Shown: positions 1-64,000 of the stretch, piece after piece
Position numbering within the stretch: position 1 is the first letter of the stretch
Layout of the letters: each line of letters starts with the position of its first letter
IMG/VR virus record: IMGVR_UViG_3300050821_016647
Location: 1-64,000 of that record
From: a virus
Reading direction: 5' to 3' (one strand)
Length of the DNA stretch: 64,000 bases
Position numbers and translations under genes: made by a program
The notes under the pieces: generated by a model
What the model saw: only the letters and a program-made list of their open reading frames with translations
Database searches by the model: none
Told to the model about the DNA's origin: nothing

Positions 1-86
1 TTGCCCCGCGTCTCGGCCGATGTCGGGGATTGGCGACTTTCCGATGATCTCGCGGATCGTGTTCAACAGGTGAGCGTCGCCGCGGG

Positions 87-1487
87 TCATGGCTTCACTC
101 GGAACGTGAGCGCCTCGGCCATGTGCGGGCCGGTGATGAGATCCGTGTCGTCGAGTGCGGCGATGGTGCGAGCGACGCGAGGAATGGTCCGCTCGTATTC
201 GACGGCCAGCGCCGCGACGGAGCTAGTCTTGTCGAAAAGTTTCTGCGCCTCGGGTGAGATTTTCGGGATGGAGGATTCTAGAATCTTCCGCGCCACCTCG
301 ACGCGCACTCGTACGGATTCGTTGTTGTCGCTCGACGTGCGGCCCGACGTGACGGCGGCGATGCGATAGTCGGGGACCTCGACGCGCATCGCGAACAGCG
401 ACTCGTAGGACGCGGCACGCTCCCGAAAGCGCTTCAGTCGCTCGGGGGTGCACTGGCACCCGGTGACGTACGATGGCCCGCATTCGCACTTGTTCGTCGC
501 GCCGACGAGCAGCGGCGAGGCCGGCATCGTCGCCGTGCGTCGCAGTGTGACCTTGCCTTCGGACAAGACGCGGGCGAGCGCTTCGAGCGCGCTCTTTCGG
601 AACTCCTGCACTTCATCAAGAAAGAGCACGCCGTGATGACCGAGCGTGACCTCTCCCGGGCGCGGGTGATCGCCACCGCCGAGCAGGCCCAGCTCGCTCA
701 CGGTGTGATGGGGAGCGCGGAAGGGTCGGGAGACCGGGGCGCCTTTCAAAGCTTGTCCCCACCCTCCGCCGCGTAGCCCTGCGGCGTCGTGAATGGTGAG
801 CACGTCGAGCGCTTCATCGGCCGTGAGACTCGGCAGGATGCCGGCGAGGCGCCGTGCCGCCGCGGTCTTGCCCGTACCGGGACCGCCGACCAGTAGAAGA
901 GGGTGCCGACCCGCGGCGGAGATTTCGAGCGCGCGACGAACCGCGGGGGAGGGCAGGTCGGCGATGCTGAGATCGGAGACCTCCTCTTTGATGCCGGGGC
1001 TTCCCACGAGCCGCAGGTTCCCGTTGACGGCCGCGTCGGCGAGAGACTCGCACGAGAGCACCTTTGCGCTCGTCGCGGTAGCGTCGAAAGCGTTGCCGGC
1101 CGGGACGACGATCTCACCTTTCCCGACGGCGCGAGCGTGTGCGACGACGCCGCGAACGGAACGTAGTAGGCCGTCAAGGGCTAGCTCGCCGATGTAGACG
1201 GCGTCGCCGCGCCAGATTCCGTTGTTGCGCAGCCCCGTTATGGCGAGAGCAATCGCCAGGTCGAGGCTCCCAGGATAGCCTGTGACCTCGGGCGTCACGG
1301 TGACGTCGACGTTACCGGCCTCGATACCGCACTGGGCGAGTGCCGACTTGACTCGCACGCGAGCCTCGCGCATCGCAACGGCCGGTATGCCTTCGATGAG
1401 AATCCCACCAGCCGCGCTAGCTTTAGCCGTGATAGTGACCGGACGGGATTCGATGCCTACGAGGACGGCGGAACGAACGGTGATCAT
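87..1487 (-). CDS. comM: ComM/YifB-family Mg-chelatase-like AAA+ ATPase (diverged)
   Basis: Start MITVRSAVLVGIE (ATGA overlap at 1484-1487); Lon-like N-domain (SLDLAIA, GELALDG), Walker A GGPGTGKT, PFRAPHH, GGG..PRPGEVTLGHHGVLFLDE, C-terminal VARTIA. Confidence 0.9.
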   Translation of the reverse strand: MITVRSAVLVGIESRPVTITAKASAAGGILIEGIPAVAMREARVRVKSALAQCGIEAGNVDVTVTPEVTGYPGSLDLAIALAITGLRNNGIWRGDAVYIGELALDGLLRSVRGVVAHARAVGKGEIVVPAGNAFDATATSAKVLSCESLADAAVNGNLRLVGSPGIKEEVSDLSIADLPSPAVRRALEISAAGRHPLLLVGGPGTGKTAAARRLAGILPSLTADEALDVLTIHDAAGLRGGGWGQALKGAPVSRPFRAPHHTVSELGLLGGGDHPRPGEVTLGHHGVLFLDEVQEFRKSALEALARVLSEGKVTLRRTATMPASPLLVGATNKCECGPSYVTGCQCTPERLKRFRERAASYESLFAMRVEVPDYRIAAVTSGRTSSDNNESVRVRVEVARKILESSIPKISPEAQKLFDKTSSVAALAVEYERTIPRVARTIAALDDTDLITGPHMAEALTFRVKP

Positions 1488-1822
1488 GAAGCCTCTTTTT
1501 GGTAGACGCCGGTTTTGGAATAGATGCTTTGAATGGGTTTCCCCTCTTCCCAGTCGAGTATCTGGTCTGCACTTCGGCCCCATGCGATGAGAGCCTCGCG
1601 CGCCGTGTCGAATGCGGAAACGTCGAAACCAATCCCGGTGGGAGCGTCGGGGGAATGAGTCCAGTACAGCTCGCGCGTCGATGCGTGCCAACGAGGCTTA
1701 CCGGCGGCCGTCGTGCCGTAGGTCAAACTACGAATCAGAATGCCGGCGCGCTTGCCTTTGAAGAGGATGGGGAAGGTGGTCACTCCAGAGTGTGTCTGTT
1801 GGTGAACGAGTGAGGTGCTCAC
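1484..1822 (-). CDS. hypothetical protein
   Basis: 112-aa ORF in the minus-strand run, coupled to comM. Confidence 0.65.
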   Translation of the reverse strand: MSTSLVHQQTHSGVTTFPILFKGKRAGILIRSLTYGTTAAGKPRWHASTRELYWTHSPDAPTGIGFDVSAFDTAREALIAWGRSADQILDWEEGKPIQSIYSKTGVYQKEAS

Positions 1823-1894
1823 CGCGCGTCAGAGTGAAACGACGGCCCCCGATAGACAGGAAGGAATTGGCCGGTGCTGAGAGCTTGGTAGCGG

Positions 1895-2122
1895 TCATGT
1901 TTCCTCAAGCGGCGTAGTGAATTCCCAATTCGCATTGAGCGCTTCCATATCCAGGTCGATCCCCTCTACGGGCATCGTGCGTGTTTCGGGGGTGAAGCCG
2001 TCTACGCGCAGCGCGATAGCGATGGCTTCGTTGACGTTGGCCTCCGGTGTGTCATCGGGAATTTTGACCCATCCGTCCGTGCACGTGCGAACCGGAATGT
2101 TCGTGACAAATACGCGCTTCAC
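1895..2122 (-). CDS. hypothetical protein
   Basis: GTG start overlapping the upstream stop (GTGA at 2119-2122); VKRVFVTNIP... Confidence 0.6.
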   Translation of the reverse strand: MKRVFVTNIPVRTCTDGWVKIPDDTPEANVNEAIAIALRVDGFTPETRTMPVEGIDLDMEALNANWEFTTPLEET

Positions 2123-4182
2123 GACGGCCCCCGCATTGTGAGCAGTACGGTTCGCACTCCGGTCCCGTCGAACGTGCCGGCCGGTAGCTCCTCCCACGTC
2201 TCGGCCAGAGGCTTGAGCTTCTCTGCTTGCCGCGGACCTCCGGCGCAGATGGCGACGAGTCGACCGCCGGGCTTCAGGAACGTACGAGCGCGCATGATGT
2301 GCATGACGTCGACCGCGTCTTTGAAGGGCGGGTTCATGACGACGGCGTCGAACTCGAACGGGGCACCTTCCGCTTCCGGACCGACGAAATCGAGAAAGTC
2401 GGCGCAGTGTGCGTCCGTCAGTCGGGCAAGCCGAGGATTGATCTCCACCGCGGTAACGACGCCGCCGCGCGCCCGAATCGCCTGGACGATGTTTCCCGTA
2501 CCGGCGCTAGGCTCGAGGACGCGGTCGCCCTCGCCGACGCCCGCGAGGCGCACCATGCGCGCCGCCAGGTCGGGAGGCGTCGGAAAGAGCTGGTCCGCCG
2601 AGACGACTTGAACGCCGGCCTTGAGCGTTTCTTTCATCGCCTCGAACTTGTGACGGGTAACGATGACGTCGGGCTTGGAAACACTGGTCCCCTCCCTAGC
2701 GAGCTTCGCCACAATCTGCGCGTCGGAGAGTCCTTCGCTGGCGAGTTGACCGATACGAGGTTCGTGTAGCAGTCGCTCCGGTAGCTCCGGCTTTTTACCG
2801 CCGGGCGGCGGCGGGTCTTTTCGCGGAATGTCCGTGATGAACACCTCGATGTCCTCGAACGAGCCGCCCGGCTTCCACATGGTGCGCTGACGGTGCGCGC
2901 CGTGCTTCTCGTTCTCTTTGACGCGCACGGTACGGTACGAATCGCTGTGCTTGGCGCGATAGTCCCATTCCTTTTTCGTCATCTCGTGGAACGTCTCGCC
3001 CTTGGCGTTCGTGCCGGGGTAGTTGACGAGCGGCGGTAGCTTCGTCGCGGCGGCGACCTTCGCGGCGTCTTCCTCGCTCGGGGGCCGGTAGTCGACGACT
3101 TCCTCGATACCGACTTTCATGCGTCCGTATCGGCCTCGAACGGTGTACGAGTTGACGTCGCCCTTGTTCACTCCGGATTGGGCCACCTTGTTCACGCGCA
3201 AGACCACCGCCCATCCTCGGTGCTCGGTGAGCACCTGTCCGCCGGGCTTCACGTCGAACTTCTCGGCGTGTACCGCGATGTCGCCGGTCTCGCCGAGCAT
3301 GGCGCGCTCGTACGTCAGGCGAAGGTTCAGATGCGAGATCCACCGTTCGCGCCATTCGGCGTTACGCGTGTGCGCCTCGACGGCGCGTTTGGTCGCTTCT
3401 TCGACGGTGATCTCGTTCTTGTCGAGCGCAGACCACGTGCCGTACGGTAGCGCGCGATCGTAGTTGGCAATCTTGAGCGCCTGGTCACGCGTGAGCGTGG
3501 TCGACCAGAACTTGATCCCGCCGATCGACTCGCTGCGCGATTTCTCGTGCTTGCGCAGGTCGGCCTCCAAGCCCTTGATGCGCCTGTGACGTACGCCGGG
3601 GTCCTCTTTGTACTTGGCGAGCCGCAGCGCGCCAGCGGCGCGGCGTTCCCAGTATTTCGACGTCTCCCAGAGCTTGATCGCCTTGCGCATGCCGGACTTG
3701 ATCCGCTCGGCGTCTTTCTCGGCGTGGCGTTGGGAATGGTGGCCGATGAGGATCGGTTGGCCAAGCGGGATGTTGTCCGCAATCGCCGCCACCGCCTCGT
3801 GCGCTCGTTCGGCGTCGTCGGCGCGCTTCTCCTGGTAGACCTCGAACCGCTCGGCGCGTTCCTCGGCGCGCTCGACGAGCGACGTATCTTCGTCGCCGAT
3901 GTCGCCGCACAGCTCGAACGCCAGATCGGCGCGCTCCGGGGTCCACATGGGAGCGACGAACAGCTTTTGCTGTGGTGCCCAGTGGAAGCCGGCGGCCTTG
4001 ACGCGATCGTATAGCTCTTTCGGGAGCCGAGCTACCGAGCGTAGGCGAAGCTTGTTGTCGGCGGGGTCGTAGGTCGCGTCCATGGTGGGGAATGAATGCC
4101 CGGGGCAATTCGGTTTCTGACATACGTGGCAAACGCCGCACGTATCGGGAGAAGTGCAATCGTCGGGTATGGTGGCGTTCAT
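2119..4182 (-). CDS. DUF3560 domain protein fused to a C-terminal N6-type (NPPF) DNA methyltransferase
   Basis: YDPADNKLRL...GQPILIGHHSQRHA (DUF3560); LFPTPPDLA, VLEPSAGTGNI, VVMNPPF; ATGA-coupled start at 4182. Confidence 0.85.
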   Translation of the reverse strand: MNATIPDDCTSPDTCGVCHVCQKPNCPGHSFPTMDATYDPADNKLRLRSVARLPKELYDRVKAAGFHWAPQQKLFVAPMWTPERADLAFELCGDIGDEDTSLVERAEERAERFEVYQEKRADDAERAHEAVAAIADNIPLGQPILIGHHSQRHAEKDAERIKSGMRKAIKLWETSKYWERRAAGALRLAKYKEDPGVRHRRIKGLEADLRKHEKSRSESIGGIKFWSTTLTRDQALKIANYDRALPYGTWSALDKNEITVEEATKRAVEAHTRNAEWRERWISHLNLRLTYERAMLGETGDIAVHAEKFDVKPGGQVLTEHRGWAVVLRVNKVAQSGVNKGDVNSYTVRGRYGRMKVGIEEVVDYRPPSEEDAAKVAAATKLPPLVNYPGTNAKGETFHEMTKKEWDYRAKHSDSYRTVRVKENEKHGAHRQRTMWKPGGSFEDIEVFITDIPRKDPPPPGGKKPELPERLLHEPRIGQLASEGLSDAQIVAKLAREGTSVSKPDVIVTRHKFEAMKETLKAGVQVVSADQLFPTPPDLAARMVRLAGVGEGDRVLEPSAGTGNIVQAIRARGGVVTAVEINPRLARLTDAHCADFLDFVGPEAEGAPFEFDAVVMNPPFKDAVDVMHIMRARTFLKPGGRLVAICAGGPRQAEKLKPLAETWEELPAGTFDGTGVRTVLLTMRGPS

Positions 4183-4373
4183 AGGGTTTGCTCCGAGGTC
4201 TCTTCGAGAATCGCGAGCGCGGTTTTCAGCGCTGCGATTAGGTGCTTGGTCGCCGAGATAGAGATTCGAGCGCGAAAGCTGGTGACGTCGCCTTCGTCTC
4301 CTACGTCCATCATGTCGAGCACGACACGACGCCGGCCGTCCATGTCCGGATAGGCTGAGGCGTGGTCGATCAC
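4179..4373 (-). CDS. small hypothetical protein
   Basis: GTGA/ATGA coupling at both ends. Confidence 0.5.
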   Translation of the reverse strand: MIDHASAYPDMDGRRRVVLDMMDVGDEGDVTSFRARISISATKHLIAALKTALAILEETSEQTL

Positions 4374-4504
4374 GGGAAGCACCACATTCCGAGCTTGATT
4401 GCATACTCCAGTTCTTCGTCGGTCATGGAGTCCACGCAATCCACGATGATGCAATGGTCCCGGACCTCGCACCGTTCGAGTAACTCTTTTCCAATAGGGC
4501 TCAC
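4370..4504 (-). CDS. small hypothetical protein
   Basis: GTGA coupling at both ends. Confidence 0.45.
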   Translation of the reverse strand: MSPIGKELLERCEVRDHCIIVDCVDSMTDEELEYAIKLGMWCFP

Positions 4505-4863
4505 GGTTTGACCTCTTTCGGCTCGTGCGATTCGACCGAGATCCACGCACGGTCGCGTGGTGACGTGCCGTCGGGACCTTCGGTGACCCAGTGCTTGTCG
4601 CAATAGTAGAAGACGCCGCCCCCGCGGTAGTGCTCACACCGCGTAGCGTCCGCGCCGCAGTAGTGCGTGGAGCACTGGCACTTGATCCCAGGGCGGGTCA
4701 CGACGTGACCTCGCGGGTATCGCTTCGCGACCCGGACCTTGCCTACGCACCCCCGGAAAAGGTCAATAAACCAGACGTGCGTGGGCAAGGTGCGAGGCGC
4801 GAGGCTCGACTTGTCGGAGGGGTTCGATGGGGAGACGGTAGACGAACGGCGACGCATTGTCAT
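4501..4863 (-). CDS. hypothetical protein, Cys-rich (possible Zn-binding)
   Basis: CQCSTHYC...C...YYCDKH; coupled ORF. Confidence 0.55.
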   Translation of the reverse strand: MTMRRRSSTVSPSNPSDKSSLAPRTLPTHVWFIDLFRGCVGKVRVAKRYPRGHVVTRPGIKCQCSTHYCGADATRCEHYRGGGVFYYCDKHWVTEGPDGTSPRDRAWISVESHEPKEVKP

Positions 4864-5207
4864 CTCCAGTCTTTTGGTAGTGAGCGTCCGGCTTTTGGCC
4901 GGCGTGGTACGGCGCGAGGCGATCGACCTTCGTTATTTGATAGGTATTCGTCCAGCTGAATGAACAGCTCGACCATGCGCGCCGGGTCTTTTGAAATGTC
5001 CTCGTAGCAACGTCGCGCGAGTTTGCGCAGCTCGACGAGCGCCGCGTCGGGGTCCGTGATCTCGGGGAGTGAATGCCAGCACGGCGCCACGTGGAAGCCT
5101 CGCCCGCCGCACTTCGGGCAAACGTCCGTGTGAGAGACGCCGCAAATCTGACAGCACCCGTCCGCGCCTACGTTGCAGTCGGAGTCTTTCGCGTGCTTTG
5201 CGCTCAT
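4860..5207 (-). CDS. hypothetical Zn-finger protein
   Basis: CQICG...CPKCGGRGFH; ATGA coupling at 5204-5207. Confidence 0.6.
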   Translation of the reverse strand: MSAKHAKDSDCNVGADGCCQICGVSHTDVCPKCGGRGFHVAPCWHSLPEITDPDAALVELRKLARRCYEDISKDPARMVELFIQLDEYLSNNEGRSPRAVPRRPKAGRSLPKDWR

Positions 5208-5728
5208 GACGAGCACGCTTTCTGATGCGCCTCGGTCTCAGAAAAACCTTTCGCGCGTAGCGCCGCATAACTGCGCTGCCAGCGAATCCACGGCCGGAGC
5301 AAATCCCGGACGATGTAGGGTAGGCCGCATTCCTCCGTGACTCCGTCCGCGCTCGGTTCGGCATTCAGGAATGCCTCATCGTCGGGGACGTCCAGGTTCC
5401 AAGCGCCTTGTGCTAGGTGGTGCAGCGCGTCGTTTTCGGCGTCCTCGCGATCCTGCTTGGGCGTCGTCATGAAGTAGGGGTTCGAGAGCGTATCGACCCA
5501 ATACGACCAGCCCTCTAGGGTCGGCGCTACTACCGCCACGTGGCCACGCCAGCGAAGCACGCGTGCGCCTCGGTCAAGCCTCGCGAGCGCCGAGAGCGTT
5601 TCGTGCTCGCACGTGAGCGCCGCTTCTTTCGGAGTCGGCCGCATGCATTCGACCGGTCCGAATTTCGCCTTGTGACCGACGACGCGCCGGCCGCGAATGT
5701 CTTTGACCTTGCGGACGGTGGGCTTCAT
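5204..5728 (-). CDS. hypothetical protein
   Basis: 174-aa ORF coupled at both ends. Confidence 0.7.
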   Translation of the reverse strand: MKPTVRKVKDIRGRRVVGHKAKFGPVECMRPTPKEAALTCEHETLSALARLDRGARVLRWRGHVAVVAPTLEGWSYWVDTLSNPYFMTTPKQDREDAENDALHHLAQGAWNLDVPDDEAFLNAEPSADGVTEECGLPYIVRDLLRPWIRWQRSYAALRAKGFSETEAHQKACSS

Positions 5729-6042
5729 GCGAACACCTGCGCGCGAACGAGCACGAAGCGTTCGCAGTCGGCAATGGTGACCGAGGGGAGACGGTTTTCA
5801 ACGCACTTGATCATGAGGCGTGCGCCGGCTTCCGTGTCGAACGGACCGATAGCGAATTTGAACCGGTCGCCGTGCGTCTCCTCCGTGGGCACCACGTCGG
5901 AGTGAAAGAGCGCGAGCTTGCCGAGTCGGGTGGAGTATCCGACGTACGGACGGACACGGCCGTCGAGCCGGCGCGGCGGTAGGAGCGCGACGAGTTTGCC
6001 GGCGACGAAGATCGACTCAGGTTTGCGTGACGGCGTGCTCAC
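5725..6042 (-). CDS. hypothetical protein
   Basis: Coupled ORF in the minus-strand operon. Confidence 0.6.
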   Translation of the reverse strand: MSTPSRKPESIFVAGKLVALLPPRRLDGRVRPYVGYSTRLGKLALFHSDVVPTEETHGDRFKFAIGPFDTEAGARLMIKCVENRLPSVTIADCERFVLVRAQVFA

Positions 6043-6707
6043 GGCGACACCTCCGCCGCCGGTCCCGCGTACGTCGCACGCGCCGCCATTTCGGCGACGT
6101 CGCGCGCGTCGGCCGGATCGTCGCTATTCTCGGCGGCTTCCTTCGCTTCGCCGCGTACGTATTCGAGGCCCCCGTAGAAGCCCCAACAGTCGTCGAGCGT
6201 TTCACCCTCGCGGCCCTTGACGCTGTAACCGTAGACTTGGCCGGTGAGGTACTCGTCATACGCTTCGACCTCTTGCCGGATGTAGCGCGTTAGCTCCTCC
6301 GCCGTCGGGACGGACGCGCCCGATTCGGCGCCGCCCATCATCTTCTCCACGTTTGAGCGGGTGACGTATCCCCACCCGACTTGTCCGGAATCCCACCGAT
6401 CGTGAAATGGGTTGGCGTCGCCGGCGCGCATGGTGATCCCGCTGTGGTCGTAGAGATAGAGCGCGAGCACGGCGAGGATTTCGTCACCCTCGGCCGCGAT
6501 CTTCTCGCGCAACGTTTCGAGGCTCATCGGCTCGATTCGCTTCTCTTCGTCGCCGAGCACAAGCCGGCGATGCCAGCACGCGAGCGTGGACCAGTTATCG
6601 TAGTCGCGTGGCGACATTGGCTCGGGGTCGCGAAAAATCTTGACCGTCCGTCCCGCGTGCTCGAATTTCTCGACGAGATACTCTCGGTCGAAAGTGCTGC
6701 TAGTCAT
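6039..6707 (-). CDS. conserved mobile-element/phage hypothetical protein
   Basis: LYLYDHSG...DSGQVGW...YDEYLTGQVYGY...CWGFYG pattern familiar from phage/MGE hypotheticals; leader GAAAGGTCAA. Confidence 0.75.
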   Translation of the reverse strand: MTSSTFDREYLVEKFEHAGRTVKIFRDPEPMSPRDYDNWSTLACWHRRLVLGDEEKRIEPMSLETLREKIAAEGDEILAVLALYLYDHSGITMRAGDANPFHDRWDSGQVGWGYVTRSNVEKMMGGAESGASVPTAEELTRYIRQEVEAYDEYLTGQVYGYSVKGREGETLDDCWGFYGGLEYVRGEAKEAAENSDDPADARDVAEMAARATYAGPAAEVSP

Positions 6708-6751
6708 CAGGGTTGACCTTTCTCCGCGGGCTCGACCCCGCGGCTCCCTTA

Positions 6752-6789
6752 TGTCTCGTACATGATACGCATGGCGCGTCGATCGTCAA
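6752..6789 (-). promoter_or_regulatory. sigma70-like promoter, repeated early motif (copy 1)
   Basis: Minus strand TTGACG(6789-6784)-N16-TATCAT(6767-6762), then GTACGAGACA; matches copies at 10117 and 11802. Confidence 0.7.
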
Positions 6790-7307
6790 GCTCTCTTTTT
6801 CGTCTCGGTCTCGTGCTGTGCCTTGAGTACGCGAATCGCGTCCGCTGCGGTCTCGGGAGTCTGGTGCTTGCGCAGGTAGCGGCCGTCCCACGTGTAGACG
6901 CGGCACCTTTCAGAGGAGAAAATCCGCGGAACGCTTTCCGCGAAATGCACGGCGTCATGTCCTACGCCGTCGACATACGTAACGTCGTTCAGGTGCGTGC
7001 CGTGCTCGCGAAGGATCCAAACGAACGGAATCGACGGGTCGAGCTGATTGAGGTACGCGCGATCGTGCACGTATAAATCGCGCCGGTACTTGACCGGCCA
7101 ACCTACGCGTTCGGCCTCGGCTAGGATTGCGTCCCAGTGTGGCGCGGCCTTGCAGCGCGCGGTCCCTCCGCTGTAGACGTTCTCGCCGGACCATTCGCCG
7201 CGAGAGCATTCGGGCGAAGTGCAGTCTTGCACGTTATGCGTTACGACGGTGGGGGCACCCCACGTCGCATGGGGAACAGTAGGCGGGGGCGGGGGTCGGC
7301 GCTTCAT
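6786..7307 (-). CDS. hypothetical protein
   Basis: 173-aa coupled ORF (PFVWILREHGTHL). Confidence 0.7.
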   Translation of the reverse strand: MKRRPPPPPTVPHATWGAPTVVTHNVQDCTSPECSRGEWSGENVYSGGTARCKAAPHWDAILAEAERVGWPVKYRRDLYVHDRAYLNQLDPSIPFVWILREHGTHLNDVTYVDGVGHDAVHFAESVPRIFSSERCRVYTWDGRYLRKHQTPETAADAIRVLKAQHETETKKRA

Positions 7308-7624
7308 CGCTTCACCCGAAAATCGGTGGATACCAGATTGCCGCCTTCGGGGACGTCGACGGCTTGACGTGATGTCGGCGAGAACACGAGCGCTCGGCGC
7401 TCGGTGTAGCGCTTGTCCACGTCGATCACGTCGACGATGAGTACCTCTTCTCCGTCACGCTTCGGGATGAAGGAGATATTCACCTGTGCGAGGCGAACGC
7501 CTCTCGTGTCGACCAAATCAACGGATCCGGTGTCGCCGTCGCCAACGACGAGCGCCGTACGGATGAATTGGCCGTCGTCATACAGGCGTGTTTTCGTGAA
7601 CGCGTTTATCTTGGGCTTTCTCAT
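7304..7624 (-). CDS. hypothetical protein
   Basis: Start MRKPKINAF with ATGA overlap at 7621-7624. Confidence 0.65.
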   Translation of the reverse strand: MRKPKINAFTKTRLYDDGQFIRTALVVGDGDTGSVDLVDTRGVRLAQVNISFIPKRDGEEVLIVDVIDVDKRYTERRALVFSPTSRQAVDVPEGGNLVSTDFRVKR

Positions 7625-7896
7625 GAGTGTAGGCTCCATCCGTCCTCGAATCCGTTGCCGTGGTAGCAGAGACCCACCGTCATGCGGCCTAGTCCGGTCG
7701 CGCAATCGGCGACCCAAAGGCTCGGGGCGAGCGCTTCCCAGGGGAAACCGTCCGGCCGGATACGGGTCATGCCGAGACGTCGAAGCTGCGCCCACATGCG
7801 ACGAGCGCTCGGGTAGACCGAGAGAATCCACGCTAGCGTAGCGCGGTCTTGCGGTCGGATGTCGGCGCGACGTATCTGGATACCGTCAGCTTTCAC
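7621..7896 (-). CDS. hypothetical protein
   Basis: Coupled ORF. Confidence 0.5.
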   Translation of the reverse strand: MKADGIQIRRADIRPQDRATLAWILSVYPSARRMWAQLRRLGMTRIRPDGFPWEALAPSLWVADCATGLGRMTVGLCYHGNGFEDGWSLHS

Positions 7897-8261
7897 GGCT
7901 GTTCCCCTAGCAAGGTGAGGATTGCCGAGCAGAGCCCCGCGGCGTCTTCCTGGTCGATACCGTTGCCGTCTTCGCTACGGTACTGGTCGAGCAGAGCCCG
8001 TGCCGTCGTTGTGACGCGCTCGACCGCTACCGCGCCGTCCCGGTCGATGCGTTGCCCGAGTGTGAGCTTGGGAGCGTTCAGCTCCGCCGCCAGCCTGTTC
8101 AGACCCTTGCGGACCATGTCCGCCTCCTCTGCGGTCTGACAGTACGCAAGGATCGCGTCGTTGCTCGGGTGGAGTACGTGCCACCGTTCTTCGTCGACGC
8201 GGTCCGCGCTGAAACGTTCCACGTGTCGAATGTCGACGTGGTCGATAACGAAATGAATCAT
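7893..8261 (-). CDS. hypothetical protein
   Basis: Start MIHFVIDHVD after leader GAAAGGTCAA (8277-8268). Confidence 0.65.
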   Translation of the reverse strand: MIHFVIDHVDIRHVERFSADRVDEERWHVLHPSNDAILAYCQTAEEADMVRKGLNRLAAELNAPKLTLGQRIDRDGAVAVERVTTTARALLDQYRSEDGNGIDQEDAAGLCSAILTLLGEQP

Positions 8262-8281
8262 GACCTTTTGACCTTTCGTGA

Positions 8282-8346
8282 CTCCCCCCGAGTCTGACGC
8301 GCCGGGAAGGGACCAACCTACCGCCACGCGCCAGACTCCGGGGGAG
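8282..8346. other. intergenic stem-loop whose loop carries the GAAGGGACCAA leader motif in antisense
   Basis: 15-bp stem with 1 mismatch (8282-8296 / 8332-8346), inner CGCG and CGG/CCG pairs, loop 8306-8320 GAAGGGACCAACCTA on the + strand. Confidence 0.6.
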
Positions 8347-8363
8347 CCGGAGCGATACCGTAG

Positions 8364-8561
8364 CTAGTTGAGATTTGGATCGGCCGGCCTCCTTTCCGCG
8401 TGCTCCGGTGCGCGTACCGTTATCAGCTCTGCGCCGATGACGTTTTGATGCCCGTTCGCGAGTAGGATCAAGCCTAGTTGCTTGAGCACGCGATCGATCG
8501 TTTCGTCGCCGGCCGGATCTTCGGCGTCGATTGAAATGATAGCTCGGACAATGCGCGTCAT
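8364..8561 (-). CDS. small hypothetical protein
   Basis: Leader GAAAGGTCAA (8574-8565) precedes the ATG. Confidence 0.6.
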   Translation of the reverse strand: MTRIVRAIISIDAEDPAGDETIDRVLKQLGLILLANGHQNVIGAELITVRAPEHAERRPADPNLN

Positions 8562-8573
8562 GGGTTGACCTTT

Positions 8574-8825
8574 CTACCGGTGAATGGTGGCCGACTCGAC
8601 ACTAAGCCGGTCAACGTTTTTCGTGAGGTACCGTTTCGCCAATTCCCCCGCCTGCTCTCGCGTGTCGCAAACTCGCGACGTGTACATGACGGTACCGCTA
8701 CCGCGCGCAATCAAAAGCGCCTTGTACCGTGAGCGCTCGTGTCGCGTGTCTCCCTTTCTGCCCACTATGTCGATCGTGAGGAAACACGATATGACACGAG
8801 ACGACGGCGCTAGTGCTTCTCCCAT
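8574..8825 (-). CDS. hypothetical protein
   Basis: ORF in the minus-strand run; start uncertain. Confidence 0.45.
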   Translation of the reverse strand: MGEALAPSSRVISCFLTIDIVGRKGDTRHERSRYKALLIARGSGTVMYTSRVCDTREQAGELAKRYLTKNVDRLSVESATIHR

Positions 8826-9142
8826 GTGTTCCCCCCGTCGTGCGAATGGTGGCCCCCCGCAATTGCCCGGGCGTTCACCTTTCGGCCGGACATGGCCTCC
8901 GCGCGTGCGACCGATTGACGTAGCGCCCAGGAATTGGACGCTGTGAGGGTACGGTAGGCGCACGCGTCGGAGACGTTGTCGCGGTCTTTCCACCCCGCGA
9001 ACGCGAGCGCACCGTTAGGCGCGATTGCAACCTTGACCCGTCCCGCGGTTAGCTCCGTCTCCAGACGCGCGAGCGCCTTTTTCACCTGATCGATTCGCTC
9101 CGAGAGCGATTGCCCCGGTTGACGCATTGATTCGCATGCCAT
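8810..9142 (-). CDS. hypothetical protein of the AAA ATPase module
   Basis: Leader GAAGGGACCAA (9157-9147); C-terminal GHHSHDGGNTW. Confidence 0.75.
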   Translation of the reverse strand: MACESMRQPGQSLSERIDQVKKALARLETELTAGRVKVAIAPNGALAFAGWKDRDNVSDACAYRTLTASNSWALRQSVARAEAMSGRKVNARAIAGGHHSHDGGNTWEKH

Positions 9143-9222
9143 TGGCTTGGTCCCTTCGTTGAATCGTTACCCTTCCGACCCCTAGCCTAGCCTAAGCCGG
9201 CCAGGGGTCGACGGGTGACGCG

Positions 9223-10083
9223 CTAGACCGCGCTCGCGGCAAGCGTCTCGCCCGTGGGGGGCGTCTCGCCCGCGACGTCACCCGAGGGGGGCGCGGCCTC
9301 GACGACGGCCGGCGCTTCGCAGTCAAGCTCCGCGAAGCGCTGGACGTTCTCCACGGGGGCCTGTGCCTCGACGGCTGGCGTATCCAAGTCGAGGAAAGCG
9401 AAACGCGCCTTTTCGATCGCGCCGCGCTGGATATCTTGCAGCACGCTTGCCGCGTTTTCGCCCTTTTTCTCGATACGCTTGACGATGGTTCGCGCGGCCT
9501 TGCGCGCTTGCTCGACCGCATCGGAGACGCGGGCGATTTGCTCGTCGCCGAGCATGGCCGACATGTCCGCGGCGCGCGTCGCGGCCTCGCGGATTGCTTT
9601 CACGTCCATTTGCTCGATACCGCGTGACATCGCGTCCAGTAGCGCCGTCACTTCGGAGCCAATGGCGCGCGCGGCCTCCTCATCCGTCGAGGCAATGCGA
9701 CCCTTGATTGTGTAGATCGCGACGCGCGTGCACTTCGCGAGCGCGTTGTGCTCGTCGGCCAGTGCGTAAGCGCGCTTGATTGCCGCGTCCAAGTCGGCCT
9801 CACGGTCGACGGGGCAGAGCAGGCCGAAATTCGTATCGCTGCAAATGTCGCGGATTTCCTTGCACGCCTTGCCGCGCGCCTTGACGGCGCGATCGTGCTC
9901 TGCGGGGTCTTCGATGACTCGCGTGGTCTCCCATCGGGTGACCTCGCGGCGCGTCTCGCCGATTGCGTCGCCCGCGACCCCATCGGCCGGCGCGTCGAGG
10001 TCAACGCGCTTGTACTGAACGCCCCCCGAAACGGTAGAGGAGAGCGCGACGAGTAGGCCCGGACGGATGATTGACGTTCTCAT
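9223..10083 (-). CDS. helical/coiled-coil protein of the AAA ATPase module
   Basis: Start MRTSIIRPGLLV after leader GAAGGGACCAA (10099-10089); Ala-rich helical sequence. Confidence 0.75.
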   Translation of the reverse strand: MRTSIIRPGLLVALSSTVSGGVQYKRVDLDAPADGVAGDAIGETRREVTRWETTRVIEDPAEHDRAVKARGKACKEIRDICSDTNFGLLCPVDREADLDAAIKRAYALADEHNALAKCTRVAIYTIKGRIASTDEEAARAIGSEVTALLDAMSRGIEQMDVKAIREAATRAADMSAMLGDEQIARVSDAVEQARKAARTIVKRIEKKGENAASVLQDIQRGAIEKARFAFLDLDTPAVEAQAPVENVQRFAELDCEAPAVVEAAPPSGDVAGETPPTGETLAASAV

Positions 10084-10116
10084 GGTGATTGGTCCCTTCT
10101 GAAAATGGTTTTCCCG

Positions 10117-10155
10117 GTGTCTCGCGCATGATACGCACGCGCGGGTGATTGTCAA
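10117..10155 (-). promoter_or_regulatory. sigma70-like promoter, repeated early motif (copy 2)
   Basis: Perfect TTGACA(10155-10150)-N16-TATCAT(10133-10128); 20-mer 10117-10136 identical to 11802-11821. Confidence 0.75.
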
Positions 10156-10167
10156 CTTCTCTTTCCC

Positions 10168-11739
10168 TCAGATATCAAATCGCGCGTCGGCGGTAGCGGT
10201 CTCTGGCGTCGACGCGGGACGAGCGCGGCCTTTGGCCCATGCCCTGAGATTTTCGATCTTGTCCGCGCTCGTCTTTGAGAGCGGTACGACCGCGCGCGCC
10301 GCGTTCAGAAGATCGGCCGTCGTGATTGCACGCTCCCCATCGCTGAACGCTACCAGCATCGCGCTCGGGACCAGTGACGCGATTTCGGCGCCGACGAATC
10401 CCGCGCAAGCGCTCGCCACGGTCGCCGCGTCGACGGTTGACGGGTCGCGCCCATACTGGACCATGGCCGCATTGACTACCTCGACGCGTTCGCGCTGCGT
10501 AGGTAGGTCAATGAACCAAATGTCATCGAATCGGCCTTTGCGTAGCATCTCCGGAGGGAGTGAGCGCACGTCGTTTGCAGTGGCCAAGACGAAGACTTCC
10601 GAGCGCTTCTCTTGCATCCAAGAGAGGAAAGCGCCCAGACGATCGGCGGAGACTCCCCCATCGGCGCCAGCTGGCCCCGCATTGAACATTTTTTCGACCT
10701 CGTCCAGCCAAAGCACGCACCGGCCGACCGCGTCCACGGTCTGGAAAAGACGGCGGATCGTCTTCTCACTATCGCCTACGAATTTCCCGGCGGTAGCGTT
10801 TAGGTCGCCGCGCAGCAAGGGGCACCCGAGCGCCGCCGCTACGCATTTCGCGAACAGGCTTTTGCCGGTACCAGGCGGGCCGACGAGCACGTACCCCTTA
10901 GGGCACGTGAGACCGTAAGCGCGTGCTCGGGGTCCGTAGGCGCCTCCAAGCAAGCGCGTTGCCTCTTTGAGCAAGTCTCCCCCGCCCATCGCCGCGAGGC
11001 CGCGTGCGTCGACGTCAAACCATTCGAGGCCGGCAATGCCGTTGACGATCCGCTTTTTCTCGTTGGCGACGATCGCCGCGTCAATCGACTTGCTAGTTAC
11101 CAGTGACTTGGCGTAGCAATTTTTGGCGCCTTGGATCGTCAAGCCGAGAGCCGCGCCAATCGCGGCCTCGCGAGCGCCATTCGTCGGCGCCATGTTCGGG
11201 TAAAGCTCCGTGATTGCGTCCAGCGTCGCCGCGATTTCGGCGCGATCCGGGAGAGGGTAGTCGATGCACGTGGCGTTACCCTGCAATTCGGGCGGTACGT
11301 CACTGGAGTACGTCAAAACCACCATGGCGCGCATCTCCGCGCGCGGCGCGGATTCGAGCTTGCGGGCGAGATTCTTTAGTTTGCGCTGCGTTGTGGGATC
11401 CTTGACCCACACGTGCCAATCGCGGAGCACGTACAGGGCTCGTGTGGGCGTCGACGCGATGAAATCGAGCGCTCGCGAGGGGTCTTGTGCGTTCTCCAGC
11501 ACTTCCCCCGTGGCGCTCGTGATACCCTGATCGCAGTCAACGAACCGCACCTCGTACGTGGCGCTCGCCCCCGCCTCGACTAGCGCGGCCTCGACGCGTG
11601 ACTCTTCTCCCGTTGTGATCCACAGGAGCGTATTTCGGGCTTTCAGTAGCGCGGTAATTTCCGCGGCGACGATCGCCCCCCTTGTCTTCGTGACGAGCGC
11701 GGGAATATCCGCGGCTCGGGTGGTGCCTTGCGTGTTCAT
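10168..11739 (-). CDS. AAA+ ATPase (Ycf46/CDC48-like central domain)
   Basis: Walker A GPPGTGKS, Walker B VLWLDEVEK, LATANDVRSLPPEMLRKGRFD; degenerate N-terminal AAA; start MNTQGTT after leader GAAGGGACCAA. Confidence 0.9.
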   Translation of the reverse strand: MNTQGTTRAADIPALVTKTRGAIVAAEITALLKARNTLLWITTGEESRVEAALVEAGASATYEVRFVDCDQGITSATGEVLENAQDPSRALDFIASTPTRALYVLRDWHVWVKDPTTQRKLKNLARKLESAPRAEMRAMVVLTYSSDVPPELQGNATCIDYPLPDRAEIAATLDAITELYPNMAPTNGAREAAIGAALGLTIQGAKNCYAKSLVTSKSIDAAIVANEKKRIVNGIAGLEWFDVDARGLAAMGGGDLLKEATRLLGGAYGPRARAYGLTCPKGYVLVGPPGTGKSLFAKCVAAALGCPLLRGDLNATAGKFVGDSEKTIRRLFQTVDAVGRCVLWLDEVEKMFNAGPAGADGGVSADRLGAFLSWMQEKRSEVFVLATANDVRSLPPEMLRKGRFDDIWFIDLPTQRERVEVVNAAMVQYGRDPSTVDAATVASACAGFVGAEIASLVPSAMLVAFSDGERAITTADLLNAARAVVPLSKTSADKIENLRAWAKGRARPASTPETATADARFDI

Positions 11740-11801
11740 CGTTGGTCCCTTCCGCGCCCAGCGGGCGCTTTCGATGGGGCTCCGCGCCCACGGGGAAGCT
11801 T

Positions 11802-11839
11802 GTGTCTCGCGCATGATACGCGCAAGGGGGGTCTGCAAA
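11802..11839 (-). promoter_or_regulatory. sigma70-like promoter, repeated early motif (copy 3)
   Basis: TATCAT at 11818-11813 within the conserved 20-mer; -35 weaker (TTTGCA/TTGCAG near 11833-11839); inverted near-copy at 11871-11888. Confidence 0.6.
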
Positions 11840-11859
11840 CGGGTGACACGGCTCGGGAC

Positions 11860-12400
11860 GGGGCTTGTGGGCGTATCATGCGCGACACTACAAGCCCACA
11901 AATGACCATGCGTTATCCACAATGTGACGTAGTGTCGTGACCCTACGTCCACATGGCGCGACCGCGGAGCCGTACCCTCGGCGGTACCGTCCGCGGAGCC
12001 CCGCACGGCTCCCACAAGGGCCCTCCGACGCGTGGATCGTGGCTCCCACGGTACCAGGGTCGACCGCGCCGCGCGTGGCTTGTGGGCGCCCGCTGGGCGC
12101 GCGTCGACGGCGCGCGGTCGACCTAGGCCGCTTGTGGATAACTTGCCAGCGTAACGGCTTGAATTTGTGGCCCTATGTGGCGGTACGTGGCGCTACTTGT
12201 GGCGCTCGTCCAGCTTGCGGCCCTCTACTTGTGGAGCGCGTGTGGCGCGCGGCCGGCGAGGGTCCGGCGCGGCGCTGGAGCTTCCTGGAGCTGTTCGATA
12301 GGCTCGTGGATAGCTCTGGAGCTATTCGATAGGCTATTCAACAGCTTGTGGAGCTGTTCGCCGGGTCACCACGGTCCGCGATAGCTCGCCTGGATAGCTC
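11860..12400. other. putative replication origin / control region
   Basis: No credible ORF; perfect DnaA boxes TTATCCACA 11913-11921 and TGTGGATAA 12133-12141; about 10 TGTGG/CGTGG repeats; 12-bp inverted repeat 12058-12069/12112-12123; 31-bp tandem repeats 12285-12360. Confidence 0.55.
12285..12360. repeat. 31-bp iteron-like tandem repeat (about 2.5 copies)
   Basis: CTGGAGCTGTTCGATAGGCTCGTGGATAGCT / CTGGAGCTATTCGATAGGCTATTCAACAGCT / TGTGGAGCTGTTCG. Confidence 0.7.
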
Positions 12401-12430
12401 AGCGGGCTGTTTCTGCGCGCGGGCCCTCTT

Positions 12431-12670
12431 CTACTCGACGTGTGGGTCGCCCCAGCTTCGGGGAACCACGGGTACACCGTCGAATGGGCTCGAAACAGCT
12501 CCGCGGCGGGCTCCAGGCGCCTCGGAAACGGCCGATCGCCGCTCGGGATACCTCCCGGCGCGGAGCTTCTGCCGGTCGGTCTTGGAGAGGCGCGCGTAAC
12601 AGGCGCCGCAGCTCTCGGGGTTTCCGCAGCCGGGGCACGGTGGAATGCGGACTGGGTAGGGCTTTTTCAT
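12431..12670 (-). CDS. small Zn-finger protein
   Basis: CPGCGNPESCGAC. Confidence 0.5.
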   Translation of the reverse strand: MKKPYPVRIPPCPGCGNPESCGACYARLSKTDRQKLRAGRYPERRSAVSEAPGARRGAVSSPFDGVPVVPRSWGDPHVE

Positions 12671-12683
12671 AGAGATTTCGACC

Positions 12684-13205
12684 TCATGCAGTGGGTTTCG
12701 ATAGCTCGCATACCACCTCTTCGCGGAGCAGTCCTCTCAGGCCGACCTGAACGGCGCAGCTTTCGTGGACGTGGACGAGCTGTCCCGCTGCTTTCTCGAA
12801 CACTCGGCGCTTCCGCCTACGGAAACGGTGCGTGCAGATCCAGCAAACACCCAGATCGTTTCGCCGTTCGAGCAGTGAGGTTGCCGGAGGGAGCCACGGT
12901 CCGTACGTGAGACCCTCGTATAGCTCTACAATTCCAAGTATTTCAGCCGGCGGTCGGAGCCGGTATGGTTCAAAACCTGGGTTCCCGCGACCTTCACAGC
13001 CGTTGCAGCTCATGCAAAGCAGTCCGCGAATCAGTCCGGTGACGTGATCGTGGTCGACGACTAGCGCATCACTCCGGAAGCACCCGCACGCGGCGCACCT
13101 TCCGGCTTGCCACGCCTGAAGAGCTTCGATTCCTCGGACAAATCGCAGAGGTAGCTCGGGAACGGGCCAGGATAGGTACGCGAGCGGTTTTAGTTCGCCC
13201 CTCAC
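12684..13205 (-). CDS. recombination endonuclease VII-domain protein
   Basis: GRCAACG...LVVDHDHVTGLIRGLLCMSCN. Confidence 0.85.
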   Translation of the reverse strand: MRGELKPLAYLSWPVPELPLRFVRGIEALQAWQAGRCAACGCFRSDALVVDHDHVTGLIRGLLCMSCNGCEGRGNPGFEPYRLRPPAEILGIVELYEGLTYGPWLPPATSLLERRNDLGVCWICTHRFRRRKRRVFEKAAGQLVHVHESCAVQVGLRGLLREEVVCELSKPTA

Positions 13206-14164
13206 GCAAGCCCCGTTGACGAGTTGTCGTCGAACAGCGTCGCGTTCCGGTAGTAACCACGCACGATAGCAACGTTTTTCCAGCGACCTTGGCGCATGAT
13301 AGCTGCCTCGCTCTTCCCTTTCTGGCTGGCGATCGTCGCATGACCCGAGCGGAGGGAGTGCCCAGCGAAGTCGGCTTTGATTCCGGCCGCTTTCGCGGTC
13401 TTTTGCACAATTTCAGCGACGGCCGCAGGTGAAAGACGGGCTCCCCAGCGGTTCCGGAAGATCGGGCCCTCCACGATGCCGCTCTCGTCGAGGTGTGCAC
13501 GCATTGCGCGCACCGGACAGAGCTTCGGATCGGACATGTACGAGACGCCGACCCACTCCCCTTTGCCCTCCTGGTCGGTCTTCGAGCTCTTGACCCAGAT
13601 CTCGAGCCCCTTGGTCACGAAGCGCACGTGGGCGTAGTCGAACGCGGCGATTTCAGAGCGCCGAAAAGCTCCAAATAGTCCAACGAGTAGGATAGCTCGG
13701 TCCCGAGCGCTCTTGGTGACCGGGATCATGGCGCTGATCATGTCGAGCGTGATGGCTTGCTTCTTCGTCTGAGCGACCTTCAGGTCTCGGCGAATGGATT
13801 TCATCGCCTTTTTCACCTCGGGCGGGATGAACCACTCGAGTCCAGCGTCGCGATGGTAGTAGGCGACGGCGGAAATCACGCGCGTGATGCAGGCGACCTT
13901 CGGACGCCGCTCTCGCCCGTTGGCGTCGTGTGTCGAGCGAGCCAAATGGACGAGGTATCTCGCAATTGCCCGAGGATCGCTCGGCAACAGACGGAGCCTT
14001 CGGGAGCCCATCCAGCTGCTGAACTCCTTCCAGTCGGACGCGTACGCGCGGAGCGTGGTGTCTGCGAGCTTCCCCTTCTCCTCGATGTACTCGCGCGTCT
14101 CCTCGCCCATGACGGCGAGCTGAGCGGTCAGAGATGTAGGTACGAGGGCTGTTTCGGATGCCAT
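13202..14164 (-). CDS. tyrosine recombinase/integrase
   Basis: TLRAYASDW SAM-like domain; RDRAILL...FRRSE, K, HSLRSG, GRW, Y catalytic set. Confidence 0.92.
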   Translation of the reverse strand: MASETALVPTSLTAQLAVMGEETREYIEEKGKLADTTLRAYASDWKEFSSWMGSRRLRLLPSDPRAIARYLVHLARSTHDANGRERRPKVACITRVISAVAYYHRDAGLEWFIPPEVKKAMKSIRRDLKVAQTKKQAITLDMISAMIPVTKSARDRAILLVGLFGAFRRSEIAAFDYAHVRFVTKGLEIWVKSSKTDQEGKGEWVGVSYMSDPKLCPVRAMRAHLDESGIVEGPIFRNRWGARLSPAAVAEIVQKTAKAAGIKADFAGHSLRSGHATIASQKGKSEAAIMRQGRWKNVAIVRGYYRNATLFDDNSSTGLA

Positions 14165-14432
14165 GATAAGTGTTTGTTATCGCGGCGAGCGGAGCCTGGC
14201 AAGAGGTCTCGACCGGCGGGCCCCGCGGCGCGTCTCGCACGCGATCAGGCCCCTCCTTCGCGCTCCTCCCATCGAACAGGTGCTTTCGCACGCACGAGAC
14301 GCGTCGAAGCGCGCTAAGCTCGCCCTCGTGCCCCGGAGCCGTCGGAATCCCGCAAGTCGGTACCTACACTCGTGTCCTGGGTGCGATCGGCCTGCTGGTA
14401 CAGGTCATCGCCCCGAGTGCCCGAATCGTCCC

Positions 14433-14765
14433 ATGACCGATCCTGACTTTCGTCAGCAGTACGGTCAGCTTCCGGAGTACGAAGAGACGCCTAGACGCTC
14501 GGTGCCGTCTCGAAAGCGACGAAAAAGCCGTCGCAACCCCCGCTCTCACGAGCTGTTCGACTACAGCTCCCGCATCGCCGTCGGTGGAAGCTCGCTCTCC
14601 CCCTGGGAAGCCACTGCGGCCGTCGCCGGAGTCACCGTCGTCCTGGCCGTGCTCGCGTACTGGAGCATCAAATCGTCCGTCGCGGCCGTCGCGCCGGTAG
14701 CGCCGGTGCCTGTTTCGCCGCCGGTGCAGCCCGTGCCGGTGCCCCCGAACAGCCCAGGGTACTGA
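14433..14765 (+). CDS. basic-NP-TM family membrane protein
   Basis: SRKRRKSRRNP...AAVAGVTVVLAVLAYW TM, Pro-rich tail; in-frame ATG at 14433. Confidence 0.65.
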   Translation: MTDPDFRQQYGQLPEYEETPRRSVPSRKRRKSRRNPRSHELFDYSSRIAVGGSSLSPWEATAAVAGVTVVLAVLAYWSIKSSVAAVAPVAPVPVSPPVQPVPVPPNSPGY

Positions 14766-14935
14766 TGCTCGGCTCCACGCTCCAGTGGCTCGCCTGCAAC
14801 CCCAACGCGCCGCAGCTGCTCGTGGTCACGACGCTCTCCAACATGTCCCCTCCCGTGCCGCTTCCGCGTCGTGAGCGTCGCGCCGAGGCGGCTCGACGAC
14901 GTCGCGCGCGCCGGGGTGCTGAGCGCGCGACATGA
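14765..14935 (+). CDS. small basic protein
   Basis: Translated by hand: MLGSTLQWLACNPNAPQLL...EAARRRRARRGAERAT; TGATG and ATGA coupling. Confidence 0.45.
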   Translation: MLGSTLQWLACNPNAPQLLVVTTLSNMSPPVPLPRRERRAEAARRRRARRGAERAT

Positions 14936-15081
14936 GGAACGTTTTTCGAAACGCGTGGGGGCTTCGGCGCGATCTGCTCTGGCTCGCAGGGAAAGCGCTA
15001 CGACGCGGCCGACTGCTTCGGTGGCTCCGTCGAGACCTTCTCCAGATCCTCGACGATGACTATCCGCCCGAAGGCGTGTAA
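14932..15081 (+). CDS. small amphipathic basic peptide
   Basis: Translated by hand: MRNVFRNAWGLRRDLLWLAGKALRRGRLLRWLRRDLLQILDDDYPPEGV; ATGA coupling. Confidence 0.45.
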   Translation: MRNVFRNAWGLRRDLLWLAGKALRRGRLLRWLRRDLLQILDDDYPPEGV

Positions 15082-15090
15082 GCTTTCTCC

Positions 15091-15297
15091 ATGCGTACCC
15101 GACACCGCCACCGTTCGCAGGAAATCGCCTTCAACGCGAAGGTCAGTGAGTCGATCCAGAAGAACTACGGCGGCACCGGGACCCCCGCGGTCCTACTCGG
15201 CCGCTCGATCACGGCCGCGTTCACGTGCCTCGGGTCGCAGGCTCCGTTGCACGCGCGCTTCCTCGACAAGATCGCGACGGGCGGCGGTGGAGGCTGA
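15091..15297 (+). CDS. small protein, paralog of 15300-15515
   Basis: RHRHRSQEIAFNAK...IQKNYG..GTP. Confidence 0.55.
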   Translation: MRTRHRHRSQEIAFNAKVSESIQKNYGGTGTPAVLLGRSITAAFTCLGSQAPLHARFLDKIATGGGGG

Positions 15298-15299
15298 AC

Positions 15300-15515
15300 A
15301 TGCACCACCATCGAAACAGGAAACAGGCGACGGAAGCTTTTCTCGCGCGAGCGAAGGCGTACGACGTTCTCCAGCGCACGTACGGAGACGCCAGTACACC
15401 CGTGCGATCCGCAAGGCAGGCCGCAGGAGCCACTCTGGTGGTCGGCTTTTCGCCGTACCCCGTTCAGGCCAACGTTCTCTTCCTCGGATCGCCGTTCGTC
15501 GTGGGCGGTTCCTGA
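15300..15515 (+). CDS. small protein, paralog of 15091-15297
   Basis: MHHHRNRKQATEAFLAR...LQRTYG.ASTP. Confidence 0.55.
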   Translation: MHHHRNRKQATEAFLARAKAYDVLQRTYGDASTPVRSARQAAGATLVVGFSPYPVQANVLFLGSPFVVGGS

Positions 15516-15525
15516 ATCGTAGCCG

Positions 15526-15927
15526 ATGGACCGCGCAAAGCTCCGCGGCTGGGCACACGTCATCGGGTCGGTCGCGAGCGTCATCTTTGCCGCTGCGGCG
15601 TTCGTGACGGCGCTGAAGGGCAACAGCACCGCGCAGGCCGCGCACGACACGGCGACGCAGACGCACGAGGTCGTGAAGACCGCGTATGAAGAGCACGACA
15701 AGGCAATCGTGCAGAACCAGCAAGCGGTCGCGGTGACACACGAAGAGCTCGAAGCCCTTCGCACCTACGTCGACCAGCACCAGAACGTGCACGAGGCGAT
15801 CGTCACGCCGAAACCGAGCGCGGGAGAGGGTCGCGTCGTCGTGATGTCGATCGGCGCAGACGCAGGGCCCCCGAAGGTCGCGCCGCTTCCGCCTCCAGCC
15901 ATGTCGCGACCGTTCAACGCGCTCTGA
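15526..15927 (+). CDS. membrane protein with coiled coil (holin/spanin-like architecture)
   Basis: N-terminal TM (VIGSVASVIFAAAAFVTAL), helical middle, Pro-rich tail. Confidence 0.65.
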   Translation: MDRAKLRGWAHVIGSVASVIFAAAAFVTALKGNSTAQAAHDTATQTHEVVKTAYEEHDKAIVQNQQAVAVTHEELEALRTYVDQHQNVHEAIVTPKPSAGEGRVVVMSIGADAGPPKVAPLPPPAMSRPFNAL

Positions 15928-15928
15928 C

Positions 15929-16201
15929 GTGACGGTTTGCACGCACGAGCCCGTCGTCGACGCGGGGCACGGTGTGCGCTTCGAAGTGCGTCGCATGGAC
16001 GGCGTCATCGCGCACGTCGCGTACTGGCATCCGCGGCCCGACGGCGCGGGCGAGTGCTACGGATGCATCGGCATCCGACCCGCCTGGGAGGACGGATGGG
16101 ATTTGCTAAGCGAAGCGCCTCTCACTGTCTCCCCTTCGCTCGAGTGCCGTGCCTGCGGGCATCACGGGCACATCACTGAGGGGAAGTGGGTGCCGGCTTA
16201 G
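15929..16201 (+). CDS. DUF6527-like Cys/His metal-binding protein
   Basis: LTVSPSLECRACGHHGHITEGKW. Confidence 0.7.
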   Translation: MTVCTHEPVVDAGHGVRFEVRRMDGVIAHVAYWHPRPDGAGECYGCIGIRPAWEDGWDLLSEAPLTVSPSLECRACGHHGHITEGKWVPA

Positions 16202-16367
16202 ACTCGTCGACCCACGCCTTGGCGGCCACGAGCATTTCCGACAGCGCTTTATTCCACGCGTCCGCGATTGTCTGTTGATCCTCTTCGCTTCCGTACTTCT
16301 CGACGATGTACGGCCGAAGAGCTTCGCAGTGGTCGATCTTCTCTGCCAGCGTGTCCCACGCGCTCAC
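16173..16367 (-). CDS. small hypothetical protein
   Basis: GTGA coupling with the upstream stop at 16364-16367. Confidence 0.5.
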   Translation of the reverse strand: MSAWDTLAEKIDHCEALRPYIVEKYGSEEDQQTIADAWNKALSEMLVAAKAWVDESKPAPTSPQ

Positions 16368-16675
16368 GAGCAGTGCACTTTCAAGAGGTGCATTGCGAGT
16401 GCGGTGAGTCCTACCCCGACGGCCGCGCCAAGCATGTAGAACGAGAAGTCCATCGTGCTGTTCGCGAACGAGTCGTTCTCCGGGGGCCGACGGTCGAGGT
16501 AGAACTCCTTGAACGCCGCCGCCGCGATGCCTACGCCGAGTGTGATGAGGATGGGTAGCCACCCGGCCCCGAGCACGATCGAGAAGAGCGCCGCGAGCAC
16601 GATGACGATCGCGCCGCCGAGGAAGTGGCCAACCTGGGCCAAATATTGTGGGTTATTTTCCCAGGTAGCGCTCAT
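16364..16675 (-). CDS. three-TM membrane protein (holin-like topology)
   Basis: Three hydrophobic segments; HFLGG...KEFYLD...DFSFY. Confidence 0.7.
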   Translation of the reverse strand: MSATWENNPQYLAQVGHFLGGAIVIVLAALFSIVLGAGWLPILITLGVGIAAAAFKEFYLDRRPPENDSFANSTMDFSFYMLGAAVGVGLTALAMHLLKVHCS

Positions 16676-16755
16676 AGGCCCTATGGTACCATGAAGAAAA
16701 TGCCCCGACGACGCTGGCGGCGTCCCGGGGCGTGACCACCTGATTGGAGGTAGCG

Positions 16756-17460
16756 ATGGGGAGCATAGCAGACCTAGTACCAGGCAGACTCTTCGGGAAT
16801 CTTCGAATTCTTCGACGAGTTGCAGACGGACCTAACTGCTCGGCACGTTTTAGCGTGCGCTGTGAACGAGTGCTCGAAAACGGCACCGTCTGTGGAACCG
16901 AAAAAGAGGTAAATGGCAGCAATGTCGCTTGCGGCGTCACCGTGTCGTGCGGCTGCTGGCGAAACAAAATGAGCCACGGGGCAGCACGCAAAGGAAAGCG
17001 CACCGGCGCAATGCGATCGTGGACCGCAATGAAGCAACGACCTAAGGTCAGGTCCGGTTACGTAGACCGTGTCGTGTGCGAGGGCTATGACAAGTCCTTC
17101 GAGTCGTTTCTTGCCGACCTCGGTGAGCGTCCTGAAGGCATTCAATCCTGAAGGCATTCAATTGAACGAATTCGGAACGCCGATGGTTACTGGTGTGGGC
17201 ATTGTCACGAGTGCGTCAGAAATGGTTGGAAAGCAAATCTCCGATGGGCAACCGACGGAGACCAACGACGCAATACCTCTCGCAACATCCTGCTGACCCA
17301 CGCCGGAGAAACTATGTGCCTCAGCGATTGGGCCAAGAAAACAGGCATAAGTCTGAACGCACTCACCCATCGCGTGAAACACGGATGGTCCATAGAAGCA
17401 GCACTGACAACGCCAGTCGGAATCAGTCAGGGGCCTCGAGCAACAAGAGGCCACCGATAA
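16756..17460 (+). pseudogene. HNH homing endonuclease interrupted by an in-frame TGA
   Basis: SD GGAGG at 16746; SCGC, SWTAMKQR, FESFLADLGERP; TGA 17149-17151 inside tandem 16-mer CCTGAAGGCATTCAAT x2; same frame resumes RHSIERIRN...NLRWAT..DQRRN...LSDWA..TGIS to TAA 17460. Confidence 0.8.
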
Positions 17461-17944
17461 GGCCAATACCAAATCCAGCGAGCCCGCACATGATGGTCGT
17501 CGCGAGCGGAGCGTCGACGATTGCGTGTTGAATCGGATCACCAAGCTCCGGCGAAATCTCGTCGACGTGATCGATGACAAACGAGCCGTTGCGATAGATC
17601 ATCATGTGCATCGCATTCTCTGCGACGGCTTCACGATACTGCGCGACGACACCTGAGTAGAGAGGCCACGCCCACGTCGCGCGCCGAAAGGTCGTGCCGC
17701 CGATCTGCACTTCGTGAGGGAAGAGATTTCCGAGCGGCCACGTGCCTGTGATCGCCGGGATGACGGGGATCTTGCCGAGACCGGCGAACCTCTCGAAGAA
17801 CTCCGGCGGCGGGGCCTGCTTCGTTCTGAAGTGCCCTCCCGTCGTGCCGGCGCAGAACGGTTTTCCGCAATCCACGCATCGTCCGTACGTTCGATCGAGA
17901 CCTTTGGACGACCCACAGTGCTGGCAAGCGAAGGTCACGCTCAT
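17423..17944 (-). CDS. Zn-ribbon protein with C-terminal TM
   Basis: CQHCG...CVDCG; AGLGK; C-terminal GLAGFGIGLIGGLLLL. Confidence 0.7.
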   Translation of the reverse strand: MSVTFACQHCGSSKGLDRTYGRCVDCGKPFCAGTTGGHFRTKQAPPPEFFERFAGLGKIPVIPAITGTWPLGNLFPHEVQIGGTTFRRATWAWPLYSGVVAQYREAVAENAMHMMIYRNGSFVIDHVDEISPELGDPIQHAIVDAPLATTIMCGLAGFGIGLIGGLLLLEAPD

Positions 17945-18195
17945 ACCCATTCAAAGCCGAGCGTACCGAGGATGTCCGAGGCCCAGCTCCCGGCGCCCTC
18001 TTCACAGTCCCTCCACCTCGCCGTCAGCTGACGTACGAGCGCGTAGAGCTCCTGGCAGGTGTAGTCCCCGGCGACGCCGTCGCGTTCCGCAGGACGCCCG
18101 GAGATGGTGTAGATCCCGTCCGGAAGGTTCTTCGACCCGCACGCGCGGATGAACTCGCGCCTCGACGGTAGGGTCCCATAGGTCATCGAGATCAT
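17941..18195 (-). CDS. hypothetical protein
   Basis: SD GGAG then MISMTYG; coupled. Confidence 0.55.
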   Translation of the reverse strand: MISMTYGTLPSRREFIRACGSKNLPDGIYTISGRPAERDGVAGDYTCQELYALVRQLTARWRDCEEGAGSWASDILGTLGFEWV

Positions 18196-18200
18196 CGTCG

Positions 18201-18407
18201 TCACTCCTGCTTGTCCAGGCGCCATCCTAGCAGAAACAGCGTCTTGTAGAGCTCGTCGTAGGGCTCCCGAGCGTAGCGCCAGCGCGCGGCTTCGTCGCCT
18301 TTGGCGCGCTGGCCTGCGATACGAAGCACGCGTCCGTCCGCGAGCTTCACGCTCGCGATGACCGTGCCGTCGGGATGCACGTGCGTCGTAATCATCCCTT
18401 CTTTCAC
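18201..18407 (-). CDS. hypothetical protein
   Basis: Coupled ORF. Confidence 0.55.
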   Translation of the reverse strand: MKEGMITTHVHPDGTVIASVKLADGRVLRIAGQRAKGDEAARWRYAREPYDELYKTLFLLGWRLDKQE

Positions 18408-18697
18408 GAGTCGGGCGCGTAGCCTTGGATCGATGCGGCGGGTCCGATGTCGTCGTAGGGGCTGTTGATGAGAACGCCCGGTTGATTGAGCGCTCCTCCC
18501 GCCGCACCGGTACTGGCGCCCGAGACGGCGTCCTGGGCTGCCGCTCGGACTGCGGCCTCCTGCATCTTCGTGTAGACGAGATAGGCGATGCCGCCGACGA
18601 TCCCAATGCCGATCGCGGCCAGGACGATGTCCTGGGAGGTGTTCACCGCGATCTGTCCGAGGACGCTGTCGGGATTTCGTCGATAGCGGCGTTTCAT
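18404..18697 (-). CDS. basic-NP-TM family membrane protein
   Basis: MKRRYRRNP...DIVLAAIGIGIVGGIAYLVY. Confidence 0.75.
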   Translation of the reverse strand: MKRRYRRNPDSVLGQIAVNTSQDIVLAAIGIGIVGGIAYLVYTKMQEAAVRAAAQDAVSGASTGAAGGALNQPGVLINSPYDDIGPAASIQGYAPDS

Positions 18698-18921
18698 CGC
18701 AGCAAGCTCACGCGTCCATCCGTCGTCCCCGGTATGCCAGACGGCACCTTCACGATTTCGTGATTCAGCCCTCGAGCCTCACTCTGTGCGCATTCGATGC
18801 ACGCAATGAACACGTGCGCGGGCGAGACGTAGAGAACTGCGCGCGCGGCGTTCTCCGGGACCGGCTTGCGGCAGGTCGAGCACGTGGCCTCGCCGCGGAG
18901 GATTTTCGCGTCGGTTTTCAT
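18694..18921 (-). CDS. small Zn-finger protein
   Basis: CSTC...CIEC; coupled at both ends. Confidence 0.6.
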   Translation of the reverse strand: MKTDAKILRGEATCSTCRKPVPENAARAVLYVSPAHVFIACIECAQSEARGLNHEIVKVPSGIPGTTDGRVSLLR

Positions 18922-19439
18922 GTTGAAACGGTGCCTGTCGTCGGAGGAGTGGCGAGATAACTCGCTACCGTTTGAGGAGCCGCCTGCGCAGCAGCTGTAG
19001 CCTGGGCTGCAAGCGCTGCGTTCTGCTGCGACTTCCAGATGAGGTATCCGATGGTACCAACGACAGCGACTCCACCGAGCGCAAGCAGAAAATTGCTATC
19101 AGAAATAGGATTCTTCCGTGACCCGATTCGCATGTTCGACGGCGTCGGTCCTCGTCGCTTGCGCGGTTTCTCCTCGCCCAAGACCGCAAACCGGTGACGA
19201 CCTCCTCCCAAGCGTGTACCGCAGGCGTCGCACGGTCGGTACGAGAATTCGCGAATGCCGTTGTCTTCGTCCGCGTCCTCTGCCGAATCGAAGTCCGGGA
19301 CGAGGTGCGGACCGAGCGCATTGACGCCCTCGATGACGTCGCGCTCGCGGTTCGGGTCGTCGATTCCGGACGTGTCACCGTTGACCGCGTAGAACAGGCA
19401 GTCGTCGCAAAGCCAGAGGTCGTCTCGAATGACTTTCAT
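18918..19439 (-). CDS. Cys-motif domain fused to a basic-NP-TM module
   Basis: CDDCLFYAVNGD...EFSYRPCDACG then RKRR...RKNPISDSNFLLALGGVAVVGTIGYLIW. Confidence 0.75.
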   Translation of the reverse strand: MKVIRDDLWLCDDCLFYAVNGDTSGIDDPNRERDVIEGVNALGPHLVPDFDSAEDADEDNGIREFSYRPCDACGTRLGGGRHRFAVLGEEKPRKRRGPTPSNMRIGSRKNPISDSNFLLALGGVAVVGTIGYLIWKSQQNAALAAQATAAAQAAPQTVASYLATPPTTGTVST

Positions 19440-19448
19440 GAGCTACTC

Positions 19449-19871
19449 CTACGGAAAGGACGGGCCTATGGTGGGAAGAACAGGAACGGTGCCGTACGCG
19501 CGAGCAACCTCTCCGATGGGCTGGACGTTGGGGTCCACTCCATAGCTGGCGCCCGATGCGCCGCCGAGCGGCGTCAAAGACCCGCCTGAGCCGAGGACCG
19601 TGGGCGCGTTCACGTTTCCACCCGCAGGAGTTCCTGCACCGACCGTCCCGCCCCCGTCGCCGGCCGCCGCCTGCGCGTCCTGCATCGAGACCCAGAGGAG
19701 ATAGCCGACGAGCCCGAACGCCGCGACGCCGCCCGCGATCAGTAAGAGATCGGTGCCCGTGATCTTGGCGTCGACCTCGATCGGATTTGCACGCTCCCAT
19801 CGACCCCTGGTCTTCGTGTACTCGACCGTGCGCCCGTCCGGGCGAACCGAAATGAAAACGGGTGATCTCAC
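19449..19871 (-). CDS. basic-NP-TM family membrane protein
   Basis: RWERANP...GTDLLLIAGGVAAFGLVGYLLW. Confidence 0.75.
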   Translation of the reverse strand: MRSPVFISVRPDGRTVEYTKTRGRWERANPIEVDAKITGTDLLLIAGGVAAFGLVGYLLWVSMQDAQAAAGDGGGTVGAGTPAGGNVNAPTVLGSGGSLTPLGGASGASYGVDPNVQPIGEVARAYGTVPVLPTIGPSFP

Positions 19872-20338
19872 GCAGAGGGCGCCACCGGGAGCGGTGACCC
19901 TCCAGGAGCGTAAGGCGGCTGGGGCAAAGCCGGCGAGCCAGGGGGAGGCAAGAAGTTCTGCGCCCCGAGCAGTACCTGGCTCGACGAGGCGAGACTGGGC
20001 TGATTGAGCGACGCCGAGGCAGGCTGGAGAGGCAAGCCCGGGTATCCGTTCGCGGCGGCCGTCGACTGCTCTTGAGCGGCCTGTTGCTGATTCCAGATGA
20101 GGTATCCGACGAGACCGACCGCAGCGATGCCCCCTATCGCGAGCAGGATATCGGTACCGGATAGGCCAAAAGGATTTCGCGACGTCTTCTGGAGCGATTG
20201 ACCGGTACGAAGTCGCCAGTCGAGCTCCGCCGGACCAATGCCTTCACTTTGCAGTCGCGCAGCGACGGGTACCGGATCACGATAGCCAGCACGCCGCAAC
20301 ATGCCGGCCATTCGAACGCGTTCTTGCTGCCGATTCAC
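19868..20338 (-). CDS. basic-NP-TM family membrane protein
   Basis: GTGA-coupled start; KTSRNPFGLSGTDILLAIGGIAAVGLVGYLIW. Confidence 0.75.
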   Translation of the reverse strand: MNRQQERVRMAGMLRRAGYRDPVPVAARLQSEGIGPAELDWRLRTGQSLQKTSRNPFGLSGTDILLAIGGIAAVGLVGYLIWNQQQAAQEQSTAAANGYPGLPLQPASASLNQPSLASSSQVLLGAQNFLPPPGSPALPQPPYAPGGSPLPVAPSA

Positions 20339-20577
20339 AGTATCGACCCGATCGCGGTGAGTGCCGCGGTATTCTGGAGCGTGTCGGAAGTGCTCTCTCC
20401 TGACGGATTGAGTGCTTGGTAGATCATCGTCACACCAAGTCCGACGAGCATGACGCTCGCGACGCCGCCGACGACGAGCTCGGTTGTCGAGGGACCGAGG
20501 GGGTTCTTTCCATACGGCATTCTCTTGGGACCGCACGGTGTACAGAGAACAATCGTCTTTGGACGACGTCGTTTCAT
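20335..20577 (-). CDS. basic-NP-TM family membrane protein
   Basis: MKRRRPK...YGKNPLGPSTTELVVGGVASVMLVGLGVTMIY. Confidence 0.75.
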   Translation of the reverse strand: MKRRRPKTIVLCTPCGPKRMPYGKNPLGPSTTELVVGGVASVMLVGLGVTMIYQALNPSGESTSDTLQNTAALTAIGSIL

Positions 20578-20837
20578 CGACGCCCGCGCCGCTTCGCGCG
20601 CCTCTTCGTCCGACGCTTCACGCGCTTTGCGGGCTTCGCCTTCGACTCGGGCACGTACCGGAACCGCGCGCCCTTCACCGTGAGACTCCGGCCCCCGGTC
20701 TTCTCGAGCCGACCCGCAGCAAACCTTTGCGCGGCTTCCATCTTCCGAAAGTGTTTGATCTTCCGGCCGCCCTTCGTGCAGACGTCGTAGCCGTCCGGCG
20801 CGATGTGAATGACGAGTCCGCTGCCACGCTTTTTCAT
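20574..20837 (-). CDS. small highly basic protein
   Basis: MKKRGSG...KRVKRRTKRRAKRRGRR. Confidence 0.6.
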   Translation of the reverse strand: MKKRGSGLVIHIAPDGYDVCTKGGRKIKHFRKMEAAQRFAAGRLEKTGGRSLTVKGARFRYVPESKAKPAKRVKRRTKRRAKRRGRR

Positions 20838-20851
20838 GAGTCTCTTTCCCT

Positions 20852-21046
20852 TCAGGTGCCCGTACCCGACGGCGCTGGACCCGTCGGAGCGGGCGCCGTT
20901 GCCGCAGCTGCGTTCTCTTGCGACTTCATCCAAAAGGAGAAGCCGAGCGCTCCGACCGCAACGATTCCGACGGCGACACGGAGCCAGTCCTCCGCCTCGC
21001 CCGAGAAGGGATTGCGTTGAAGCGCACGTCTCGAACGACGACGCAT
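20852..21046 (-). CDS. basic-NP-TM family membrane protein
   Basis: MRRRSRRALQRNPFSGE...VAVGIVAVGALGFSFW. Confidence 0.75.
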   Translation of the reverse strand: MRRRSRRALQRNPFSGEAEDWLRVAVGIVAVGALGFSFWMKSQENAAAATAPAPTGPAPSGTGT

Positions 21047-21060
21047 GACCTTCTCCCGAA

Positions 21061-21339
21061 TCAGCCCGTTGCCGAGTAGGGAACAGCCGGCGGGAGCGGA
21101 TTGCCCGACGCGTCGACGCCTGCGGCCGTCGCGCTGCCGAACGTGCCAGGTGCCGCCACCTGCGCGCCCGTGGGAAGCGCGGCGCTCGAGGACGACCCGT
21201 ACTTTTGGTAGAGCAGATAGCCGCCTAACCCCAGCACGGCGACACCGACGAGCCCACCGACGATGAGCTCCGTGTTACTGAGCGGGTTGGCTCGGTAGTA
21301 GCTCGCGGACCGGATCAGCTTGTGCCTTCGACGCGCCAT
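21061..21339 (-). CDS. basic-NP-TM family membrane protein
   Basis: MARRRHK...YRANPLSNTELIVGGLVGVAVLGLGGYLLY. Confidence 0.75.
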   Translation of the reverse strand: MARRRHKLIRSASYYRANPLSNTELIVGGLVGVAVLGLGGYLLYQKYGSSSSAALPTGAQVAAPGTFGSATAAGVDASGNPLPPAVPYSATG

Positions 21340-21396
21340 GGATGGTCTCTCCTGTAGGTCTTGACCGCGTCCGCGGTCGTGCTTAGCCAGCATACG

Positions 21397-21771
21397 TCAG
21401 TCGAGGGAAATCGTCACCTTCTGACCTACAGCGACCCCATGCCGTTGGCAAAAGCCTCCTCGAACTTCCAAGACGCTCGTCGACGGCCTCTCAACCCCTC
21501 TGGGGGTTTCATCGTAGGGCTGCAAGGTCAGGATCCCTACGACGTTCACGCCGTCGATGAAAACAAGGTCGAGTACGAGACCTGTGCGTCTCATCCAAAA
21601 TAAACGGGCCTTCCGATCCGTGAACCAGAAAATGGCCCCCTCGTCTTCTGCAAGAGACGCTCGATCCATCAAACCGCGCTGTTGCTCCTCCGGAGCCTCG
21701 AGAATCTCCACGCGCACGGTCGGGCCCTGCTGCACACACCCCTTCGTGAAGCGCACGAGCCCCGGCGTCAT
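21397..21771 (-). CDS. DUF192 family protein
   Basis: QQRGLMDR..L..DEGAIF...FWMRRT..LDLVFID...VLEVRGG. Confidence 0.85.
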   Translation of the reverse strand: MTPGLVRFTKGCVQQGPTVRVEILEAPEEQQRGLMDRASLAEDEGAIFWFTDRKARLFWMRRTGLVLDLVFIDGVNVVGILTLQPYDETPRGVERPSTSVLEVRGGFCQRHGVAVGQKVTISLD

Positions 21772-22016
21772 GCGTCCACCGCCACGATGGCGCCCACGCA
21801 CGGCTTTGCATGACACCGCATGCAGTCGAGCTCGCTCCAGATGCCCCCGAGGACGCGGTCGGTGCTGTCGTCGATGCATTCGGCGCAAACGCGCTCGCGC
21901 TTGCCTCGGTCCCGGGCGTCGCGCTCAGCCGCTTTTCGATAGAGCGAGTCGGCTTGAAGCCCGACCTGACGGCCTCGTTCACGCGGCGACGTCGGTAACG
22001 TGGAGGAGGCAGCCAC
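21768..22016 (-). CDS. small Zn-finger protein
   Basis: CAEC...CMRC; start uncertain. Confidence 0.4.
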   Translation of the reverse strand: MAASSTLPTSPRERGRQVGLQADSLYRKAAERDARDRGKRERVCAECIDDSTDRVLGGIWSELDCMRCHAKPCVGAIVAVDA

Positions 22017-22017
22017 G

Positions 22018-22398
22018 TCACCCTGCCTGAAGAAGCCGCTCGACCGTGTACACGTACTTCGCCGCGAGACTATCACCGGGAATGGCGCTGCCTGGGGTTG
22101 CGCCGAGACCTGTTACACCTGTCGAGCTCGAAGACGTACCGCTCGGAATCAGAGCTGGAGGGGACCCGTCCGGATTCGGAGGTACCACAGGAACACCACA
22201 CCACCCTGGTGTGCTCTGCGCCCGCGTCATCAGGTAGACGAGAAAGCCGGCGGCGACCGCAGTGACCCCGATGATGGCAACGAGCGCGACGGGGGAGAGC
22301 TCGAGAGGATTGGCGCGGTCCTGACCCTGTCCGTAGACCTCCAGGACCGGGTTCTTCTTGCTCTTGCCCGAGCCGTAGACCCTCACTTTGTACGCCAC
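22018..22398 (-). CDS. basic-NP-TM family membrane protein (two NP motifs)
   Basis: KSKKNP...DRANPLELSPVALVAIIGVTAVAAGFLVY; also VTGLGATP. Confidence 0.75.
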   Translation of the reverse strand: MAYKVRVYGSGKSKKNPVLEVYGQGQDRANPLELSPVALVAIIGVTAVAAGFLVYLMTRAQSTPGWCGVPVVPPNPDGSPPALIPSGTSSSSTGVTGLGATPGSAIPGDSLAAKYVYTVERLLQAG

Positions 22399-22430
22399 GC
22401 TCAGGAGCGTAGCCGCGTTTCACAGCGTGT

Positions 22431-23213
22431 TCAACGATGTCGACGTTTCACCGGTTTCCGTTTCCGGCGCACCGGATTCGCCTTCGGCAGCACGCGCACG
22501 CGTACATCCGGTTCAGGCTGCGAAAGAGCGACGCCAATCGCGATACCGGCAGCCATGATGAGTGCACCGCTCGCGATCCAGACCCAGAGCGGAATCTTGA
22601 TGGACTGAGGCGCCGGGCTGACTGGCGGCAGTCCCTCTTCCAACATCCCAAGAAACGAATCACTCGCCGAGAGAATGGCGAGCCTCTGCTCTTCGCTGAT
22701 AGCCGGCGACTGTGGGAGCTGAAAGTCCGGAACGTGAGGGAGCGGAAACGGCGCGTACGCTGTCTCGAACGGAGGCGACTCAGCCGGGACCTCGATGACC
22801 GTGAAGGTCTCTCGGCCTTTGGTCTCGTAATAAACTGGGACCGGGACCTCGACGATCGCAAAGACCGGATCGCCCGACGGCCTGAGCTCGTCGTCGTCAC
22901 CAGGCGGTGGCTGTTCGCTCCGGTGATAGTCATCGATCTGCTTTCGTAGGGAGAGAAGAGGATCGTCTTCCCTCGGCGGCCCGAACGGGTGCTTCCACTT
23001 CTCTTCGTAGGGTTGCTTATACCGCGGCGGCCCTCCTACGTAACCTGTCGCTGCCCCACCCTTCGGTAGTGGCGTAGGCGGAACAGGAGGCGGCGGAACC
23101 GGCGTCGCAGGGAACGGGATGTAGTCGCGGTCGGTCCAGCCCGAGATGTCAGCCGTGACGTCGAACCACGTCGTGGCGATGCCACCTATGTCCCAGGAGC
23201 CTTCGCGAGCCAT
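22431..23213 (-). CDS. Pro-rich protein with C-terminal TM-NP-basic module
   Basis: IPLWVWIASGALIMAAGIAIGVAL...PKANPVRRKRKPVKRRHR. Confidence 0.7.
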   Translation of the reverse strand: MAREGSWDIGGIATTWFDVTADISGWTDRDYIPFPATPVPPPPVPPTPLPKGGAATGYVGGPPRYKQPYEEKWKHPFGPPREDDPLLSLRKQIDDYHRSEQPPPGDDDELRPSGDPVFAIVEVPVPVYYETKGRETFTVIEVPAESPPFETAYAPFPLPHVPDFQLPQSPAISEEQRLAILSASDSFLGMLEEGLPPVSPAPQSIKIPLWVWIASGALIMAAGIAIGVALSQPEPDVRVRVLPKANPVRRKRKPVKRRHR

Positions 23214-23230
23214 GCGGTACCGAGGCTAGC

Positions 23231-24229
23231 TTACTTCAGATCGAGCCACTTCCGGTTCGCAGGATCGACGATCCACCTTACGGTCTTTGCGAGGCTGTCG
23301 AAAAAATCCCGAGGGATCTCCCAACCCATCTCGCGCATGCGTGCTCCGTCGAGGGCGTAACGGAGGTCGTGCCCGGGTCTGCTGGAATGGAAGTCCACGA
23401 GCTCGAAATTTGGGTCTCGGTTGAGAATGGATCCAACGAGCTTGACCATGTCGAGATTCGAGATCTCGCGCTCACCTACGATGTTGTACTTCTCGCGCAC
23501 GACGCCGCGCTCGAGAAGAAACGTGACAGCTGAGGCGACGTTGCGCGCGTGGATGTAGAAGCGGCTCCCCGCGACCGTCTTCTCGGGATTGGAGTGCACG
23601 AGAATCTTCTCGCCACTGAGCGCGCGGCGCACGACCATCGGAATGAACTTCTCCGGGTGCTGTCGCTCGCCGAAGACGTTCATCGTGTGCGTCACAAAGA
23701 CCGGCACCTTGTACGTGTTGGCCCACGCGAGACAGAGCTCTTCGCCGCTTGCTTTCGTGGCCGAGTATGGGTTCGTCGAGTTGTAGCGGTCCCACTCCTT
23801 GTGCAAAGTCCCTTCCGGCGCCGGGCCGAAGACCTCGTCGGTCGAGAAGTAGATCATTTTCTCGAGCTTCGAGAGCCGGCGAGCCCACTCGAGCATTCGG
23901 AACGTCCCTACGACGTTGCTCTGGATGAACGGCCACGGGTTCTCAATCGAGTTGTCGACGTGTGTCTCGGCGCCGAGATGCACGATGTACTCGGGATCGC
24001 CCAGCTCCTGTCGAAGCCCAGCGCCGAACTCGTGCGTGAAATCGGCGGTGAACATGTGTACGCGCCGGTCGTCGAACGCGTCAATGTCGTGGAGCCGGTC
24101 GAAACCGCTGGAAGCATAGGTGAGCCGGTCGAGGATCGTAATGTCCCAGTCCGTGTTCCTGATGACGTGCTCGACGATGTGGTGACCAATAAAACCAGCG
24201 CCGCCCGTAATGAGAATTCGCTTGGTCAC
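23231..24229 (-). CDS. rfbB: dTDP-glucose 4,6-dehydratase (NDP-sugar SDR)
   Basis: ITGGAGFIGHH, HLGAETHVDNSI, FSTDEVFG, NPYSATKA, NVFGERQHPEKFIP, RPGHDLRYA. Confidence 0.93.
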   Translation of the reverse strand: MTKRILITGGAGFIGHHIVEHVIRNTDWDITILDRLTYASSGFDRLHDIDAFDDRRVHMFTADFTHEFGAGLRQELGDPEYIVHLGAETHVDNSIENPWPFIQSNVVGTFRMLEWARRLSKLEKMIYFSTDEVFGPAPEGTLHKEWDRYNSTNPYSATKASGEELCLAWANTYKVPVFVTHTMNVFGERQHPEKFIPMVVRRALSGEKILVHSNPEKTVAGSRFYIHARNVASAVTFLLERGVVREKYNIVGEREISNLDMVKLVGSILNRDPNFELVDFHSSRPGHDLRYALDGARMREMGWEIPRDFFDSLAKTVRWIVDPANRKWLDLK

Positions 24230-24603
24230 GTCAAAGCCTCCAAACGGGCAGGCAAGCTACGCCAGTCCGAAAAATCAGGATTGAGCCATGGTAGGCGTCG
24301 ATTGTCGTACGGAGAAAACTGTTCGCCGTACGTCAGGGTCCGTGCCGGGATTGTGCCGTACGGATAGAATATCCACCACACACGCCGACGAGGTGTCGTC
24401 CTGAACGTCAGCTGGAAAACCTGGGCACCGTGTGTCTCGGCCATGCCCCATTCAACAACACAAAAGAATTCACAATCAGGATGAGCTTTGGACGCACAAT
24501 AGAGTCCGGAATCGGCCATCATATCCCCGTCGACGTACTCCATCTCCTCTCCGCAAAGTGGACAATCATACGGAACAGGGATTCTTGTACTGAACGAGAT
24601 CAT
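24226..24603 (-). CDS. hypothetical Zn-ribbon protein (lower GC)
   Basis: CPLCGEEM...YC...C; coupled to rfbB. Confidence 0.55.
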   Translation of the reverse strand: MISFSTRIPVPYDCPLCGEEMEYVDGDMMADSGLYCASKAHPDCEFFCVVEWGMAETHGAQVFQLTFRTTPRRRVWWIFYPYGTIPARTLTYGEQFSPYDNRRLPWLNPDFSDWRSLPARLEALT

Positions 24604-24628
24604 CCGAAAAACTCCAATCGGCAACGTG

Positions 24629-24934
24629 TCATAGAATCGTAGGGAACGCGAGGCGCTCCTTCTCCAGGTCGGCGCGTAGCTTGAGAAGATGGGCTTTGAG
24701 CACTCGAATCGGTGACTCAAATGCCGCGTCGGGCGCTTCGAACACGCTGCGAGGCGACGGGAAGGGTCCGAAGCCCGCCTGCCGGTAGACGTTGTCCTGC
24801 ACGGGATGCGAGAAGTCGGTGGCGACGAGCATGTGCTTGCCGTTGCCAAGGTCGGCGTCTTCGATCTGGATGCCGTCCTCGTCTTTGGAAAGCACGCGAA
24901 TGACCCAGCCGAATTGAAACTTGCCGTCAGCCAT
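24629..24934 (-). CDS. hypothetical protein
   Basis: MADGKFQFGW... Confidence 0.55.
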   Translation of the reverse strand: MADGKFQFGWVIRVLSKDEDGIQIEDADLGNGKHMLVATDFSHPVQDNVYRQAGFGPFPSPRSVFEAPDAAFESPIRVLKAHLLKLRADLEKERLAFPTIL

Positions 24935-25085
24935 GTGCGTCACCGCAACCAGTATTCTGCTCGTTCTCGTTCTTCTCGCATCGCTTACATGCAGACGCGA
25001 GACCGCTCGGATTGTTCGACTGCTTGCGGAAGCGCTTGCCGGAAAGGATCTTCTTACAGGCGCGGCAACGCTTGTGTGACCACAC
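24927..25085 (-). CDS. small Zn-ribbon protein
   Basis: Translated by hand: MWSHKRCRACKKILSGKRFRKQSNNPSGLASACKRCEK... Confidence 0.5.
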   Translation of the reverse strand: MWSHKRCRACKKILSGKRFRKQSNNPSGLASACKRCEKNENEQNTGCGDAHG

Positions 25086-25087
25086 TC

Positions 25088-25414
25088 TCATCCCGTCGCC
25101 TCAGCCGCATCGGCGGACGCCTCGTACACGTCGCGCAACGGCGCGTCCAGCTCGCGTTCGAAGATCGTGAACTCCTTTGTCTCGAGGCGATCAGCCCAGA
25201 GCTTGGTGAGGTCCTCGAATGAGAGCTTCTCGAGCGACGCACGGTCGACCGGCTCGTCGCCAGTGTCGCTCGTCTCCAGTTCGCCCTGCATCAGCGCTCG
25301 GACCGCGGCGGCGGCTAGTTCGCGCGACGAATAGACCCCAGCAGGACCGGGTGACGCCTCGTCGTCGTTACCCCAGCCGCCACCGGGCGACTCAACGACG
25401 AAGATCGTGCTCAT
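25088..25414 (-). CDS. acidic hypothetical protein
   Basis: MSTIFVVES..., ATGA coupling at 25411-25414. Confidence 0.6.
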   Translation of the reverse strand: MSTIFVVESPGGGWGNDDEASPGPAGVYSSRELAAAAVRALMQGELETSDTGDEPVDRASLEKLSFEDLTKLWADRLETKEFTIFERELDAPLRDVYEASADAAEATG

Positions 25415-26208
25415 CGAGGACCAGGAGCCTGAGGTCCGAGCGCCGCCTGCTGCTGGGCTTGCTGCGCCTGCTGCGCGGCCTGCTTTTGCCGGTCCTCGCG
25501 CGCTCGCTGTTCGACGGCGCGGACCTGCTCCTCGGTCATCGGTGGCAGCTTCTTGATCTTCGCCACCCAGTCGTAGGTCACGTTCCACCGCGTCTTGAAG
25601 CGCTCGGCCTGCGCCTCGGCGCTGAAGAGCGACTCCTCGGTCGGAACCGTCTGGCCGACGTCGACGCCGAAATGTGCCTTCGTGCGGTAGTGGTCGAGCC
25701 CGTTGTAAACGCGCCACTCCTGGTTCAAGTAGAGAAACGTCTCCTGCATGAAGAACCGACGATGAGTCGGGTCCCAGAATGCGCGACTCGACCGGCCCGA
25801 GGGAACGAAGATCTGCATCCACGCGTCCTGCTTCATGATCCGGTAGCACTCGTCCATGAACGCGAAAAACATGTCCTGGCCGATGAAGCGCGCTCGCGTC
25901 TCTTTAGTGATCTCGTGATGAGGTGCTCCAGTGATGTCGCGCTCCTCGATCTCACGCGCCGGAATGTGCTCGAGAAAGTGCGATGAGAATATCTCGTCGA
26001 CGGAGTTGTCCTTGAAAGGCCAGGGGAACATGAAAAGATTTACACGGTGGGTCGCCTTGTCGCCGTAAAGGTCGACACCCTCGAAGCCTTCCTTGGGATT
26101 CACACCGCAGCCGAGGTCCAGCTTGCACTCGTGTCGGCCCGCAGCTTCGACGAGCTTCGGCGTTTCGTTGATCAGATTCGCTCGGCGTGCGGCGCTCTTC
26201 TTCGTCAT
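25411..26208 (-). CDS. class I SAM-dependent methyltransferase (type 11-like)
   Basis: KLDLGCG...GVD...FPWPFKDNSVDEIFSSHFLEH...YRIMKQD...DPTH. Confidence 0.88.
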   Translation of the reverse strand: MTKKSAARRANLINETPKLVEAAGRHECKLDLGCGVNPKEGFEGVDLYGDKATHRVNLFMFPWPFKDNSVDEIFSSHFLEHIPAREIEERDITGAPHHEITKETRARFIGQDMFFAFMDECYRIMKQDAWMQIFVPSGRSSRAFWDPTHRRFFMQETFLYLNQEWRVYNGLDHYRTKAHFGVDVGQTVPTEESLFSAEAQAERFKTRWNVTYDWVAKIKKLPPMTEEQVRAVEQRAREDRQKQAAQQAQQAQQQAALGPQAPGPR

Positions 26209-26462
26209 GGCTTCTTGCTCTCTACTTTCGGCTCCGGCTTGATCTCGCCGGGCTCCGGTTGAATGAACACCTTTACGATCGCGTGCGCGTTGCAGCGGTT
26301 GCAGATGACCTCGCACTCGAGGATGTCGTGATTGAACGGCGACACGCCGGGTAAATCCCAGCGGTGCCCCTCGAGCTGACACCACTCCTTCTTGAGTGCA
26401 TCTTCCTTGGCTCGAAGAAGGGTACGGCCCTTTGCCAATTCCTCTTTGGTAGCCGGGGGCAT
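26205..26462 (-). CDS. small hypothetical protein
   Basis: C..EGHRW...CNRC; coupled. Confidence 0.55.
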   Translation of the reverse strand: MPPATKEELAKGRTLLRAKEDALKKEWCQLEGHRWDLPGVSPFNHDILECEVICNRCNAHAIVKVFIQPEPGEIKPEPKVESKKP

Positions 26463-27266
26463 CTAAAAAACTGTCCCAGATGCGATATCCAAATGGCCTA
26501 CACGCACCCGACAATCCGTCGCAAAGCGCTTCCCGGCGCGAATAGCTTTCTCGCAGAAATGCAGATCCTGCGTGTAACCCTGCACGCCCTTGCCAGGGAC
26601 CACGTCGTTGACGGTCACGTACCAGGGCGGAGGAATGTCTCGGAAGAGACTCATGCGCCATAGACCACACCCCATAGCTACGCCGTTCACGGGCATGATG
26701 TGCCCACGCTCCAACGCCTCGCGCACGTCCCGCGGCCGGAAGTCGAGCACGCCTGTCCGTGCATATTCCGCCGGGTCCCCGTACGCCATGGGCATGTTGT
26801 GATCGCCCTTCGTGAAGTACATGGCGCTCACCGCGTCGTAGTTGCCCCACTCGATGCTTTCGAGCAGGCGAATGTGCGCGTCGGGTGGAGGGAGATTATC
26901 GTCCTCGAGTGTCAAAACGTACTTCCATTTCGAGAGCTCCGGGTGCTTCAGGATCATCTCGATCATGTTGTTGTACGCGTGACCAACCTCGTGCCCACTC
27001 GCGAAGAGAATTGCTCGCTTCTGGTTCATGGGCGCGATGAGTCCTAGCCACTTCGAAACGACCGCGTCCGGAATCATCCCTCGCGTAGGAATAACGACGA
27101 CGGTGCTCGAGTCCTTGTACGTGCTACCCGGAATGAGCTTGACCGTCTCGTAGCCTTTGCCGTCGAACTTGGAGAGGACGTCGGCGACGGGCGTGGTTGG
27201 TGTCGTGATAGACGGACCGCCGGTCCGGGTGAGACGAGAGCTGCTCTTTTTCTTGCTCTTGCTCAT
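26463..27266 (-). CDS. GT-A fold (family 2-like) glycosyltransferase
   Basis: VVVIPTRG, YVLTLEDDNL (DxD-like), AMGCGLW, QDLHFC, VRVGHL. Confidence 0.85.
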   Translation of the reverse strand: MSKSKKKSSSRLTRTGGPSITTPTTPVADVLSKFDGKGYETVKLIPGSTYKDSSTVVVIPTRGMIPDAVVSKWLGLIAPMNQKRAILFASGHEVGHAYNNMIEMILKHPELSKWKYVLTLEDDNLPPPDAHIRLLESIEWGNYDAVSAMYFTKGDHNMPMAYGDPAEYARTGVLDFRPRDVREALERGHIMPVNGVAMGCGLWRMSLFRDIPPPWYVTVNDVVPGKGVQGYTQDLHFCEKAIRAGKRFATDCRVRVGHLDIASGTVF

Positions 27267-27436
27267 CGTTTCTCCGGTTTCTTTTCTTCCAAAGCTACGG
27301 GTGCGCCCGCTCGAATCCAGAGCCGTATGATGTCGGCCACGGTGAGACCGTACCGATCCGCTTTACTCTTGATCGTTGCGAGCTCGGCGGGCGAAAGGCG
27401 CAGATTGAACTGCTTGCTTCGCGACGCCGAATCCAT
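27263..27436 (-). CDS. ribbon-helix-helix DNA-binding protein
   Basis: KQFNLRLSPAELATIKSKADRYGLTVADIIR. Confidence 0.75.
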   Translation of the reverse strand: MDSASRSKQFNLRLSPAELATIKSKADRYGLTVADIIRLWIRAGAPVALEEKKPEKR

Positions 27437-27440
27437 GGTG

Positions 27441-27477
27441 TGACGCAACTGATATACGTTGTGTTGCGTGGCGTCAA
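27441..27477 (-). promoter_or_regulatory. sigma70-like promoter with overlapping inverted repeat (probable RHH operator)
   Basis: TTGACG(27477-27472)-N17-TATCAG(27454-27449); ACGCAAC/GTTGCGT and TGACGC/GCGTCA inverted repeats. Confidence 0.55.
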
Positions 27478-27485
27478 GCGGAAAG

Positions 27486-28646
27486 TTACGTGCCCTGCAT
27501 GATGACGAAGGGCTGCTCGGCCGCGGTCGCGCCCGTGCGGATGTAGCTCGCGGTGTTCGAGAGCCCGAACGAGGTGGGCAGCGCGTTGGTCGTCGCCTGC
27601 GAGTAGCCGGCGAGCATGAGATTGCTCATGGCACCGACCTGCCCGCTCGAGATGCTCGGCTGCGCAGCGTTGCCGTAGTAGCTGACGGTCGCCGAGTTCT
27701 GCGTCGAAATCCACCACGCGAAGAGGTAGACGCCGGGAGTGACGGTCCACGAGTTGACCGACATCTGCTGGTAGTTGATGCCGGTGTTGCTCGAAAGCGC
27801 CGCACCGCTCGTCCAGGTGATGTTCGTCGAACCGGAGCTCACGAGTGTGATCTTCGTGCCCGCGCTCAGCGTGTAGAGCGCGGCAGAAACCGAGAGTCCG
27901 CCCGAGACGTTGCTCGAGTGATTCGATACGGACGCAAGCCACATGATGTTCGTGACTGTGATCGCGTACGGGAAAATGACGGGTTGGAAGAAGAGCGTGT
28001 TCTGACCACCCGTAAGCGCAGTCACAGGGCCGCCGTTGCTCCAGCTCGAGATCCCGCCGTTCTGAGCGGTCACCGTCGAGCCGTTCAATCCGAAACTGAT
28101 CCCGTTCGAGTTCGAGAAGACGACGTTCGTGAGGTTCTGACTCGTCGTCCCTGCGGAGACGTTGATGGCCGTGAGCGCGTTGACAGACGCGGTGATGGTC
28201 CCGATCCCGGCACCCGTCGATAGACCGAAGCTCACGCCGCTGCCGTTGGCGAACGTGAGGGCCGTCACGTTGTTGCTCGTCGTGCCTGCGGAGACGTTGA
28301 TGCTCCCCTGCGAGCTCGCCACCGTGGCGCTCGCGGTGATGTTCGTTCCGTCGAAACCAAAGCTGATGTTGTTGGCGTTCGAGAAGGTGATCGCGGAGAC
28401 GTTCGAGCTCGTCGTACCGGCGGAGATGTTGACGTTCGTGAGGAGGGTGCCGTTGCCCGTCGCCATTCCGAGCGTCTGGTTGCTCGACAAGCTCCAGACG
28501 AGCGCGAGAGCGCCACCGCTGTTCGAGAACCCGATGGTCACCGTCGACGCGTTCGCGTCTCCGACCTGAAACATCGGTCCCAGGTGGTAGAGCGTGTCCA
28601 GCGAAAGCTGAACGAGGTCTTGGAAGTTTCCGGTCGTAACGGGCAT
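27486..28646 (-). CDS. fibre/spike protein with ISAGTTS...SFG repeats
   Basis: 3 repeats of about 32 aa; N-terminus and C-terminal head paralogous to 29965-31425. Confidence 0.75.
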   Translation of the reverse strand: MPVTTGNFQDLVQLSLDTLYHLGPMFQVGDANASTVTIGFSNSGGALALVWSLSSNQTLGMATGNGTLLTNVNISAGTTSSNVSAITFSNANNISFGFDGTNITASATVASSQGSINVSAGTTSNNVTALTFANGSGVSFGLSTGAGIGTITASVNALTAINVSAGTTSQNLTNVVFSNSNGISFGLNGSTVTAQNGGISSWSNGGPVTALTGGQNTLFFQPVIFPYAITVTNIMWLASVSNHSSNVSGGLSVSAALYTLSAGTKITLVSSGSTNITWTSGAALSSNTGINYQQMSVNSWTVTPGVYLFAWWISTQNSATVSYYGNAAQPSISSGQVGAMSNLMLAGYSQATTNALPTSFGLSNTASYIRTGATAAEQPFVIMQGT

Positions 28647-28698
28647 GGATAACTCCTATCAGATCACGTGAAATTACGCCAGGCTAGGTTGGGTGAGA

Positions 28699-29961
28699 TC
28701 ATGCCGCGGTAAGGTTGGAAAAACCCCCTGTGCCGGCCTGGTAAAATCCACCTGCGATCATCAGCCACGAGGTCGACCCGCTCATGTTCCCCACGGGGTT
28801 CTGAGCGCCCGTCACGTTGGTCTGGTACTCAATAAGCCACGTGAGTGAGCTCGTGATTTGAATGAGCAAGTAGGTGGAATCATTTCCTCCAGGATTCGAT
28901 ACCGCAAGTCCGGGGCTACTCGTGCACGCGATCACGATTTCGTTAGTGGACTTGTTGAGAGTGAAAGAACCGGGCGTCGCCGTGGTCCCTGTTCCTGAAT
29001 TCCCGGACCCGGTGTCGTACACATTGATATCTTGGACCTCAACTGCGTAGACCGCTGACGTACCAAACGTACCGGTGTACGCCGCATGAACGGCCGCAGC
29101 GGTTCCTCCCGCCACGCCAAACGCTACGAACATCTGGCACCCGGCCACACTCGCACCTGCACAAGCGTGATAGGTGTTGTTCTCGGAATCCGTGACGGAC
29201 CACGACATTCCGCTCACGCCCATGCACATGACTACGATTGCGTTGCCAGCCGTAACATTGCTGGTGAAAGTCGCCGTGATGGGAGACCCCGCAGACGTAG
29301 TCTCCTCGACCGCGACCTGCACCGGGACCGGCCACGGGTTCGGGTTGTCTACAGAGGACAGGCCAACTGCCATGATGCCGTAGTCGGAGTTGACCGCTGC
29401 GTTCCAGTGACCCGCGTACGTACCCGCAGTCGGAGCCGCGAGGTCGCCCATCGCGGTCCACGCATCCGTGCTGAGGTTCGAGCGGAGCGTGTACCCGCCA
29501 CCGATGGAGGCGATGTTCTGATCGATGAAGGCCGAGAAAGAGATGATGACGTCGTTGACCTCGGCGGTCGTGAAGTTCGCCGTCGACACCGCGGTGCCCG
29601 TCGACCCGAAACCTACCGCGTACCCATCCACCGGGTGATGCTGGGCGCAGCCACTCCACTCCTCGCAAATCAGGCCAACATCTGCCTCTGCTGCCAGGAG
29701 CGTCACCGTGACGGTCGTCGCCCCCGCATTGCAGTTGGGGACGTGGTAGACCGCGCCGCCCGAGTTCCCCTCCTGCTGGTTGAAGATGACGGGGATCCAC
29801 TTATTCCCGTTGTTGTCCGTGACCGAGACGACCTGCCCCTTCTGATACATCCCAATGCCGAGGATGAGCAGGTTCCCCGCCGCATTCGGCGTGATGGAGA
29901 GGTTGAACGACGAGCCCGCCGCCGGGGCCGTCTGGATGATCTGCTTGAAGGTGATAGCCAC
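28699..29961 (-). CDS. beta-rich Ser/Thr/Ala virion-surface protein with internal duplication
   Basis: Two related halves (AGNLLIL/AGNAIVV; AGATTVTV/GGTAAAV; TANFTTAEVNDVII/PGSFTLNKSTNEIV). Confidence 0.65.
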   Translation of the reverse strand: MAITFKQIIQTAPAAGSSFNLSITPNAAGNLLILGIGMYQKGQVVSVTDNNGNKWIPVIFNQQEGNSGGAVYHVPNCNAGATTVTVTLLAAEADVGLICEEWSGCAQHHPVDGYAVGFGSTGTAVSTANFTTAEVNDVIISFSAFIDQNIASIGGGYTLRSNLSTDAWTAMGDLAAPTAGTYAGHWNAAVNSDYGIMAVGLSSVDNPNPWPVPVQVAVEETTSAGSPITATFTSNVTAGNAIVVMCMGVSGMSWSVTDSENNTYHACAGASVAGCQMFVAFGVAGGTAAAVHAAYTGTFGTSAVYAVEVQDINVYDTGSGNSGTGTTATPGSFTLNKSTNEIVIACTSSPGLAVSNPGGNDSTYLLIQITSSLTWLIEYQTNVTGAQNPVGNMSGSTSWLMIAGGFYQAGTGGFSNLTAA

Positions 29962-29964
29962 GAC

Positions 29965-31425
29965 TCAGGTACCTTGGAGGAGGAACCAAGGCTGCACGAA
30001 TGCTTCACCGGTACGAATGTAACTGCCCGTGGCACTGATAGCGATCGAAGTAGGTAACGCGGCAACCGTGGACACCGAAAAACCTGGCAAGACCTGATTC
30101 GTGAGTTTCCCCGCCGGGTCAACAATGTTTGTCGCCCCGCCCGCGCCGGTTGCGACAATGGGTAGAACAGCATAGGTGACGCTGGCGGTGTTCGCACCCG
30201 ACCACGCCATCGCCATGACGTAAGGACCCGGTGTGATGGACCACGCGATACCGACCGAACGATACTGATTACCAGTAAAGTTGCTGGATGACGCCGACGA
30301 CCACGTAAAAGCAGCCGACGACGAACTGGCTTGGCTAAGCGAGCCCGCAGTACCTCCACTGATAGAGTAGAGACCCACGCTCATCGTAAACGAACCAGAC
30401 GTGCCAGCGCTCGCCGATACGGATGCGAGATACATAAGGTTGGCAGCAGACAGGAAATAAGGAATCACGATGGGTTGCAAATACAGCGTCACGCTGCCCA
30501 TCTGATTAGTGCCGGACGAAGGTAAACCGTTCTGCCAACTCGAGAACCCTCCATACGCTCCCGTGATGGTGGCGTTGTTCATCCCGAAGGAGAATCCATT
30601 CGAGTTCGAGAACGTATACGCCGACCGAAGCAGCGTCGTGGTCCCTGCGCTGACGAGAAGCCCGGCAAAGGCCGTCATCGTCCCAACACCGGCCCCCGTA
30701 CTGAGACCGAAGCTCACGTTGTTGGACGTCGAGAACGTGATCGCGCTCAGGGCGTTACTGGTCCCGCCTCCCGCGCTCACATTGAGGGCGTACGACGCCG
30801 TGACCGTCGACGCGCTGAGCCCGAAAGAGACGTTGTTACTATTGGACAGCGTAAACGCAGACAGCAGGTTGCTCGTAGTACCCGCGGAGATGCCGATGCT
30901 GTCCTGGCTGCTCGCCATCGTAGCCGTAACGACCGAACCACTCAGTCCGAACGAGATTGCGTTCGAATTGGAAAACGTCACCGCGTTGAGATTCTGACTC
31001 GTCGTACCGGCAGAAATGTTGAAGTTGTAGGACGCCGTAATAACCGAGCCGGCGAGACCGAATGTGATGTTATTCGAATTTGAAAGTGTCGCTACGCTCA
31101 CGGATCCGGTGATCGTCGAAGCGTTGAGGCCGAAGCTCACGTTGTTCGAGTTGGAAAAGGTAACGGCGGAAAGGTCACCCTGGGTCGTACCGGCAGAGAT
31201 GTTGATGGCCGTGAGGAGCGTCGCAAGCGTCGTGTTCGTGGGGTAATAGAGGCTCTCGTTCGTCGTGTGCTGGGCGATGAGATTGAGCATCCCACCCGAG
31301 TTGCTAAACCCCTGCGTCAAGGTGGACGCTGCCGAGTTTCCGACGACGAATTCCTCACCCAGGTGGTAGAGCGTGTCGCCGCTCAACTGGACGAGGTCGT
31401 TGAAATTGCCGGTAGTGTCGGTCAT
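29965..31425 (-). CDS. fibre/spike protein with ISAGTTS...SFG repeats
   Basis: About 6 repeats; TTGNFNDLVQLSGDTLYHLG N-terminus; ends QPWFLLQGT. Confidence 0.75.
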   Translation of the reverse strand: MTDTTGNFNDLVQLSGDTLYHLGEEFVVGNSAASTLTQGFSNSGGMLNLIAQHTTNESLYYPTNTTLATLLTAINISAGTTQGDLSAVTFSNSNNVSFGLNASTITGSVSVATLSNSNNITFGLAGSVITASYNFNISAGTTSQNLNAVTFSNSNAISFGLSGSVVTATMASSQDSIGISAGTTSNLLSAFTLSNSNNVSFGLSASTVTASYALNVSAGGGTSNALSAITFSTSNNVSFGLSTGAGVGTMTAFAGLLVSAGTTTLLRSAYTFSNSNGFSFGMNNATITGAYGGFSSWQNGLPSSGTNQMGSVTLYLQPIVIPYFLSAANLMYLASVSASAGTSGSFTMSVGLYSISGGTAGSLSQASSSSAAFTWSSASSSNFTGNQYRSVGIAWSITPGPYVMAMAWSGANTASVTYAVLPIVATGAGGATNIVDPAGKLTNQVLPGFSVSTVAALPTSIAISATGSYIRTGEAFVQPWFLLQGT

Positions 31426-33023
31426 AGGCCCGTCCCAAAGAGAATCGTACCCGGTTGACGAAGCGCGGAGAAGCCCGTTCGCACATAGCCCGTGTCCGTA
31501 AGAGCCACGGAAGCAGGCAGCGCGTTCCCAGTGCTGGCAGAGATTCCGTTGAGCGGCGCGGACGTTTCAACGCCGTCGAAGGAACCCACGAGGTTCATGG
31601 CCGCTCGACCGAAAACGTTGACCGAGACACCGTTCTGTGTCGAGAGATACCACGCAAAAAGGTAGTCACCGGGGGTCATGGAATAGTTGATGCCCACGGT
31701 CCGGTACCTCGTACCGCTGGCGCCTCCGTAGAGCGAGCTCGCCGTCGTGGCGCTACCACTCGTCCACGAAATGGCGCGCGAGCCGGAACTCGCCAAGCTC
31801 GCGGTAGCTGCGTTGAACGTGTAAACGGCATGGCTGATGGTGAGCGCATCCGAGGCCGTCGAAGCTCCCAAGAAGTCGGCGATGAGCACGAGCTGCGTCG
31901 CGACGAGAGCTGCCGCGAGTGAGAGCTTTTGAAACGAGAACCCCGCCTGCTGAATCGGAAAGTTGGTCACGAAATCTGCATCCTGACTGAAGCACGAGAC
32001 CGTGAGAGCAGGCGAGACCGAAGCCGTCACCGTTCCGGCATCGAGCCCGAAAGTGACGCCGCCTCCGTCACTGAAAGTGACGGCCTGAAGGTTATTGCTC
32101 GTCGTGCCGGCAGACAGGTTGAACACATACGAGGCAGTCAGCGTCGAAGCATTGAGACCGAAAGAAATGCGGTTACTGTCCGCGAACGTGAAAGCGCTCG
32201 CGAGATTGCTCGTCGTGCCGGCGGAGAGATTGATGTCTACTCCGGATACGTTCGCCGACGCGGTCACGTTCGTCCCGTCGAAACCGAAACTAATATTATT
32301 TGCGTTCGAGAAGGTGACCGCTGAAACGTTGCTCGAAGTGGTCCCGGCAGAGATGTTGATGTTGGTGAGACTCGTCGCGACCGACGCAGTGATCGTCGAA
32401 TTATTCAGCCCGAACGAAACACCATTTGCATCTGAGAAGGTGAAGGCCGAAGCGAGGTTCGAAGTTGTTCCGGCGGAAATGTTGATATCGACACCGGTCA
32501 CATTCACCGATGCCGTCACCGTCGACCCAGCCATACCGAACGTCACGTTGTTCGAATTCGAGAAGACGACCGTGCCGGAAGAGACGCTATTGCCCATCGC
32601 CGAGATGGCGAGGGCCGATCCAAGACCGCTAACGTCTACGAGAATTTGCCCGTTCGTATTGTAAACTCTGAACCCATTGCCGTCCGTGCTGTACTGAAGC
32701 ACGTAGCCGGGCAGCAGCGTGAATGTGAAGAGAGGAATAGCCGTAGTGCCGTCCGTCTGTTGCACGGACACCGGACACGGAGCTCCACTCGTATTCGCAA
32801 CGGACAAAAACTTGACGTTGCGATCGAAGTTCGCGGGTGGAGGCGGAACAATAACGGTTGTCGTCGCCGTCGTGATAGGCGGCATATCGAGCGCGCCCGG
32901 AATGACTGTCGGAGGGCTCGTACTTGAATTGATGTCAATGAACGATGCGTGAACTGCAATGGATACAACACCGGCTCCGGTGACAAGTAAAATGCTCGAG
33001 GAGGTGTTGGGTAGATTGAGCAT
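31422..33023 (-). CDS. fibre/spike protein with ISAGTTS...SFG repeats
   Basis: 5-6 repeats; MLNLP N-domain; head domain related to the other two fibres. Confidence 0.75.
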   Translation of the reverse strand: MLNLPNTSSSILLVTGAGVVSIAVHASFIDINSSTSPPTVIPGALDMPPITTATTTVIVPPPPANFDRNVKFLSVANTSGAPCPVSVQQTDGTTAIPLFTFTLLPGYVLQYSTDGNGFRVYNTNGQILVDVSGLGSALAISAMGNSVSSGTVVFSNSNNVTFGMAGSTVTASVNVTGVDINISAGTTSNLASAFTFSDANGVSFGLNNSTITASVATSLTNINISAGTTSSNVSAVTFSNANNISFGFDGTNVTASANVSGVDINLSAGTTSNLASAFTFADSNRISFGLNASTLTASYVFNLSAGTTSNNLQAVTFSDGGGVTFGLDAGTVTASVSPALTVSCFSQDADFVTNFPIQQAGFSFQKLSLAAALVATQLVLIADFLGASTASDALTISHAVYTFNAATASLASSGSRAISWTSGSATTASSLYGGASGTRYRTVGINYSMTPGDYLFAWYLSTQNGVSVNVFGRAAMNLVGSFDGVETSAPLNGISASTGNALPASVALTDTGYVRTGFSALRQPGTILFGTGL

Positions 33024-33032
33024 CTGCGTGCG

Positions 33033-33422
33033 TTACATATTCGCCAGAAGAATTCGCCCGAGTGTGTCGTAGACGCGAAAGCCGTCAGCATCCGTGTCGT
33101 ACTGAATCGTGTACCCCGACTGAAGCAGGATGGAAAAAATCGTGATGAAGTTCGTTCCATCTGTCTGCTGGACGATGATGGCGCACGGCACCGCACTCGT
33201 GTTCTGAATGGATAAGAACTTGACGTTCCGATCGAACGTCGGCGGCGGAGGCGGAACAACCACCGTCGTCGCCATCAAGGTAATGAGCGTGTTCTTCGCT
33301 CCAGGGTTGACCGTACGCGAGACGATTCCGAGATCGTCGAACGACGCGTGAACCGCGATAGACGAGACGGCGCTTCCGGTACCGACCAGAATCTTCGAGG
33401 TCGTGGTGGGGAGATTGAGCAC
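33033..33422 (-). CDS. stand-alone paralog of the fibre N-terminal domain
   Basis: MLNLPTTTSKIL...DRNVKFLSI...QQTDGT...DADGFRVY matches the N-terminus of 31422-33023. Confidence 0.75.
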   Translation of the reverse strand: MLNLPTTTSKILVGTGSAVSSIAVHASFDDLGIVSRTVNPGAKNTLITLMATTVVVPPPPPTFDRNVKFLSIQNTSAVPCAIIVQQTDGTNFITIFSILLQSGYTIQYDTDADGFRVYDTLGRILLANM

Positions 33423-33759
33423 GGCGTGCTCCTGAAGCTACTGGACAGGTCCCGCGGACCCACGCCTGCGGCTCTCGAGGAGAACGGTCTCTCTCACGAG
33501 AAGAGCCTACACCGACTCCTTACGTCTTTCTACCCCCGTCGCCGGACTCCTGGCCCGCAAGCTTTCGTACTGCTTCCGAGCTCTTCACGACCTCGGCATG
33601 TGCGTGCACGATGGTCAGACGCGGAGGAGCTGGCAGCGGGGGCGCATCGTTACCGAGCGCGCGACGGTGGTAAAACTGAAGAAGGTCTTTCGTGGATGCC
33701 GGAGACGTCATTGGACCGCGTGACCTATCACGGCCGCGTCGCGTTTCAACAAATAAACG

Positions 33760-34716
33760 TCACGGGATCGGCGTGATGTGCGCCGCAATGCGGTCGAGCG
33801 CGTTTTGAATGCTCGTAGGATTCGCTCCGGACCAGTTGGCCACGGTTGTCGCCGTGTACTGCAATCCGTTGGCTCCGGAAAGAAGCAGGGGAGCTCCAGC
33901 GCCTCCAGTAAGTACGACGACAGGGGGAATAGCGCCGGCCGTTCCTCGATAGCTCGTGTTGGCACCGTCGAGCGTCAACGGAGTCAGAAGCTGAGTCCCG
34001 ACAAGAATGGCTTGGAGAAGAAAAGCACCCGTCGCGGTCATTACGTTAGGAGTGACTCCTCCGTTCGTTCCAACGCTGTCCCCATTCGAAGACCAGAACG
34101 ACTGGAAGTGTGTGGCCGTGACATTCACATTCGACTGAATGTCATTGCCCTGAGTGTAAATGACGTTTACGTCCGTGAGGCTCAACGTCCCGAGAATGTC
34201 ACAAGTGATCAAACTCAAAGTCGAACCGGTACCTGCTCCACCCAGGACGGTCAGATTGTTGTCAAACTCACAATTGAAGAAAAAGAGGAAAGGTGTCTCG
34301 ATAGCTCCCCAGTTGAAAGTCTGGGACTGCGAGAACTGAATGTTGCTGAAGGTCGCGGTTCCAAAGTTTCCGAACCCACCGCCGATTGTCATTAGGCCGG
34401 TGAAAAACGTCCCCTCAGGCTCGATAGCCGTAAACGAGACTCCGCTCTTGAGCGAGAGATTGTCGCTATATGATCCGGGGCCCACCTGGATCGACCACCC
34501 GCCGGAGTTGTCCGTGGTCGCCAGAGCTTTGGTCGGCGTCAAGAACGGCGCGTCGATCGTTCCGTTGCCGGTCGCGTCATTACCGCCCTTGTTGACGAAA
34601 ATAATCTTCGTCGCAGACACTGGCGGAGGAGGTATAGGTTGCCCACCCTCGATGGCTTGGACGCGCTGAAGAGCCTCTGCCGCGATTGCCCAAACCTTCA
34701 TCAAGAGCGTTCTCAT
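33760..34716 (-). CDS. pectin-lyase-like/beta-helix spike protein
   Basis: IFVNKGGNDATGNGTIDAPFLT...IQVGPGSY (DUF1565-like start); paralog of 35761-37563. Confidence 0.7.
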   Translation of the reverse strand: MRTLLMKVWAIAAEALQRVQAIEGGQPIPPPPVSATKIIFVNKGGNDATGNGTIDAPFLTPTKALATTDNSGGWSIQVGPGSYSDNLSLKSGVSFTAIEPEGTFFTGLMTIGGGFGNFGTATFSNIQFSQSQTFNWGAIETPFLFFFNCEFDNNLTVLGGAGTGSTLSLITCDILGTLSLTDVNVIYTQGNDIQSNVNVTATHFQSFWSSNGDSVGTNGGVTPNVMTATGAFLLQAILVGTQLLTPLTLDGANTSYRGTAGAIPPVVVLTGGAGAPLLLSGANGLQYTATTVANWSGANPTSIQNALDRIAAHITPIP

Positions 34717-34748
34717 GCTCTGAAGACTACATCAGCTCCAGAGCGTCG

Positions 34749-34961
34749 TCACCTGTCTCGGCGACCACGGCGAGACCGGCTCTGAGCGGCTCCGCGAGCC
34801 ATCCGAATCCGTCCTAGACCCTCTTGGACCTTCTCTTCCACTCGCTCGAGGCCGTCGTCGATGGCCTCCGCAACGGAATTGGACAAGACCTCAGCGACCT
34901 GTTTGCCAAAACCTCGCAAGAGCGACTCGAGGGCCGGTGGGACCTGTACTCGCCTAGGCAA
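34749..34961 (-). CDS. small helical protein with basic tail
   Basis: LLRGFGKQ...RSRRGRRDR. Confidence 0.55.
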   Translation of the reverse strand: MPRRVQVPPALESLLRGFGKQVAEVLSNSVAEAIDDGLERVEEKVQEGLGRIRMARGAAQSRSRRGRRDR

Positions 34962-35286
34962 GGTGCAACCCCGAGCGCTTCGCGCGCTGCTTGAGCTTCA
35001 ACGCCTCAGAAGAGGCGATGAGCGTCTCCCACGGCGCGTCACAGTGGAAAGCCGTGACAGAAATCCAGAGCGCACCTTCTGGGATTTCCAGAGAATCGAG
35101 CCCAAGCCACGGATAAACGAGCACATCGGTGCGCGGAGCAACTCCCCCACCCGCCGTAGGCTGGACGCTGAAAGGTAGATTGAGCTTGTGCAACGATTTG
35201 AGCGATCGACTCGCCGGACGCTTACCCAGAAACCACTCGCCGTTGGTGAGAACCGCCCACCACTCGTTCAGATCGAAGTCGTTCAT
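34954..35286 (-). CDS. hypothetical protein
   Basis: 110-aa ORF in the minus-strand run. Confidence 0.6.
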   Translation of the reverse strand: MNDFDLNEWWAVLTNGEWFLGKRPASRSLKSLHKLNLPFSVQPTAGGGVAPRTDVLVYPWLGLDSLEIPEGALWISVTAFHCDAPWETLIASSEALKLKQRAKRSGLHLA

Positions 35287-35336
35287 GCCGGCAGACTACG
35301 CCGGCATGGGACTGTATGGCAAGTCGAGGATGCTGC

Positions 35337-35702
35337 TTACACGCCAGCGTTGAAGACGGCGTACCGGTACGTTCCGAGGTCACCTGTCTGCGTGACACCC
35401 GGCGTCCCGGACTCGTGGCTCGTTACCGTGAATCCGGTACCGGGAGTGATGTCGGCTTCCAGCGTTCCGAGCGCAGTGGAAGCATTGACCCCGGCGAGGG
35501 TCAACGCCACGGTCGATCGTGCCGTGATGGAAGGCAACACCACCGCCGGGCTCACGCCCGCCACGAGTGTGACCGTTCCGGTCGACAAGACCTGTCCAGC
35601 CAGCGCCGCTGCTGCGGCAGCTTGCTGAGCTCGCATCTCCGCATCCGCTGCCAATAACCCGGTCGTCTTCAGCTCGCTCTTGTCGCCCATGATCGTTCTC
35701 AT
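35337..35702 (-). CDS. small beta-rich virion protein
   Basis: GTVTLVAG...ITARSTVALT...ITPGTGFTVTS...YRYAVF. Confidence 0.65.
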   Translation of the reverse strand: MRTIMGDKSELKTTGLLAADAEMRAQQAAAAAALAGQVLSTGTVTLVAGVSPAVVLPSITARSTVALTLAGVNASTALGTLEADITPGTGFTVTSHESGTPGVTQTGDLGTYRYAVFNAGV

Positions 35703-35760
35703 TTCTCTTTCCGCGCCTTAGCGCTTCATCTTACGCCATCTGGCGCAAACTTACTCTATT

Positions 35761-37563
35761 TTACAGTCCGCCTGTCGCTTTCATGAACGCCAGCGTCTGT
35801 GCGATCTCGGGCGCTGTCTGCCCAACGCAGTATGCAACCATCGATCGGTAATGCCCCTGGAACACCTGGCTCGTCGAGGCTCCACCCGCGGTGATCTGAC
35901 CTACCGTAGAGGAGAGCGCAACGATGTCGACCGGTCCGACGCCGGCCGTCGTTACGGGCGGATTGTTGTCCAGGTAGATCGAAAGGTTGCCCTCAAACAA
36001 CGTACCTAGAACGTAGTGCGCGACAGCCCCCGACACGCTTGCGCTTTCCGCGAACTTGGGCGGGTTCACGCCAGATGAGTCGTTGATGAACACGGAAAAG
36101 ATCACGTTGCCGGGAGTAGCGGAATCGAGGCCAACGGTAAGTCCGATTCCGTTTCGATTGCCTCCTCCGTTCTGCGTCGAGGCAAAGATGATCGGATTGA
36201 GCTGGGACGCCAGCCAGTCCTTCGTTCCCGTGTAGAGGACGCAAGCCGCGATCGTGAATTCATCGGGCTTGAGGAAGAACGTCCCCGCCATCATCGAGAC
36301 GTCGGCGTATTGGAACTGGCTCATCGACGGCGACTCGAGCGTGTCGAGCGTCGCCTTACCGTTGAAACCCGCCGGATTGAACGTCGCGGGCGTGGTGCCG
36401 TCAACGAAGGTCGTCCAGAGCTGACCGACGCGCGACGGGGCCTGGTCAAACCACTCCGGGACTGCACCTGCGTTGTTGAACACGCCGACGTCAGCGTTGA
36501 CGAACGTCGTCATCCCACGTGTCGACAGGTTGAACGCGAACGCACCTGGCGCAGGTGACCATGTCACTCCGTTGACGCCGTCAGCCGTCGCGACCGTTCC
36601 TGCGGCTGCGGCCACTCCGGTTGAATTTGTGGAGTTCAAACCAACGACCGGTGACGTAGGAACAGGAGCCGCAGCTCCACCGACGAGCGTGACGGTAGAT
36701 GGAATTCCTCCAGCCGTCGCGGTATAGGAAGTGTGACCACCACCACCATCAGTCAGTGTGAGTGTCGTTCCCGCTCCTGCTCCCGTACCTGTCAAATTAG
36801 CAGAAACGTTCTGTCCTGCTGACGCGTTGATCGACAACGCAATACCGTTGAGAATATCACCGAAGCTCTGCCACGATGTTGCGACCGTTGCGCTAGAAGC
36901 GAAGCTCGTAGCTCCGGCAAACAAAGTAAGGTTCGTTTCAACAGAGCACCCGACGAAAGTAGACGAACCCCCAATCGTCGAACCTGTTTGAATAATAAAA
37001 AGAGCCCCTACTGCGCCGGTAACATCACCGGTAACTGAAAGATCGCCGTCTACATTGGTCTTCGCTCCTAAGAAAAACTGACCGAAGAAACCGCCAGCGT
37101 TGACCCCCGTGAAGTTGAGAGTGACGTTCCCTCCGACCTCACACGCGTCAAGCCCTCCCAAGACAAGATTTGCTGCACCGGCTGCAACCCATAGAGGAAG
37201 GTCGAGTGTAATTGAACCGTTGAGAAAAAATCCAAGCGTACTTGCATCGAGTCCCGAGACAATGACGTTTGGGACCCAGGAAATGCTCTCAGTATACCCT
37301 CCTGGACCTACCTGAATAAGTGCAGGCTGATCAAATGTCGGCGCTATCCCTGCCGCCACCGTCATCGCCTTACCGATGGTCAAAAACGGCTTCTCATCCG
37401 TCCCGTCTCCCGTCGCGTCGTTTCCACCCTTGTTCACGATGATCGTGAACGTTGCCGCAGGCAAAGGGCCGTCACCTCCGCCACCGCCGCCGCCGAAGAA
37501 GCTCCTGTAAAGGGCTTCGTCGGCGATCTGACGTGTTGCCTTGAGGACGTTTGCGGTTCTCAT
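35761..37563 (-). CDS. beta-helix spike protein with C-terminal LamG/concanavalin-like domain
   Basis: IIVNKGGNDATGDGTDEKPFLTI...IQVGPGGY; C-terminal EWFDQ...TFNPAGFNG...NLSIYLDN...FQGHY. Confidence 0.7.
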   Translation of the reverse strand: MRTANVLKATRQIADEALYRSFFGGGGGGGDGPLPAATFTIIVNKGGNDATGDGTDEKPFLTIGKAMTVAAGIAPTFDQPALIQVGPGGYTESISWVPNVIVSGLDASTLGFFLNGSITLDLPLWVAAGAANLVLGGLDACEVGGNVTLNFTGVNAGGFFGQFFLGAKTNVDGDLSVTGDVTGAVGALFIIQTGSTIGGSSTFVGCSVETNLTLFAGATSFASSATVATSWQSFGDILNGIALSINASAGQNVSANLTGTGAGAGTTLTLTDGGGGHTSYTATAGGIPSTVTLVGGAAAPVPTSPVVGLNSTNSTGVAAAAGTVATADGVNGVTWSPAPGAFAFNLSTRGMTTFVNADVGVFNNAGAVPEWFDQAPSRVGQLWTTFVDGTTPATFNPAGFNGKATLDTLESPSMSQFQYADVSMMAGTFFLKPDEFTIAACVLYTGTKDWLASQLNPIIFASTQNGGGNRNGIGLTVGLDSATPGNVIFSVFINDSSGVNPPKFAESASVSGAVAHYVLGTLFEGNLSIYLDNNPPVTTAGVGPVDIVALSSTVGQITAGGASTSQVFQGHYRSMVAYCVGQTAPEIAQTLAFMKATGGL

Positions 37564-37567
37564 GGGT

Positions 37568-38116
37568 TCACTTTACGTGCACAACGAAGTGCTCAATCAG
37601 ATACGTCAGTCCTGTAACGACAGGAATGAGAATTCCCATATAGAAGAGATACTTATTTCTCGTTCTCTCTTCACGCTTCTCTTGAAGCTCTTCTCGCTGC
37701 TGAAGAGCAACCAACGCCTCTTTGGCGCCGCGCTCCTCGGCTTCCTTCTCTTTGATTTTCTCCTGAATGCGCGAGAGTTCCGCATGATCCATGACCCAGT
37801 GCGACCCGGTCGGTGATTGCGAAACGCGGACTTCGAGCTTCTCCGTCAGGGGCGGAGGTGGGACCGATCGAGTCTTGAGCGGAGGCGCCCCAACCGCACG
37901 AGCTACGTCTTCTAGACGCGCCTCGACTCGACCCGCGATCCCGTGCGCCGCCAGCGCAATGCCCTTGGTCTCGTCGATAGCGGCCTCGAGCTCAGGAATC
38001 TTCTTTTCGAGGTTGTCATTCACCTTGAACGCTAACGTGGCATATCCGCGTGCTAAGTCGATCGGTGCCATGGGGATGGCGGCCTCGTCATTTGCAGGTC
38101 GGGATGAGCTCGGCAT
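37568..38116 (-). CDS. coiled-coil protein with C-terminal TM
   Basis: TGATG-coupled start MPSSSRP; charged helix then YLFYMGILIPVVTGLTYLI. Confidence 0.65.
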   Translation of the reverse strand: MPSSSRPANDEAAIPMAPIDLARGYATLAFKVNDNLEKKIPELEAAIDETKGIALAAHGIAGRVEARLEDVARAVGAPPLKTRSVPPPPLTEKLEVRVSQSPTGSHWVMDHAELSRIQEKIKEKEAEERGAKEALVALQQREELQEKREERTRNKYLFYMGILIPVVTGLTYLIEHFVVHVK

Positions 38117-39771
38117 CACGAACCCGCTACGGTACGCGCATGAGCTAGGTAGACGATGCCACCAATTCCAACTGCAACGACGGCAAGCCCAGCTACCAAA
38201 AGACCTGTGTTGGTGGAAGCCGGCGCTGCGGGAGCCACGAACGGAGCGACCGCTGGCGTCGATGTCGTCGTTGCACCGGTCCACGACGGCGTAAGCCCCT
38301 CCGGAATCGTCCCAGGCTGCGTCTGCGACGCAGGGGGAAGCGTCGTATCGCCCGTCCAGCCAGGTGTAGACGGTCCGGACGTTGGGGGTGCGTACGTAAT
38401 GTCGCCGATCGTCACCGATCCATCCGGGTTCGTCGTCGAGGCTGGCGGAAACGGAGCTTGACCGAGCCCTGCCATCGCACGCGCCGTGTCGCGTAGATCT
38501 TGAGCGTTCGCCGGGCCGAGCGGACCGACGCCCTTCAAGAGGTGAATCTGCGTGCTGCCGTTGTTGGGCTCCTGGTATACGCACCCGGGATCATCAAGCG
38601 CCGTCGAAGGATCCCACAAAAACTGATTGCAGGTACACGTGCCCCACTCCCACTCGCAGTAGGGGTGGTGCTCGTTGTCCGTCGGCTCCATCGAGGTCTG
38701 GCCGCAGCACCCGCCGAGACCGGTCGGTCCGATCGCCGTCGAAGGCTTTCCACACCCCGCGCACTGACCGACGCCCGTAGGTTCGCCAGAGAGCCCAACC
38801 GACAGCGTGTGCGCCGGCACTTCGGGATCGACTTCACCTGGATACCGATCCCAGATGTAATTCTGACCGAGCCCCGTCACGCCGTCGTCGCAACGATCGA
38901 CCTGGACGTTCCATCCGTCGCGCGCGGGGTAGAACTGGAAAATCCCTGAGACATCGCCGAAGCGATAGAAAACGACCTCACCCTGCTTCATCTTGGCGGC
39001 TTGGAGCTCTTTCCTCTTCGCCAAGACCTGCGCCGAATCACCCGTGTACGGCGACCACGAGCATGCGTCGACCTGCACCTCGGTCACGCCGTAAAAGTAC
39101 GGGTACCAGTAGCCGTCCCACCATCCACCGCCCCAACCCCAGCCTCCCCAGCCGTGGCCGTGGCCGTGACCGGGCGGAAATGGGTGATGCCCTCCTCCAC
39201 CGTGACCAGGATGTCCACCCCCTCCACCTCCGCCGCCTCCACCACCTCCTCCGCCCGGCGTCAGGTGAGGCGTCAGAAGACCGCCCGCGGGAGGAGCTGC
39301 GTGCTGAGGGGCATGCGCCGGTCGATTGCCGGCATGTCCTCCCCCGTGACCTCCACCGTGACCGCCTCCACCATGTCCGCCTCCGCCGCCTCGACCGAGA
39401 GCGCCGACGCCGGGATGGTGTTCTTCGTGCCTCTCAGCGTGCCTCGGAGTCTGCTGCCCTTGCTGCTGAGCCGTATGAAGCTTCGCAGAAGCTGCATTGT
39501 AGATCCCGACCAATCCGCCACCCGGACCACCTGCCGCATGTCCGCTGTGCCCTTTGTGAGAAGCAACATGGCCGCGACCCACACCCGTGGGCCACGACGC
39601 TGGTACGTGAAGCTGTTCTCCGACCGAGAAGTCAGAGAAGGTCTTCCCAAGCCCGGTCGGCAGCGTTGTCTTGTGCGGGTTCGCCGCCACGAGCTCCGGA
39701 AACCGTTGCCAGTTTCCGGTGAGCCTGTGCGCGATTCGTGCCGGCGTATCGCCTTGTCGGACGGTGTACAT
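38116..39771 (-). CDS. LysM-domain virion membrane protein, Gly/His- and Cys-rich
   Basis: MYTVRQGDTPARIAHRLTG...LVAANP; poly-Gly/His linker; 8 G[LV]G motifs; C-terminal TM. Confidence 0.8.
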   Translation of the reverse strand: MYTVRQGDTPARIAHRLTGNWQRFPELVAANPHKTTLPTGLGKTFSDFSVGEQLHVPASWPTGVGRGHVASHKGHSGHAAGGPGGGLVGIYNAASAKLHTAQQQGQQTPRHAERHEEHHPGVGALGRGGGGGHGGGGHGGGHGGGHAGNRPAHAPQHAAPPAGGLLTPHLTPGGGGGGGGGGGGGGHPGHGGGGHHPFPPGHGHGHGWGGWGWGGGWWDGYWYPYFYGVTEVQVDACSWSPYTGDSAQVLAKRKELQAAKMKQGEVVFYRFGDVSGIFQFYPARDGWNVQVDRCDDGVTGLGQNYIWDRYPGEVDPEVPAHTLSVGLSGEPTGVGQCAGCGKPSTAIGPTGLGGCCGQTSMEPTDNEHHPYCEWEWGTCTCNQFLWDPSTALDDPGCVYQEPNNGSTQIHLLKGVGPLGPANAQDLRDTARAMAGLGQAPFPPASTTNPDGSVTIGDITYAPPTSGPSTPGWTGDTTLPPASQTQPGTIPEGLTPSWTGATTTSTPAVAPFVAPAAPASTNTGLLVAGLAVVAVGIGGIVYLAHARTVAGS

Positions 39772-39803
39772 GGGCTTCCCTCAAACGTGACTTGCTGTGT
39801 GAC

Positions 39804-40241
39804 TTACCTGCGGCGCGCGTACGCGCGGTGAGAAGAACGTCGACCAAAGGACGACCTGGACTTTCCACCACCCTGAACTGTCTTGCGGTGAGCGAGGTAA
39901 GCAACCGCCGCGATTCCGCCGACAACCGCGATGGCGCCGAGGATGAGCGGCGTGTTGCCGGTCGTGAGCGACGAAAGGACCGAAGAAGCGGTACCCGTCG
40001 TCGAGGCAGCAGAGCCGACAGCTGTCCCACCGCCGCCGCCGCCGCTGCCCAAGATCGTTCCCGTGTATGTCGGGTCTGATCCGTCGGGACCAAGAAGCTG
40101 AGACGTTTCCGTCCCACCCTCGGCTCCGCCCGAAATGAGGCTGTTGCCTCCACTGTCCGTTCCGTCCGAGCCCGCTGCGGGCCCGAGCTGGCCTAGACCG
40201 CGCAGCAGTGAAGTGTGAAACGCCGGCTCATCCATGATCAT
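39804..40241 (-). CDS. Gly/Ser-rich membrane protein
   Basis: EPAFHTSLLRGLGQ; TM PLILGAIAVVGGIAAVAYL; basic tail. Confidence 0.7.
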   Translation of the reverse strand: MIMDEPAFHTSLLRGLGQLGPAAGSDGTDSGGNSLISGGAEGGTETSQLLGPDGSDPTYTGTILGSGGGGGGTAVGSAASTTGTASSVLSSLTTGNTPLILGAIAVVGGIAAVAYLAHRKTVQGGGKSRSSFGRRSSHRAYARRR

Positions 40242-40252
40242 CTTCCTCTCGT

Positions 40253-40972
40253 TCACCTGTTGGAAATTACGTATGCCAGTCCGAACCCGGCTGCGATGCT
40301 GATGACTCCCACGGCAAGCGGCACGCCCCATCCCGCGAGCGCATCGCCGATCGTCGAAGCGGTCGTGGTTGGCGTCGCCGTTTGACCAACTCCTCGAACC
40401 GCGACACGTCCAAACCCCACTGGAAAGCTCGTGCTCCCAGGAATGGACGGTGGAGCCGAGGGCGACGAGCACGGCGGCATCTGCACTGCGCACTTCGCTC
40501 CTTCGCAACCCTCGCATGGACCGCCTGCGGCGCAGCTGCCACAGCACGGCTTGCCCGTCGCCGACGTTCCGGGCGCCGCTCCTACACCTTCGCCCACGTG
40601 CTGCATCGCCGGTACGCCGCGACGACCCATGATCGTGAGAATGGGCTCGACGCCGTGGCCGCTGTCGTCCCCACCGCCGTCCGCTCCCGCTCGAGGACGC
40701 ACCGCATAGGCCGGCGCCGGCTGAGGATAGGCGTGACCTGCCACGCCCAACTGACGTGACGGAGCTCGAGACTCCCATGCTGGCGGCACTGTGAGGCGCT
40801 CGCCGACGTGGAGTTCTCGAAACGTAGGAATCTGACCGAGTCCGACGCGCGCGGTGACAGAGGACTTGTGTGCGTTCGCACGCACGAGCTCGCTCATTCG
40901 TGCAGGATTGCCCGTCAGTTTCTGAGCAATCACCATCGGCGTGTCGCCAGGTTGGACGATGTAGAAACTCAT
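40253..40972 (-). CDS. LysM-domain membrane protein
   Basis: MSFYIVQPGDTPMVIAQKLTG...LVRANAHK; CCGSCAAGGPCEGC; C-terminal TM. Confidence 0.8.
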   Translation of the reverse strand: MSFYIVQPGDTPMVIAQKLTGNPARMSELVRANAHKSSVTARVGLGQIPTFRELHVGERLTVPPAWESRAPSRQLGVAGHAYPQPAPAYAVRPRAGADGGGDDSGHGVEPILTIMGRRGVPAMQHVGEGVGAAPGTSATGKPCCGSCAAGGPCEGCEGAKCAVQMPPCSSPSAPPSIPGSTSFPVGFGRVAVRGVGQTATPTTTASTIGDALAGWGVPLAVGVISIAAGFGLAYVISNR

Positions 40973-42165
40973 CCGGGACCTCCGTTGCCTTGCCGCCATC
41001 GCGCAAGCCGGCGAAGAATGGCGTCCGTCGTAGGATTCTGCGGCGCTCTTCCGAGACCGGTCATGTTCGGGCGATGCACTACCGTCTTCGGCTCTCCACG
41101 GCCCGTACGCCACTGTTTAGCGATTCGTTGAATGATGCCGTCCGCCTTCGTGACTACGGCTGCGGGCAGTCCTGCCAGACGCGACGACGTGTTCGACGCA
41201 TTCGGATGAGGAGGCGACGCCGGACGCTTCGGCTGCGGCTCGCCGGACTGACCACCTTCGGGCAAACACGCGTCGTACGCGCTCGTATCCTCGGCGCTGC
41301 GTCGCATCGTGTTGTCGCCGACCTCGGTCGTGTCGCGCGTAAGTCGGTCACCATCGCCGGGACGTCGGTACGTCTTCGGTGATCCGGTCGGCGCCTGCTC
41401 TTCCATCTCGAAGATGAGTGATCCTGCGATGCGGCCGTAGATCGACAGGGGGTAGTTCTGGACGAACGCGTCCTCGGGCGTCGTGCCTTGCGTCGTCAAA
41501 AACTGAAGTGCTCCACCACCCGTCGTGGGCGGTGGCGCGGAGCGGGTACTCGGGTCCGTCTGCTGCACGCTCGCCATGAAAACGATGTTGCAGGGGCCCT
41601 CGAACGCCACGTCGCAGACAGAAGGCTCACTCCAACGGTCGCAACGCAAGTCGAAGAAGCGACCGAGCTCAGGAGTAAGAACGTTACCCGGAAACGATCC
41701 GCCGTACGGAGGCGTGACGACATTTCCGACGATGGTCTCGAAGATCTGAGCCGGTGTCTGACTCACCTCGAACGCCATTCCCTCGGCGTTCTGCGCGTTG
41801 GCCAGAATCTTGGCACCCGGCGGAAGCTTGCGGATGCCCCAGAGAACGTTACCGTCGACATAACTCCACGTCGGCGTCACCACCGGCCTCTCGAGCGGGT
41901 AGGTGTACGCGCCACCACCCGTACCGAGTGGAATCTGGTCGAGAAGCGTCAGGTACTGGCGAAATCCCACCACTCGCCCGCGTTGCCCGGCGTTGAAATA
42001 CTTCGCGCACAGCACAAAGAGCTGCCGCTGCGTCGGAACCTGCGGACCGCCGTTCGTCCCGATGAAGAGGCCGAGGTCATACGGACCACCGAGTGGGTCC
42101 GAGCCAACAAGCTGCCGGTTCGGATTCAGCCCGACCGTCACGATTTCTAGGCGGCTGCGACGCAT
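40969..42165 (-). CDS. candidate jelly-roll minor capsid/vertex protein
   Basis: Beta-strand-rich first ~270 aa, basic low-complexity tail with MTGLGR; directly downstream of the capsid candidates; fold inferred only. Confidence 0.5.
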   Translation of the reverse strand: MRRSRLEIVTVGLNPNRQLVGSDPLGGPYDLGLFIGTNGGPQVPTQRQLFVLCAKYFNAGQRGRVVGFRQYLTLLDQIPLGTGGGAYTYPLERPVVTPTWSYVDGNVLWGIRKLPPGAKILANAQNAEGMAFEVSQTPAQIFETIVGNVVTPPYGGSFPGNVLTPELGRFFDLRCDRWSEPSVCDVAFEGPCNIVFMASVQQTDPSTRSAPPPTTGGGALQFLTTQGTTPEDAFVQNYPLSIYGRIAGSLIFEMEEQAPTGSPKTYRRPGDGDRLTRDTTEVGDNTMRRSAEDTSAYDACLPEGGQSGEPQPKRPASPPHPNASNTSSRLAGLPAAVVTKADGIIQRIAKQWRTGRGEPKTVVHRPNMTGLGRAPQNPTTDAILRRLARWRQGNGGPG

Positions 42166-42189
42166 TACGCTGCCTCCCGTGCTATAAAT

Positions 42190-42220
42190 GCTGCCTGCGG
42201 CGCGTCAACGCCCAGGCAGC
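42190..42220. other. GC-rich hairpin at the edge of the GIY-YIG insertion
   Basis: GCTGCCTG-C-GGCG-cgtcaa-CGCC-CAGGCAGC. Confidence 0.5.
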
Positions 42221-42299
42221 GTGGCTCACCTCGACCTTTGCAGGGAGGCGAACGATGAAGATTGTGAATGGTTTCCGTGCGCGTGTCGAGGTCGGTTGA

Positions 42300-43295
42300 A
42301 TGAAAACCGACCCGGAGAGCCGTTGGTTCACCATCTACGTTCACACGTGCGACGCGGACCCGCGAAGCAGCGGCGATCGTCTTGGTAAAGGAAAGCAGTA
42401 CGTCGGGCAGGTGGTTCATTTGCTCGGTGACGCTTCGGACACGCCGGAACTGGCAATGAAAAGGCGATGGCGAGCAAAACGTTATGAACGATCGCTGATC
42501 GGTCATACTGTCCGTCAGTTCGGAACAAAGAATTTTCGTCACGAGATTCTTGATACTGTACTCGGACAGACCGCGGCCAACCTCGCTGAAGCCGAGTGGG
42601 CTGAAAAACTCGATACCTACGAACCACACGGGTACAACAGAAGAAAATGTGGAACGCAGGGTGCACTGACTTTTGAGGAACGCAGTGCGTTTGGCCGCAT
42701 CGCGCGTCGTAAAGGAATGGAAACGCTTGGTCCAGAAGGACGAAGCGCAGCCATGTACAAGGCTAAGGAAACGTTGGGACCCGAAGGACGAAAGGCAATT
42801 AGTCGTAAAGCAATGGAGACACTCGGTCCCGAAGGACGGAGCGCGGCTGCTCAAAAAGCGAAGGAAACGCTGGGACCCGAAGGACGAAAATCGGCCACTC
42901 GCAAGGCGAATGAAACGAAGGGTCCTGAAGGTCGAAGTGCTGCCGTCCGCAAGGCGCTGAAAACAATGGGTCCTAAAGGTCGGCACGCACGTGCACTCAA
43001 ATCGAATATGACATCGGGACCAGATGGTCGAAGCGCCCGTGTGCGCAGAGCCAATGCGACGAGAGGGCCTGAAGGACGAAGAGCCTCTGCTCTCAAAGGA
43101 ATCGAGACTCAAGGTCCCGAAGGACTGAAACAACGCCTCTACAAGGCTTGGGACGTGCGTTGGTTCAAAGCGCTTCGACTCGCTCTTGCACAAAAAGACT
43201 TTGTGAGAGCTATCGGCGTTCTCAAGGCGTGCCTCTACGCCACAATGCGGAGGCTGGCCGAAGATCCTCTCTTTGGCGAACAGATAGTCGAATAG
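42300..43295 (+). CDS. GIY-YIG homing endonuclease with nine 16-aa repeats
   Basis: TIYVHT...QYVGQ...KRRW...HEIL...AEAEW...GYN; repeats ETLGPEGRSAAxxKAx; antisense to the capsid operon, lower GC. Confidence 0.85.
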   Translation: MKTDPESRWFTIYVHTCDADPRSSGDRLGKGKQYVGQVVHLLGDASDTPELAMKRRWRAKRYERSLIGHTVRQFGTKNFRHEILDTVLGQTAANLAEAEWAEKLDTYEPHGYNRRKCGTQGALTFEERSAFGRIARRKGMETLGPEGRSAAMYKAKETLGPEGRKAISRKAMETLGPEGRSAAAQKAKETLGPEGRKSATRKANETKGPEGRSAAVRKALKTMGPKGRHARALKSNMTSGPDGRSARVRRANATRGPEGRRASALKGIETQGPEGLKQRLYKAWDVRWFKALRLALAQKDFVRAIGVLKACLYATMRRLAEDPLFGEQIVE

Positions 43296-43365
43296 CGGGC
43301 CTGATGTCGCCGCGTATTGACTACTGACTATTTTTCGATCTCTCCACCTGCGCACGGGTGCCTCC

Positions 43366-43971
43366 TCACGGGCACTCCACCGCCGGGGGGACCCAAAATC
43401 CGAGCTCGCGAAGTTTGCAGGCCGCAACGTCCACGCTGATTTCGTCTACTGTGTGGTCCAAAAATTGCCAGCCGTTGAACGTAAGTACACAGTTGTACGG
43501 GGGCGCATTGGGCTCGCTCGCCGGGAACACTTGCGTGAGCATGAACTCGATCTCGATGTTCTGTTGCTTGTAGAGCGGCCACCCGCTCACCCAGCGCGAC
43601 GAGATGAGGTTCACGAAGTTGTTGAGCGGCGTGAAGTTCGGCGAGACGAGGTAGCGCGGCCCCGAGTGCACCGTGCAGCGCACCGAGATGCCTGGCGCCA
43701 TTCGGAGGTTCGCGTCGTACAGCGTCTTGAAGATGTTGCCCGCGAAGACGTTCGGCTGCTGAAGATCGTACTGGAGATTGTCTATCCAAGTTCTTTGGGC
43801 AATGGTTGTATCAAGACCAGCTTCGATGGGTTGCTGCCCCAGAGCCGCAGAGGAGAATGAACCCGATGCGTTGATCGAGATTGGAATCCGAGGAATCCCG
43901 AGGACGATCCCATACGCCGCGATCGGGTCCATGACCGCTAGGTCTTGAATGTACTGCGGCTTCGGTTCCAT
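43366..43971 (-). CDS. candidate small single-jelly-roll capsid protein
   Basis: 201 aa, alternating hydrophobic beta pattern (WIDNLQYD, ISVRCTV, WPLYKQQNIEIEFML, CVLTFNGWQF); adjacent to the large candidate. Confidence 0.5.
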   Translation of the reverse strand: MEPKPQYIQDLAVMDPIAAYGIVLGIPRIPISINASGSFSSAALGQQPIEAGLDTTIAQRTWIDNLQYDLQQPNVFAGNIFKTLYDANLRMAPGISVRCTVHSGPRYLVSPNFTPLNNFVNLISSRWVSGWPLYKQQNIEIEFMLTQVFPASEPNAPPYNCVLTFNGWQFLDHTVDEISVDVAACKLRELGFWVPPAVECP

Positions 43972-44011
43972 GCTCGTCCTCCTTTCCTTCTCTCGTTGAA
44001 GCTAAGCGCGT

Positions 44012-44070
44012 GAAAAACAAGATGCCCCGAAGCCACCCGACTCTCCCTCCTAGGAAAGAGAGCCGGGCAG
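44012..44070 (-). terminator. possible intrinsic terminator/attenuator after the major capsid candidate
   Basis: CCCGACTCTC/GAGAGCCGGG stem (44036-44067), followed on the minus strand by TCTTGTTTTT. Confidence 0.4.
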
Positions 44071-44086
44071 CTCCAGAGCTCTACGA

Positions 44087-45328
44087 TCAGCCGCCCGCTG
44101 ACTGCGCGGTCCCGACCACGCCCGCCGGGACGAGGTGGTTCAGGATGTACTGCTTCCAGGGTCCCCAGATCTCGAAGCCCTTGATGAGAATGGCGAGCTG
44201 GAGCGCGCCACCCTTCATGAGCACGCGATCCGTCTCGACGGCCTTCTCGACCACGATCGTGGTCGGCTCTGCCGTGTCCGCGAACGACAGCTCTGCGATC
44301 GTAACCGCCGTGAGGCCGTCCGTCGCCGGGCCGATCGGCATCACGGTGTGCGTGGTGCCGAAGCCATGGTCGTTGTTGGACAGGTATTGCTTCATGAGGT
44401 TCTGGTGGTACTCGTCCTGCGCCTTGAGCACCATCCCGATCGGGATGCCGCGCTCGAGCAGAACCGGCTTGAACAGCTTCCGGAACGGCTGGAGCATGCC
44501 CGTCATCCCCTGCGTGCGGAGGCCGCCGTAGGTGACGTCGAGCAGATCGTACGCGCGGGTCGGGTGGTACACGCCCGTGCTCGTCGCGCCGCCGGTCGTG
44601 ACCGACCCGATGCGCTGCGAGTTGATCGGGAGGAACGTGCCCGTATCACCGATGGGCGCGCCCTGGTACTTCGCGTTCACGCGGTCGACGTACCGCTGGA
44701 ACGCCTGCTGCGAAGAGCCCGCCGCGACGGCCTCGGCGTACGAGCCGAAGTAGCTCACGTCCGCCGCCAGCTCGTTGATCAGCAGGTAACGCTGCTGCAT
44801 GATCCACTGGAACTGGTAGGCGTTCATGAGGTGCCAGAGCGCGTTCTGCGCGCAGACGCCCCACTCGAGCGTGGCCGGGGTCATCGTCTGACCGCCCGAG
44901 AGTCCGAGGCCGGTCAGGTCATCGGTCGCGAACGAGTCGGGCGAGTTCGGGATCGCCCCGGATGCCGGCTGGAAGTTGATGTAGTTGCCGATCTGCGAGC
45001 CCTGCTGGGGCTCGGCAAACCCGTGCACGCCGAAGCCGATGACCAGCATGTCGACTTGGAGGATGCCGTTGATGACGAACGAGCTGTCGACGTCCTGGAC
45101 CCCCGGTACGGCCTTGGGGTTTTGGAGCACGTCGATCTCGTCACCGAACGTCCCGTCGATGAAGCCGTCGGCGACGGGCAGATCGATCGTCCACGTCACG
45201 TACTCGATGACGGGCACCTGCGTAAAACCGCAAGTGAGAACGCTGTTGACGACGTTGTCGGAGGGAGCCGCACCGAGTCCCACCATGCGGCTGGGATTCT
45301 CGAGCTTGTGCATGCTTGAGCTTTTCAT
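44087..45328 (-). CDS. candidate major capsid protein (jelly-roll-like)
   Basis: 413 aa, very strong GC3 bias, beta-rich (KPVLLERGIPIGMVLKAQ, LQLAILIKGFEI), N-terminal ENP + MVGLGAAP, followed by a hairpin; no HK97 features recognised. Confidence 0.55.
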   Translation of the reverse strand: MKSSSMHKLENPSRMVGLGAAPSDNVVNSVLTCGFTQVPVIEYVTWTIDLPVADGFIDGTFGDEIDVLQNPKAVPGVQDVDSSFVINGILQVDMLVIGFGVHGFAEPQQGSQIGNYINFQPASGAIPNSPDSFATDDLTGLGLSGGQTMTPATLEWGVCAQNALWHLMNAYQFQWIMQQRYLLINELAADVSYFGSYAEAVAAGSSQQAFQRYVDRVNAKYQGAPIGDTGTFLPINSQRIGSVTTGGATSTGVYHPTRAYDLLDVTYGGLRTQGMTGMLQPFRKLFKPVLLERGIPIGMVLKAQDEYHQNLMKQYLSNNDHGFGTTHTVMPIGPATDGLTAVTIAELSFADTAEPTTIVVEKAVETDRVLMKGGALQLAILIKGFEIWGPWKQYILNHLVPAGVVGTAQSAGG

Positions 45329-45441
45329 CTGTTTCTCCTGCGCCTGCGGGAGACCCGCATTCGCATGATGGTTTCAAGGCGTTGGACGAACTACGAACTA
45401 TCGAGGCACGCACTCACTAAACGAGCTGAGCGCGTTGAACT

Positions 45442-47139
45442 TCAGTCCTCCGGGAACGAGGCGTACATCCCGAAGCCCTTGGGGAGAGCTCCGAGACACG
45501 ACTCATCACGAATCGCTGCCATCGCAGCAGCGTGCGTAGCGGCGATGCCGCCAGAGGTGCTCGTGCACGGAGCGCACTGCGGACCCGTGCTGGGTCCACC
45601 TGGCAGAACCGTTCCGGCCGGCGGGTCCTGGACCACGTCGCCGGTATTCGTGAGAATACCGTGCGGGGTCTGGAGCGGATGCGCAGGGTAACCGACAGGA
45701 ATGGTCGGTCCACCGCCCGGTGCATAGATCGCCGGAGGCGTGCTGCCGCCGGGCAATCCAGGAGGAGCGTTCCCTGGGCCGCCAGGCGAGTACGGCGCCT
45801 GGTTCGGCTGGGACGCTGGAATCACCATGGACGTCGGTGCAATCGGCGTGTTCACGGTGAGAGGCGAGGGAGCGTTCTGTCCCACACCGCGTGCCTTGGG
45901 CCCAGGGTCCCTTAGCGCCGGACGGCGACCGACACCGCGGGGGAGACCCGCGAGCGGAGTCGACGTCGTGGGAGCTGCCGCGGTTCCGGCTGCCGGAGTG
46001 GCCGCCGTCACCGCCGCCTGCGCTTCGATCTCGGCGAGGTAGAGCTGCTGTCCGAGCGCCGTCGAACCGATCATGGAAGCCATGACCGACTTGAACAGGT
46101 TGCCGAACAGAGCCGCGCCCGCGCCGAGCATCATGCCCTGAAGGGCCGCGCGGCCCCACGGGGAATCGACGAACGCCGCCGCGATCCCTGGCACCGCAGC
46201 CACGCCGAACTGCGCGGCCATGGACTGCCAGGATGGGAATGCCTGAGTCGCGACGTCGTTCGGAACGACCTGCGTGCCGCCCGGTGGAACGCTGTTCGCT
46301 GGCTGACCTGCCGCAACGGCTGTCGTCGACATGTACCGTCCGACGAAGTCCGCGAGACCGTAGCCGAGGATGCCGGTGATTCCGACGAGCACGAGCTCAC
46401 CACCAGACAGCGGGTTCGAGAGCACATAGCCCTCAGCACCGATCGTGTCGTACGCCTCGCGCTCGCTGTAGCCGGACCGACCGTAGGCCGGCAACCGGTG
46501 CGAACGCGGAGTGCGACGTGCATGTGACCGACGACGGCTCGAGCTGCGGCGCGTCTTGCGGTGCCGACGCGGAGCCGCACGACGAGTGCGACGCGCATGC
46601 GACCGACGGACCGAACGACGACGCCGACGCGGCGCAGAGAGCCCGAGGCGACGCCGACGCCGACGAATGCCCTTCAGGGCCGCCTTGCGGTGCCGACGCG
46701 GTTGCCCGAACCACTCCTTCGCGCGCGCCCTCTTCCGGCGGCGACGCGGAGCTGCGCGACGAACCGCACGACGCCGACGCCGACGGACCGGAGCCGCGTG
46801 GTGCCGACGCGCCGCGAGGCGACGCCGACGCCGACGGATGCCCTTGCGAGCGGCACGACGGTGACGGATCGGTTGTCCCTTCCAATCGGAAGCCTTCGCC
46901 CTGCGACGCCGACGGCGCTTGGGGGCTGCTGCCGCGGGGGCTGCAACGCGACGCCGACGCCGACGACGCGGGGCGGCTGCCGGAGCGGCTGCCCGGCGAC
47001 GACGCCTGCGCGGAGCTGCGGCGGGGGCTGCGGCCCTGCGACGGCGACGGCGCGGCGCTGCGGCGGACGACTTCACGAAGTGGCCCCTCGAGTTTCTTTT
47101 GCGACCGCGGGCTGCGCGCGACTTGCGGCGTGACTTCAT
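45442..47139 (-). CDS. protamine-like Arg-rich core protein fused to an NP motif and multi-TM domain
   Basis: SD GGGAG then MKSRRKS; (AAAP)RRRRRR repeats; LSNPLSGGEL + TM; further hydrophobic helices; frame stays open and basic up to 47502. Confidence 0.8.
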   Translation of the reverse strand: MKSRRKSRAARGRKRNSRGHFVKSSAAAPRRRRRRAAAPAAAPRRRRRRAAAPAAAPRRRRRRRVAAPAAAAPKRRRRRRAKASDWKGQPIRHRRAARKGIRRRRRRLAARRHHAAPVRRRRRRAVRRAAPRRRRKRARAKEWFGQPRRHRKAALKGIRRRRRRLGLSAPRRRRRSVRRSHARRTRRAAPRRHRKTRRSSSRRRSHARRTPRSHRLPAYGRSGYSEREAYDTIGAEGYVLSNPLSGGELVLVGITGILGYGLADFVGRYMSTTAVAAGQPANSVPPGGTQVVPNDVATQAFPSWQSMAAQFGVAAVPGIAAAFVDSPWGRAALQGMMLGAGAALFGNLFKSVMASMIGSTALGQQLYLAEIEAQAAVTAATPAAGTAAAPTTSTPLAGLPRGVGRRPALRDPGPKARGVGQNAPSPLTVNTPIAPTSMVIPASQPNQAPYSPGGPGNAPPGLPGGSTPPAIYAPGGGPTIPVGYPAHPLQTPHGILTNTGDVVQDPPAGTVLPGGPSTGPQCAPCTSTSGGIAATHAAAMAAIRDESCLGALPKGFGMYASFPED

Positions 47140-47543
47140 TGGCAGTGTCTCCCTAGTGGAAAAACCCGGCGCTTTGGCCGACTTCGAAACGGTAACGAAG
47201 TAGCCTGTAGACGTCAAACGTCTCACATGATTGGCAGTCGTCGAACGCGGTTTACGACCACGTGAATAGCGACGGATCACCGAGAATTTGGCTCTCGAAT
47301 GCTTGCGACGTCGCGGCGCACTATTCGACTTGTCGGAGCGAGTTTTCGTGGCTACTCGCTTTGTAATACGCTTGTGTGCAGCGCTCGTAGACCGATTTCG
47401 CGATACACGCTTAGGTTTTGTATTACGAGCGCCGGCTTCGTCGCTTTCACTCCTGAATGCGTTCATTCGAGCCGCATAATCCCCGCCGGATGACTTCGCC
47501 ATCCACAACGAATACGCCCACGCGGGCGGAACGACAACTCGCT

Positions 47544-47981
47544 CTACGGGAACACGTACCCGCGGTCGTCTACGATGCAGCCGTCTCCCAGTGACAACTT
47601 GTAAATGCGACCAGCTTTCCACAGAGTGGGTTGCCGCGATTTGAACGGGTGATGGAAGCCACCACTGGCTCGCTTGCCCTTGCGCACGTAAAGAATCTGC
47701 GCAACTTCTCCGACTTTCTTCCAGCCATCCTTCGGAATCTTCGGCAGCGTCGCGAGCACCGCTTGGTAGTCGGCACCGAAGTAGCGCCGGTGCGATCGAT
47801 TCATCTCGACCGGACGCCGCGTCTTCTTGAAGGGTCCAAAAAAGACATCACACTTCGGCAACACGACCCCTTCCTGGTCGTGGAACGTCCCATAGGATGC
47901 CGGCAAGCGAATGGTCTTACCGTTGGCCATCTCGAAGACCACGCGGTCCGACTCGACACGAATGGACGGCGACTCGCTCAC
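47544..47981 (-). CDS. basic hypothetical virion protein
   Basis: GTGA-coupled; ILYVRKG...GGFHHPF...PTL...IVDDRGYVFP. Confidence 0.65.
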   Translation of the reverse strand: MSESPSIRVESDRVVFEMANGKTIRLPASYGTFHDQEGVVLPKCDVFFGPFKKTRRPVEMNRSHRRYFGADYQAVLATLPKIPKDGWKKVGEVAQILYVRKGKRASGGFHHPFKSRQPTLWKAGRIYKLSLGDGCIVDDRGYVFP

Positions 47982-48379
47982 GACGCCCCCTGCTGAAGCG
48001 AGCTCGAGTACCCGCCGGGGGCCCCGCCTGAAGCAACGTAATTGAGCATGTTGGCCGTGGCCCACGTTTGGTAACCACTAACGGAGGGTGCCGTCCCAGC
48101 CGGCAACGACGCAACGTACATCGCCGGCAGCTGTGCAATCGAAGCGGCAAGCGCCGTCGACTGCGCCGCAGTCGGCTGCATCCCTCCGATGCCTGCGTTG
48201 GTCGCAAGGATCTGATTCAAGATCCCGTTCTGCACGTCCGCGCTCGGGGGCCAGACGCTGTTCTGATACGTGGTGTAAACCATCCACCCGACGCCGCCGA
48301 CGACGACCGCGCCCAGACCCAGCAGAAGCCACTGCTGAGCCTGGGGGGAAAGCGGGTTACGTCGGGAGCGCCGTCTCAT
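47978..48379 (-). CDS. basic-NP-TM family membrane protein
   Basis: MRRRSRRNPLSPQAQQWLLLGLGAVVVGGVGWMVY. Confidence 0.75.
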   Translation of the reverse strand: MRRRSRRNPLSPQAQQWLLLGLGAVVVGGVGWMVYTTYQNSVWPPSADVQNGILNQILATNAGIGGMQPTAAQSTALAASIAQLPAMYVASLPAGTAPSVSGYQTWATANMLNYVASGGAPGGYSSSLQQGAS

Positions 48380-48392
48380 TCGCCGACCGCGA

Positions 48393-48692
48393 TCAGATGG
48401 CCGCGAGATTCGACGCGTAGGGCTGGAAGATGGATGGCAGATTCGCAACGGCGGCCTGACCGGCCGGCGTCTGAAGCCATGCCTGCTCGTTCGCAGTCAC
48501 CGGCGTCGAACCCGCCGGTAGCGTCGCGGCATACGCGGCGTTGAGCTGGGACGCCTCGTAGATCGTGTACACGATCCCGGCCGCGGTAAGCGTCCCGAGG
48601 CCGATGAGCAGCCACTCGATTCCGGTCGGATTCTCTTTGCCGTACGCGCGAGAGCTGCTGAAACGACGGCGTCGATGATGTCTTCTTCGCAT
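48393..48692 (-). CDS. basic-NP-TM family membrane protein
   Basis: MRRRHHRRRR...GKENPTGIEWLLIGLGTLTAAGIVYTIY. Confidence 0.75.
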   Translation of the reverse strand: MRRRHHRRRRFSSSRAYGKENPTGIEWLLIGLGTLTAAGIVYTIYEASQLNAAYAATLPAGSTPVTANEQAWLQTPAGQAAVANLPSIFQPYASNLAAI

Positions 48693-48722
48693 GGGAATCT
48701 CCTGTTGAGGTGACCGACGTTA

Positions 48723-49646
48723 TCAGATCCTTCTTGGACCTGGAACTTTGCCGACTCCACGCACCATCTGCTGCGAAAACGCGTAGTCCTTTGCCTCTTT
48801 CACCGGAGTGCCGTCTGGAAAACACGGCAATCCTCTCTCGAGCCCGACAGGCACGTAAGACGCGCTGTCAGCTTGAGGCGCGAAGGCGTGAGCCATCGGA
48901 AAGACGCCAACGCCTGTTGGTTGAGCTGCTGGCTCTGTCTGCACAGGCACTGCGCCCACTCCAATGAAGTCGCCGTGGTCCGGTTCTTTTCCCATGGTCG
49001 TCGGAGCTCCGTTAGGTGTGGAAGACATTGTCCCGCTGATGGGGTCGACCCACCATTCCTTGGTCGCCGGATAGGACTCGTCCACGCCGTATTTCTCTGA
49101 CGACGGATCGACCTTCATCCAATTACCGTTGTCGCCGAGCACGGCGCAAATGACGTGGGTTGCCTGAGAGGTCCCGTACGCCTGACCTACGATCCGTGTC
49201 TCGATGCCAATCGAGAGCATTGCCGATGCGAACGCGATGCAGCGGTCATCACAATCGGCGGCAGGCATGCAGAGCCCATGTTCGTCCAGACAAAGCGTAC
49301 GAGCAGGAGTCGCCATGAGCTCGGTGTTGACCGGGTCCTGGACGTAAACGGTCCTTTTTCGAATCTCGTTGAGGATGGCTTGCGCCTGTCCTTTGACGGT
49401 CTTCGGCTTGCCCGCGGCAATGAGAACTTTCCCGGCGAACGCGCGGAGCCGCGGGTCATTACGGCCGTCGCGAATGTACTTCGACATCTCGTTGAGCGAG
49501 TAATTCGTCCCTTCAACCCCCGGTGGATGTCGGTCCTGAATCACCGGCGTTCCAAGCGCTTTCGCCGCCTCGGTCGCAGACGGAGCGAAGCCTTTGCCGA
49601 AACCAGCAATCGGGCGGGGAAATGCGGGAACGTCGGAATCGCTCAT
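48723..49646 (-). CDS. transglutaminase-like (papain-fold) cysteine enzyme
   Basis: VYVQDP...P.RTL...ADCDDR (Cys), ATHVI (His), WMKVDPS (Asp). Confidence 0.82.
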   Translation of the reverse strand: MSDSDVPAFPRPIAGFGKGFAPSATEAAKALGTPVIQDRHPPGVEGTNYSLNEMSKYIRDGRNDPRLRAFAGKVLIAAGKPKTVKGQAQAILNEIRKRTVYVQDPVNTELMATPARTLCLDEHGLCMPAADCDDRCIAFASAMLSIGIETRIVGQAYGTSQATHVICAVLGDNGNWMKVDPSSEKYGVDESYPATKEWWVDPISGTMSSTPNGAPTTMGKEPDHGDFIGVGAVPVQTEPAAQPTGVGVFPMAHAFAPQADSASYVPVGLERGLPCFPDGTPVKEAKDYAFSQQMVRGVGKVPGPRRI

Positions 49647-49648
49647 GG

Positions 49649-50224
49649 TCACCCCGCCAGTAAAACGTTCGGTGCGACCCAGTAATTGTTGAAGACCTGC
49701 GTCCACCCGGCCCCTGGCGATCCGACCTGGTACACGGCCTTGAGGTGGTGCGGCATCGCCGTCACACCGGTAGGACACCAGATCCAATACTCACCGACCT
49801 GATGCCACTGACCTTGACCGGCTTGCGGCGCCTTCGACGGCATCGCCCCGTGCGTGTACCAGAAGCCGCGCGGATCGAACTTGGGAGGAATCTGCGCGCC
49901 AGCGGCGACGAGCGTCGGCGCAGCTTGAATGTTGGTCTTGTGGCCTTCAACGATCGAAAGAGACGTGTGCTCCGGAGGAGGCGACATCGCAACATCAGGG
50001 CGCATCAGTGCTCCAACACCTTCCGGCTCTTTCGCGGCTCCTTCCGACTCCTTCCCTACTCCCTCCGGTTCCTTCCCTACACCCTCCGGCTCCTTCACCG
50101 TACTCTTCGTCGGTGCCGAGGTATCCGGCCACTTCTTCCTCTCTCCCCCAGGAAGCAGACCCAGACCTCGAATGATCCCCTGAGGGAAGATGTAGTCCTT
50201 GTCGGGATTGCGATCGTCACTCAT
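49649..50224 (-). CDS. virion protein with KEPEGVG repeats and Trp-rich repeats
   Basis: MSDDRNPDKDYIFPQGIIRGLGL; (KEPEGVG)x~4; GQWHQVGEYWIWCP, GWTQVFNNYWVAP. Confidence 0.65.
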   Translation of the reverse strand: MSDDRNPDKDYIFPQGIIRGLGLLPGGERKKWPDTSAPTKSTVKEPEGVGKEPEGVGKESEGAAKEPEGVGALMRPDVAMSPPPEHTSLSIVEGHKTNIQAAPTLVAAGAQIPPKFDPRGFWYTHGAMPSKAPQAGQGQWHQVGEYWIWCPTGVTAMPHHLKAVYQVGSPGAGWTQVFNNYWVAPNVLLAG

Positions 50225-50745
50225 CGAGCTCTCCTTCGTGGCTTCGCGCGTCGTACGCGTCTGAACCTTCGTTGCGTTCCGTGACCGATCGAAAGCGGGT
50301 TTGACTTCATTCCCGCCGGAGCAACCGCGGGTCGCATCGCCGACCATGCGATGAACCCGAGGAGTCCGAGAAGCGCAGTTCCACCGAGCACCCACGCCCA
50401 CGTGGGCACGCTCGAGGTCGCGGGAGCTGCGGCTACGGGAACCGGCGCTGTGTACGTCGGAAGAGGAAGAGTGCCAGGAAACGACGTGGGCACGATCGCC
50501 GTCGAGCCGACAGGATTGAGTCCGTCCGTCGAAGCTGGAGGCGTCACACCGGGTATCGGGATCTCCACGCCCGATACGAGCGGCGTCGTATCCGCAGTCA
50601 CAGCCGGAGCCGGCGGCGGCTCGGGCGGTGGCGTAAGTGGCGGGAGAGTGGTCGGAGCGTACATGACCCCGGCAGATACCTGGCCTAGACCTGTAGGAAC
50701 AGAGGCGCCGTTTTGGGGCGTAGCAGGCGTAGCTGTTGCTTCCAT
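50221..50745 (-). CDS. Pro-rich protein with TM-NP-basic C-terminus
   Basis: PTGLGQ; VPTWAWVLGGTALLGLLGFIAW...MKSNPLS...RRFRRVRRAKPRRRAR. Confidence 0.75.
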   Translation of the reverse strand: MEATATPATPQNGASVPTGLGQVSAGVMYAPTTLPPLTPPPEPPPAPAVTADTTPLVSGVEIPIPGVTPPASTDGLNPVGSTAIVPTSFPGTLPLPTYTAPVPVAAAPATSSVPTWAWVLGGTALLGLLGFIAWSAMRPAVAPAGMKSNPLSIGHGTQRRFRRVRRAKPRRRAR

Positions 50746-50790
50746 GCGCCTACAGTATCAGGCACTCCCGAAGTCGTCGAGAATGGGCTT

Positions 50791-51573
50791 CTACGTCGAA
50801 GACGACGCAGGCGAAGAAGCCTCGGAAACGAGATAAATCACGCCACCGAGGACCGCAATTCCGAGCAGTCCAGCTATCACCATAGCCGTCGTAGACATTC
50901 CTGCCGGCGCTACGGATGGGGCGTAATACTGCGCCGGCTGAGGCTGTCCCGCTGCGGCCATCGTAGCGAGAATCGCCTGCGCCGACGCCGAGGAACGTGC
51001 CGTAGGCGTTGTCCCGGGAGCGGATGGGTACGTAGGGGAGTACGTCCCAGGAAGTCCCGATTGAAGCGTCGTGTTCACGACGAACGATGGCGCAGAAGAA
51101 GGAACGGGAATGACTGGCGATTCTCCTGGAGCCAACGGCTGAATTTTTCCGACTCCTGAGGGGAGACCCATGACGCCTCCGATAGCAGCACCTGATCCGA
51201 GCTTGCTCGTCTTGGACACGTAGTGCCCGCCGTGGCCCGTACTCTCGACGAAGAGTCCGTCAACGCAGATCAAGATCTCATTCTTACCCCCGGACGTGTA
51301 CTTACCAGTCTTAGCGTCGTATCCGGTGTAAACGAACTTGAAGAGGTATCCTCCATAAGTGAAATATGGAGAGACCCCGATCTGGGTCATGTAGTAGTTG
51401 AAGACCGGGCCGTAGTTGAGCGAGACGCCGTCGATGGTGACGTACGGACCGTGGCCTTGCGTTATCACTCGCAGCCAGCGCTTGCACTGGCGAGCGCCGG
51501 TCAGAACGATGCCTTCCGGCGGTGATGGATTTACGCCGAGACCTCGGACCAGCGCTGGGCTGAACGCGTGCAC
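50791..51573 (-). CDS. virion membrane protein
   Basis: GTG start MHAFSPALVRGLGVNP; C-terminal TM. Confidence 0.65.
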   Translation of the reverse strand: MHAFSPALVRGLGVNPSPPEGIVLTGARQCKRWLRVITQGHGPYVTIDGVSLNYGPVFNYYMTQIGVSPYFTYGGYLFKFVYTGYDAKTGKYTSGGKNEILICVDGLFVESTGHGGHYVSKTSKLGSGAAIGGVMGLPSGVGKIQPLAPGESPVIPVPSSAPSFVVNTTLQSGLPGTYSPTYPSAPGTTPTARSSASAQAILATMAAAGQPQPAQYYAPSVAPAGMSTTAMVIAGLLGIAVLGGVIYLVSEASSPASSST

Positions 51574-51581
51574 GATCTGCT

Positions 51582-52922
51582 CTAATCGAGCAAATAGTAC
51601 GCGCCCACACCCGCACCACCGACGAGCAAGAGCGCCCAGAGCCACGCGTACGACGTCGTCGCAGCGGCGTACGGGATGAAGACCCAGTACGCGGGCCCGG
51701 TGTTGATCCACTGTCCCGTGATGCCGGCGGCTGCGAGTTGCGCAGGGACCTGCGTCGGCCTCGGAAGGGTCGGGCCACCGATCCCCAGAAGTTGGTTCAC
51801 GTTGCTGACCACGTAGTACGTGTTGACGATGGCAAGCGAATACGCCGGCATCGGGTACCACTGCCAGAAGTGCGGGCGAACCATGCACCACGCGCCAGGC
51901 AAAGAAACCCCGGGCGGAGGTGCCGTCGGTCGCGCAACCCCCGTGCTGTTGTACACCCACGCGAACTGCCCCAGTCCGGCAGCGGTCTGGAATACGGGGA
52001 TTCCCGGTTGAGGCGCCGTAGGCGGAAGCACCATGGCCAAGAACTGCGCGCTGAGCACCGCCTGGTGAACGGAAGGAATCCCGCTCGCGGAGTAGACGAG
52101 CGCGACAGGAGTCAGAGCACCAGCAACCACAGGCGCAGTCTGCACAACCGTGACCGCACCAACGGTGCACTGCTGGATCGGACCGTTCGTCAGCGTAGGG
52201 TTGTAGCGGAAGTGCGACCCGCCGTACGTGAAGTAGATCCAGCCATCGGATGCCGTCGATACGCCGCCGACCGCCAGTCGCGAAGACAGCGCAGGAGCCA
52301 CCTGAAGAAAGAGCGCGCTCGTCGAGGACAGACCCTTCCAGCCCGAACCGGCTGGGCAAGCAAACGGATTCGTCAGCGTCACCTGCCCGAGACCGGTCGG
52401 CTTGCGACCGACACCGACGATATCCGCTGCCCCGTCCGCAAAAGCGCCGACACCGGTCGGCAGTCCGTTGATGCCTTGGAAGTGCGAAGGCGGGTTGTAG
52501 TGCGTTCCGTGCGGGAAAAGCTCCTCTCCGCCGGCCAGCAGCTCCGCTGCCTCCCCAGACGACCCTGCGGCTGGACCGAGTCTGCCGCCCCCCTCTCCGC
52601 CCACATTTGTCGCCGACCCAGAAGATGTACCTCCTGCACCCATGTTGCCGTGAGGACCCTCACTGCCTCGCGGCTCAGGGGTCAAGTTGTACCCTCCGCG
52701 ATTGACCTCGTGCCATCCGCTTGGCTGCCCTACGCCCGCCGGCATTCCGGCGACGCCGTGAAAGTGCTCGGGGACCTTGTACACGGCACCTTTCGCGTCA
52801 GGCCGGACCAGTGTTAGGCCAAGTCCGGTAATCGGCATCGCGAACGCTCGGTCTCGAGCAGGACTCGCAGGATTCCGTCCGAGTCCAAGGTGACGAACGT
52901 CGAAGGCGCAATCCTGGGTCAT
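51582..52922 (-). CDS. virion membrane protein with multiple G[LV]G motifs
   Basis: QDCAFDVRHLGLGRNP, DRAFAMPITGLG; Trp-rich repeats; C-terminal TM paralogous to 52997-53551. Confidence 0.7.
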   Translation of the reverse strand: MTQDCAFDVRHLGLGRNPASPARDRAFAMPITGLGLTLVRPDAKGAVYKVPEHFHGVAGMPAGVGQPSGWHEVNRGGYNLTPEPRGSEGPHGNMGAGGTSSGSATNVGGEGGGRLGPAAGSSGEAAELLAGGEELFPHGTHYNPPSHFQGINGLPTGVGAFADGAADIVGVGRKPTGLGQVTLTNPFACPAGSGWKGLSSTSALFLQVAPALSSRLAVGGVSTASDGWIYFTYGGSHFRYNPTLTNGPIQQCTVGAVTVVQTAPVVAGALTPVALVYSASGIPSVHQAVLSAQFLAMVLPPTAPQPGIPVFQTAAGLGQFAWVYNSTGVARPTAPPPGVSLPGAWCMVRPHFWQWYPMPAYSLAIVNTYYVVSNVNQLLGIGGPTLPRPTQVPAQLAAAGITGQWINTGPAYWVFIPYAAATTSYAWLWALLLVGGAGVGAYYLLD

Positions 52923-52996
52923 GGTCGATCTCTCCTACCTTGTCGTCTGTCTCGACAGGGTAAACTAGCCGAGCGGGTACCGCAACTCTGCGTTTT

Positions 52997-53551
52997 TCAG
53001 TCGATCAGATAGTAGCCAGCGGCCCCAGCCGCTCCGAGCCCGAGTAGCACCCAAAGCCAGGTATACGACGTTGGCGCAGCAGTGACGGGCATCGCGCCTT
53101 GAGAGGTGAGCGTCACAAGCGCCGGATTGAACGTCATGGGCGCCCCGGCGACCACGATGGGCGCCGAGCCTCCGCTCTGATGAGCCGCGACAGAGCTCTT
53201 GCTCGCGCAGACGCTCACGCTACCGAAGCCGGGCGAGAACATGATCGGCAAGCCTGACGACAACTTGAAGTAGAAGTTGCCGTCTGCGGCAGCTCGCGAC
53301 GGATACAAGGAAGCCCAGTTTCTTATCCACTTGACGAGAGCGCCGGTGAGCTCGGGCACCTTCGGCGACGATGGGCTCGGAGGGTACGCGTTCACCCAAG
53401 AATAGCCCGCCGGACAGGAAATAGGCTTCGCCGACCAGTTCGGAGGCGTGAGTCCCAGCCCCCTCGGTCGAAGACGCGCTGAAAACGCGCGGTCGCTCGG
53501 GGCCGGCACGCGACCGAAACCTTGAATCGGAAAAGCGTAGTCCTTGGACAT
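52997..53551 (-). CDS. virion membrane protein, paralog of the C-half of 51582-52922
   Basis: MSKDYAFPIQGFGR; CPAG..W, A.DG..YF; SYTWLWVLLGLGAAGAAGYYLID. Confidence 0.7.
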   Translation of the reverse strand: MSKDYAFPIQGFGRVPAPSDRAFSARLRPRGLGLTPPNWSAKPISCPAGYSWVNAYPPSPSSPKVPELTGALVKWIRNWASLYPSRAAADGNFYFKLSSGLPIMFSPGFGSVSVCASKSSVAAHQSGGSAPIVVAGAPMTFNPALVTLTSQGAMPVTAAPTSYTWLWVLLGLGAAGAAGYYLID

Positions 53552-53553
53552 GG

Positions 53554-53838
53554 TCACTCCGTAGCAAAGTAGATGAGGGCCCCGATCACTGCAACTCCGA
53601 CGGCTCCGGCAATCACGTAAGGAACCAACGACGGTGCTGCCGCAGCCGACGCCGTTCCCGGCGCGGTCACTGCAAGACCCTGATCCAGACTCGCTTGCGC
53701 CGCGACGACTCTCGCTTGAGCCGCTTGAATAGCGGTCGTGTTTCCGCTCGCAGCAGCTTGTGCCAGCGCCGTCTGCGAATTTTGCCACTCGGTAAATTGC
53801 GCCGTCAGCTGCGCTTGAGTCTGTCCGAGGCCGCTCAT
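53554..53838 (-). CDS. small helical membrane protein
   Basis: MSGLGQTQ...; C-terminal TM. Confidence 0.7.
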   Translation of the reverse strand: MSGLGQTQAQLTAQFTEWQNSQTALAQAAASGNTTAIQAAQARVVAAQASLDQGLAVTAPGTASAAAAPSLVPYVIAGAVGVAVIGALIYFATE

Positions 53839-55310
53839 CTTCGAAGCAACCTTCCAGCTCGAGCAAGACCAAGCTTCGTCGTTTCGACGGGGGACGTATT
53901 CGTCGCCGCCGAGTACGCCAGAATGGCAAAAGCCAAGGTGCCTGCGGCGCCTGCTGCTACCGCGCCGACCTTGCTAGCCGTCGTGAGGGTCGGGGCAGCA
54001 GCAACCGTCACAGACTGTGTTGGTGCAGTCGTCCAGTCTTCGGGACCCGTCCACACGGCTCCATTCGCCATGGCGCGAGCCATAGCGGAATAGTCCGCAA
54101 TCAGCTGATGGAGCGTGGCCTGAGCTTGCGTGGTCGACCAGCCAACACCTTGAAGAGTATGACCAGGATACCCGAGCTCGAATTTCTGCCCCCCATTCGG
54201 CTGACTCGAACCGAACGTTGTTCCGTTCTTGTTGAGGATGTACGCCTGAATCGACAGCTCGGCGACGATGGCCATAGGCGAAGCGCCGCAGCTCAACATG
54301 CCAAGCACGGTCGCGACGGCATTCATTCCGTCAGGGTTGAAGTAAATAGTCTGCCCACTCGTAGGTCCGTTCCCCGGAGCGGCTGTGCCGTAGAGCGATG
54401 TTCCGAAGTAAAGAGGGTCCGGCCGTCGCTGCTGCGCTCGCTGAACGATGAGCGCCTGGGTCAGCGTGTCACTCACCCCTTGCGTGGACTGAATCCACTT
54501 GTTTTGTAGGGCCGTTGCGCTTCCACCGGGCCCACCCGATCCGAAATAAAGATCGAGCGTGCAGTCCACCAGTCCTCCCGGACCTGTGTTCGTCGGCGTC
54601 GACCAGTTCCACCATACCGGTGTACAGAGCGGCTGCTCTTTCCCTTTTTTCCCAGTCACCGTATTCAGGACGGAATTGAGTGACGCCGATCGCGTATTCT
54701 GGCTTAGAAACGTTGGGCCGTAGCTCGGCAGTATTTGGTAAAACGGATTGGTGGCCCAAGCTCCATAGAGCAGATTCCTCCACGTTGACTCGCGCTTCGA
54801 AGTCGAAGGTGGATAAACGGACGCACACCAATCGGCCATCGCCCACCCCTGTGGGTTGTCCGACATGAGTGCTCGTTTCGAATTTGCGTAAGCAATCACA
54901 CGCTCGGTGATGACCTCGGTAGCCTGACTCACGCCGCCGACGGCAGTAACGCCCTGAAATGTCCCGAGGCTCGCAAGCCCTTCAACTAGACCCGCCACAG
55001 CGCCGACCGCAGCACCGTACGGACCTGCGATAGCTGCCCCTTGCATAGCACCGCTGAGAACGTCGGCCGCCATCGTCGCGACCTGCTGGTACTGCGCACC
55101 GCCGATACTCGTGATGAAAGAGATGCCAGCCTCGGCGAGCGTCATGAGCCCGTCGGAGGTTCCGCTTTGAATCGCGTTGACGAGATTCTGACCGTGCGTA
55201 ATTGCGTCCGACGCACTCGACGGGATATTTGCGAGCTGCGTCGCTGGATCGTTGAGGTGGGAGACTAGCGCCGAAGCGGACGAGAATTGGCCTAGCCCTC
55301 GAGCGCGCAT
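53835..55310 (-). CDS. glycine-zipper membrane protein (possible DNA delivery/penetration protein)
   Basis: MRARGLGQ; GAAIAGPYGAAVGAVAGLVEGL; C-terminal TM. Confidence 0.6.
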   Translation of the reverse strand: MRARGLGQFSSASALVSHLNDPATQLANIPSSASDAITHGQNLVNAIQSGTSDGLMTLAEAGISFITSIGGAQYQQVATMAADVLSGAMQGAAIAGPYGAAVGAVAGLVEGLASLGTFQGVTAVGGVSQATEVITERVIAYANSKRALMSDNPQGWAMADWCASVYPPSTSKRESTWRNLLYGAWATNPFYQILPSYGPTFLSQNTRSASLNSVLNTVTGKKGKEQPLCTPVWWNWSTPTNTGPGGLVDCTLDLYFGSGGPGGSATALQNKWIQSTQGVSDTLTQALIVQRAQQRRPDPLYFGTSLYGTAAPGNGPTSGQTIYFNPDGMNAVATVLGMLSCGASPMAIVAELSIQAYILNKNGTTFGSSQPNGGQKFELGYPGHTLQGVGWSTTQAQATLHQLIADYSAMARAMANGAVWTGPEDWTTAPTQSVTVAAAPTLTTASKVGAVAAGAAGTLAFAILAYSAATNTSPVETTKLGLARAGRLLRR

Positions 55311-55358
55311 GCGCCCAGCCTACATCGGTCCACTCTGGAGCGCTACGAAACGCTACGT

Positions 55359-57065
55359 TCAGCCCCAGAGCGGGCCGGACGGGACCGGGATTGTCGGCTT
55401 TTTCGGAGCCGGCGGCGGAACAGGAGCGGGTCTCGGAGGCGGCGCTGCTTGCACCGGCGCTGCTTGCGGAGGAGGAGGCTGCGGAGCTTGCGGAGGCTGC
55501 GGCTGCGGAGGAAGCACCGGAACCTGAGGGTTCTGCGCGCGCGACACCGCGTTGGCAAGTTCGATTCTCTGCTTCACCGCGTTGTTGGTCAGTGCCGCCT
55601 GATGGTCGACGATCTTTCGGTACTGGTCGACGCCCTTGGTCACGAACTCGGAAATTTTCGGAAGTGCCCCCACGAGCGTCGGCGCCCATGCGACCTTTCC
55701 CGTCGCGCGATCGAGCGCCATGGAGATACCACCCACGTCCTGAGTTAGCATTGCCGGTGGCACCTGCGGCACATCCTGAGGCCCATCGTCGATCTCATCA
55801 TCGACTGTCGCTGGCTGCGGAGCGAAGCCTGCGAACATGTCCTGCACAGTCTTCATCCCGGACATGGCCTCTTGAAGCATCGAAACCGTGCCCTTGATCT
55901 GCGCTCCGAACGACGGTTGCGGAGCCGGCGGCGGAGCCTGAACGATGACCTGCGCGGGCTGCGCAGGCGCGGCCGGCGCCGCAACGGCAACAGGCACTTG
56001 CCCCACTCCGACAGGACCGACAGGATACGCAGCCATCGGCGGTGCCGGCATCATGCCTCCAGGCACACGCACGTAACCGGGTGGGACGGGATACTGCTCA
56101 GACGGAAGAGAGATGAAACCCGCCGGAGGCTGTGGCTTCTTCATCTCGGCGACCATTTCCTTGAGCGTCGCCATCGTTGCGGCGTTCTGCGCCTGCATCA
56201 TCTCGAACAGCGCACGATTCGCGTCGAACCCGCCGGAGGCGGGTGCGGGCGGGGGCGGCATGTAAATGGGCTGCGGAGCCGGTACGGGTGCAGGAGATTG
56301 CGGCGGAGCTGCCTGCTGCTGCTGCGGCTGCTGCGGAGGAGACACCACGATGACCTGCGGTGACTGCTGCTGCGGTTGAGGCTGTTGTGGCCACGGGTAC
56401 CCAGGAGAAGCGGGCCAACCCTGACCTCCTCCGCTACCTCCACCGGCACCTCCTCCAGGATACGCGTACTGAGGTTGCTGCGGTTGCTGTTGCTGTTGCT
56501 GAGGTGCCGGAGGATTGATCACTTGCACGGGAGACGGCGCGGTTTTATCCGGCATGAACAACTTTGCCGTACCGCGTTCCGCACCTGAGCTCGATCGGAA
56601 CGAGATCTTGTATGTCGCCGGACCGCTCATGCCATGTTGACTGGCAACGTAGTTGTACAGATCGATCGAGTTCCTGACGTTCGCACCGAGCACCGGTTGA
56701 AATTGCGCTCTCGGTCCAGGGTCCTCTCGAGAGACCAGAATGATCATCGATCCCCATTCCTGAGAGAACGGGATGATGAGATTGTCGATGAGCTCGAGAG
56801 CTTCCTCGGCATTCCAAGAAACGCTTTTGCCGAGTGCTTTGTCCCGGAGCTTGGCTGCGTTACGCTTGTTCTTTCGCGCGGAGTCCACAGTCAAAGCTCC
56901 TATCGCACGAGCTTGTTCCTCGGAAACTTCCCCTTCCATGGTGGGGGTCCCGTCCGGGTTCGTGGGAACCGCGGCCGGCAGCGTAACCCGGGTCACGTCG
57001 CTCATGTCGACGTCGGCGTCTTCGGGGGTCACTTCGGAACGTCGAGCTACTCGGTGACGAGCCAT
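55359..57065 (-). CDS. large Pro/Gln-rich protein (possible scaffold)
   Basis: Globular N-terminal ~170 aa, long PQQQ/PAP tracts, two helical islands. Confidence 0.7.
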   Translation of the reverse strand: MARHRVARRSEVTPEDADVDMSDVTRVTLPAAVPTNPDGTPTMEGEVSEEQARAIGALTVDSARKNKRNAAKLRDKALGKSVSWNAEEALELIDNLIIPFSQEWGSMIILVSREDPGPRAQFQPVLGANVRNSIDLYNYVASQHGMSGPATYKISFRSSSGAERGTAKLFMPDKTAPSPVQVINPPAPQQQQQQPQQPQYAYPGGGAGGGSGGGQGWPASPGYPWPQQPQPQQQSPQVIVVSPPQQPQQQQAAPPQSPAPVPAPQPIYMPPPPAPASGGFDANRALFEMMQAQNAATMATLKEMVAEMKKPQPPAGFISLPSEQYPVPPGYVRVPGGMMPAPPMAAYPVGPVGVGQVPVAVAAPAAPAQPAQVIVQAPPPAPQPSFGAQIKGTVSMLQEAMSGMKTVQDMFAGFAPQPATVDDEIDDGPQDVPQVPPAMLTQDVGGISMALDRATGKVAWAPTLVGALPKISEFVTKGVDQYRKIVDHQAALTNNAVKQRIELANAVSRAQNPQVPVLPPQPQPPQAPQPPPPQAAPVQAAPPPRPAPVPPPAPKKPTIPVPSGPLWG

Positions 57066-57086
57066 GGTGTTCTCCTACTTCCTCGT

Positions 57087-57410
57087 TCAGGCGATAGCGA
57101 CCGGATCAGCGACGATCTTGCACATCAATCCGGCCGCAAGCTGGTGTGTATAAAGGTCCCTGAAAGGAGCGGCCTGATCCGTTCCCGCCGGGAAGTTCGC
57201 GATGTAGGCGGCCGTGTTGATGTCGAAGACGAGCGTCCGTGTTGCCGTGGCACCACCAAGCGAGGTCGTGTCCGAGGTCAACGTACATCCCGTGATCGTC
57301 TGGATCGGCGCTGGGTCGAGTACGACAGCCGTCATCGCTGCCTCGAGCTCGTCAGGAGTGACAGGACCCTGCGCCGTCGCGTGATAGACGAGGGTCGCGG
57401 TAAGGCTCAC
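57087..57410 (-). CDS. small hypothetical protein
   Basis: 107-aa Thr/Ala-rich coupled ORF. Confidence 0.6.
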   Translation of the reverse strand: MSLTATLVYHATAQGPVTPDELEAAMTAVVLDPAPIQTITGCTLTSDTTSLGGATATRTLVFDINTAAYIANFPAGTDQAAPFRDLYTHQLAAGLMCKIVADPVAIA

Positions 57411-57922
57411 GACTGCCCCGCCGTCGGCGCGCCATTCGCCGCTGGAGACGTGCCAGTGTCCGGCTCGAGATCATCGTCGTCGTCGTCATCATCGTCGTCG
57501 GGCGTGTTGGCTTCTTCCAACATCGCCTGCCAAACGTTGAACTTCGCGATAGTCAGCGTCCGCTGAACGGTGTGAGGGTAGTGCGTGATGATCACCGCGG
57601 TCTGCTGGCGTTCGAACTCGCTACCTGGAACAGGGACAGCATAGACGTCGACAGACGCGTCCTCGTTCGGGATCATGTCGACGATTCGAAGCGCCTGATG
57701 CCCCGCCGTCCCCTCGATCTCCTTGCCGTACGTGGCTGGGTTGTTCGGGTCCGTTCCACGGCTCAGTGTGGTCTCCGACCCGGGTACGAATCCACCGAGC
57801 TGCCACATCTCGCCGTTGACGAGCGCAACAGTAAAGAGCTTCGGTGGCGGGCTCATCGGGTCGGGCTGAGCTCCTGCCTGAGTAGGCTGACCGTTGGGCT
57901 GCTGAACGATGGGTTGGGTCAT
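57407..57922 (-). CDS. hypothetical protein with poly-Asp tail
   Basis: DDDDDDDDDD near the C-terminus; coupled. Confidence 0.65.
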   Translation of the reverse strand: MTQPIVQQPNGQPTQAGAQPDPMSPPPKLFTVALVNGEMWQLGGFVPGSETTLSRGTDPNNPATYGKEIEGTAGHQALRIVDMIPNEDASVDVYAVPVPGSEFERQQTAVIITHYPHTVQRTLTIAKFNVWQAMLEEANTPDDDDDDDDDDLEPDTGTSPAANGAPTAGQS

Positions 57923-58173
57923 GAACGTGCTCCTTTGACCGGCTTGTCGCCGACGAAATCTTCGCGTTTGTACACTCGACCGCCAACGGCGGTGAAGATG
58001 TTTTGCATGAACGTCAGACCTTGCTGGCTAACAGCGAAGTCGGCCAGCGCTTCGCCGATGTTGTGCGAGAGCGTGAGAGACGCTCTCAAGTCACCCGCTG
58101 GAAGAATCTCCAGCGCCGCCGAGACGAGCTCTTTGGACTGAGCAGTACATTGCTGACGAGCTCGCTTCTTCAT
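57919..58173 (-). CDS. hypothetical protein
   Basis: MKKRARQQC...; start uncertain. Confidence 0.5.
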   Translation of the reverse strand: MKKRARQQCTAQSKELVSAALEILPAGDLRASLTLSHNIGEALADFAVSQQGLTFMQNIFTAVGGRVYKREDFVGDKPVKGARS

Positions 58174-58181
58174 CGACTCTC

Positions 58182-59255
58182 CTATCGTTTCTTCTGCTTG
58201 TATCCGCGCAGCTTCAACTTGCCGGCTTCTGCGAAGCTGTAGAACTTCGTCTTGGTGCAAATAATCACGTGATCCATCAGCTCCAAGTTGACAGTCTGGG
58301 ACGCGTCCCGAATCGTCTCGGTCAGGAGCTTGTCCGAGTCCGATGGTTTACACACCGTCGAGGGGTGATTGTGCACTACGATAATCGCTGAAGCGCCTTC
58401 GACGACAGCGATACGTAGAACGTCCGGCACGGGTACATCCACTTTATCGCGAGCGCCGCGAGCGATCTCACTGATCCCGCGGACCATGAGCTGCGAGTCA
58501 ATGAGAATCGCAAGGAAGACCTCCTGGTCCTGCGACATCATGTACTCGCCAACCAACTTGCAGACACTCTTCGGCCCCGTCATCGGACCGATAGCCTTCG
58601 CCGCCGCGAGACACGAGCGAAACCGCTCGGGATCTCGAGCGATACGCACCCACGGCAAGCATTGAGGAGTCCTCGACGCATACGCACCGGTGAGCTCCTT
58701 CGAAAACGGCGTCTCAATGGACTCCTTGATCGCGTACCCTCCCCCCTCACTCGCTGCGAACCGATCGAACACGACCGCGTTGGGTGTCCCCGCTCCTTCA
58801 CACGCGGGTCCGCAGCACGCGACCTGATCCCCGCCGGGCTCCGCTACGGCAAAGAGCGGCTCGCTCGCCGTGTTACCAGTCAGGAGTCGTCCGCGACCTG
58901 CAAACGCGACCTCGGTCCGTTGCGTACCCACGACCGCGACGTCGACAGCGACCTTGCCGTCACAGCCGCAGCCTGGCTTCTTCCCGCCCGAGAACGCCTG
59001 CTCGAGGTTCCCCGCCGCCTCTATAGAGGAGAGCGGCACCGGCCGACCGTACGTCTGCTCGTCGACCGCAAGGCCGCTGAGCTCGTCGGCTTGGTCCGAC
59101 GCGACCCAGCGCTTGGCCTGATCGAACGGCACGCCAACCAGGACCGCTTGGCCGCCGAGGTTCGAAAGAATCCAGGCTCGAGACGTCCCGTCTTTCAAGG
59201 TGAAGACGAGCTGGAGGCGGACAGAATATCCGGGCGTGTTTTCGGAGTGGTTCAT
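58182..59255 (-). CDS. radC: RadC-like JAB/MPN domain protein with long N-terminal extension
   Basis: QEVFLAIL...VHNHPS...PSDSD...LELMDHVII. Confidence 0.85.
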   Translation of the reverse strand: MNHSENTPGYSVRLQLVFTLKDGTSRAWILSNLGGQAVLVGVPFDQAKRWVASDQADELSGLAVDEQTYGRPVPLSSIEAAGNLEQAFSGGKKPGCGCDGKVAVDVAVVGTQRTEVAFAGRGRLLTGNTASEPLFAVAEPGGDQVACCGPACEGAGTPNAVVFDRFAASEGGGYAIKESIETPFSKELTGAYASRTPQCLPWVRIARDPERFRSCLAAAKAIGPMTGPKSVCKLVGEYMMSQDQEVFLAILIDSQLMVRGISEIARGARDKVDVPVPDVLRIAVVEGASAIIVVHNHPSTVCKPSDSDKLLTETIRDASQTVNLELMDHVIICTKTKFYSFAEAGKLKLRGYKQKKR

Positions 59256-59296
59256 GTCCGCCAGCTTACCCCAGTCCGCGTTCCTGGTCCTCGCCC

Positions 59297-59743
59297 CTAG
59301 TCCGCCGCCGTCATGGCTTCGACGATCGACTTGCCGTCTGCCTCGCCGGTGACAGTCACGCCGCCTCGAGAGGTCACACCGACCGCCGAGTTGGGCGCGT
59401 CGTTCGGGACGAGGCGACCGCAGACGGCCGAACCGTTCTGCGTAACGCGCACCCAGACGCCGTATCCGGTCTCGCCGCCGCGCTCGATCGAGATGATGTC
59501 GCCTTCCTTGAAGCCGACGACGTCCGGGCCGACGCTCATGACGATGTAGCAGGCGTCTTTGGTCTTGTTACCGGGAAGCGCCAGAATCGACTTGTTCGGC
59601 TCGTACGCCGCCTTCTTGCAGAAGAGGAACCCCGGGCCCGCCTGCCACTTGTAGTTGCCCGCCGTCAGGCGGGGGTCCTTCTCCGGCTCGTACGTCCTCA
59701 CGTCGGTCACCGGTGACGTTGTTTTCAAGTCGTCCGTTCCCAT
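59297..59743 (-). CDS. GroES-like co-chaperonin candidate
   Basis: SILALPGNKTKDACYIVMSVGPDVVGFKEGDIISI resembles the GroES mobile loop + VAVGPG...VKVGD; SD GAGGAG. Confidence 0.5.
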   Translation of the reverse strand: MGTDDLKTTSPVTDVRTYEPEKDPRLTAGNYKWQAGPGFLFCKKAAYEPNKSILALPGNKTKDACYIVMSVGPDVVGFKEGDIISIERGGETGYGVWVRVTQNGSAVCGRLVPNDAPNSAVGVTSRGGVTVTGEADGKSIVEAMTAAD

Positions 59744-59936
59744 CGCTCGTCTCCTCTGGCAGTTCTTCGTGTAGCAATCGGTCGTAAAGTCGCTTCGTGA
59801 TGACGTCGAGCTCGATAGCGAGCCAGGCTCGCTCCTTCTCGTCCGCCTTCCCCTTCCATGCATCTTTGAGCGCGGCGTGCCGCAACCTGACAACGTTCTG
59901 TAAGACTCGCAAGTGCTGGATCAGCGCTGGACTCAT
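59568..59936 (-). CDS. hypothetical helical protein
   Basis: Plausible first ~65 aa; long overlap with the GroES-like gene makes the C-terminus uncertain. Confidence 0.4.
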   Translation of the reverse strand: MSPALIQHLRVLQNVVRLRHAALKDAWKGKADEKERAWLAIELDVITKRLYDRLLHEELPEETSDGNGRLENNVTGDRREDVRAGEGPPPDGGQLQVAGGPGVPLLQEGGVRAEQVDSGASR

Positions 59937-60135
59937 TTTTCCTCTTCAGTCGATGGCGGCGCCCACTCGGTCCACCACGGCGCCATGATGACAAGATGAA
60001 CAGTCCCTCGCCGACACTGCACGAGAGCTGAAGCCCGAGATGGACGTCGCCATCGACCGAACGAAGCGCGCCCCCGCTGGGAGGTTCAATTCCGACGGGG
60101 GCACACGCTCTTGTAATACGAAAGTGTGCGGGCCG

Positions 60136-60411
60136 TCAACGGCGAGCGCGAGCGCGCTTCGGAGGCACTTCTTCCTCCTCTTCCTCGTCGTCTTCCTCTT
60201 CCTCTTCCTCGTCCTCTGGGCGCTCGTAGCCAGGCTCGAACCGTTCGAGGTACTCCTCGATCATCTCGTCGGCGAGCGCGACCGCATCATCGAGAACGAC
60301 TTCGAACTTCTTCTTGGGGTTGCCGCCGAGACCGGAGAGCGCCGCAGACGCGAACGCGAGCCACGCTTGACGTTCTTCGAGTTCACTGATGATGCCACCG
60401 AGCTTACTCAT
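60136..60411 (-). CDS. small acidic protein with poly-Glu tail
   Basis: ATGA-coupled MSKLGG...EDEEEEEEDDEEEEEE. Confidence 0.65.
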   Translation of the reverse strand: MSKLGGIISELEERQAWLAFASAALSGLGGNPKKKFEVVLDDAVALADEMIEEYLERFEPGYERPEDEEEEEEDDEEEEEEVPPKRARARR

Positions 60412-61289
60412 GACTCCACCATCCACGGTTGAGGAAATAGGTTAGGTGATTGTTCGACCGCGACTTTTCGGAGCTTTCGAGCGAAACGTTGAATCTCGAG
60501 ATCCGCGGCGTTGTTCGCACGCTCCCTTACCAGCTTTGCGATGGCTGCGGGATTGGTAGTCCAAATGAAGCTCGTCTCAGCCTGGTGTGGCAGGAAGCTC
60601 GAGGCAGCTTCGTAGATGCGCTTCTTGTCGAGGCTGGTTGGCTTCTTGCCGTGTGCGATCTCGAATGCGTCGCATTCGCGTGAGACCGCGCCGAGGTAGT
60701 TGGCGTACGCCGACTGCATCGACTCTTTGAAATGCGTTTGCATACGAAGACGATGTGTCTCGTCCGCGTACTCGAACTCGAGACTGGAATACTTCGGTGG
60801 CTCGATGAAGAAACCGTAGTGATGAGTAAAGCGCGTTGACTCCTGCGACGGAGCGCCCTCCTCATCACGGTCGGCACCGACATAGTTGCGGATGATCTCG
60901 TGGCTCACGCGTCGAGAAACGCCCGCAAAGAAGAACGTCATCTTCGCGTGGTAGAGGATGCTGGCGTGCGGGATGTCGCCCTGCTGTGTGTTCTTGATGT
61001 ACTCGGCGTTCGTCTTCTTGCCGGCCTTGAGACCGAACGAGTCGTAGCACTTTCGACCAGCGAGCTCGACGAGCAGCTCGTTGTCCGATAGTCGACGCCC
61101 GTTCTCCATGAACGGATGAGGGAAGAGAGATTCCCAATTACGATTCGGCTCATCAGGCAAGCACTCGGGTCGATGCTTCTCAACCCAGTTCATCATCTCG
61201 GTAATTCCGGACGGAGTGAGCTCCATGGCCGCGATGAGCAAAACCGTCGGGTCGTCCGTGAGAATGGTGACTTTCTTTCCGGTATCCAT
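60408..61289 (-). CDS. thyX: flavin-dependent thymidylate synthase (atypical motif)
   Basis: ELAGRKCYDS, HASILYH, GVSRRVSHEIIR...SQESTRF, RANNAADLEI; TGATG-coupled start. Confidence 0.8.
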   Translation of the reverse strand: MDTGKKVTILTDDPTVLLIAAMELTPSGITEMMNWVEKHRPECLPDEPNRNWESLFPHPFMENGRRLSDNELLVELAGRKCYDSFGLKAGKKTNAEYIKNTQQGDIPHASILYHAKMTFFFAGVSRRVSHEIIRNYVGADRDEEGAPSQESTRFTHHYGFFIEPPKYSSLEFEYADETHRLRMQTHFKESMQSAYANYLGAVSRECDAFEIAHGKKPTSLDKKRIYEAASSFLPHQAETSFIWTTNPAAIAKLVRERANNAADLEIQRFARKLRKVAVEQSPNLFPQPWMVES

Positions 61290-62410
61290 CAGAACGTGAA
61301 CCTCGACTTCGCCGCCTCTACTGGAGCGGGCGCGGGTGGGGCGAGCGGTGGCGCTGGTAGCGTCGCAGCTGCCTCGCTCGCAGCCTGCAAAAACTCCGGC
61401 TTGTCGTGCTCCGGGTGCATGGCCCACGCGCGAGCGAGGTCGATCTGCATGCTCGTCCATCCCGTGACGGTAACGAGATTCAGCGCGATACCGAGCTTGC
61501 TCAGCTCTGTGACGAGCTGCGACAGGTTCTCCCTCGCTGCGGCTGGATTCTCTTTCGAGACAGCCTTCGTCCCGTTCGAACCTTCGCGCGACGCTTTCAA
61601 CCGCGCAAGCTCATCGGTCGACGTGTCTGGAGCTCGCCCGAGCGCTTCATCGCGCTGCGCTTTGTTCTCCGGCGTCTCGGCGACGGTTCCGTTGGCCGTC
61701 CCGTTCGCTGCTGCCGCTGCCGCCGCAGCTTCCGCCTCGAGCGTCCTCTTGTTCTTCGCGCCCCTCGGTCGTCCCTTCCCTCTTTTTCCGCCTTCGGCTG
61801 ATCCGCCGATGTTGACCGACCAGCAGTTACCGCACTTCTGGCAAGCGACTTCGTGCTGTCCCGGGTTGTTGTCGGGAGGGTCCATCTTCCAGTTTTCGGG
61901 CGGGCACGTGCACGGCTTGAACTTGCCTTCGTTCGCCGCCTCACTGCAAAGCTTCCCTTCTCCCGTGTGTCGATGCGCGGTCTCTCCCGAATACTCGACA
62001 CCTGCATCGCACGCTGCGCAGCCTCCAGCTGGTCTTGGCTCGCTGGGGGCTGGCGGCGGGACTACGACAGGCGGAGCAGCCGGTGGCTCTTGGATGGCAC
62101 GACCATTCGAGACGGGCACTACCACCACGCCACCACCATGGCTCGATCCGACAGTGACGCTCGGAGCTGATGTTGGAGCGATCATGGTCGCGCCCGGGTT
62201 CGCCTTCAGGAAGGCCGCGTTGTCGGCCATGATCTTTTCTCCCTTCTCTTCGATCTCGGCAGCGAGACCTTTCAGGAGAAGAACAACGCACTTGATCGAG
62301 CACGCATCCGCACGAACGGTCTCTCCCCATCCTCCTGCGACGGTGACGCCGCCATTGAAATCGTCGACCAGGTGCTGACACACGTCACACGTCACTACGA
62401 GCTTTCTCAT
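61289..62410 (-). CDS. multi-Zn-finger protein
   Basis: CDVC...CSIKC, CAAC...H...C, CTC...CQKCG; AT-hook-like GRPRG. Confidence 0.65.
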   Translation of the reverse strand: MRKLVVTCDVCQHLVDDFNGGVTVAGGWGETVRADACSIKCVVLLLKGLAAEIEEKGEKIMADNAAFLKANPGATMIAPTSAPSVTVGSSHGGGVVVVPVSNGRAIQEPPAAPPVVVPPPAPSEPRPAGGCAACDAGVEYSGETAHRHTGEGKLCSEAANEGKFKPCTCPPENWKMDPPDNNPGQHEVACQKCGNCWSVNIGGSAEGGKRGKGRPRGAKNKRTLEAEAAAAAAAANGTANGTVAETPENKAQRDEALGRAPDTSTDELARLKASREGSNGTKAVSKENPAAARENLSQLVTELSKLGIALNLVTVTGWTSMQIDLARAWAMHPEHDKPEFLQAASEAAATLPAPPLAPPAPAPVEAAKSRFTF

Positions 62411-62613
62411 CGTTCAAATCCTCCCGCTTTGAGCGCGGCCTCGGCCAGCTCTCGCGTTTTGTAGTAGTTGCTTTCGCGCGAGTAAGGCCCGCACGAGCAG
62501 TATGTCCCGATGTAGTGGCCGGCCGGCGACCGGTACACATCGAGCTTCGGCGTCACGCCGCAGTCGCCACACGTAGCCGCAAAGCCCGTCGCGATGGTCT
62601 CTCCGGGAATCAT
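62407..62613 (-). CDS. conserved small phage protein
   Basis: RSPAGHYIGTYCSCGPYSRESNYY.TRE.AE.AL. Confidence 0.7.
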   Translation of the reverse strand: MIPGETIATGFAATCGDCGVTPKLDVYRSPAGHYIGTYCSCGPYSRESNYYKTRELAEAALKAGGFER

Positions 62614-62780
62614 CGACCGATCTTCGACTTCAGCTTCGCGCGCTCCCGGCGCAGGCGCTTCTTCGTGAGCCGCCGGTAATAGAGGTGCTCGTTGTACGGG
62701 CGGCCTCGAATCCAAACGCGAAATCCGCCTCGCCATTCGGCGCTCCCACGTGATTTGTTCGGCCTCGTTCCCGCAATCAT
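62610..62780 (-). CDS. small basic protein
   Basis: Translated by hand: MIAGTRPNKSRG...YYRRLTKKRLRRERAKLKSKIGR; ATGA coupling at both ends. Confidence 0.5.
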   Translation of the reverse strand: MIAGTRPNKSRGSAEWRGGFRVWIRGRPYNEHLYYRRLTKKRLRRERAKLKSKIGR

Positions 62781-63016
62781 AGACACCTCCTCATCACCTT
62801 CCCGAATACCCTCATCGCCGTCGATGGACGACTCTTGAGCGAGATCACTCGACGTAGCGTCTCGATATCCTCATCGAGACGCCGCGCGAGCTCTCCTATC
62901 GACATACTTCCGCGACCGTCGCAGCACGGGCACCGAACGGCTAGGTCATAGCCCTCACGAGAGCGTAGGACCCAGCCGAGGTTGCACAGCTCGCACTGAA
63001 ACGGTCGCGCGGTCAC
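62777..63016 (-). CDS. Zn-finger + HTH protein
   Basis: CELC...CPCCDGRG then MSIGELARRLDEDIETLRR; GTGA-coupled start. Confidence 0.6.
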   Translation of the reverse strand: MTARPFQCELCNLGWVLRSREGYDLAVRCPCCDGRGSMSIGELARRLDEDIETLRRVISLKSRPSTAMRVFGKVMRRCL

Positions 63017-63750
63017 GCCTCGGCGGAGGTTGCCGCCGAGGCCGCGCCGTTCGACTCGATGTGCTTGTCGAGGGCCGCGAGCGCCTTCTTCTTGCTCTTC
63101 TTCGGCGCCTTCGACTTCGCTGCACCGTTCGACTTGGCCTTCGCCTTGGCCGGCTTCGCTTTGGCCTTCGCGGGCTTTGCCTTCTTCGGCGCAGCCTTCG
63201 CCTTGGCCTTCGCCTTCGCGGGCTTCGACTTGGCCTTTGGCGCAGCCTTTTTCGCAGGCTTCGCAGCGCTCTTGACCGCGCCGACGGTGTACTCGGTCGC
63301 GCGCTTGTTGCCCTGCTTCTTGAGGCCGAGCTTGTCGAGCGCGTACTGGAGTGGCTTCATCCACTCGCGCTTGTCGATGGCGAGCGCAGCCCTGACGGCC
63401 TCGGCGCGCATGGGGACGCCTGCCTGCTTCACGTAAGCGACGATCTTGCCGGCCATCTCCACGATGTCCTCTTCGGATCGCCGCGCGAGTCGGCCTGACT
63501 TGGCCTTGGCTGGGCCCGGCGGGCGACCACGGCGGGGAGCGCCATTGGTAGCAGTCGCTGCGGTGAGCGACGTCGACTTGCCATACCGGTCGCCAATGAG
63601 GTCTTCGAGCGAACACTCGCGAATGGCGAGCATGACGCTCGCGGCGAACTCGGCTGAGGCTGCTGCGATCTTTTCACGAAGCTGTTCCATGAGTCTTCTC
63701 CTTTTTTGTGGGTCGGCCCCCGTCATAATAACGTGAACCTGGTTATGCAA
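63013..63750 (-). CDS. histone-like DNA-binding protein (myxobacterial type) with AKP-rich tail
   Basis: GRLARRSEEDI...MRAEAVRAAL...LKKQGNKRATEY; KPAKAKAK repeats; start uncertain. Confidence 0.75.
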   Translation of the reverse strand: MHNQVHVIMTGADPQKRRRLMEQLREKIAAASAEFAASVMLAIRECSLEDLIGDRYGKSTSLTAATATNGAPRRGRPPGPAKAKSGRLARRSEEDIVEMAGKIVAYVKQAGVPMRAEAVRAALAIDKREWMKPLQYALDKLGLKKQGNKRATEYTVGAVKSAAKPAKKAAPKAKSKPAKAKAKAKAAPKKAKPAKAKAKPAKAKAKSNGAAKSKAPKKSKKKALAALDKHIESNGAASAATSAEA

Positions 63751-63762
63751 GAGCTGAAGTGA

Positions 63763-63978
63763 TTATTTCCAGATAACCGGGCGATTTGTTTCCCGATCGA
63801 ACCTCCAAACCTGATTACGATCTCCGTACTTCGGAAATCCGACGAATCCAGGTTGGCCGCGCCAGACCCAGACCATGTCGCGGTGTTGCAGCTCGGCAAT
63901 CACGGAGCGTCCCTGACTCTCTTCGAGATCAAAGAGCTTCGTGAGCTCATTGAGCAGATGGGCAAAGTGGATGTCCAC
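63763..63978 (-). CDS. small hypothetical protein
   Basis: 71-aa ORF in the minus-strand run. Confidence 0.5.
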   Translation of the reverse strand: MDIHFAHLLNELTKLFDLEESQGRSVIAELQHRDMVWVWRGQPGFVGFPKYGDRNQVWRFDRETNRPVIWK

Positions 63979-64000
63979 GAGCGTGTGGTGCGGCTCTACC

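What the first reader, a model, noticed from the sequence alone, without database searches (positions are those of the whole stretch)
1..64000. Probable very large tailless, internal-membrane virus (>=64 kb) with an integrase
All 64 kb looks viral, with no host genes. There are more than 25 predicted membrane proteins, beta-rich capsid candidates, LysM proteins, fibre/spike genes and a transglutaminase-like enzyme. I recognise no terminase, portal, HK97 capsid, tail tube or tape measure. Characterised prokaryotic jelly-roll membrane viruses (PRD1, PM2, P23-77, SH1) have genomes of about 10-31 kb, so this would be at least twice as large and apparently temperate. The lineage assignment is inference.
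Basis: partly seen in the sequence, partly recalled or inferred. Interest (0 to 1): 0.8.

Follow-up and report, generated by a model that had tools for sequence, protein, structure and literature searches.

The report
Large soil virus lacking tailed-phage hallmarks
This is half of a complete 127-kb soil virus of bacteria that has no tailed-phage head, portal, terminase or tail genes; instead it has jelly-roll shell proteins, many small membrane proteins and a protamine-like DNA-condensing protein, so it probably represents a large undescribed lineage of tailless, membrane-containing viruses.

Summary
The window is the first half of a 127,529-bp IMG/VR virus record with a 90-bp terminal repeat (CheckV 100%).

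- **No tailed-phage hallmarks.** Pfam and PHROGs scans of all 194 genes, six-frame searches and a P-loop census find no terminase, portal, HK97 capsid, tail tube, sheath or tape measure. There is also no A32/FtsK-type ATPase. Five 110-125 kb relatives lack terminase too.
- **Conserved module.** In about 40 related contigs these genes sit with a third beta-rich protein, a transglutaminase-fold enzyme with an invariant Cys-His-Asp triad, and a 726-aa protein. That protein joins about 330 residues of poly-Arg repeats to a membrane anchor.
- **Membrane proteins.** About 25 window genes have membrane-like segments.

Best reading (0.6): a tailless virus with a jelly-roll shell, a membrane and DNA condensed without a motor. 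It resembles archaeal SPV1 in architecture but is bacterial and six times larger. Membership of PRD1/P23-77 lineages fails on the ATPase, and lysogeny is unsupported. I found no published description.

The parts
1..64000 (.). First half of a complete 127,529-bp virus genome (GC 61.5%, 90-bp direct terminal repeat, so circular or circularly permuted). Nearly all genes are on the minus strand.
44087..45328 (-). Large shell-protein candidate, 413 aa. It has the highest coding score and GC3 (0.90) in the genome. The N-terminal 'IGLG..P' motif is nearly invariant. The fold is a jelly-roll beta-sandwich with large insertions or a second beta domain. More than 400 metagenomic homologues, none with a Pfam family.
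43366..43971 (-). Small shell or vertex candidate, 201 aa: an eight-stranded jelly roll with N- and C-terminal helices. Present next to the large protein in all 40 related loci.
40969..42165 (-). Third conserved beta-rich structural protein, 398 aa. About 250 residues are conserved, followed by a disordered tail containing 'TGLGR'. The only sequence lead is a marginal profile match to enterovirus VP1 (E 0.0084).
45442..47622 (-). Candidate core protein, 726-aa ORF. About 330 residues of R6/AAAP protamine-like repeats are followed by an NP motif, hydrophobic segments and a Pro-rich tail with RGVGR/RGVGQ. An Arg-rich 470-840 aa ORF lies directly upstream of the shell gene in about 30 of 42 related loci.
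48723..49787 (-). Transglutaminase-fold (papain-like) enzyme. C179, H211 and D227 are invariant in 30 homologues. Candidate maturation protease or cross-linker.
51582..55310 (-). Four proteins (446, 186, 94 and 491 aa) with C-terminal membrane anchors and many G-[LVF]-G motifs. Candidate virion membrane proteins.
55359..57065 (-). 568-aa Pro/Gln-rich low-complexity protein with coiled segments. No family and no P-loop, so it is not a terminase. Homologues in 11 related loci.
58182..59255 (-). 357-aa protein with a C-terminal RadC-like JAB domain (HNHPS motif present). Conserved in all three fully compared relatives.
38116..40999 (-). Two proteins (551 and 248 aa) with an N-terminal LysM-like peptidoglycan-binding segment, Gly/His-rich or Cys-rich middles, and a C-terminal membrane anchor. 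Candidate entry proteins.
33760..37563 (-). Two spike-like proteins (318 and 600 aa) that share an N-terminal segment matching PHROG 4577 'tail protein' over about 55 residues, with small genes between them.
27486..33023 (-). Four large secreted-type proteins. The 386-, 486- and 533-aa ones are paralogues built of about 30-residue 'ISAGTTS..FSNSN.ISFGL' repeats with a shared C-terminal domain (fibre-like). No family hits.
23231..27266 (-). Sugar-modification cluster: NAD-dependent epimerase/dehydratase, methyltransferase, glycosyltransferase.
18404..22398 (-). Cluster of small paralogous membrane proteins with the pattern basic segment, NP, single TM, low-complexity tail. A second cluster lies at genome 97-103 kb. 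The core protein carries the same NP-TM module.
13202..14164 (-). Tyrosine recombinase/integrase (PHROG 1, 7e-21).
10168..12015 (-). AAA+ ATPase, 615 aa. An accessory gene shared with tailed mycobacteriophages and absent from the three compared relatives, so not a conserved packaging enzyme.
87..1583 (-). ComM/Mg-chelatase-like ATPase. Not conserved in relatives.
2119..4182 (-). 687-aa protein with a C-terminal DNA methyltransferase domain.
42300..43295 (+). Opposite-strand gene inside the shell module. By eye it has a GIY-YIG-like N-terminus and eleven 'GPEGR' repeats (homing-endonuclease-like). A gene of similar size sits at the same place in relatives. No family hit obtained.
60408..61460 (-). 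ThyX-type thymidylate synthase.

Best explanation
The window is half of the complete genome of an uncultured soil virus of bacteria. The virus belongs to a large, undescribed lineage that is not a tailed phage.

Proposed virion (inferred from gene content):
- An outer protein shell built from two jelly-roll proteins (413 aa and 201 aa), probably with a third conserved beta-rich protein.
- The shell lies over a lipid membrane that carries some two dozen virus-encoded small membrane proteins.
- The roughly 127-kb circular or circularly permuted dsDNA is condensed by a protamine-like poly-arginine domain of a 726-aa protein. That protein is itself anchored in the membrane by an NP-TM module. Many small paralogues with short basic N-termini share the same module.
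- Because the DNA is condensed on the membrane, no packaging motor is needed. None is encoded: there is neither a terminase nor an FtsK/HerA-type ATPase.
- Virion proteins share a G-[LV]-G-(Q/R/K) motif. The conserved transglutaminase-fold Cys-His-Asp enzyme probably processes these sites, or cross-links proteins at them.
- Beta-helix spikes, repeat fibres (possibly glycosylated by the adjacent sugar genes) and membrane-anchored LysM proteins would serve attachment and cell-wall penetration.

Shown here: genome completeness; absence of tailed-phage hallmarks and of any conserved packaging ATPase; jelly-roll folds of two core proteins; conservation of the module; the Arg-rich membrane-anchored protein; motif enrichment; and the intact catalytic triad. 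Inferred: that the jelly-roll proteins form the capsid, the position of the membrane, motor-free packaging, and proteolytic maturation.
For: Genome and absences:
- The record is complete: 90-bp terminal repeat and CheckV 100%.
- Pfam and PHROGs scans of all 194 called genes, every protein of 240 aa or more, and ORFs in gaps find no terminase, portal, HK97 capsid or tail gene.
- Six-frame searches at E<=1 for TerL_ATPase, Terminase_6N, Phage_portal, Phage_capsid, Pox_A32 and FtsK_SpoIIIE return 0 matches, while control genomes give matches.
- The same holds for both terminase families in five relatives of 110-125 kb.
- The only P-loop proteins in the genome are a ComM-like ATPase, an AAA+ ATPase, an SF2 helicase, a Sak4-like protein and a primase-helicase. 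ComM and AAA+ are not conserved in relatives.

Folds:

Conservation and other features:
- The module is conserved in about 40 related loci and three whole relatives.
- The shell-protein family is large: 260 clusters at 50% identity.
- The Arg-rich ORF lies upstream of the shell gene in about 30 of 42 loci.
- 25 window genes have TM-like segments, and 28 proteins in the genome carry NP just before a TM.
- G[LVFI]G occurs 45 times in genes of 38-57.1 kb against 15.3 +/- 3.4 expected, with no excess elsewhere.
- C179, H211 and D227 are invariant in the transglutaminase-fold enzyme.

Precedent: SPV1 has two single-jelly-roll capsid proteins, an inner membrane, a nucleoprotein core and circular dsDNA (PMC8459092). 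Some double-jelly-roll virus groups lack a packaging ATPase (PMC5894146).
Against: - I could not inspect coordinates, so single versus double jelly roll for the 413-aa protein is unresolved.
- Only two proteins were folded. The third conserved protein and the 446-568 aa proteins upstream remain unfolded.
- No particle, lipid or proteome data exist.
- No known double-stranded DNA virus with a 127-kb genome is established to fill an icosahedral shell without a motor.
- One relative (G002) carries a 590-aa HerA/FtsK-like gene. It has no homologue in this genome or in G005.
- The G-x-G motif excess is strong here but uneven among relatives: 540 observed against 379 expected overall.
Confidence: 0.6

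Rival explanations
1. It is a virus of the same undescribed lineage, but not an icosahedral internal-membrane virus. The particle would be enveloped, pleomorphic or otherwise novel. A basic-protein-condensed nucleoid would be wrapped by a membrane carrying the tail-anchored proteins on the outside. The jelly-roll proteins would serve as matrix, spike or fusion components rather than as a closed shell.
For: - There is no packaging ATPase.
- Many proteins have C-terminal anchors with large N-terminal domains, including the LysM proteins that should face the host wall.
- The jelly-roll matches are generic.
- A membrane-anchored protamine-like protein fits a wrapped nucleoid.
Against: - The 413-aa protein has the strongest expression-type codon bias in the genome and is the most conserved gene. 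It lies next to a small jelly roll, as in two-capsid-protein viruses.
- The best structural neighbours of both proteins include shell proteins of SPV1, PRD1, P23-77 and HHIV-2.
Confidence: 0.2
2. It is a highly divergent tailed phage. Its HK97 capsid, portal, terminase and tail proteins would have drifted beyond profile detection, and the jelly-roll proteins would be decoration, cement or receptor-binding proteins.
For: - Replication, recombination, lysis and several accessory genes are shared with tailed phages.
- Jelly-roll cement and fibre domains of tailed phages appear among the structural hits, for example KHP40 cement and phage 7-7-1 fibre.
- Weak PHROG 'tail protein' and 'baseplate hub' hits exist.
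- Several large proteins were not folded.
Against: - All three hallmark genes are missing at E<=1 in six frames in a complete genome. Both terminase families are also missing in five relatives.
- No unassigned P-loop protein is left to be a terminase.
- The PHROG 'tail' hits cover only a roughly 55-residue spike cap or lysin and LysM domains.
- There is no block of large unassigned genes outside 27-57 kb.
- The unassigned large proteins are low-complexity, membrane-anchored or repeat fibres.
Confidence: 0.08
3. It is not a virus but a plasmid-like or other mobile element. Its jelly-roll and membrane proteins would serve a cell-surface or secretion function.
For: - It has circular topology, two tyrosine recombinases, no packaging enzyme and many surface-type proteins.
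- Relatives have been binned into MAGs.
Against: - No conjugation or partition genes appeared in the listed Pfam and PHROGs hits.
- It carries a GH25 endolysin and a transglycosylase-like lysin.
- It has phage-type replication and recombination genes.
- Genes are compact and on one strand, and IMG/VR and CheckV class it as a virus.
- A protamine-like DNA-condensing protein next to the most conserved, highly expressed jelly-roll gene is hard to explain outside a particle.
Confidence: 0.05

Closest known systems
Portogloboviridae (Sulfolobus polyhedral virus 1, SPV1)
   Different: SPV1 has a 20-kb genome and infects hyperthermophilic archaea. This genome is 127 kb, comes from soil, and carries bacterial-type peptidoglycan-binding and muramidase genes. 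There is no sequence similarity, and the structural scores are too low to claim homology. The DNA-condensing protein here is a poly-Arg domain fused to a membrane anchor, unlike SPV1's VP1.
Sphaerolipoviridae and relatives (P23-77, SH1, HHIV-2, HCIV-1)
   Different: Their conserved packaging ATPase is absent here. Their genomes are 17-31 kb (my own knowledge). The scores are weak.
Tectiviridae and Corticoviridae (PRD1, PM2)
   Different: A double jelly roll is not established here. There is no FtsK/HerA-type ATPase and no protein-primed polymerase. The genome is about 10 times larger.
Adenovirus core and maturation system (protein VII/mu plus adenain) - analogy only
   Same: Adenovirus uses arginine-rich core proteins to condense the genome. 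It also has a virion cysteine protease that cuts many virion precursors at short Gly-containing motifs, (M/I/L)XGX-G (established knowledge). Here there is a poly-Arg core protein, a conserved Cys-His-Asp enzyme and a shared G-[LV]-G motif on virion proteins.
   Different: The enzyme fold family is different (transglutaminase-like, not adenain). Cleavage has not been shown. Adenovirus has a packaging ATPase and no membrane.

Membership tests
Caudoviricetes (tailed phages, Duplodnaviria) | Terminase large subunit | tested here: not met
   No Pfam or PHROGs terminase hit on any gene. Six-frame TerL_ATPase and Terminase_6N searches at E<=1 give 0 matches in this genome and in five relatives. No unassigned P-loop protein remains. 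Limit: this is profile-level sensitivity.
Caudoviricetes (tailed phages, Duplodnaviria) | Portal protein | tested here: not met
   No PHROGs or Pfam portal hit. Six-frame Phage_portal search at E<=1 gives 0 matches. Other portal families were tested only through the bulk scans.
Caudoviricetes (tailed phages, Duplodnaviria) | HK97-fold major capsid protein | tested here: not met
   The two most conserved structural proteins fold as jelly rolls. Six-frame Phage_capsid search gives 0 matches. There are no PHROGs capsid hits. Caveat: the other structural proteins were not folded.
Bamfordvirae (PRD1/PM2-type double-jelly-roll viruses) | [quoted passage not shown] | tested here: inconclusive
Bamfordvirae and Helvetiavirae (Varidnaviria) | FtsK/HerA-superfamily (A32-like) packaging ATPase | tested here: not met
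   Pox_A32 and FtsK_SpoIIIE six-frame searches at E<=1 give 0 matches. The P-loop census finds none. A HerA-like gene of relative G002 has no homologue here by tblastn at E<=10.
Helvetiavirae (P23-77/SH1-type) | Two adjacent single-jelly-roll capsid proteins, one small and one large | tested here: inconclusive
Portogloboviridae (SPV1) | Two single-jelly-roll capsid proteins homologous to VP4/VP10 | tested here: inconclusive
Portogloboviridae (SPV1) | Circular dsDNA and no packaging ATPase | tested here: met
   The contig has a terminal repeat. No ATPase candidate was found.
Portogloboviridae (SPV1) | About 20-kb genome and a hyperthermophilic archaeal host | tested here: not met
   The genome is 127 kb and comes from soil metagenomes. 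It carries a GH25 muramidase and LysM/PG-binding genes that point to a bacterial host.
Temperate phage | Integrated copies in host chromosomes | tested here: not met
   A pattern scan of 185,579 species genomes found four short MAG contigs and no integrated copy. Two tyrosine recombinases are present, but one of three relatives has no match.

The most novel reading that the evidence does not exclude
This genome represents a widespread soil lineage of bacterial viruses with genomes of about 110-130 kb, at the rank of a new family and possibly a new realm. These viruses would build a jelly-roll shell over a membrane and load more than 100 kb of dsDNA without any packaging motor. The DNA would instead be condensed on a membrane-anchored protamine-like protein. 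Virions would mature through a transglutaminase-fold enzyme acting at a shared G-x-G code.
Probability: 0.45. Interest if true: 0.92.

Novelty: new variant of a known kind. Interest (0 to 1): 0.85.

Why it matters
All well-characterised bacterial dsDNA viruses above about 35 kb are tailed phages with HK97 capsids and terminase motors. Known tailless membrane-containing prokaryotic viruses have genomes of 10-31 kb.

A common soil lineage breaks that rule. Its shell-protein family has 260 clusters at 50% identity, and its contigs reach 110-200 kb. These genomes carry jelly-roll proteins, a membrane-anchored poly-arginine core protein and no packaging ATPase.

If confirmed, this would add a major branch to the bacterial virosphere. 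It would also raise a concrete mechanistic question: how are 127 kb of DNA enclosed without a motor? The lineage is probably miscounted as 'tailed phage' in soil viromics, because only its replication genes are recognisable.

Tried and rejected
- **Binding test.** Complex prediction of the 413-aa and 201-aa proteins returned 'no answer' (score 0.00). It is not evidence either way.
- **ESM Atlas.** Look-ups of 55359-57065 and 40969-42165 were uninformative, with poor models and scores below 0.9.
- **INPHARED phage search.** tblastn of the shell candidate and of the 568-aa protein found no match.
- **PDB sequence searches.** Single sequences and profiles of the shell proteins found nothing significant. 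The only lead is a marginal enterovirus VP1 match for the third protein (E 0.0084).
- **Paralogy of the three structural proteins.** Profile-profile comparison found no detectable similarity, with probability below 1%. The 'three paralogues' idea from another note is therefore not supported at sequence level.
- **Foldseek TM-scores.** For the 413-aa model these were about 0.1 despite E about 1e-4 to papillomavirus L1. I use that only as a hint of a jelly roll with large loops.
- **Candidate packaging enzymes.** The AAA+ ATPase (10168-12015) is an accessory gene of tailed mycobacteriophages and is absent from relatives. The 555-aa PHROG 1735 protein (outside the window) occurs in 553 tailed-phage records that have their own terminases. 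Both were rejected.
- **ORFs missed by my gene call.** None has a relevant family hit.
- **Host identification.** This failed. Only mis-binnable MAG contigs (Acidimicrobiales, Binatia, Polyangiaceae) carry relatives, and the genome has no tRNAs.
- **Literature.** Six full-text searches found no description of this lineage. The library is not exhaustive.


Full report
**What the window is.** The 64-kb window is bases 1-64000 of a single 127,529-bp record. The first 90 bases of that record repeat at its end. IMG/VR classes it as a virus with direct terminal repeats and CheckV completeness of 100. GC content is 61.5% and there are no tRNAs. My own codon-bias gene call gives 194 genes, tightly packed and almost all on the minus strand. 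Near-identical DNA occurs in soil metagenomes from several studies.

**Recognisable genes.** Bulk and per-protein scans against Pfam and PHROGs identify the following:
- Phage-type replication and recombination genes: D5-like primase-helicase, SF2 helicase, Sak4-like protein, exonuclease.
- Nucleotide metabolism and DNA modification: methyltransferases, dCMP deaminase, ThyX, endonuclease VII, RNA ligase.
- Lysis: a GH25 endolysin and a transglycosylase-like lysin.
- Two tyrosine recombinases, a ComM-like ATPase and an AAA+ ATPase.
- A sugar-modification cluster.

Some accessory genes are shared with many tailed phages. The element is therefore a virus of bacteria that exchanges genes with tailed phages.

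**What is missing.**
- No gene matches a terminase, portal, HK97 capsid, tail tube, sheath or tape measure. This holds in the bulk lists, in individual scans of every protein of 240 aa or more, and in ORFs that my gene call had skipped.
- Six-frame searches are independent of gene calling. At E<=1 they give zero matches for TerL_ATPase, Terminase_6N, Phage_portal and Phage_capsid, while the same searches find these families in control genomes.
- Both terminase families are also absent from five relatives of 110-125 kb rated 100% complete.
- The 'tail' PHROG hits are domain-level only.
- The packaging ATPase of tailless jelly-roll viruses is equally absent. Pox_A32 and FtsK_SpoIIIE give zero matches.
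- A Walker-A census finds only five P-loop proteins, all otherwise assigned. Two of them, ComM-like and AAA+, are not conserved in relatives.
- One relative carries a 590-aa HerA-like gene, but it has no homologue here.
- Yutin et al. used the same reasoning, that P-loop ATPases are hard to miss, for small double-jelly-roll viruses without an ATPase (PMC5894146).

**The structural block (27-57 kb).** The 413-aa product of 44087-45328 has the highest coding score and GC3 in the genome.
- It has more than 400 metagenomic homologues on contigs up to about 198 kb, all unnamed and without a Pfam domain.
- A profile search of 1.84 billion representatives finds 260 clusters at 50% identity.
- None of 54 diverse members has a Pfam hit.
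- Its AlphaFold2 model (pLDDT 82, pTM 0.80) is beta-rich and not an HK97 fold.
- Foldseek ranks papillomavirus L1, CRESS-virus capsids and the STIV coat protein first, but weakly.
- Small sandwich domains align from residue about 38 to about 388. That suggests one jelly roll whose first and last strands pair, with large insertions. I could not inspect coordinates, so a divergent double barrel is not excluded.

The third candidate (40969-42165) was not folded. Its profile gives only a marginal match to enterovirus VP1 (E 0.0084). The three proteins are not detectably paralogous.

**Conservation.** In about 40 related loci and three whole relatives the shared core has two parts:
- The structural module: the three structural proteins, the Arg-rich protein, the transglutaminase-fold enzyme and a RadC/JAB-domain protein.
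- A small recombination module: helicase, Sak4-like protein and exonuclease.

Nearly everything else differs between genomes.

**The Arg-rich protein.** The ORF 45442-47622 encodes about 330 residues of R6/AAAP repeats. These are followed by an NP motif, hydrophobic segments and a Pro-rich tail. An Arg-rich ORF of 470-840 aa (30-44% Arg over 150 residues) lies directly upstream of the shell gene in about 30 of 42 related loci.

The same basic-NP-TM arrangement occurs in about two dozen small paralogues. They form two clusters, one at 18.4-22.4 kb in the window and one at 97-103 kb outside it. This pattern suggests a membrane whose inner face binds DNA.

**Membrane proteins and the G-x-G motif.** A hydropathy scan flags 25 of my 80 window genes. 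Proteins at 38-55 kb have C-terminal anchors.

G-[LVFI]-G occurs 45 times in genes of 38-57.1 kb against 15.3 +/- 3.4 expected, with no excess elsewhere in the genome. The copy at the N-terminus of the shell protein is nearly invariant across the family. Among relatives the excess is uneven, at 540 observed against 379 expected overall.

The transglutaminase-fold enzyme keeps C179, H211 and D227 in all 30 homologues. It is therefore a plausible processing protease or cross-linker. A JAB-domain protein with an HNHPS motif is an alternative. A protein I judge by eye to be an S8/S53-like peptidase (outside the window) is another alternative.

The best-supported picture is a tailless virus with a jelly-roll protein shell, a virus-modified membrane and DNA condensed by a membrane-anchored protamine-like protein without a packaging motor. 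The closest known architecture is archaeal SPV1. It has two single-jelly-roll capsid proteins, an inner membrane, a nucleoprotein core and circular dsDNA (PMC8459092). That SPV1 lacks a packaging ATPase is my own recollection.

This genome is six times larger than SPV1's. Its muramidase and peptidoglycan-binding genes point to a bacterial host, and it shows no demonstrable homology to SPV1. Membership of PRD1, PM2, P23-77 or SH1 lineages fails on the ATPase.

Lysogeny is not supported. No integrated copy was found in 185,579 species genomes, and the recombinases may instead resolve circular dimers.

**Rivals.** Three alternatives remain:
- A virus with a different, enveloped or otherwise novel particle (0.2).
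- A very divergent tailed phage (0.08).
- A non-viral element (0.05).

**Limits.** Only two proteins could be folded. The binding test gave no verdict. The host is unknown. Six literature searches found no description of this group, which does not prove that none exists. First readers of this scan had noted the same genes in this genome, and a relative in another genome, without follow-up.

Noticed in passing
window 38116-57065: The G-[LVFI]-G motif, typically P-T/R-G-L/V-G-Q/R/K, is three-fold enriched in virion-block genes: 45 observed against 15.3 +/- 3.4 expected by shuffling. It is not enriched elsewhere in the genome. The copy at the N-terminus of the 413-aa protein is nearly invariant in the family. 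Enrichment among relatives is uneven.
   Followed up: partly
window 18404-22398, and genome 97091-102925 (L002:13091-18925): About two dozen small paralogous proteins share the pattern basic segment, NP, 8-20 residues, one Gly/Ala-rich TM ending GY(L/I)(I/V)(Y/W), then a low-complexity tail. The 726-aa Arg-rich protein carries the same module.
   Followed up: partly
window 42300-43295 (+): An opposite-strand gene sits inside the shell module. It has a GIY-YIG-like N-terminus (by eye) and eleven tandem 'GPEGR'-containing repeats, which looks like a homing endonuclease. A gene of similar size and orientation sits at the same place in relatives (L006 12891-13757). No family hit was obtained.
   Followed up: partly
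window 27486-33023: Three paralogous proteins (386, 486 and 533 aa) are built of different numbers of a roughly 30-residue 'ISAGTTS.N..A.TFSNSN.ISFGL..ST.TAS' repeat, with a shared C-terminal domain. They lie next to an epimerase, methyltransferase and glycosyltransferase cluster (23231-27266).
   Followed up: no
relative G002 86970-88739 (L052:6970-8739), fragment in G001 110258-110515: A 590-aa HerA/FtsK-like P-loop protein with C-terminal winged-helix-like repeats is present in one relative and 88% identical over 86 residues in another. It is absent from the window genome and from G005. It could be an optional packaging or defence gene.
   Followed up: partly
genome 104082-105422 (L003:82-1422): A 446-aa protein carries a GGTSASSP-type serine-peptidase motif (S8/S53-like by eye) and a Pro-rich tail. 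It is conserved in two of three relatives and has no PHROG hit.
   Followed up: no
genome 113065-114732 (L003:9065-10732): A 555-aa protein of PHROG 1735 (E 6.6e-164, function unknown) has homologues in 553 tailed-phage records from many hosts and is 70% identical in relative G001. It is a widely travelling accessory gene.
   Followed up: partly
window 61289-62410 (-): An unannotated 373-aa ORF is Cys-rich at both ends with Ala/Pro-rich linkers. It overlaps the called start of the ThyX gene, whose true start is probably further downstream. No family hit and no homologue in relatives.
   Followed up: partly

Follow-up and report, generated by a model that had tools for sequence, protein, structure and literature searches.

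The window, the 64,000-nucleotide stretch of DNA analyzed here, is the first half of the complete 127,529-bp genome of an uncultivated IMG/VR virus, and it contains ten genes of a family of small membrane proteins in which the dipeptide Asn-Pro (NP) stands beside a transmembrane (TM) helix. A TM segment is predicted in ~27% of the proteins of this virus, in which no recognizable tailed-phage genes and no recognized packaging ATPase were found. The viruses carrying the family are an uncharacterized group, large (about 55-125 kb) and uncultivated, whose genome organization is prokaryote-like. An epimerase and DUF192 are accessory genes around the small-family arrays. The members in the window (N-type) are listed with their scores against a hidden Markov model (HMM) built from the core alignment A1 (21 sequences).

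18404..18697, minus strand: 97 aa, MKRRYRR-NP-linker-TM-low-complexity tail; 59.5 bits; metagenome cluster representative P0009 is identical
18918..19439, minus strand: 173 aa, Cys-rich N-terminal domain (residues 10-87) and SRK-NP-TM; 65.9 bits; NP kept in the ortholog-like representatives P0026, P0027, and P0037
19449..19871, minus strand: 140 aa, ERA-NP; 64.8 bits; NP kept in relatives P0014, P0042, and P0047
19868..20536, minus strand: TSR-NP; 63.8 bits; frame checked; NP kept in relative P0008
20335..20577, minus strand: 80 aa, YGK-NP; 42.9 bits; coding score 11.8; the most divergent TM of the array
20852..21046, minus strand: 64 aa, MRRRSRRALQR-NP; 61.8 bits; NP kept in P0024, P0088, P0101, P0136, and L006 17825-18268
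21061..21393, minus strand: YYRA-NP; 56.9 bits; probable start at Met 21339, matching the orthologs in L005 and L006, which retain NP
22018..22398, minus strand: 126 aa, motif twice (KK-NP and RA-NP); 42.3 bits
47978..48448, minus strand: MRRRSRR-NP, within the structural gene block; 69 bits, the best score; probable start near 48379; NP kept in relatives P0036 and P0075
48393..48692, minus strand: 99 aa, GKE-NP, adjoining the transglutaminase-like gene; 47.8 bits

A motif-derived profile finds 21 clear paralogs in the 127.5-kb genome, these ten and 11 more in a second array (genome 97091-102925), and all 21 score 42-69 bits with the A1 HMM. The expanded family proposed in an earlier, sequence-only reading is thus confirmed and larger than claimed; the HMM recovers ten of the 12 N-type genes named there, and the ORFs and motifs lie where that reading placed them. 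The true start of 19868..20536 is probably an internal Met near 20311, in which case its overlap with 20335-20577 disappears. Pfam and PHROG searches gave no match to the family, and the relatives found in databases are all unnamed or 'hypothetical', so that the family appears, as had been suspected, to be undescribed, as well as real, expanded, and lineage-specific. Copy number among relatives ranges from 0-1 up to 13 or more. Most members in this genome lie in two arrays, 22-55 kb away from the capsid-candidate gene, and two, flanked by the genes for the core and transglutaminase-like proteins, sit in the structural block:

44087..45328, minus strand: capsid-protein candidate, used as lineage marker; top coding score genome-wide
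45442..47622, minus strand: core protein, 726 aa, directly upstream of the capsid-candidate gene
48723..49787, minus strand: transglutaminase-like (papain-fold) protein; Pfam Transglut_core, E 2.9e-7

Family members also occur within this block in L007-9, 73-kb relatives whose capsid candidate is 29% identical to that of the window. The candidate has 405 metagenomic relatives, and its AF2 model (pLDDT 81) is a beta-sandwich that matches jelly-roll capsid proteins weakly (Z 4-5), alongside other sandwiches. The transglutaminase-like protein is the sole recognizable candidate processing enzyme within the block.

The conserved unit spans about 45 residues and begins with an optional basic run or soluble 'cargo' domain, followed by [RK]-x-N-P-[LIVA]-[STG], a short and usually acidic linker of 1-21 residues, a TM helix of which one face is conserved in the column statistics (G26, G31, G34-Y35, Y/W38, Q42), and a variable tail rich in Ala/Pro/Thr/Gly/Ser/Gln. 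NP falls among the first 15 residues in 64 representatives, while N-terminal domains exceed 60 aa in 52, with up to ~170 aa before NP; the N-domain of 18918..19439, for example, matches phrog_3034 (E 2.6e-8), a free-standing phage family of unknown function. Some members carry the motif twice. In the AF2 model of 21061..21393 NP (residues 36-37) lies in low-confidence coil rather than in a folded, strained loop, and the single helix (residues 40-66) begins three residues past it, at an S-x-x-E box.

Asn and Pro are the only invariant columns of A1 (Asn-Pro in 21/21). The sequence-only reading had called the whole of [RK]xNP invariant, which holds for NP, whereas [RK] at -2 is merely common (R 58%, K 14%). 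An HMM search of metagenomes, one of the checks proposed in that reading, yielded 376 related clusters (50% identity, E<=1e-3); among the best 146 of these, taken as true members, 138 carry NP, and in the 142 aligned at the NP columns N is conserved in 100% and P in 97%, the exceptions being NQ, NA, and NT (one NE variant occurs in L006). When the NP columns were omitted, 46 of the 54 matches to the TM-only profile still had NP <=32 aa upstream, where ~6% would be expected by chance from composition, and three further matches carry NQ or NE. The proposed shuffling check also bore out the enrichment of NP near TM helices, since 26 of the 71 predicted TM segments have NP <=25 aa upstream, versus 3.6 +/- 1.8 in shuffled sequences, with no enrichment downstream (5 versus 3.6). 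Because the genes are paralogs, this enrichment reflects common ancestry together with constraint and does not count as 26 separate events; conservation in relatives is the stronger evidence. The codons for NP differ (AAT/AAC, all four CCN), and the constraint therefore acts on protein rather than DNA. Positions -2, +1, and +2 are biased too, Glu stands at -1 in 34%, and 112 of 138 members have an acidic residue in the stretch from NP to the helix. NP persists in distant members without any basic run (e.g., FENPILFENPISDG), and the few members truly without NP are also without a poly-basic leader. Judged from these alignments, the constraint on NP is far greater than the positive-inside rule explains, as had been argued, and NP is probably an undescribed functional signal.

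The earlier reading counted at least 14 genes with the motif, two of them as mirror images (TM-NP-basic). Beyond the ten N-type genes established by HMM, one was upheld through its orthologs and two were not:

50221..50745, minus strand: C-type protein, Pro-rich N-part, TM, linker, K-S-NP-L, poly-Arg C-terminus (alignment A4)
22431..23213, minus strand: second 'mirror' gene, TM ... KA-NP-V-RRKRK; a real gene, coding score 33.8
14433..14765, plus strand: KSRR-NP ~30 aa before TM; best-coding frame of its interval

The TM region of 50221..50745 scores 14-18 bits against the family profiles, and all eight of its orthologs (30-70% identity) keep NP and the poly-Arg tail. In contrast, the NP of 22431..23213 is probably coincidental, since it is absent from the sole ortholog found (P0288, 55% identity), and the gene is not supported as a member. 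Membership of 14433..14765 could not be demonstrated, as it has no detectable similarity to the family (3-4 bits with the A1 HMM).

The core protein, also listed in that reading, comprises ~400 aa of Arg-rich repeats, LS-NP-LSGGEL, several TM helices, and a Pro-rich tail, so that its NP marks the junction of the arginine-rich and membrane domains. No homology to the small family is detectable (~5 bits with the A1 HMM) and its membership is not demonstrable, but NP is kept in orthologs from several lineages. The ortholog precedes the capsid-candidate gene in every locus covering that region, and separate genes for its two halves were never found (~30 loci). The junction reads xxNP[LM]xGxE in 11 loci (~9 distinct lineages, L007-9 being near-identical), the form seen in the window, L005, L006, L014, L015-L019, and L007-9; in about 20 loci the same place is occupied by a drifting, Gly-rich, turn-forming linker (GGMG, GPGMS, and others). 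A tree of the capsid candidate places the Gly-rich state in a single crown group and leaves the NP lineages paraphyletic. The motif co-occurs with the capsid-candidate lineage. The complete Gly-rich genomes G001 and G002 have no family matches and G003 has one marginal match, while the NP-state genomes G004 and G005 have four and three. The NP junction and the small family were thus lost together in one crown clade, a single evolutionary event that may therefore reflect shared history only. By BLAST-level phyletic profiling, no gene other than a 107-aa ORF (57087-57410) is restricted to NP-state genomes. NP is the boundary between a basic segment and a membrane anchor in three different architectures, and whether the protein is N-type, C-type, or core, the motif ([K]-x-N-P-[LM] in the C-type) always runs the same way along the chain.

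The reading favored here, held tentatively and at a little less than even confidence, is that the family is a portable virion membrane-anchor and assembly module whose directional juxtamembrane NP motif is read during assembly. With the topology, virion location, viral membrane, and reader that we infer, as with any processing, the basic or cargo side would stay at the cytoplasmic face in keeping with the positive-inside rule, and the Gly-striped helix, given its conserved stripe, may pack on a common partner helix or on paralogs. NP would then act as a short linear motif that has a direction, lies at the membrane surface, and is recognized by a conserved viral component as the virion assembles; in the core protein, the same recognition step would handle the point where the protamine-like Arg-rich domain meets the membrane domain. 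The coil position in the model, the linker of 1-21 residues, the duplication, the persistence without a basic run, and the fixed direction suggest such a linear-motif character. Several observations count against this reading: the Gly-rich linkers that replace NP in the sister clade fit a plain hinge too, the arrays lie among accessory genes, 22-55 kb from the capsid-candidate gene, the fold match of the capsid candidate is weak, the joint loss of junction and family is a single event, and phyletic profiling gave no NP-state-restricted gene besides the 107-aa ORF.

It is also plausible, though less likely, that NP marks a point of cleavage, one of the roles proposed in the sequence-only reading: the bond between Asn and Pro would be cut autocatalytically, through attack by the Asn side chain, or by a viral protease, for which the conserved papain-fold (transglutaminase-like) gene at 48723-49787 in the structural block would be the candidate. 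During maturation such a cut would detach from the membrane anchors the oligo-Arg leaders, the cargo domains, and, in 45442-47622, the protamine-like domain. The Asn never varies, whereas Q, A, T, or E can stand in place of Pro, the pattern expected of a P1 or nucleophile Asn, and in N-type, C-type, and core proteins alike the site separates the anchor from the basic or cargo part. The acidic residues around NP recall the VP5/mu1 mechanism, in which a nearby Glu or Asp polarizes Asn42 (PMC10328401), the loss of NP coincides with the loss of the poly-basic leader, and Asn-Pro cleavage has published precedents (PMC10328401, PMC9148132, PMC3189125). However, the known Asn-Pro autocleavages all occur in folded domains rather than in low-confidence coil with a variable linker, no TH follows NP, and the halves of the core protein are never separate genes. 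Homologs of the transglutaminase-like protein occur in L005-L009, L013, L014, G001, G002, G004, and G005, hence in the Gly-rich clade too, and the gene is therefore not NP-specific.

Rather improbable is the proposal that NP is a structural break only, an Asx-Pro turn or hinge that uncouples the TM helix from a flexible basic tail, with Pro also keeping the exposed Asn from being deamidated, neither a specific reader nor cleavage involved, and the family a generic anchor diversified by duplication. The coil at NP, the onset of the helix at the S-x-x-E box, the varying linker length, and the replacement of NP by turn-forming linkers in the sister clade are all compatible with it. In a generic hinge, G, S, D, N, and P should replace one another over time, as they do in the linker of the Gly-rich clade, yet over hundreds of diverged clusters N is fixed (100%) and P nearly so (97%), the flanking positions are biased, and one chain direction is kept on both sides of the TM helix. 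Least probable is that the small proteins are not virion components but expanded, fast-evolving accessory effectors at the host membrane (e.g., in superinfection exclusion, lysis timing, envelope remodeling, or surface decoration) whose NP is read by a host factor; the two large tandem arrays beside sugar-modifying and other accessory genes, the highly variable, exposed low-complexity tails, and the uneven copy number are offset by the members inside the structural block (window 47978-48692; L007-9) and by the motif common to, and lost together with, the core protein beside the capsid-candidate gene.

Among known systems, PRD1 and PM2, internal-membrane phages with small integral virion membrane proteins, come close. 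As there, the proteins are small and mostly single-pass, their genes stand among or near the structural ones, and the virus has no recognizable tailed-phage genes; Pfam and PHROG searches revealed no sequence relationship. To our knowledge, PRD1/PM2-type viruses are 10-15 kb and have no 20-member paralog family and no conserved juxtamembrane motif.

Autoproteolytic Asn-Pro sites are found in the NPTH of YscU/FlhB/EscU (PMC3189125), at Asn42-Pro43 of reovirus mu1 and aquareovirus VP5 (PMC9148132), and in the periplasmic domain of RsgI (PMC10328401). The likeness lies in an Asn that is strictly conserved and precedes a Pro in a membrane-tied protein, often with an acidic residue near, and in mu1/VP5 cleavage frees a small N-terminal peptide. 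In these systems, however, NP sits in a folded domain (an inter-strand loop or helix end) with defined neighboring residues, whereas the family has predicted coil on the basic side, a variable linker, and no homology, and its N-termini are MRRR/MKRR rather than the myristoylation-type Gly2. The analogy to FlhB/YscU drawn in the sequence-only reading fails, as TH is absent after NP, no Bac_export_2-like folded domain is present, and NP is in predicted coil.

Class III (prepilin-type) signal peptides share the order of basic leader, site, and hydrophobic helix, an acidic residue soon after the site, and, with the topology inferred here, cytoplasmic placement of the site ahead of the helix. They differ in having Gly or Ala at the cut, an immediate helix, and short leaders, compared with Asn and up to ~170 aa before the site in the family. 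In the C-type protein the family motif also comes after a TM helix, and the virus has no Peptidase_A24 gene. Identification of the family motif as an NPTH, prepilin, Tat, or C-terminal sorting signal was rejected.

Arg-rich, genome-condensing proteins that large DNA viruses make as precursors include adenovirus pVII and pX/Mu as well as protamine-like proteins. While the basic domain of 45442-47622 is fused to a multi-TM domain and has no homology to them, it resembles them in its ~400 aa of Arg-rich repeats, in adjoining the capsid-candidate gene, and in having a papain-fold gene in the same block.

All the open reading frames listed by the sequence-only reading are present in the sequence, and a script scan for an NP (Asn-Pro) pair with a hydrophobic 17-mer within the next 2-21 residues returned 32 cases genome-wide (the genome being the single 127,529-bp contig of which the window is the first 64 kb). 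Twenty-one of these cases align as one family (alignment A1), in which N and P are the sole invariant columns, and the profile built from this alignment scores the 21 members at 42-69 bits. By the A1 profile, the members are distributed as follows:

Window 18404-22398: first array, eight members
Window 47978-48692: two members
Genome 97091-102925: second tandem array, eleven members

A DUF192 (COG1430) protein is encoded within the first array (window 21397-21888), which is followed by genes for an NAD-dependent sugar epimerase/dehydratase (23231-24229) and methyltransferase-like proteins. The second array is adjoined by a gene for a subtilase-family (S8) protease (genome 104082-105422; 82-1422 in the fetched locus L003), a homologue of which was found, among four relatives compared, only in G001, which belongs to the clade without the family.

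The expected enrichment of NP near membrane helices was borne out, with NP lying no more than 25 residues upstream of 26 of the 71 predicted transmembrane (TM) segments, compared with 3.6 +/- 1.8 in shuffled sequences; downstream of TM segments, NP was not enriched over the shuffles. Since the genes are paralogues, conservation rather than within-genome enrichment is the meaningful test. The NP codons vary freely among members, indicating that the constraint acts on the protein and ruling out a DNA-level repeat as the source of the motif. Once family members were removed, NP beside poly-basic runs showed no excess over chance. Fourteen genes had originally been assigned to one group sharing [RK]xNP beside a TM helix, and this list holds in part. 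Ten genes are solid members, and two others keep NP in their orthologues: 50221-50745, in which a TM helix is followed by K-S-N-P-L and poly-Arg (NP and tail retained in 8/8 orthologues), and 45442-47622, which nevertheless has no detectable homology to the small family. The remaining two lack support; the NP of 22431-23213 is regarded as chance because it is absent from the only orthologue, and 14433-14765, although probably a real gene, has no similarity to the family by the A1 profile.

Conservation among relatives is strong. A search of 1.84 billion proteins with the A1 profile recovered 376 cluster representatives (50% identity) at E<=1e-3, and among the best 150 of these, 146 are true members, 138 of which carry NP. 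Retention of the motif in relatives, as predicted, reaches 100% for N and 97% for P (142 of the 146 aligned at those columns), with rare NQ, NA, and NT variants. As a control for circularity, the profile was rebuilt without the NP and linker columns and applied to this genome and its relatives at a cut-off of 14 bits; NP was present within 32 residues upstream in 46 of 54 matches (NQ or NE in three more), compared with about 6% expected from composition. The family consensus is [RK]-x-N-P-[LIVA]-[STG], a linker of 1-21 residues that usually contains an acidic residue, and a helix with conserved positions G26, G31, G34, Y35, Y/W38, and Q42, followed by a tail rich in Ala, Pro, Thr, Gly, Ser, and Gln. 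The basic residues are less constant (R at -2 in 58% of relatives and at -1 in 29%), and many members carry no more than one basic residue. The N-terminal part consists of an oligo-Arg leader alone in about half of the relatives and of unrelated domains in more than a third, with more than 60 residues ahead of NP in 52 of 138. Arrays also occur on related contigs (at least 13 members on L010 and at least 10 on L011). Near the end of L011, a 62.7-kb ENA contig, one member is present twice, at 8839-9483 (minus strand) and 9776-10453 (plus strand), which is explained by a terminal inverted repeat or else by a fold-back in the assembly.

Database relatives of the family are all unnamed, as are those of the capsid candidate (window 44087-45328). 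Ten members had no Pfam match at E<=1, and the NP-TM core of these ten gave only chance-level matches (E>0.01) to Pfam-A and PHROGs; the one real match, phrog_3034, is a free-standing phage family that covers only the N-terminal cargo domain of one member. The ESM Atlas returned merely unnamed viral clusters with scores at chance level. Four long proteins among the metagenome cluster representatives (P0001, P0017, P0053, and P0121) score on the family helix profile through 3-8 tandem Gly-rich GAAGYG(I/L)Y(E/D)ATK-like units and look like a separate repeat family; in P0121, RRNP and LKNP stand ahead of these units.

The whole 45-residue unit is conserved beyond mere hydrophobicity, and its invariant small and aromatic residues fall on one helix face, which points to specific helix packing. 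In an AlphaFold2 (AF2) model of 21061-21393 (74-sequence alignment), the sole predicted structure is a helix at residues 40-66, while NP (36-37) lies in low-confidence coil. A role for NP as a helix N-cap is unsupported, the modeled helix beginning three residues later. Several features of the NP segment are those of a short linear motif: it is predicted in coil, stands at a variable distance from the helix, is sometimes duplicated, is kept where the basic run has been lost, and runs in the same chain direction whether before or after the TM helix. Given these features, the conserved helix face, and the varied N-terminal parts, we tentatively favor a reading, which may well be correct, in which the 45-residue unit would serve as a portable module for membrane anchoring and assembly, its NP being recognized on the cytoplasmic surface of the membrane as particles assemble.

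The motif recurs in the block of genes that appears to build the particle, which is laid out as follows:

Window 40969-49787: conserved structural core of the lineage, with 398-aa and 201-aa proteins, the capsid candidate, the Arg-rich core protein, a 173-aa protein (47544-48065), and a transglutaminase-like (papain-fold) protein

Homologues of this core can be traced to 28-29% identity in 73-kb viruses (loci L007-9). The core protein (45442-47622, 726 aa) combines about 400 residues of Arg-rich (AAAP-R6-type) repeats, the junction LSNPLSGGEL, and several TM helices, and its gene lies directly upstream of the capsid candidate. In the 36 IMG/VR loci sampled for capsid-candidate relatives, an orthologue of the core protein precedes the capsid candidate in every fetched locus that covers the region. 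A membrane-anchored protamine-like protein is conserved in this position across the whole lineage (orthologues in L005-L048). The strict junction xxNP[LM]xGxE is found in the clade of the window, in L016-L019 and L014, and in the distant L007-9, in which the capsid candidate is only 29% identical to that of the window. One of these loci, L017 (IMGVR_UViG_3300045391_004661), has a G+C content of 0.41, compared with 0.59-0.71 in all other relatives, and a basic core protein that is Lys-rich instead of Arg-rich; its junction reads ENPLSGGE.

In about 20 other loci, the core-protein junction is a drifting Gly-rich linker (e.g., GGMG, GPGMS, or GGSMG). A quick maximum-likelihood tree built from the capsid candidate places the Gly-rich loci in a single crown group and leaves the NP lineages paraphyletic, suggesting an ancestral NP with one loss, the direction of change being provisional with midpoint rooting only. 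Whole-genome searches for the small family are in keeping with this division. Two NP-state genomes contain 4 and 3 family matches, all with NP and some without any basic run, while three complete Gly-rich genomes contain 0, 0, and 1 marginal match. The TM-only profile had no matches in two Gly-rich genomes, no "GG" version of the small family was found in a Gly-rich-clade genome, and one such genome is devoid of basic-TM protein arrays. This single co-loss of the NP junction and the small family is suggestive, not proof, of a shared NP function in both. A comparison of the gene content of G004 and G005 (NP state) with that of G001 and G002 (Gly-rich) for an NP "reader" gene yielded nothing convincing, very few BLAST-detectable genes being common to these genomes.

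The capsid candidate is the most strongly coding gene of the genome and has 405 unnamed metagenomic relatives on contigs of up to about 200 kb. Its AF2 model is a beta-sandwich (pLDDT 81) whose top structural matches are weak (Z 4-5) and include SPV1, P23-77 VP16/VP17, HCIV-1, and PRD1 P3; since these jelly-roll matches are mixed with unrelated sandwiches, the protein is labeled a candidate only. Foldseek searches of PDB and BFVD returned only papillomavirus L1, with a TM-score of about 0.1, and tblastn against 50,697 phage records gave no matches. The N-terminus of the capsid candidate (first 25 residues, alignment A2) reads MKSSSMHKLENPSRMVGLG; G-L-G is nearly invariant in 35 relatives, with NP in close relatives only and N-T in many others. 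Its R-M-V-G-L-G resembles the adenovirus protease site type (M/I/L)-X-G-X-G.

The IMG/VR record has direct terminal repeats and is rated 100% complete. Nearly all genes are on the minus strand, G+C is 0.62, two tyrosine integrases are encoded, and about 27% of the roughly 204 predicted proteins contain a hydrophobic helix. Replication genes are grouped outside the window:

Genome 69-78 kb: phage-like replication block, with ResIII helicase, AAA_24, PD-(D/E)XK nuclease, DNA methylase, and D5-type primase-helicase

No recognizable capsid, portal, terminase, or packaging genes were found for the lineage, and the PF01580 (FtsK), PF04665 (A32), and Terminase_6N profiles had no matches in the genome, although divergent forms could escape them. 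A strongly conserved 555-aa protein (genome 113065-114732; L003 9065-10732) with a very high coding score, a phrog_1735 match (function unknown; E 7e-164), and a 71% identical counterpart in G001 could be a missing morphogenesis or packaging gene. A search of species genomes for hosts returned only three short contigs in metagenome-assembled genomes, binned in three different phyla (Acidimicrobiales, Binatia, and Polyangiaceae), which are probably viral contigs carried into bins. A tailless, membrane-containing virus is plausible but unproven.

The main alternative to an anchor and assembly module is that the chain is cut at Asn-Pro. Asn is strict and Pro slightly tolerant, an acidic residue is often nearby, NP falls precisely where the basic or cargo part gives way to the anchor, a papain-fold gene (48723-49787) is conserved in the structural block, and Asn-Pro autocleavages have been published for viruses and bacteria. 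Against this, the known cases all depend on a folded setting, and the candidate enzyme also occurs in the NP-lacking clade, leaving cleavage somewhat unlikely. A sequence search of the PDB with the transglutaminase-like protein matched nothing. A fuller version, slightly less likely still, would make NP the cut site of a new virion-maturation step in a new large membrane-containing virus: membrane-tethered precursors (oligo-arginine leaders, cargo domains, and the 400-residue protamine-like domain) would cut themselves free as the particle assembles, or be released by the conserved papain-fold enzyme, and would then condense or organize the genome. A plain hinge would account for the swap from NP to a Gly-rich linker but leaves the strict invariance unexplained, and is improbable. 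Least likely of all is a non-virion accessory role, which fits the genomic position of the arrays but is at odds with the link to the structural block.

Whichever reading holds, the family serves to mark a lineage of large viruses that is widespread but unnamed and known only from metagenomes, and an invariant two-residue motif, shared by about 20 paralogues per genome and the Arg-rich core-protein junction, provides a sharply defined handle on particle building. Should NP prove to be a signal for processing or sorting, the few kinds of membrane-proximal signal in prokaryotic systems would gain another, and the motif would offer a portable tag with which proteins could be loaded into such particles; should it be no more than a hinge, the family would still be a useful marker by which to recognize this virus group. 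As far as searched, we found no description of either the NP-TM family or the virus lineage, the literature yielding only Asn-Pro systems and small membrane-containing phages that were already known.

Comparison with these systems sets the motif apart. The proposed likeness to the NPTH site of FlhB/YscU fails, as T-H after NP is absent from the 21 paralogues and from the column statistics for the 146 relatives (L/I/A/V and then S/G/T follow instead) and there is no Bac_export_2 domain; in YscU/FlhB that domain is a folded cytoplasmic one after four TM helices, whereas the family has a single TM helix with NP N-terminal to it in predicted coil. In reovirus mu1 and aquareovirus VP5, Asn42-Pro43 ends a short helix of a folded penetration protein with an N-myristoylated Gly2 leader (PMC10328401), while the family N-termini are MRRR or MKRR without Gly2, and the TM helix is the sole predicted folded element. 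The NP of RsgI lies between beta1 and beta2 of an extracytoplasmic domain after the TM helix; that of the family precedes the helix, on the basic and presumably cytoplasmic side, with no beta domain predicted. Class III prepilins have Gly/Ala at -1, a helix from +1, Glu at +5, and a short leader. The family is not of this type, since Asn-Pro stands in place of Gly-Phe, the linker varies from 1 to 21 residues, the N-domains are long, and a search of the complete viral genome for Peptidase_A24 (PF01478), positive in control genomes, gave no match at E<=0.1, although a host enzyme could take this role. The Tat signal, S/T-R-R-x-F-L-K before a hydrophobic region, is not found in the family, whose motif also occurs after a TM helix. 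LPXTG and PEP-CTERM signals place the motif on the outer side, followed by a TM helix and a basic C-terminus, whereas here the order is TM, NP, and basic tail, or the signal is near the N-terminus; NP and the basic residues share one side, so the motif does not belong to this type. Viral membrane-anchor proteins are themselves of a known kind, and what is new is the sharply defined juxtamembrane motif.

Follow-up and report, generated by a model that had tools for sequence, protein, structure and literature searches.

The window, the 64,000-nucleotide stretch analysed here, belongs to a 127.5-kb virus genome and contains a block of 18 adjacent minus-strand genes (38116–57065); 16 of the 18 encoded proteins carry the short tag G-[L/V/F]-G and eight are C-tail-anchored. 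This set consists of the ORFs left, with implausible N-terminal extensions trimmed. A 420-aa minus-strand ORF at 42165–43427 is probably no gene. From its low-coordinate end, and throughout on the minus strand, the block encodes a LysM-like, Gly/His-rich, tail-anchored protein with eight tags (38116–39771); a small tail-anchored protein (39804–40241) whose leader, MIMDEPAFHTSLLRGLGQ, is kept in five orthologues of 39–69% identity; and a conserved structural-module protein with one tag, MTGLGR, near the C-terminus (40969–42165). The major capsid protein candidate lies at 44087–45328 and an Arg-rich protein with membrane helices at 45442–47502, the latter with RGVGR, RGVGQ and KGFGM in a C-terminal tail, these tags being kept in the relatives L007, L008 and L009. 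The gene of a transglutaminase-fold enzyme (48723–49646) is followed by that of a protein with the leader KDYIFPQGIIRGLGL and three tandem KEPEGVGK repeats (49649–50224) and by a series of genes for tail-anchored proteins: one with N-terminal SVPTGLGQ (50221–50745); one with a GTG start, the leader VHAFSPALVRGLGV and an internal LPSGVGK (50791–51573); one of 446 aa with eight tags, including two tandem extended leaders (51582–52922), whose N-terminal tag and GxG-x-x-P-x-GxG pair are kept in orthologues at 27–29% identity; one with the two tandem extended leaders MSKDYAFPIQGFGR and DRAFSARLRPRGLGL (52997–53551); and one of 94 aa that starts with MSGLGQ (53554–53838). A 491-aa membrane protein starting with MRARGLGQ (53835–55310), an N-terminal tag not kept in the aligned orthologues, and a Pro/Gln-rich 568-aa protein with one tag, PVGVGQVP (55359–57065), complete the block. 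The motif strings quoted in a first-pass annotation were all present in the ORFs to which it had assigned them, the one difference being that "MHAF..." is VHAF from a GTG start.

That annotation had estimated about 40 G[LVF]G motifs in adjacent proteins. We counted 47 in the 18 genes, whereas the amino-acid composition of the individual proteins predicts 13.5 (Poisson P ~9e-13); the rest of the genome (172 ORFs) has 44 versus 43.1 expected. Since GAG, GSG, GTG, GPG, GIG and GMG are not enriched in the 18 genes, Gly-richness is not the cause of the excess. The tag occurs in the context L-P-T/R-G-L/V-G-Q/K/R-x-P, and leader tags often have D/E-aromatic-A-F upstream. The context form (P[TRAEK]G[LVF]G or G[LVF]G[QKR].P) was found 24 times in the block versus 0.5 times in shuffles (maximum 4), and twice in the remaining 29,587 residues; the extended form [AIV]F-x3-8-G[LVF]G was found 11 times in the block versus 0.4 in shuffles, and three times elsewhere. 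The 47 tags are encoded by 40 different 9-mers and G[LVF]G is not enriched in the plus-strand frames of the block, so the tag is not a DNA motif; it is selected at the protein level. Sixteen tags lie within the first 40 residues of their proteins (6.2 expected, P = 2e-4), and 41 of the 47 lie outside hydrophobic segments, in agreement with the earlier placement of the motif in non-transmembrane parts. G-[L/V/F]-G is a protein-level short linear tag on the N-terminal leaders and flexible linkers of particle and membrane-module proteins.

The 307-aa enzyme is a genuine transglutaminase-fold protein with its triad in Cys-His-Asp order on a papain-like core, as seen from Pfam, fold comparison, triad conservation and a profile match to gp34 of Salisaeta phage SSIP-1. 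It matches PF01841 with 31.2–31.6 bits (curated cut-off 23); 31 of 34 homologues match this model too. In the AF2 model the core has pLDDT >90, and every one of the best structural matches is transglutaminase-like: 3kd4 (VIA Z 14.2, rmsd 3.4 Å, 147 aligned), factor XIII and PNGase (Z 11.8), LapG (Z 10.4) and PeiW/PeiP (Z 8.9–9.6). Cys132 (49251–49253), His164 (49155–49157) and Asp180 (49107–49109) are invariant among the 34 homologues, with identity down to 39%. The Peptidase_C93 (LapG/BTLCP) model does not match the window enzyme and matches one of the 34 homologues (E 0.013). The match to gp34, a remote homologue that is tail-anchored and annotated as a structural protein, has an hhalign probability of 94.5% (E 7.6e-8) over 140 columns and aligns the three triad residues. 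The family comprises at least 366 clusters at 50% identity (E 1e-30 or better).

As first described, this enzyme is tagged at both ends, with AFPRPIAGFGK at residues 8–18 (49593–49625), whose final Lys is nearly always kept in homologues, and the extended tag KDYAFSQQMVRGVGK at residues 286–300 (48747–48791). The latter occupies the place of the membrane anchor of most relatives: of 138 family representatives, 103 have a C-terminal anchor, whereas the window enzyme has none and also lacks an N-terminal hydrophobic signal or signal peptide. Directly behind the catalytic core lies GDFIGVG (residues 225–231, 48954–48974), where G225, G229 and G231 never vary and D226 hardly does (alignment A2); GD[FY][IV]G[VI]G was found in 49 of the 138 distant representatives.

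The capsid candidate (413 aa) has at least 405 homologues. Its N-terminal tag, RMVGLGAAP (45263–45289), lies about 22 residues ahead of the first strand and is present, in the form R-x-I-G-L-G-x-x-P, in 120 of 120 homologues. As 82 of these retain an Arg at position −3, the start is the upstream ATG at 45328 and not "MVGLGA", as had been annotated. The model (pLDDT 81) is a beta-sandwich whose best fold matches, the coat proteins of SPV1, HCIV-1, P23-77 and PRD1 among them, are weak (Z 4.0 or less); a vertical jelly-roll, as in the capsids of Varidnaviria-like viruses with an internal membrane, is thus at most weakly indicated, and Foldseek returned nothing reliable. The approximately 30 ORFs scanned, of some 190, included no terminase, portal or packaging ATPase. 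The tagged proteins had been called virion proteins: they do belong to a particle and membrane gene block, and their presence in the virion is a prediction, the enzyme being the only one with a homologue annotated as structural.

Among the relatives, the tag is enriched approximately 1.6–2.5-fold in L007, L008, L009, L004 and L005, and not in L006 (44% capsid identity), which has the enzyme. Orthologues of 27–40% identity retain the tag positions despite diverged flanks, and the residue after the tag changes at orthologous sites (Q/D/L/Q). The enzyme is syntenic with tagged genes in every relative examined; judging from the sequences, the tag is inherited together with it. Enriched over composition and shuffles and conserved in relatives, the motif is not the chance feature that the first-pass annotation had allowed for, and the triad enzyme that it had placed beside the motif is confirmed in fold.

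In two gene families the leader of some members ends exactly at the tag, where other members start. Most enzyme homologues begin with MS-D/G-F-x-P-S, exactly where the window protein continues past G-F-G-K, and the L009 orthologue of the gene at 43366–43971 has an extension (...IRGFG|MEPK) ending at the start of the window protein. Such a coincidence would be expected of a removable leader. Two complete or near-complete relatives of 55–60 kb keep both the enzyme and the tag, whereas the second protease of the genome, a subtilase-like protein (genome position 104082–105422), has no homologue in them.

We consider cleavage of leaders or linkers at G-x-G|X by the transglutaminase-fold enzyme the best explanation, with a probability of about 0.45. 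The enzyme would be a sequence-specific cysteine protease that recognises the tag and cuts directly after its second Gly. N-terminal leaders, which may serve earlier as assembly or targeting signals, would be removed, and linkers, the enzyme's own ends included, would be severed during particle assembly. The enrichment and specificity of the tag, its N-terminal bias, its conservation amid diverged flanks and the leader boundaries all point this way, as do the enzyme fold and triad, the invariant GDFxGVG between core and tail, the structural annotation of gp34 and the subtilase-free relatives. The tagged proteins and most enzyme relatives are tail-anchored and therefore have the same predicted topology. 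A predicted complex of the enzyme core with residues 1–45 of the 52997–53551 protein scored 0.33 versus 0.00 for the best control, which is weak support, since scores of 0.60 or less (only seven of 80 solved complexes and both passing mismatches) are more often wrong than right. Contact agreement in these runs was at least 39% and partner pLDDT at least 45; in calibration, 58 of 80 solved complexes passed the mark, as did two of 110 mismatched pairs. Maturation cleavage as originally proposed is favoured by the leader boundaries and weakly by the modelled complex, the support being comparative throughout. L006, with the enzyme but no tag enrichment, counts against the cleavage reading, as do the proteins with up to eight tags or tandem KEPEGVGK heptads, which would yield many small pieces; multivalent binding or cross-linking would explain this pattern no less well.

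The repeated and tandem copies, suggestive of avidity, could indeed mean that the tag is an uncut binding motif fastening the membrane-anchored and accessory proteins and the enzyme to a common partner, for example a scaffold or the capsid lattice. The tag of the capsid candidate sits on a flexible arm at the N-terminus, and N-terminal modules can come and go as whole units. In this clade a tag copy has taken the position of the enzyme's lost membrane anchor, so that the tag can be read as a tether and not a cut site. Nevertheless, we judge docking alone unlikely, if well worth considering: the exact agreement of leader ends with leaderless starts is what a removable leader predicts, the receptor is only putative, and Gly-x-Gly with small flanks resembles the sites of cysteine proteases. 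Docking and later cleavage would also be compatible, as for the capsid-targeting sequence of T4.

The fold also includes archaeal-provirus cell-wall isopeptidases, the pseudomurein endoisopeptidases PeiW and PeiP; hence the enzyme could be a particle-borne lysin acting in entry or exit, merely another tagged cargo, and the tag could be read by another viral or host factor. The LysM and PG_binding_1 proteins that share the module in this genome and in L006, the structural annotation of the SSIP-1 homologue and the presence of the subtilase would fit such a separation of enzyme and tag. It is improbable in our view, as the subtilase is missing from the two tag-keeping relatives mentioned above, whereas the enzyme stays beside tagged genes and itself bears the tag at both ends and behind the core. 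We are yet more doubtful of the alternative offered by the first-pass annotation, that a true transglutaminase joins the Gln of G-L-G-Q to the Lys of G-V-G-K and so stitches membrane proteins to the shell. The similarity to factor XIII agrees with it, Gln (12/47) and Lys (6/47) rank first and third among the residues that follow the tag, the Lys behind the enzyme's own N-terminal tag is well conserved, and Lys-rich tandem repeats such as KEPEGVGK resemble known transglutaminase substrates. However, cross-linking is weakened because the residue after the tag is often neither Gln nor Lys: more than half of the sites have Ala, Arg, Leu, Val or another residue, the 120 capsid homologues have Gln in 45, Ala in 38 and Lys in five, with no conserved reactive Gln or Lys, and orthologous sites vary. 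Moreover, the catalytic Cys lies in A-D-C-D-D, unlike the G-Q-C-W-V-F of animal transglutaminases.

Tailed phages are known to mature proteolytically at a shared consensus, and so are eukaryotic viruses, adenovirus, ASFV and poxviruses among them; to our knowledge, tailless bacterial viruses with a membrane are not. In the literature searched, this tag was described nowhere. We tentatively propose, at somewhat less than even odds, that the particles of a very large lineage of uncultured, membrane-containing bacterial viruses are matured by a transglutaminase-fold cysteine protease reading G-(L/V/F)-G|X on capsid and membrane-protein leaders and linkers. Should the tag be a code for cutting or sorting, particle proteins could be recognised in hundreds of genomes of uncultured viruses whose proteins lack matches to known families, a widespread orphan enzyme family would gain a function, and a short portable tag with its matching enzyme would become available for study. 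Both the cultured virus SSIP-1 and co-expression in E. coli would allow a direct test.

Several known systems resemble parts of this scheme. In adenovirus, ASFV and poxviruses, a packaged viral cysteine protease processes numerous particle precursors at a consensus in which a hydrophobic residue precedes Gly: (M/I/L)XGX-G and (M/I/L)XGG-X for adenovirus, GG-X for ASFV pS273R and AG-X for poxvirus I7. Similarly, in about half of the tags here a position two or three residues ahead of the first Gly is occupied by L, I, V or M. However, those proteases belong to clan CE, with His before Cys, and serve viruses of eukaryotes; the present enzyme has the Cys-His-Asp order and not the adenain/Ulp1 fold. 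As it is unrelated to the adenovirus protease, the eukaryotic-virus-like programme suggested earlier stands as an analogy only, and any likeness would be that of a convergent counterpart. In T4 a common N-terminal leader targets otherwise unrelated particle proteins and is then removed by the prohead protease gp21, which differs in being a serine protease, in its site (L/I-x-E) and in serving a tailed, membrane-free phage. The lasso-peptide B proteins, which have a transglutaminase fold, and the C39 double-glycine peptidases are cysteine proteases that remove N-terminal leaders by way of a two-part recognition motif with small residues at its end; they act on small secreted peptides and not on particle proteins, and no sequence match of the enzyme to these families was found.

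LapG, with the same fold and Cys-His-Asp triad, is a sequence-specific protease that cuts beside small residues and takes the N-terminal module off LapA (PMC3032545). It is periplasmic, regulated and has a single substrate, in contrast to the enzyme without a signal peptide described here. A cultured virus for comparison is SSIP-1, a tailless virus with an internal membrane (PMC6356626). Its genome is circular and of 43.8 kb; profiles of the structural-module genes at 40969–42165, 43366–43971 and 44087–45328 matched none of its other structural proteins, and in the literature on this virus we found neither a function of gp34 nor such a tag described. Several late tail-anchored proteins of SSIP-1 nevertheless have G-L/M-G near the N-terminus, like the proteins of the block, and gp34 retains the membrane anchor in whose place the window enzyme has a copy of the tag.

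The viral record is 127,529 bp long, has direct terminal repeats, is rated complete and has a G+C content of 61.6%; the window is its first 64 kb. The minus strand holds every gene from 38116 to 57065. Several mechanically listed long ORFs with implausible N-terminal extensions were trimmed to starts yielding the leaders of the first-pass annotation, and the 18 genes left after this trimming form the module considered here. That annotation had proposed that their proteins share a short G[LVF]G motif (the tag). The 18 module proteins contain 47 such motifs where the compositions of the individual proteins predict 13.5 (Poisson P ~9e-13), which confirms the observation; the remaining 172 ORFs of the genome contain 44, with 43.1 expected. 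Since the motif is not enriched in the module when A, S, T, P, I or M takes the middle position (GAG, GSG, GTG, GPG, GIG, GMG), the excess does not stem from low-complexity, Gly-rich sequence, and a compositional artefact was rejected. Enrichment of GGG and GHG arises solely from homopolymer runs within one protein. A DNA-level motif was also rejected: the tags are encoded by 40 different 9-mers and the plus-strand frames are unenriched, hence selection acts on the protein.

The logo of the 47 tags features L at -3, P (17) or L/V/I/M (21) at -2 and T (12) or R (8) at -1; the second Gly is followed by Q (12), A (8), K (6) or R (6), with P (15) two residues further on. The tag with this context occurs 24 times in the module, compared to 0.5 in shuffles, and twice in the rest of the genome, and the extended leader [AIV]F-x3-8-G[LVF]G 11 times, compared to 0.4, with three occurrences elsewhere. 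Forty one tags lie outside hydrophobic segments and six inside (five in membrane helices, one in a capsid strand), while the first 40 residues hold 16 tags versus 6.2 expected (P = 2e-4). A sortase LPxTG signal was rejected, as the tag reads L-P-x-G-h-G, is mostly N-terminal or internal and is carried by proteins without secretion signals; twin-arginine and lipoprotein signals were not matched by eye. The only protein outside the module combining the extended and context forms is the product of genome positions 120856-121986 (minus strand), at residues 242-258 (RPAFPDVQPAPEGLGL); although its gene is distant from the module, this product may be another particle protein. Our literature searches found no published description of the tag.

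The tag is conserved well beyond this virus. The capsid candidate (44087-45328, minus strand, 413 aa) has at least 405 metagenomic homologues, and all 120 examined, with identity down to ~42%, contain R-x-[I/F]-G-L-G-[Q/A]-x-P about 22 residues upstream of the first conserved strand; the segment before it varies in length, the tag starting anywhere from residue 3 to 55. Three related sequences with capsid identity of 65–81% are enriched for the tag (L007, 17 versus 10.8 expected; L008, 43 versus 17.3; L009, 37 versus 19.8), and two others with ~70% capsid identity (L002 and L003) have the same leaders, for example MSDFAFPQAFVCGLGR, MKNDYAFPFVGLGQ and MQVFDQALMPVSRAHAGFGY. Tag positions are kept in orthologues of only 27–40% identity, as in GVGRKPTGLGQ / GMGRKPTGMGD / GVGAVPVGVGL / GLGAAPTGVGQ. 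Among distant relatives, enrichment is approximately two-fold in L004 and L005 and is not seen in L006. Enrichment over composition and conservation in relatives thus both hold, extending the motif to a large virus lineage.

Most module proteins had no match in Pfam, PHROGs or NCBIfam, and a profile search of solved structures yielded chance matches only. For the ten largest genes, the single Pfam match was Transglut_core (48723-49787), to which PHROGs added only a LysM-like endolysin fragment (38116-39771). A C-tail anchor is present in eight of the 18 proteins. The product of 45442-47502, which may be a membrane-tethered DNA-condensing protein, consists of ~300 Arg-rich repeat residues (AAAPRRRRRR units), membrane helices and a Pro-rich tail with three tags. 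The capsid candidate was modeled as a beta-sandwich that resembles vertical jelly-roll coat proteins only weakly (Z 4 or less); Foldseek searches of PDB and BFVD yielded nothing beyond unreliable papillomavirus L1 alignments (TM ~0.08). Neither terminase nor portal was seen among ~30 proteins scanned.

A 1.2-kb insert of lower G+C content (57%) at 42166-43365 separates two structural genes, which are direct neighbors in relatives. Its plus-strand ORF (42300-43295), opposite to the module, begins like a GIY-YIG protein (FTIYVHT...GKQYVGQ), contains some ten copies of a 16-residue repeat, KAxETLGPEGRxAA (DNA period 48), and is likely a free-standing homing endonuclease; a 420-aa minus-strand ORF within the insert is probably spurious. 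Rfam had no match in the 42-43.5-kb region. Elsewhere the genome encodes two tyrosine integrases, at window positions 13202-14164 and genome positions 110030-111094, as well as RadC, a ComM-like Mg-chelatase ATPase, a Cdc48-like AAA ATPase and a D5-like primase-helicase. The two relatives whose records include L002 and L003 are near-complete or complete at 55 and 60 kb, less than half the length of this genome, one of them with terminal repeats.

The enzyme (48723-49646, minus strand, 307 aa) has a core at residues ~40-210 modeled by AF2 with pLDDT above 90 and two disordered ends. The best fold matches are the putative protease 3kd4 (Z 14.2), factor XIII and PNGase (11.8) and LapG (10.4), followed by the pseudomurein isopeptidases PeiP (9.6) and PeiW (8.9); Foldseek concurs with the transglutaminase-fold matches. 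Cys132, His164 and Asp180 are invariant among 34 homologues, as are the glycines of GDF[I/V]GVG immediately C-terminal of the core. A profile search recovered at least 366 clusters with an E-value no higher than 1e-30, and 861 with one no higher than 1e-10; TBLASTN with the enzyme and the capsid candidate found no match among 50,697 GenBank phages. Most of 138 family representatives begin with MS-D/G-F-x-P-S, 103 terminate in a membrane anchor, and G-x-G occurs within the first 25 residues of only 20. In the clade of the window virus, the extended tag KDYAFSQQMVRGVGK stands in place of the membrane anchor and the N-terminus gains ...G-F-G-K immediately upstream of the conserved G-F-A-P-S. In some homologues an intein adjoins the catalytic Cys (...AADC|FPEGT...HDVTVSN|CDD in P0125 and P0155 of the alignment), with Pfam Hint and Intein_splicing matches in two or three; the long homologues L005:5613-7625, L009:3727-6027 and L003:4949-7513 (670-854 aa) probably contain it as well.

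We tentatively favor the enzyme as a tag-directed protease (probability about 0.45). In two families only some members have the leader, and the boundary coincides precisely with the tag, as predicted if leaders are removed by a cut after the second Gly: leaderless enzyme homologues, once Met is removed, have the length of a product cut after G-x-G, and the L009 orthologue of 43366-43971 is extended at its N-terminus (...KIRGFG|MEPK) up to the MEPK with which the window protein begins. However, a docking tag gained as a module would give a similar boundary, the tag copy replacing the membrane anchor also suits a tether, and simple cleavage of the eight-tag proteins and tandem KEPEGVGK heptads would yield many small pieces. 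A tag serving in docking alone is rather unlikely in our estimate. Tail-anchored topology is common to most of the enzyme family and most tagged proteins. Complex prediction pairing the enzyme core with residues 1-45 of 52997-53551 scored 0.33 (best control 0.00; at least 39% of contacts agreeing between runs, partner pLDDT at least 45), which counts as weak support: in calibration, 58 of 80 solved complexes attained the mark, as did two of 110 mismatched pairs, and scores of 0.60 or under comprised only seven solved complexes plus both passing mismatches.

The fold also includes provirus cell-wall isopeptidases, which speaks against simple cleavage, and the enzyme might instead be a tagged lysin. 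That it is unrelated to the tag seems improbable. Cross-linking as a general role, the alternative put forward in the first-pass annotation, appears still less probable, as the residue after the tag is neither Gln nor Lys at more than half of the sites and differs between orthologous sites; of the 120 capsid homologues, 45 have Gln there, 38 Ala and five Lys. The interpretation given in the first-pass annotation is supported in part. Another candidate protease, a subtilase (Peptidase_S8) at genome positions 104082-105422 (L012:82-1422, minus strand), is disfavored: searches of two relatives (92% and 100% complete, only 55-60 kb), both of which retain the tag and an enzyme homologue, revealed no counterpart of it. 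Its best NCBIfam match, far below cut-off, is a type VII secretion mycosin, a hint of an actinobacterial host that is echoed by the assignment of one capsid homologue to an Acidimicrobiales MAG.

Since the enzyme's fold and catalytic order differ, the suggested parallel with adenovirus maturation holds as a functional analogy only. Comparison with the Salisaeta phage SSIP-1 by hhalign gave no match between the profiles of 40969-42165, 43366-43971 and 44087-45328 and its structural proteins. Its gp34, a tail-anchored protein annotated as structural, aligns with the enzyme profile, triad included, at 94.5% probability (E 7.6e-8), and SSIP-1 late proteins carry G-L/M-G close to their N-termini.
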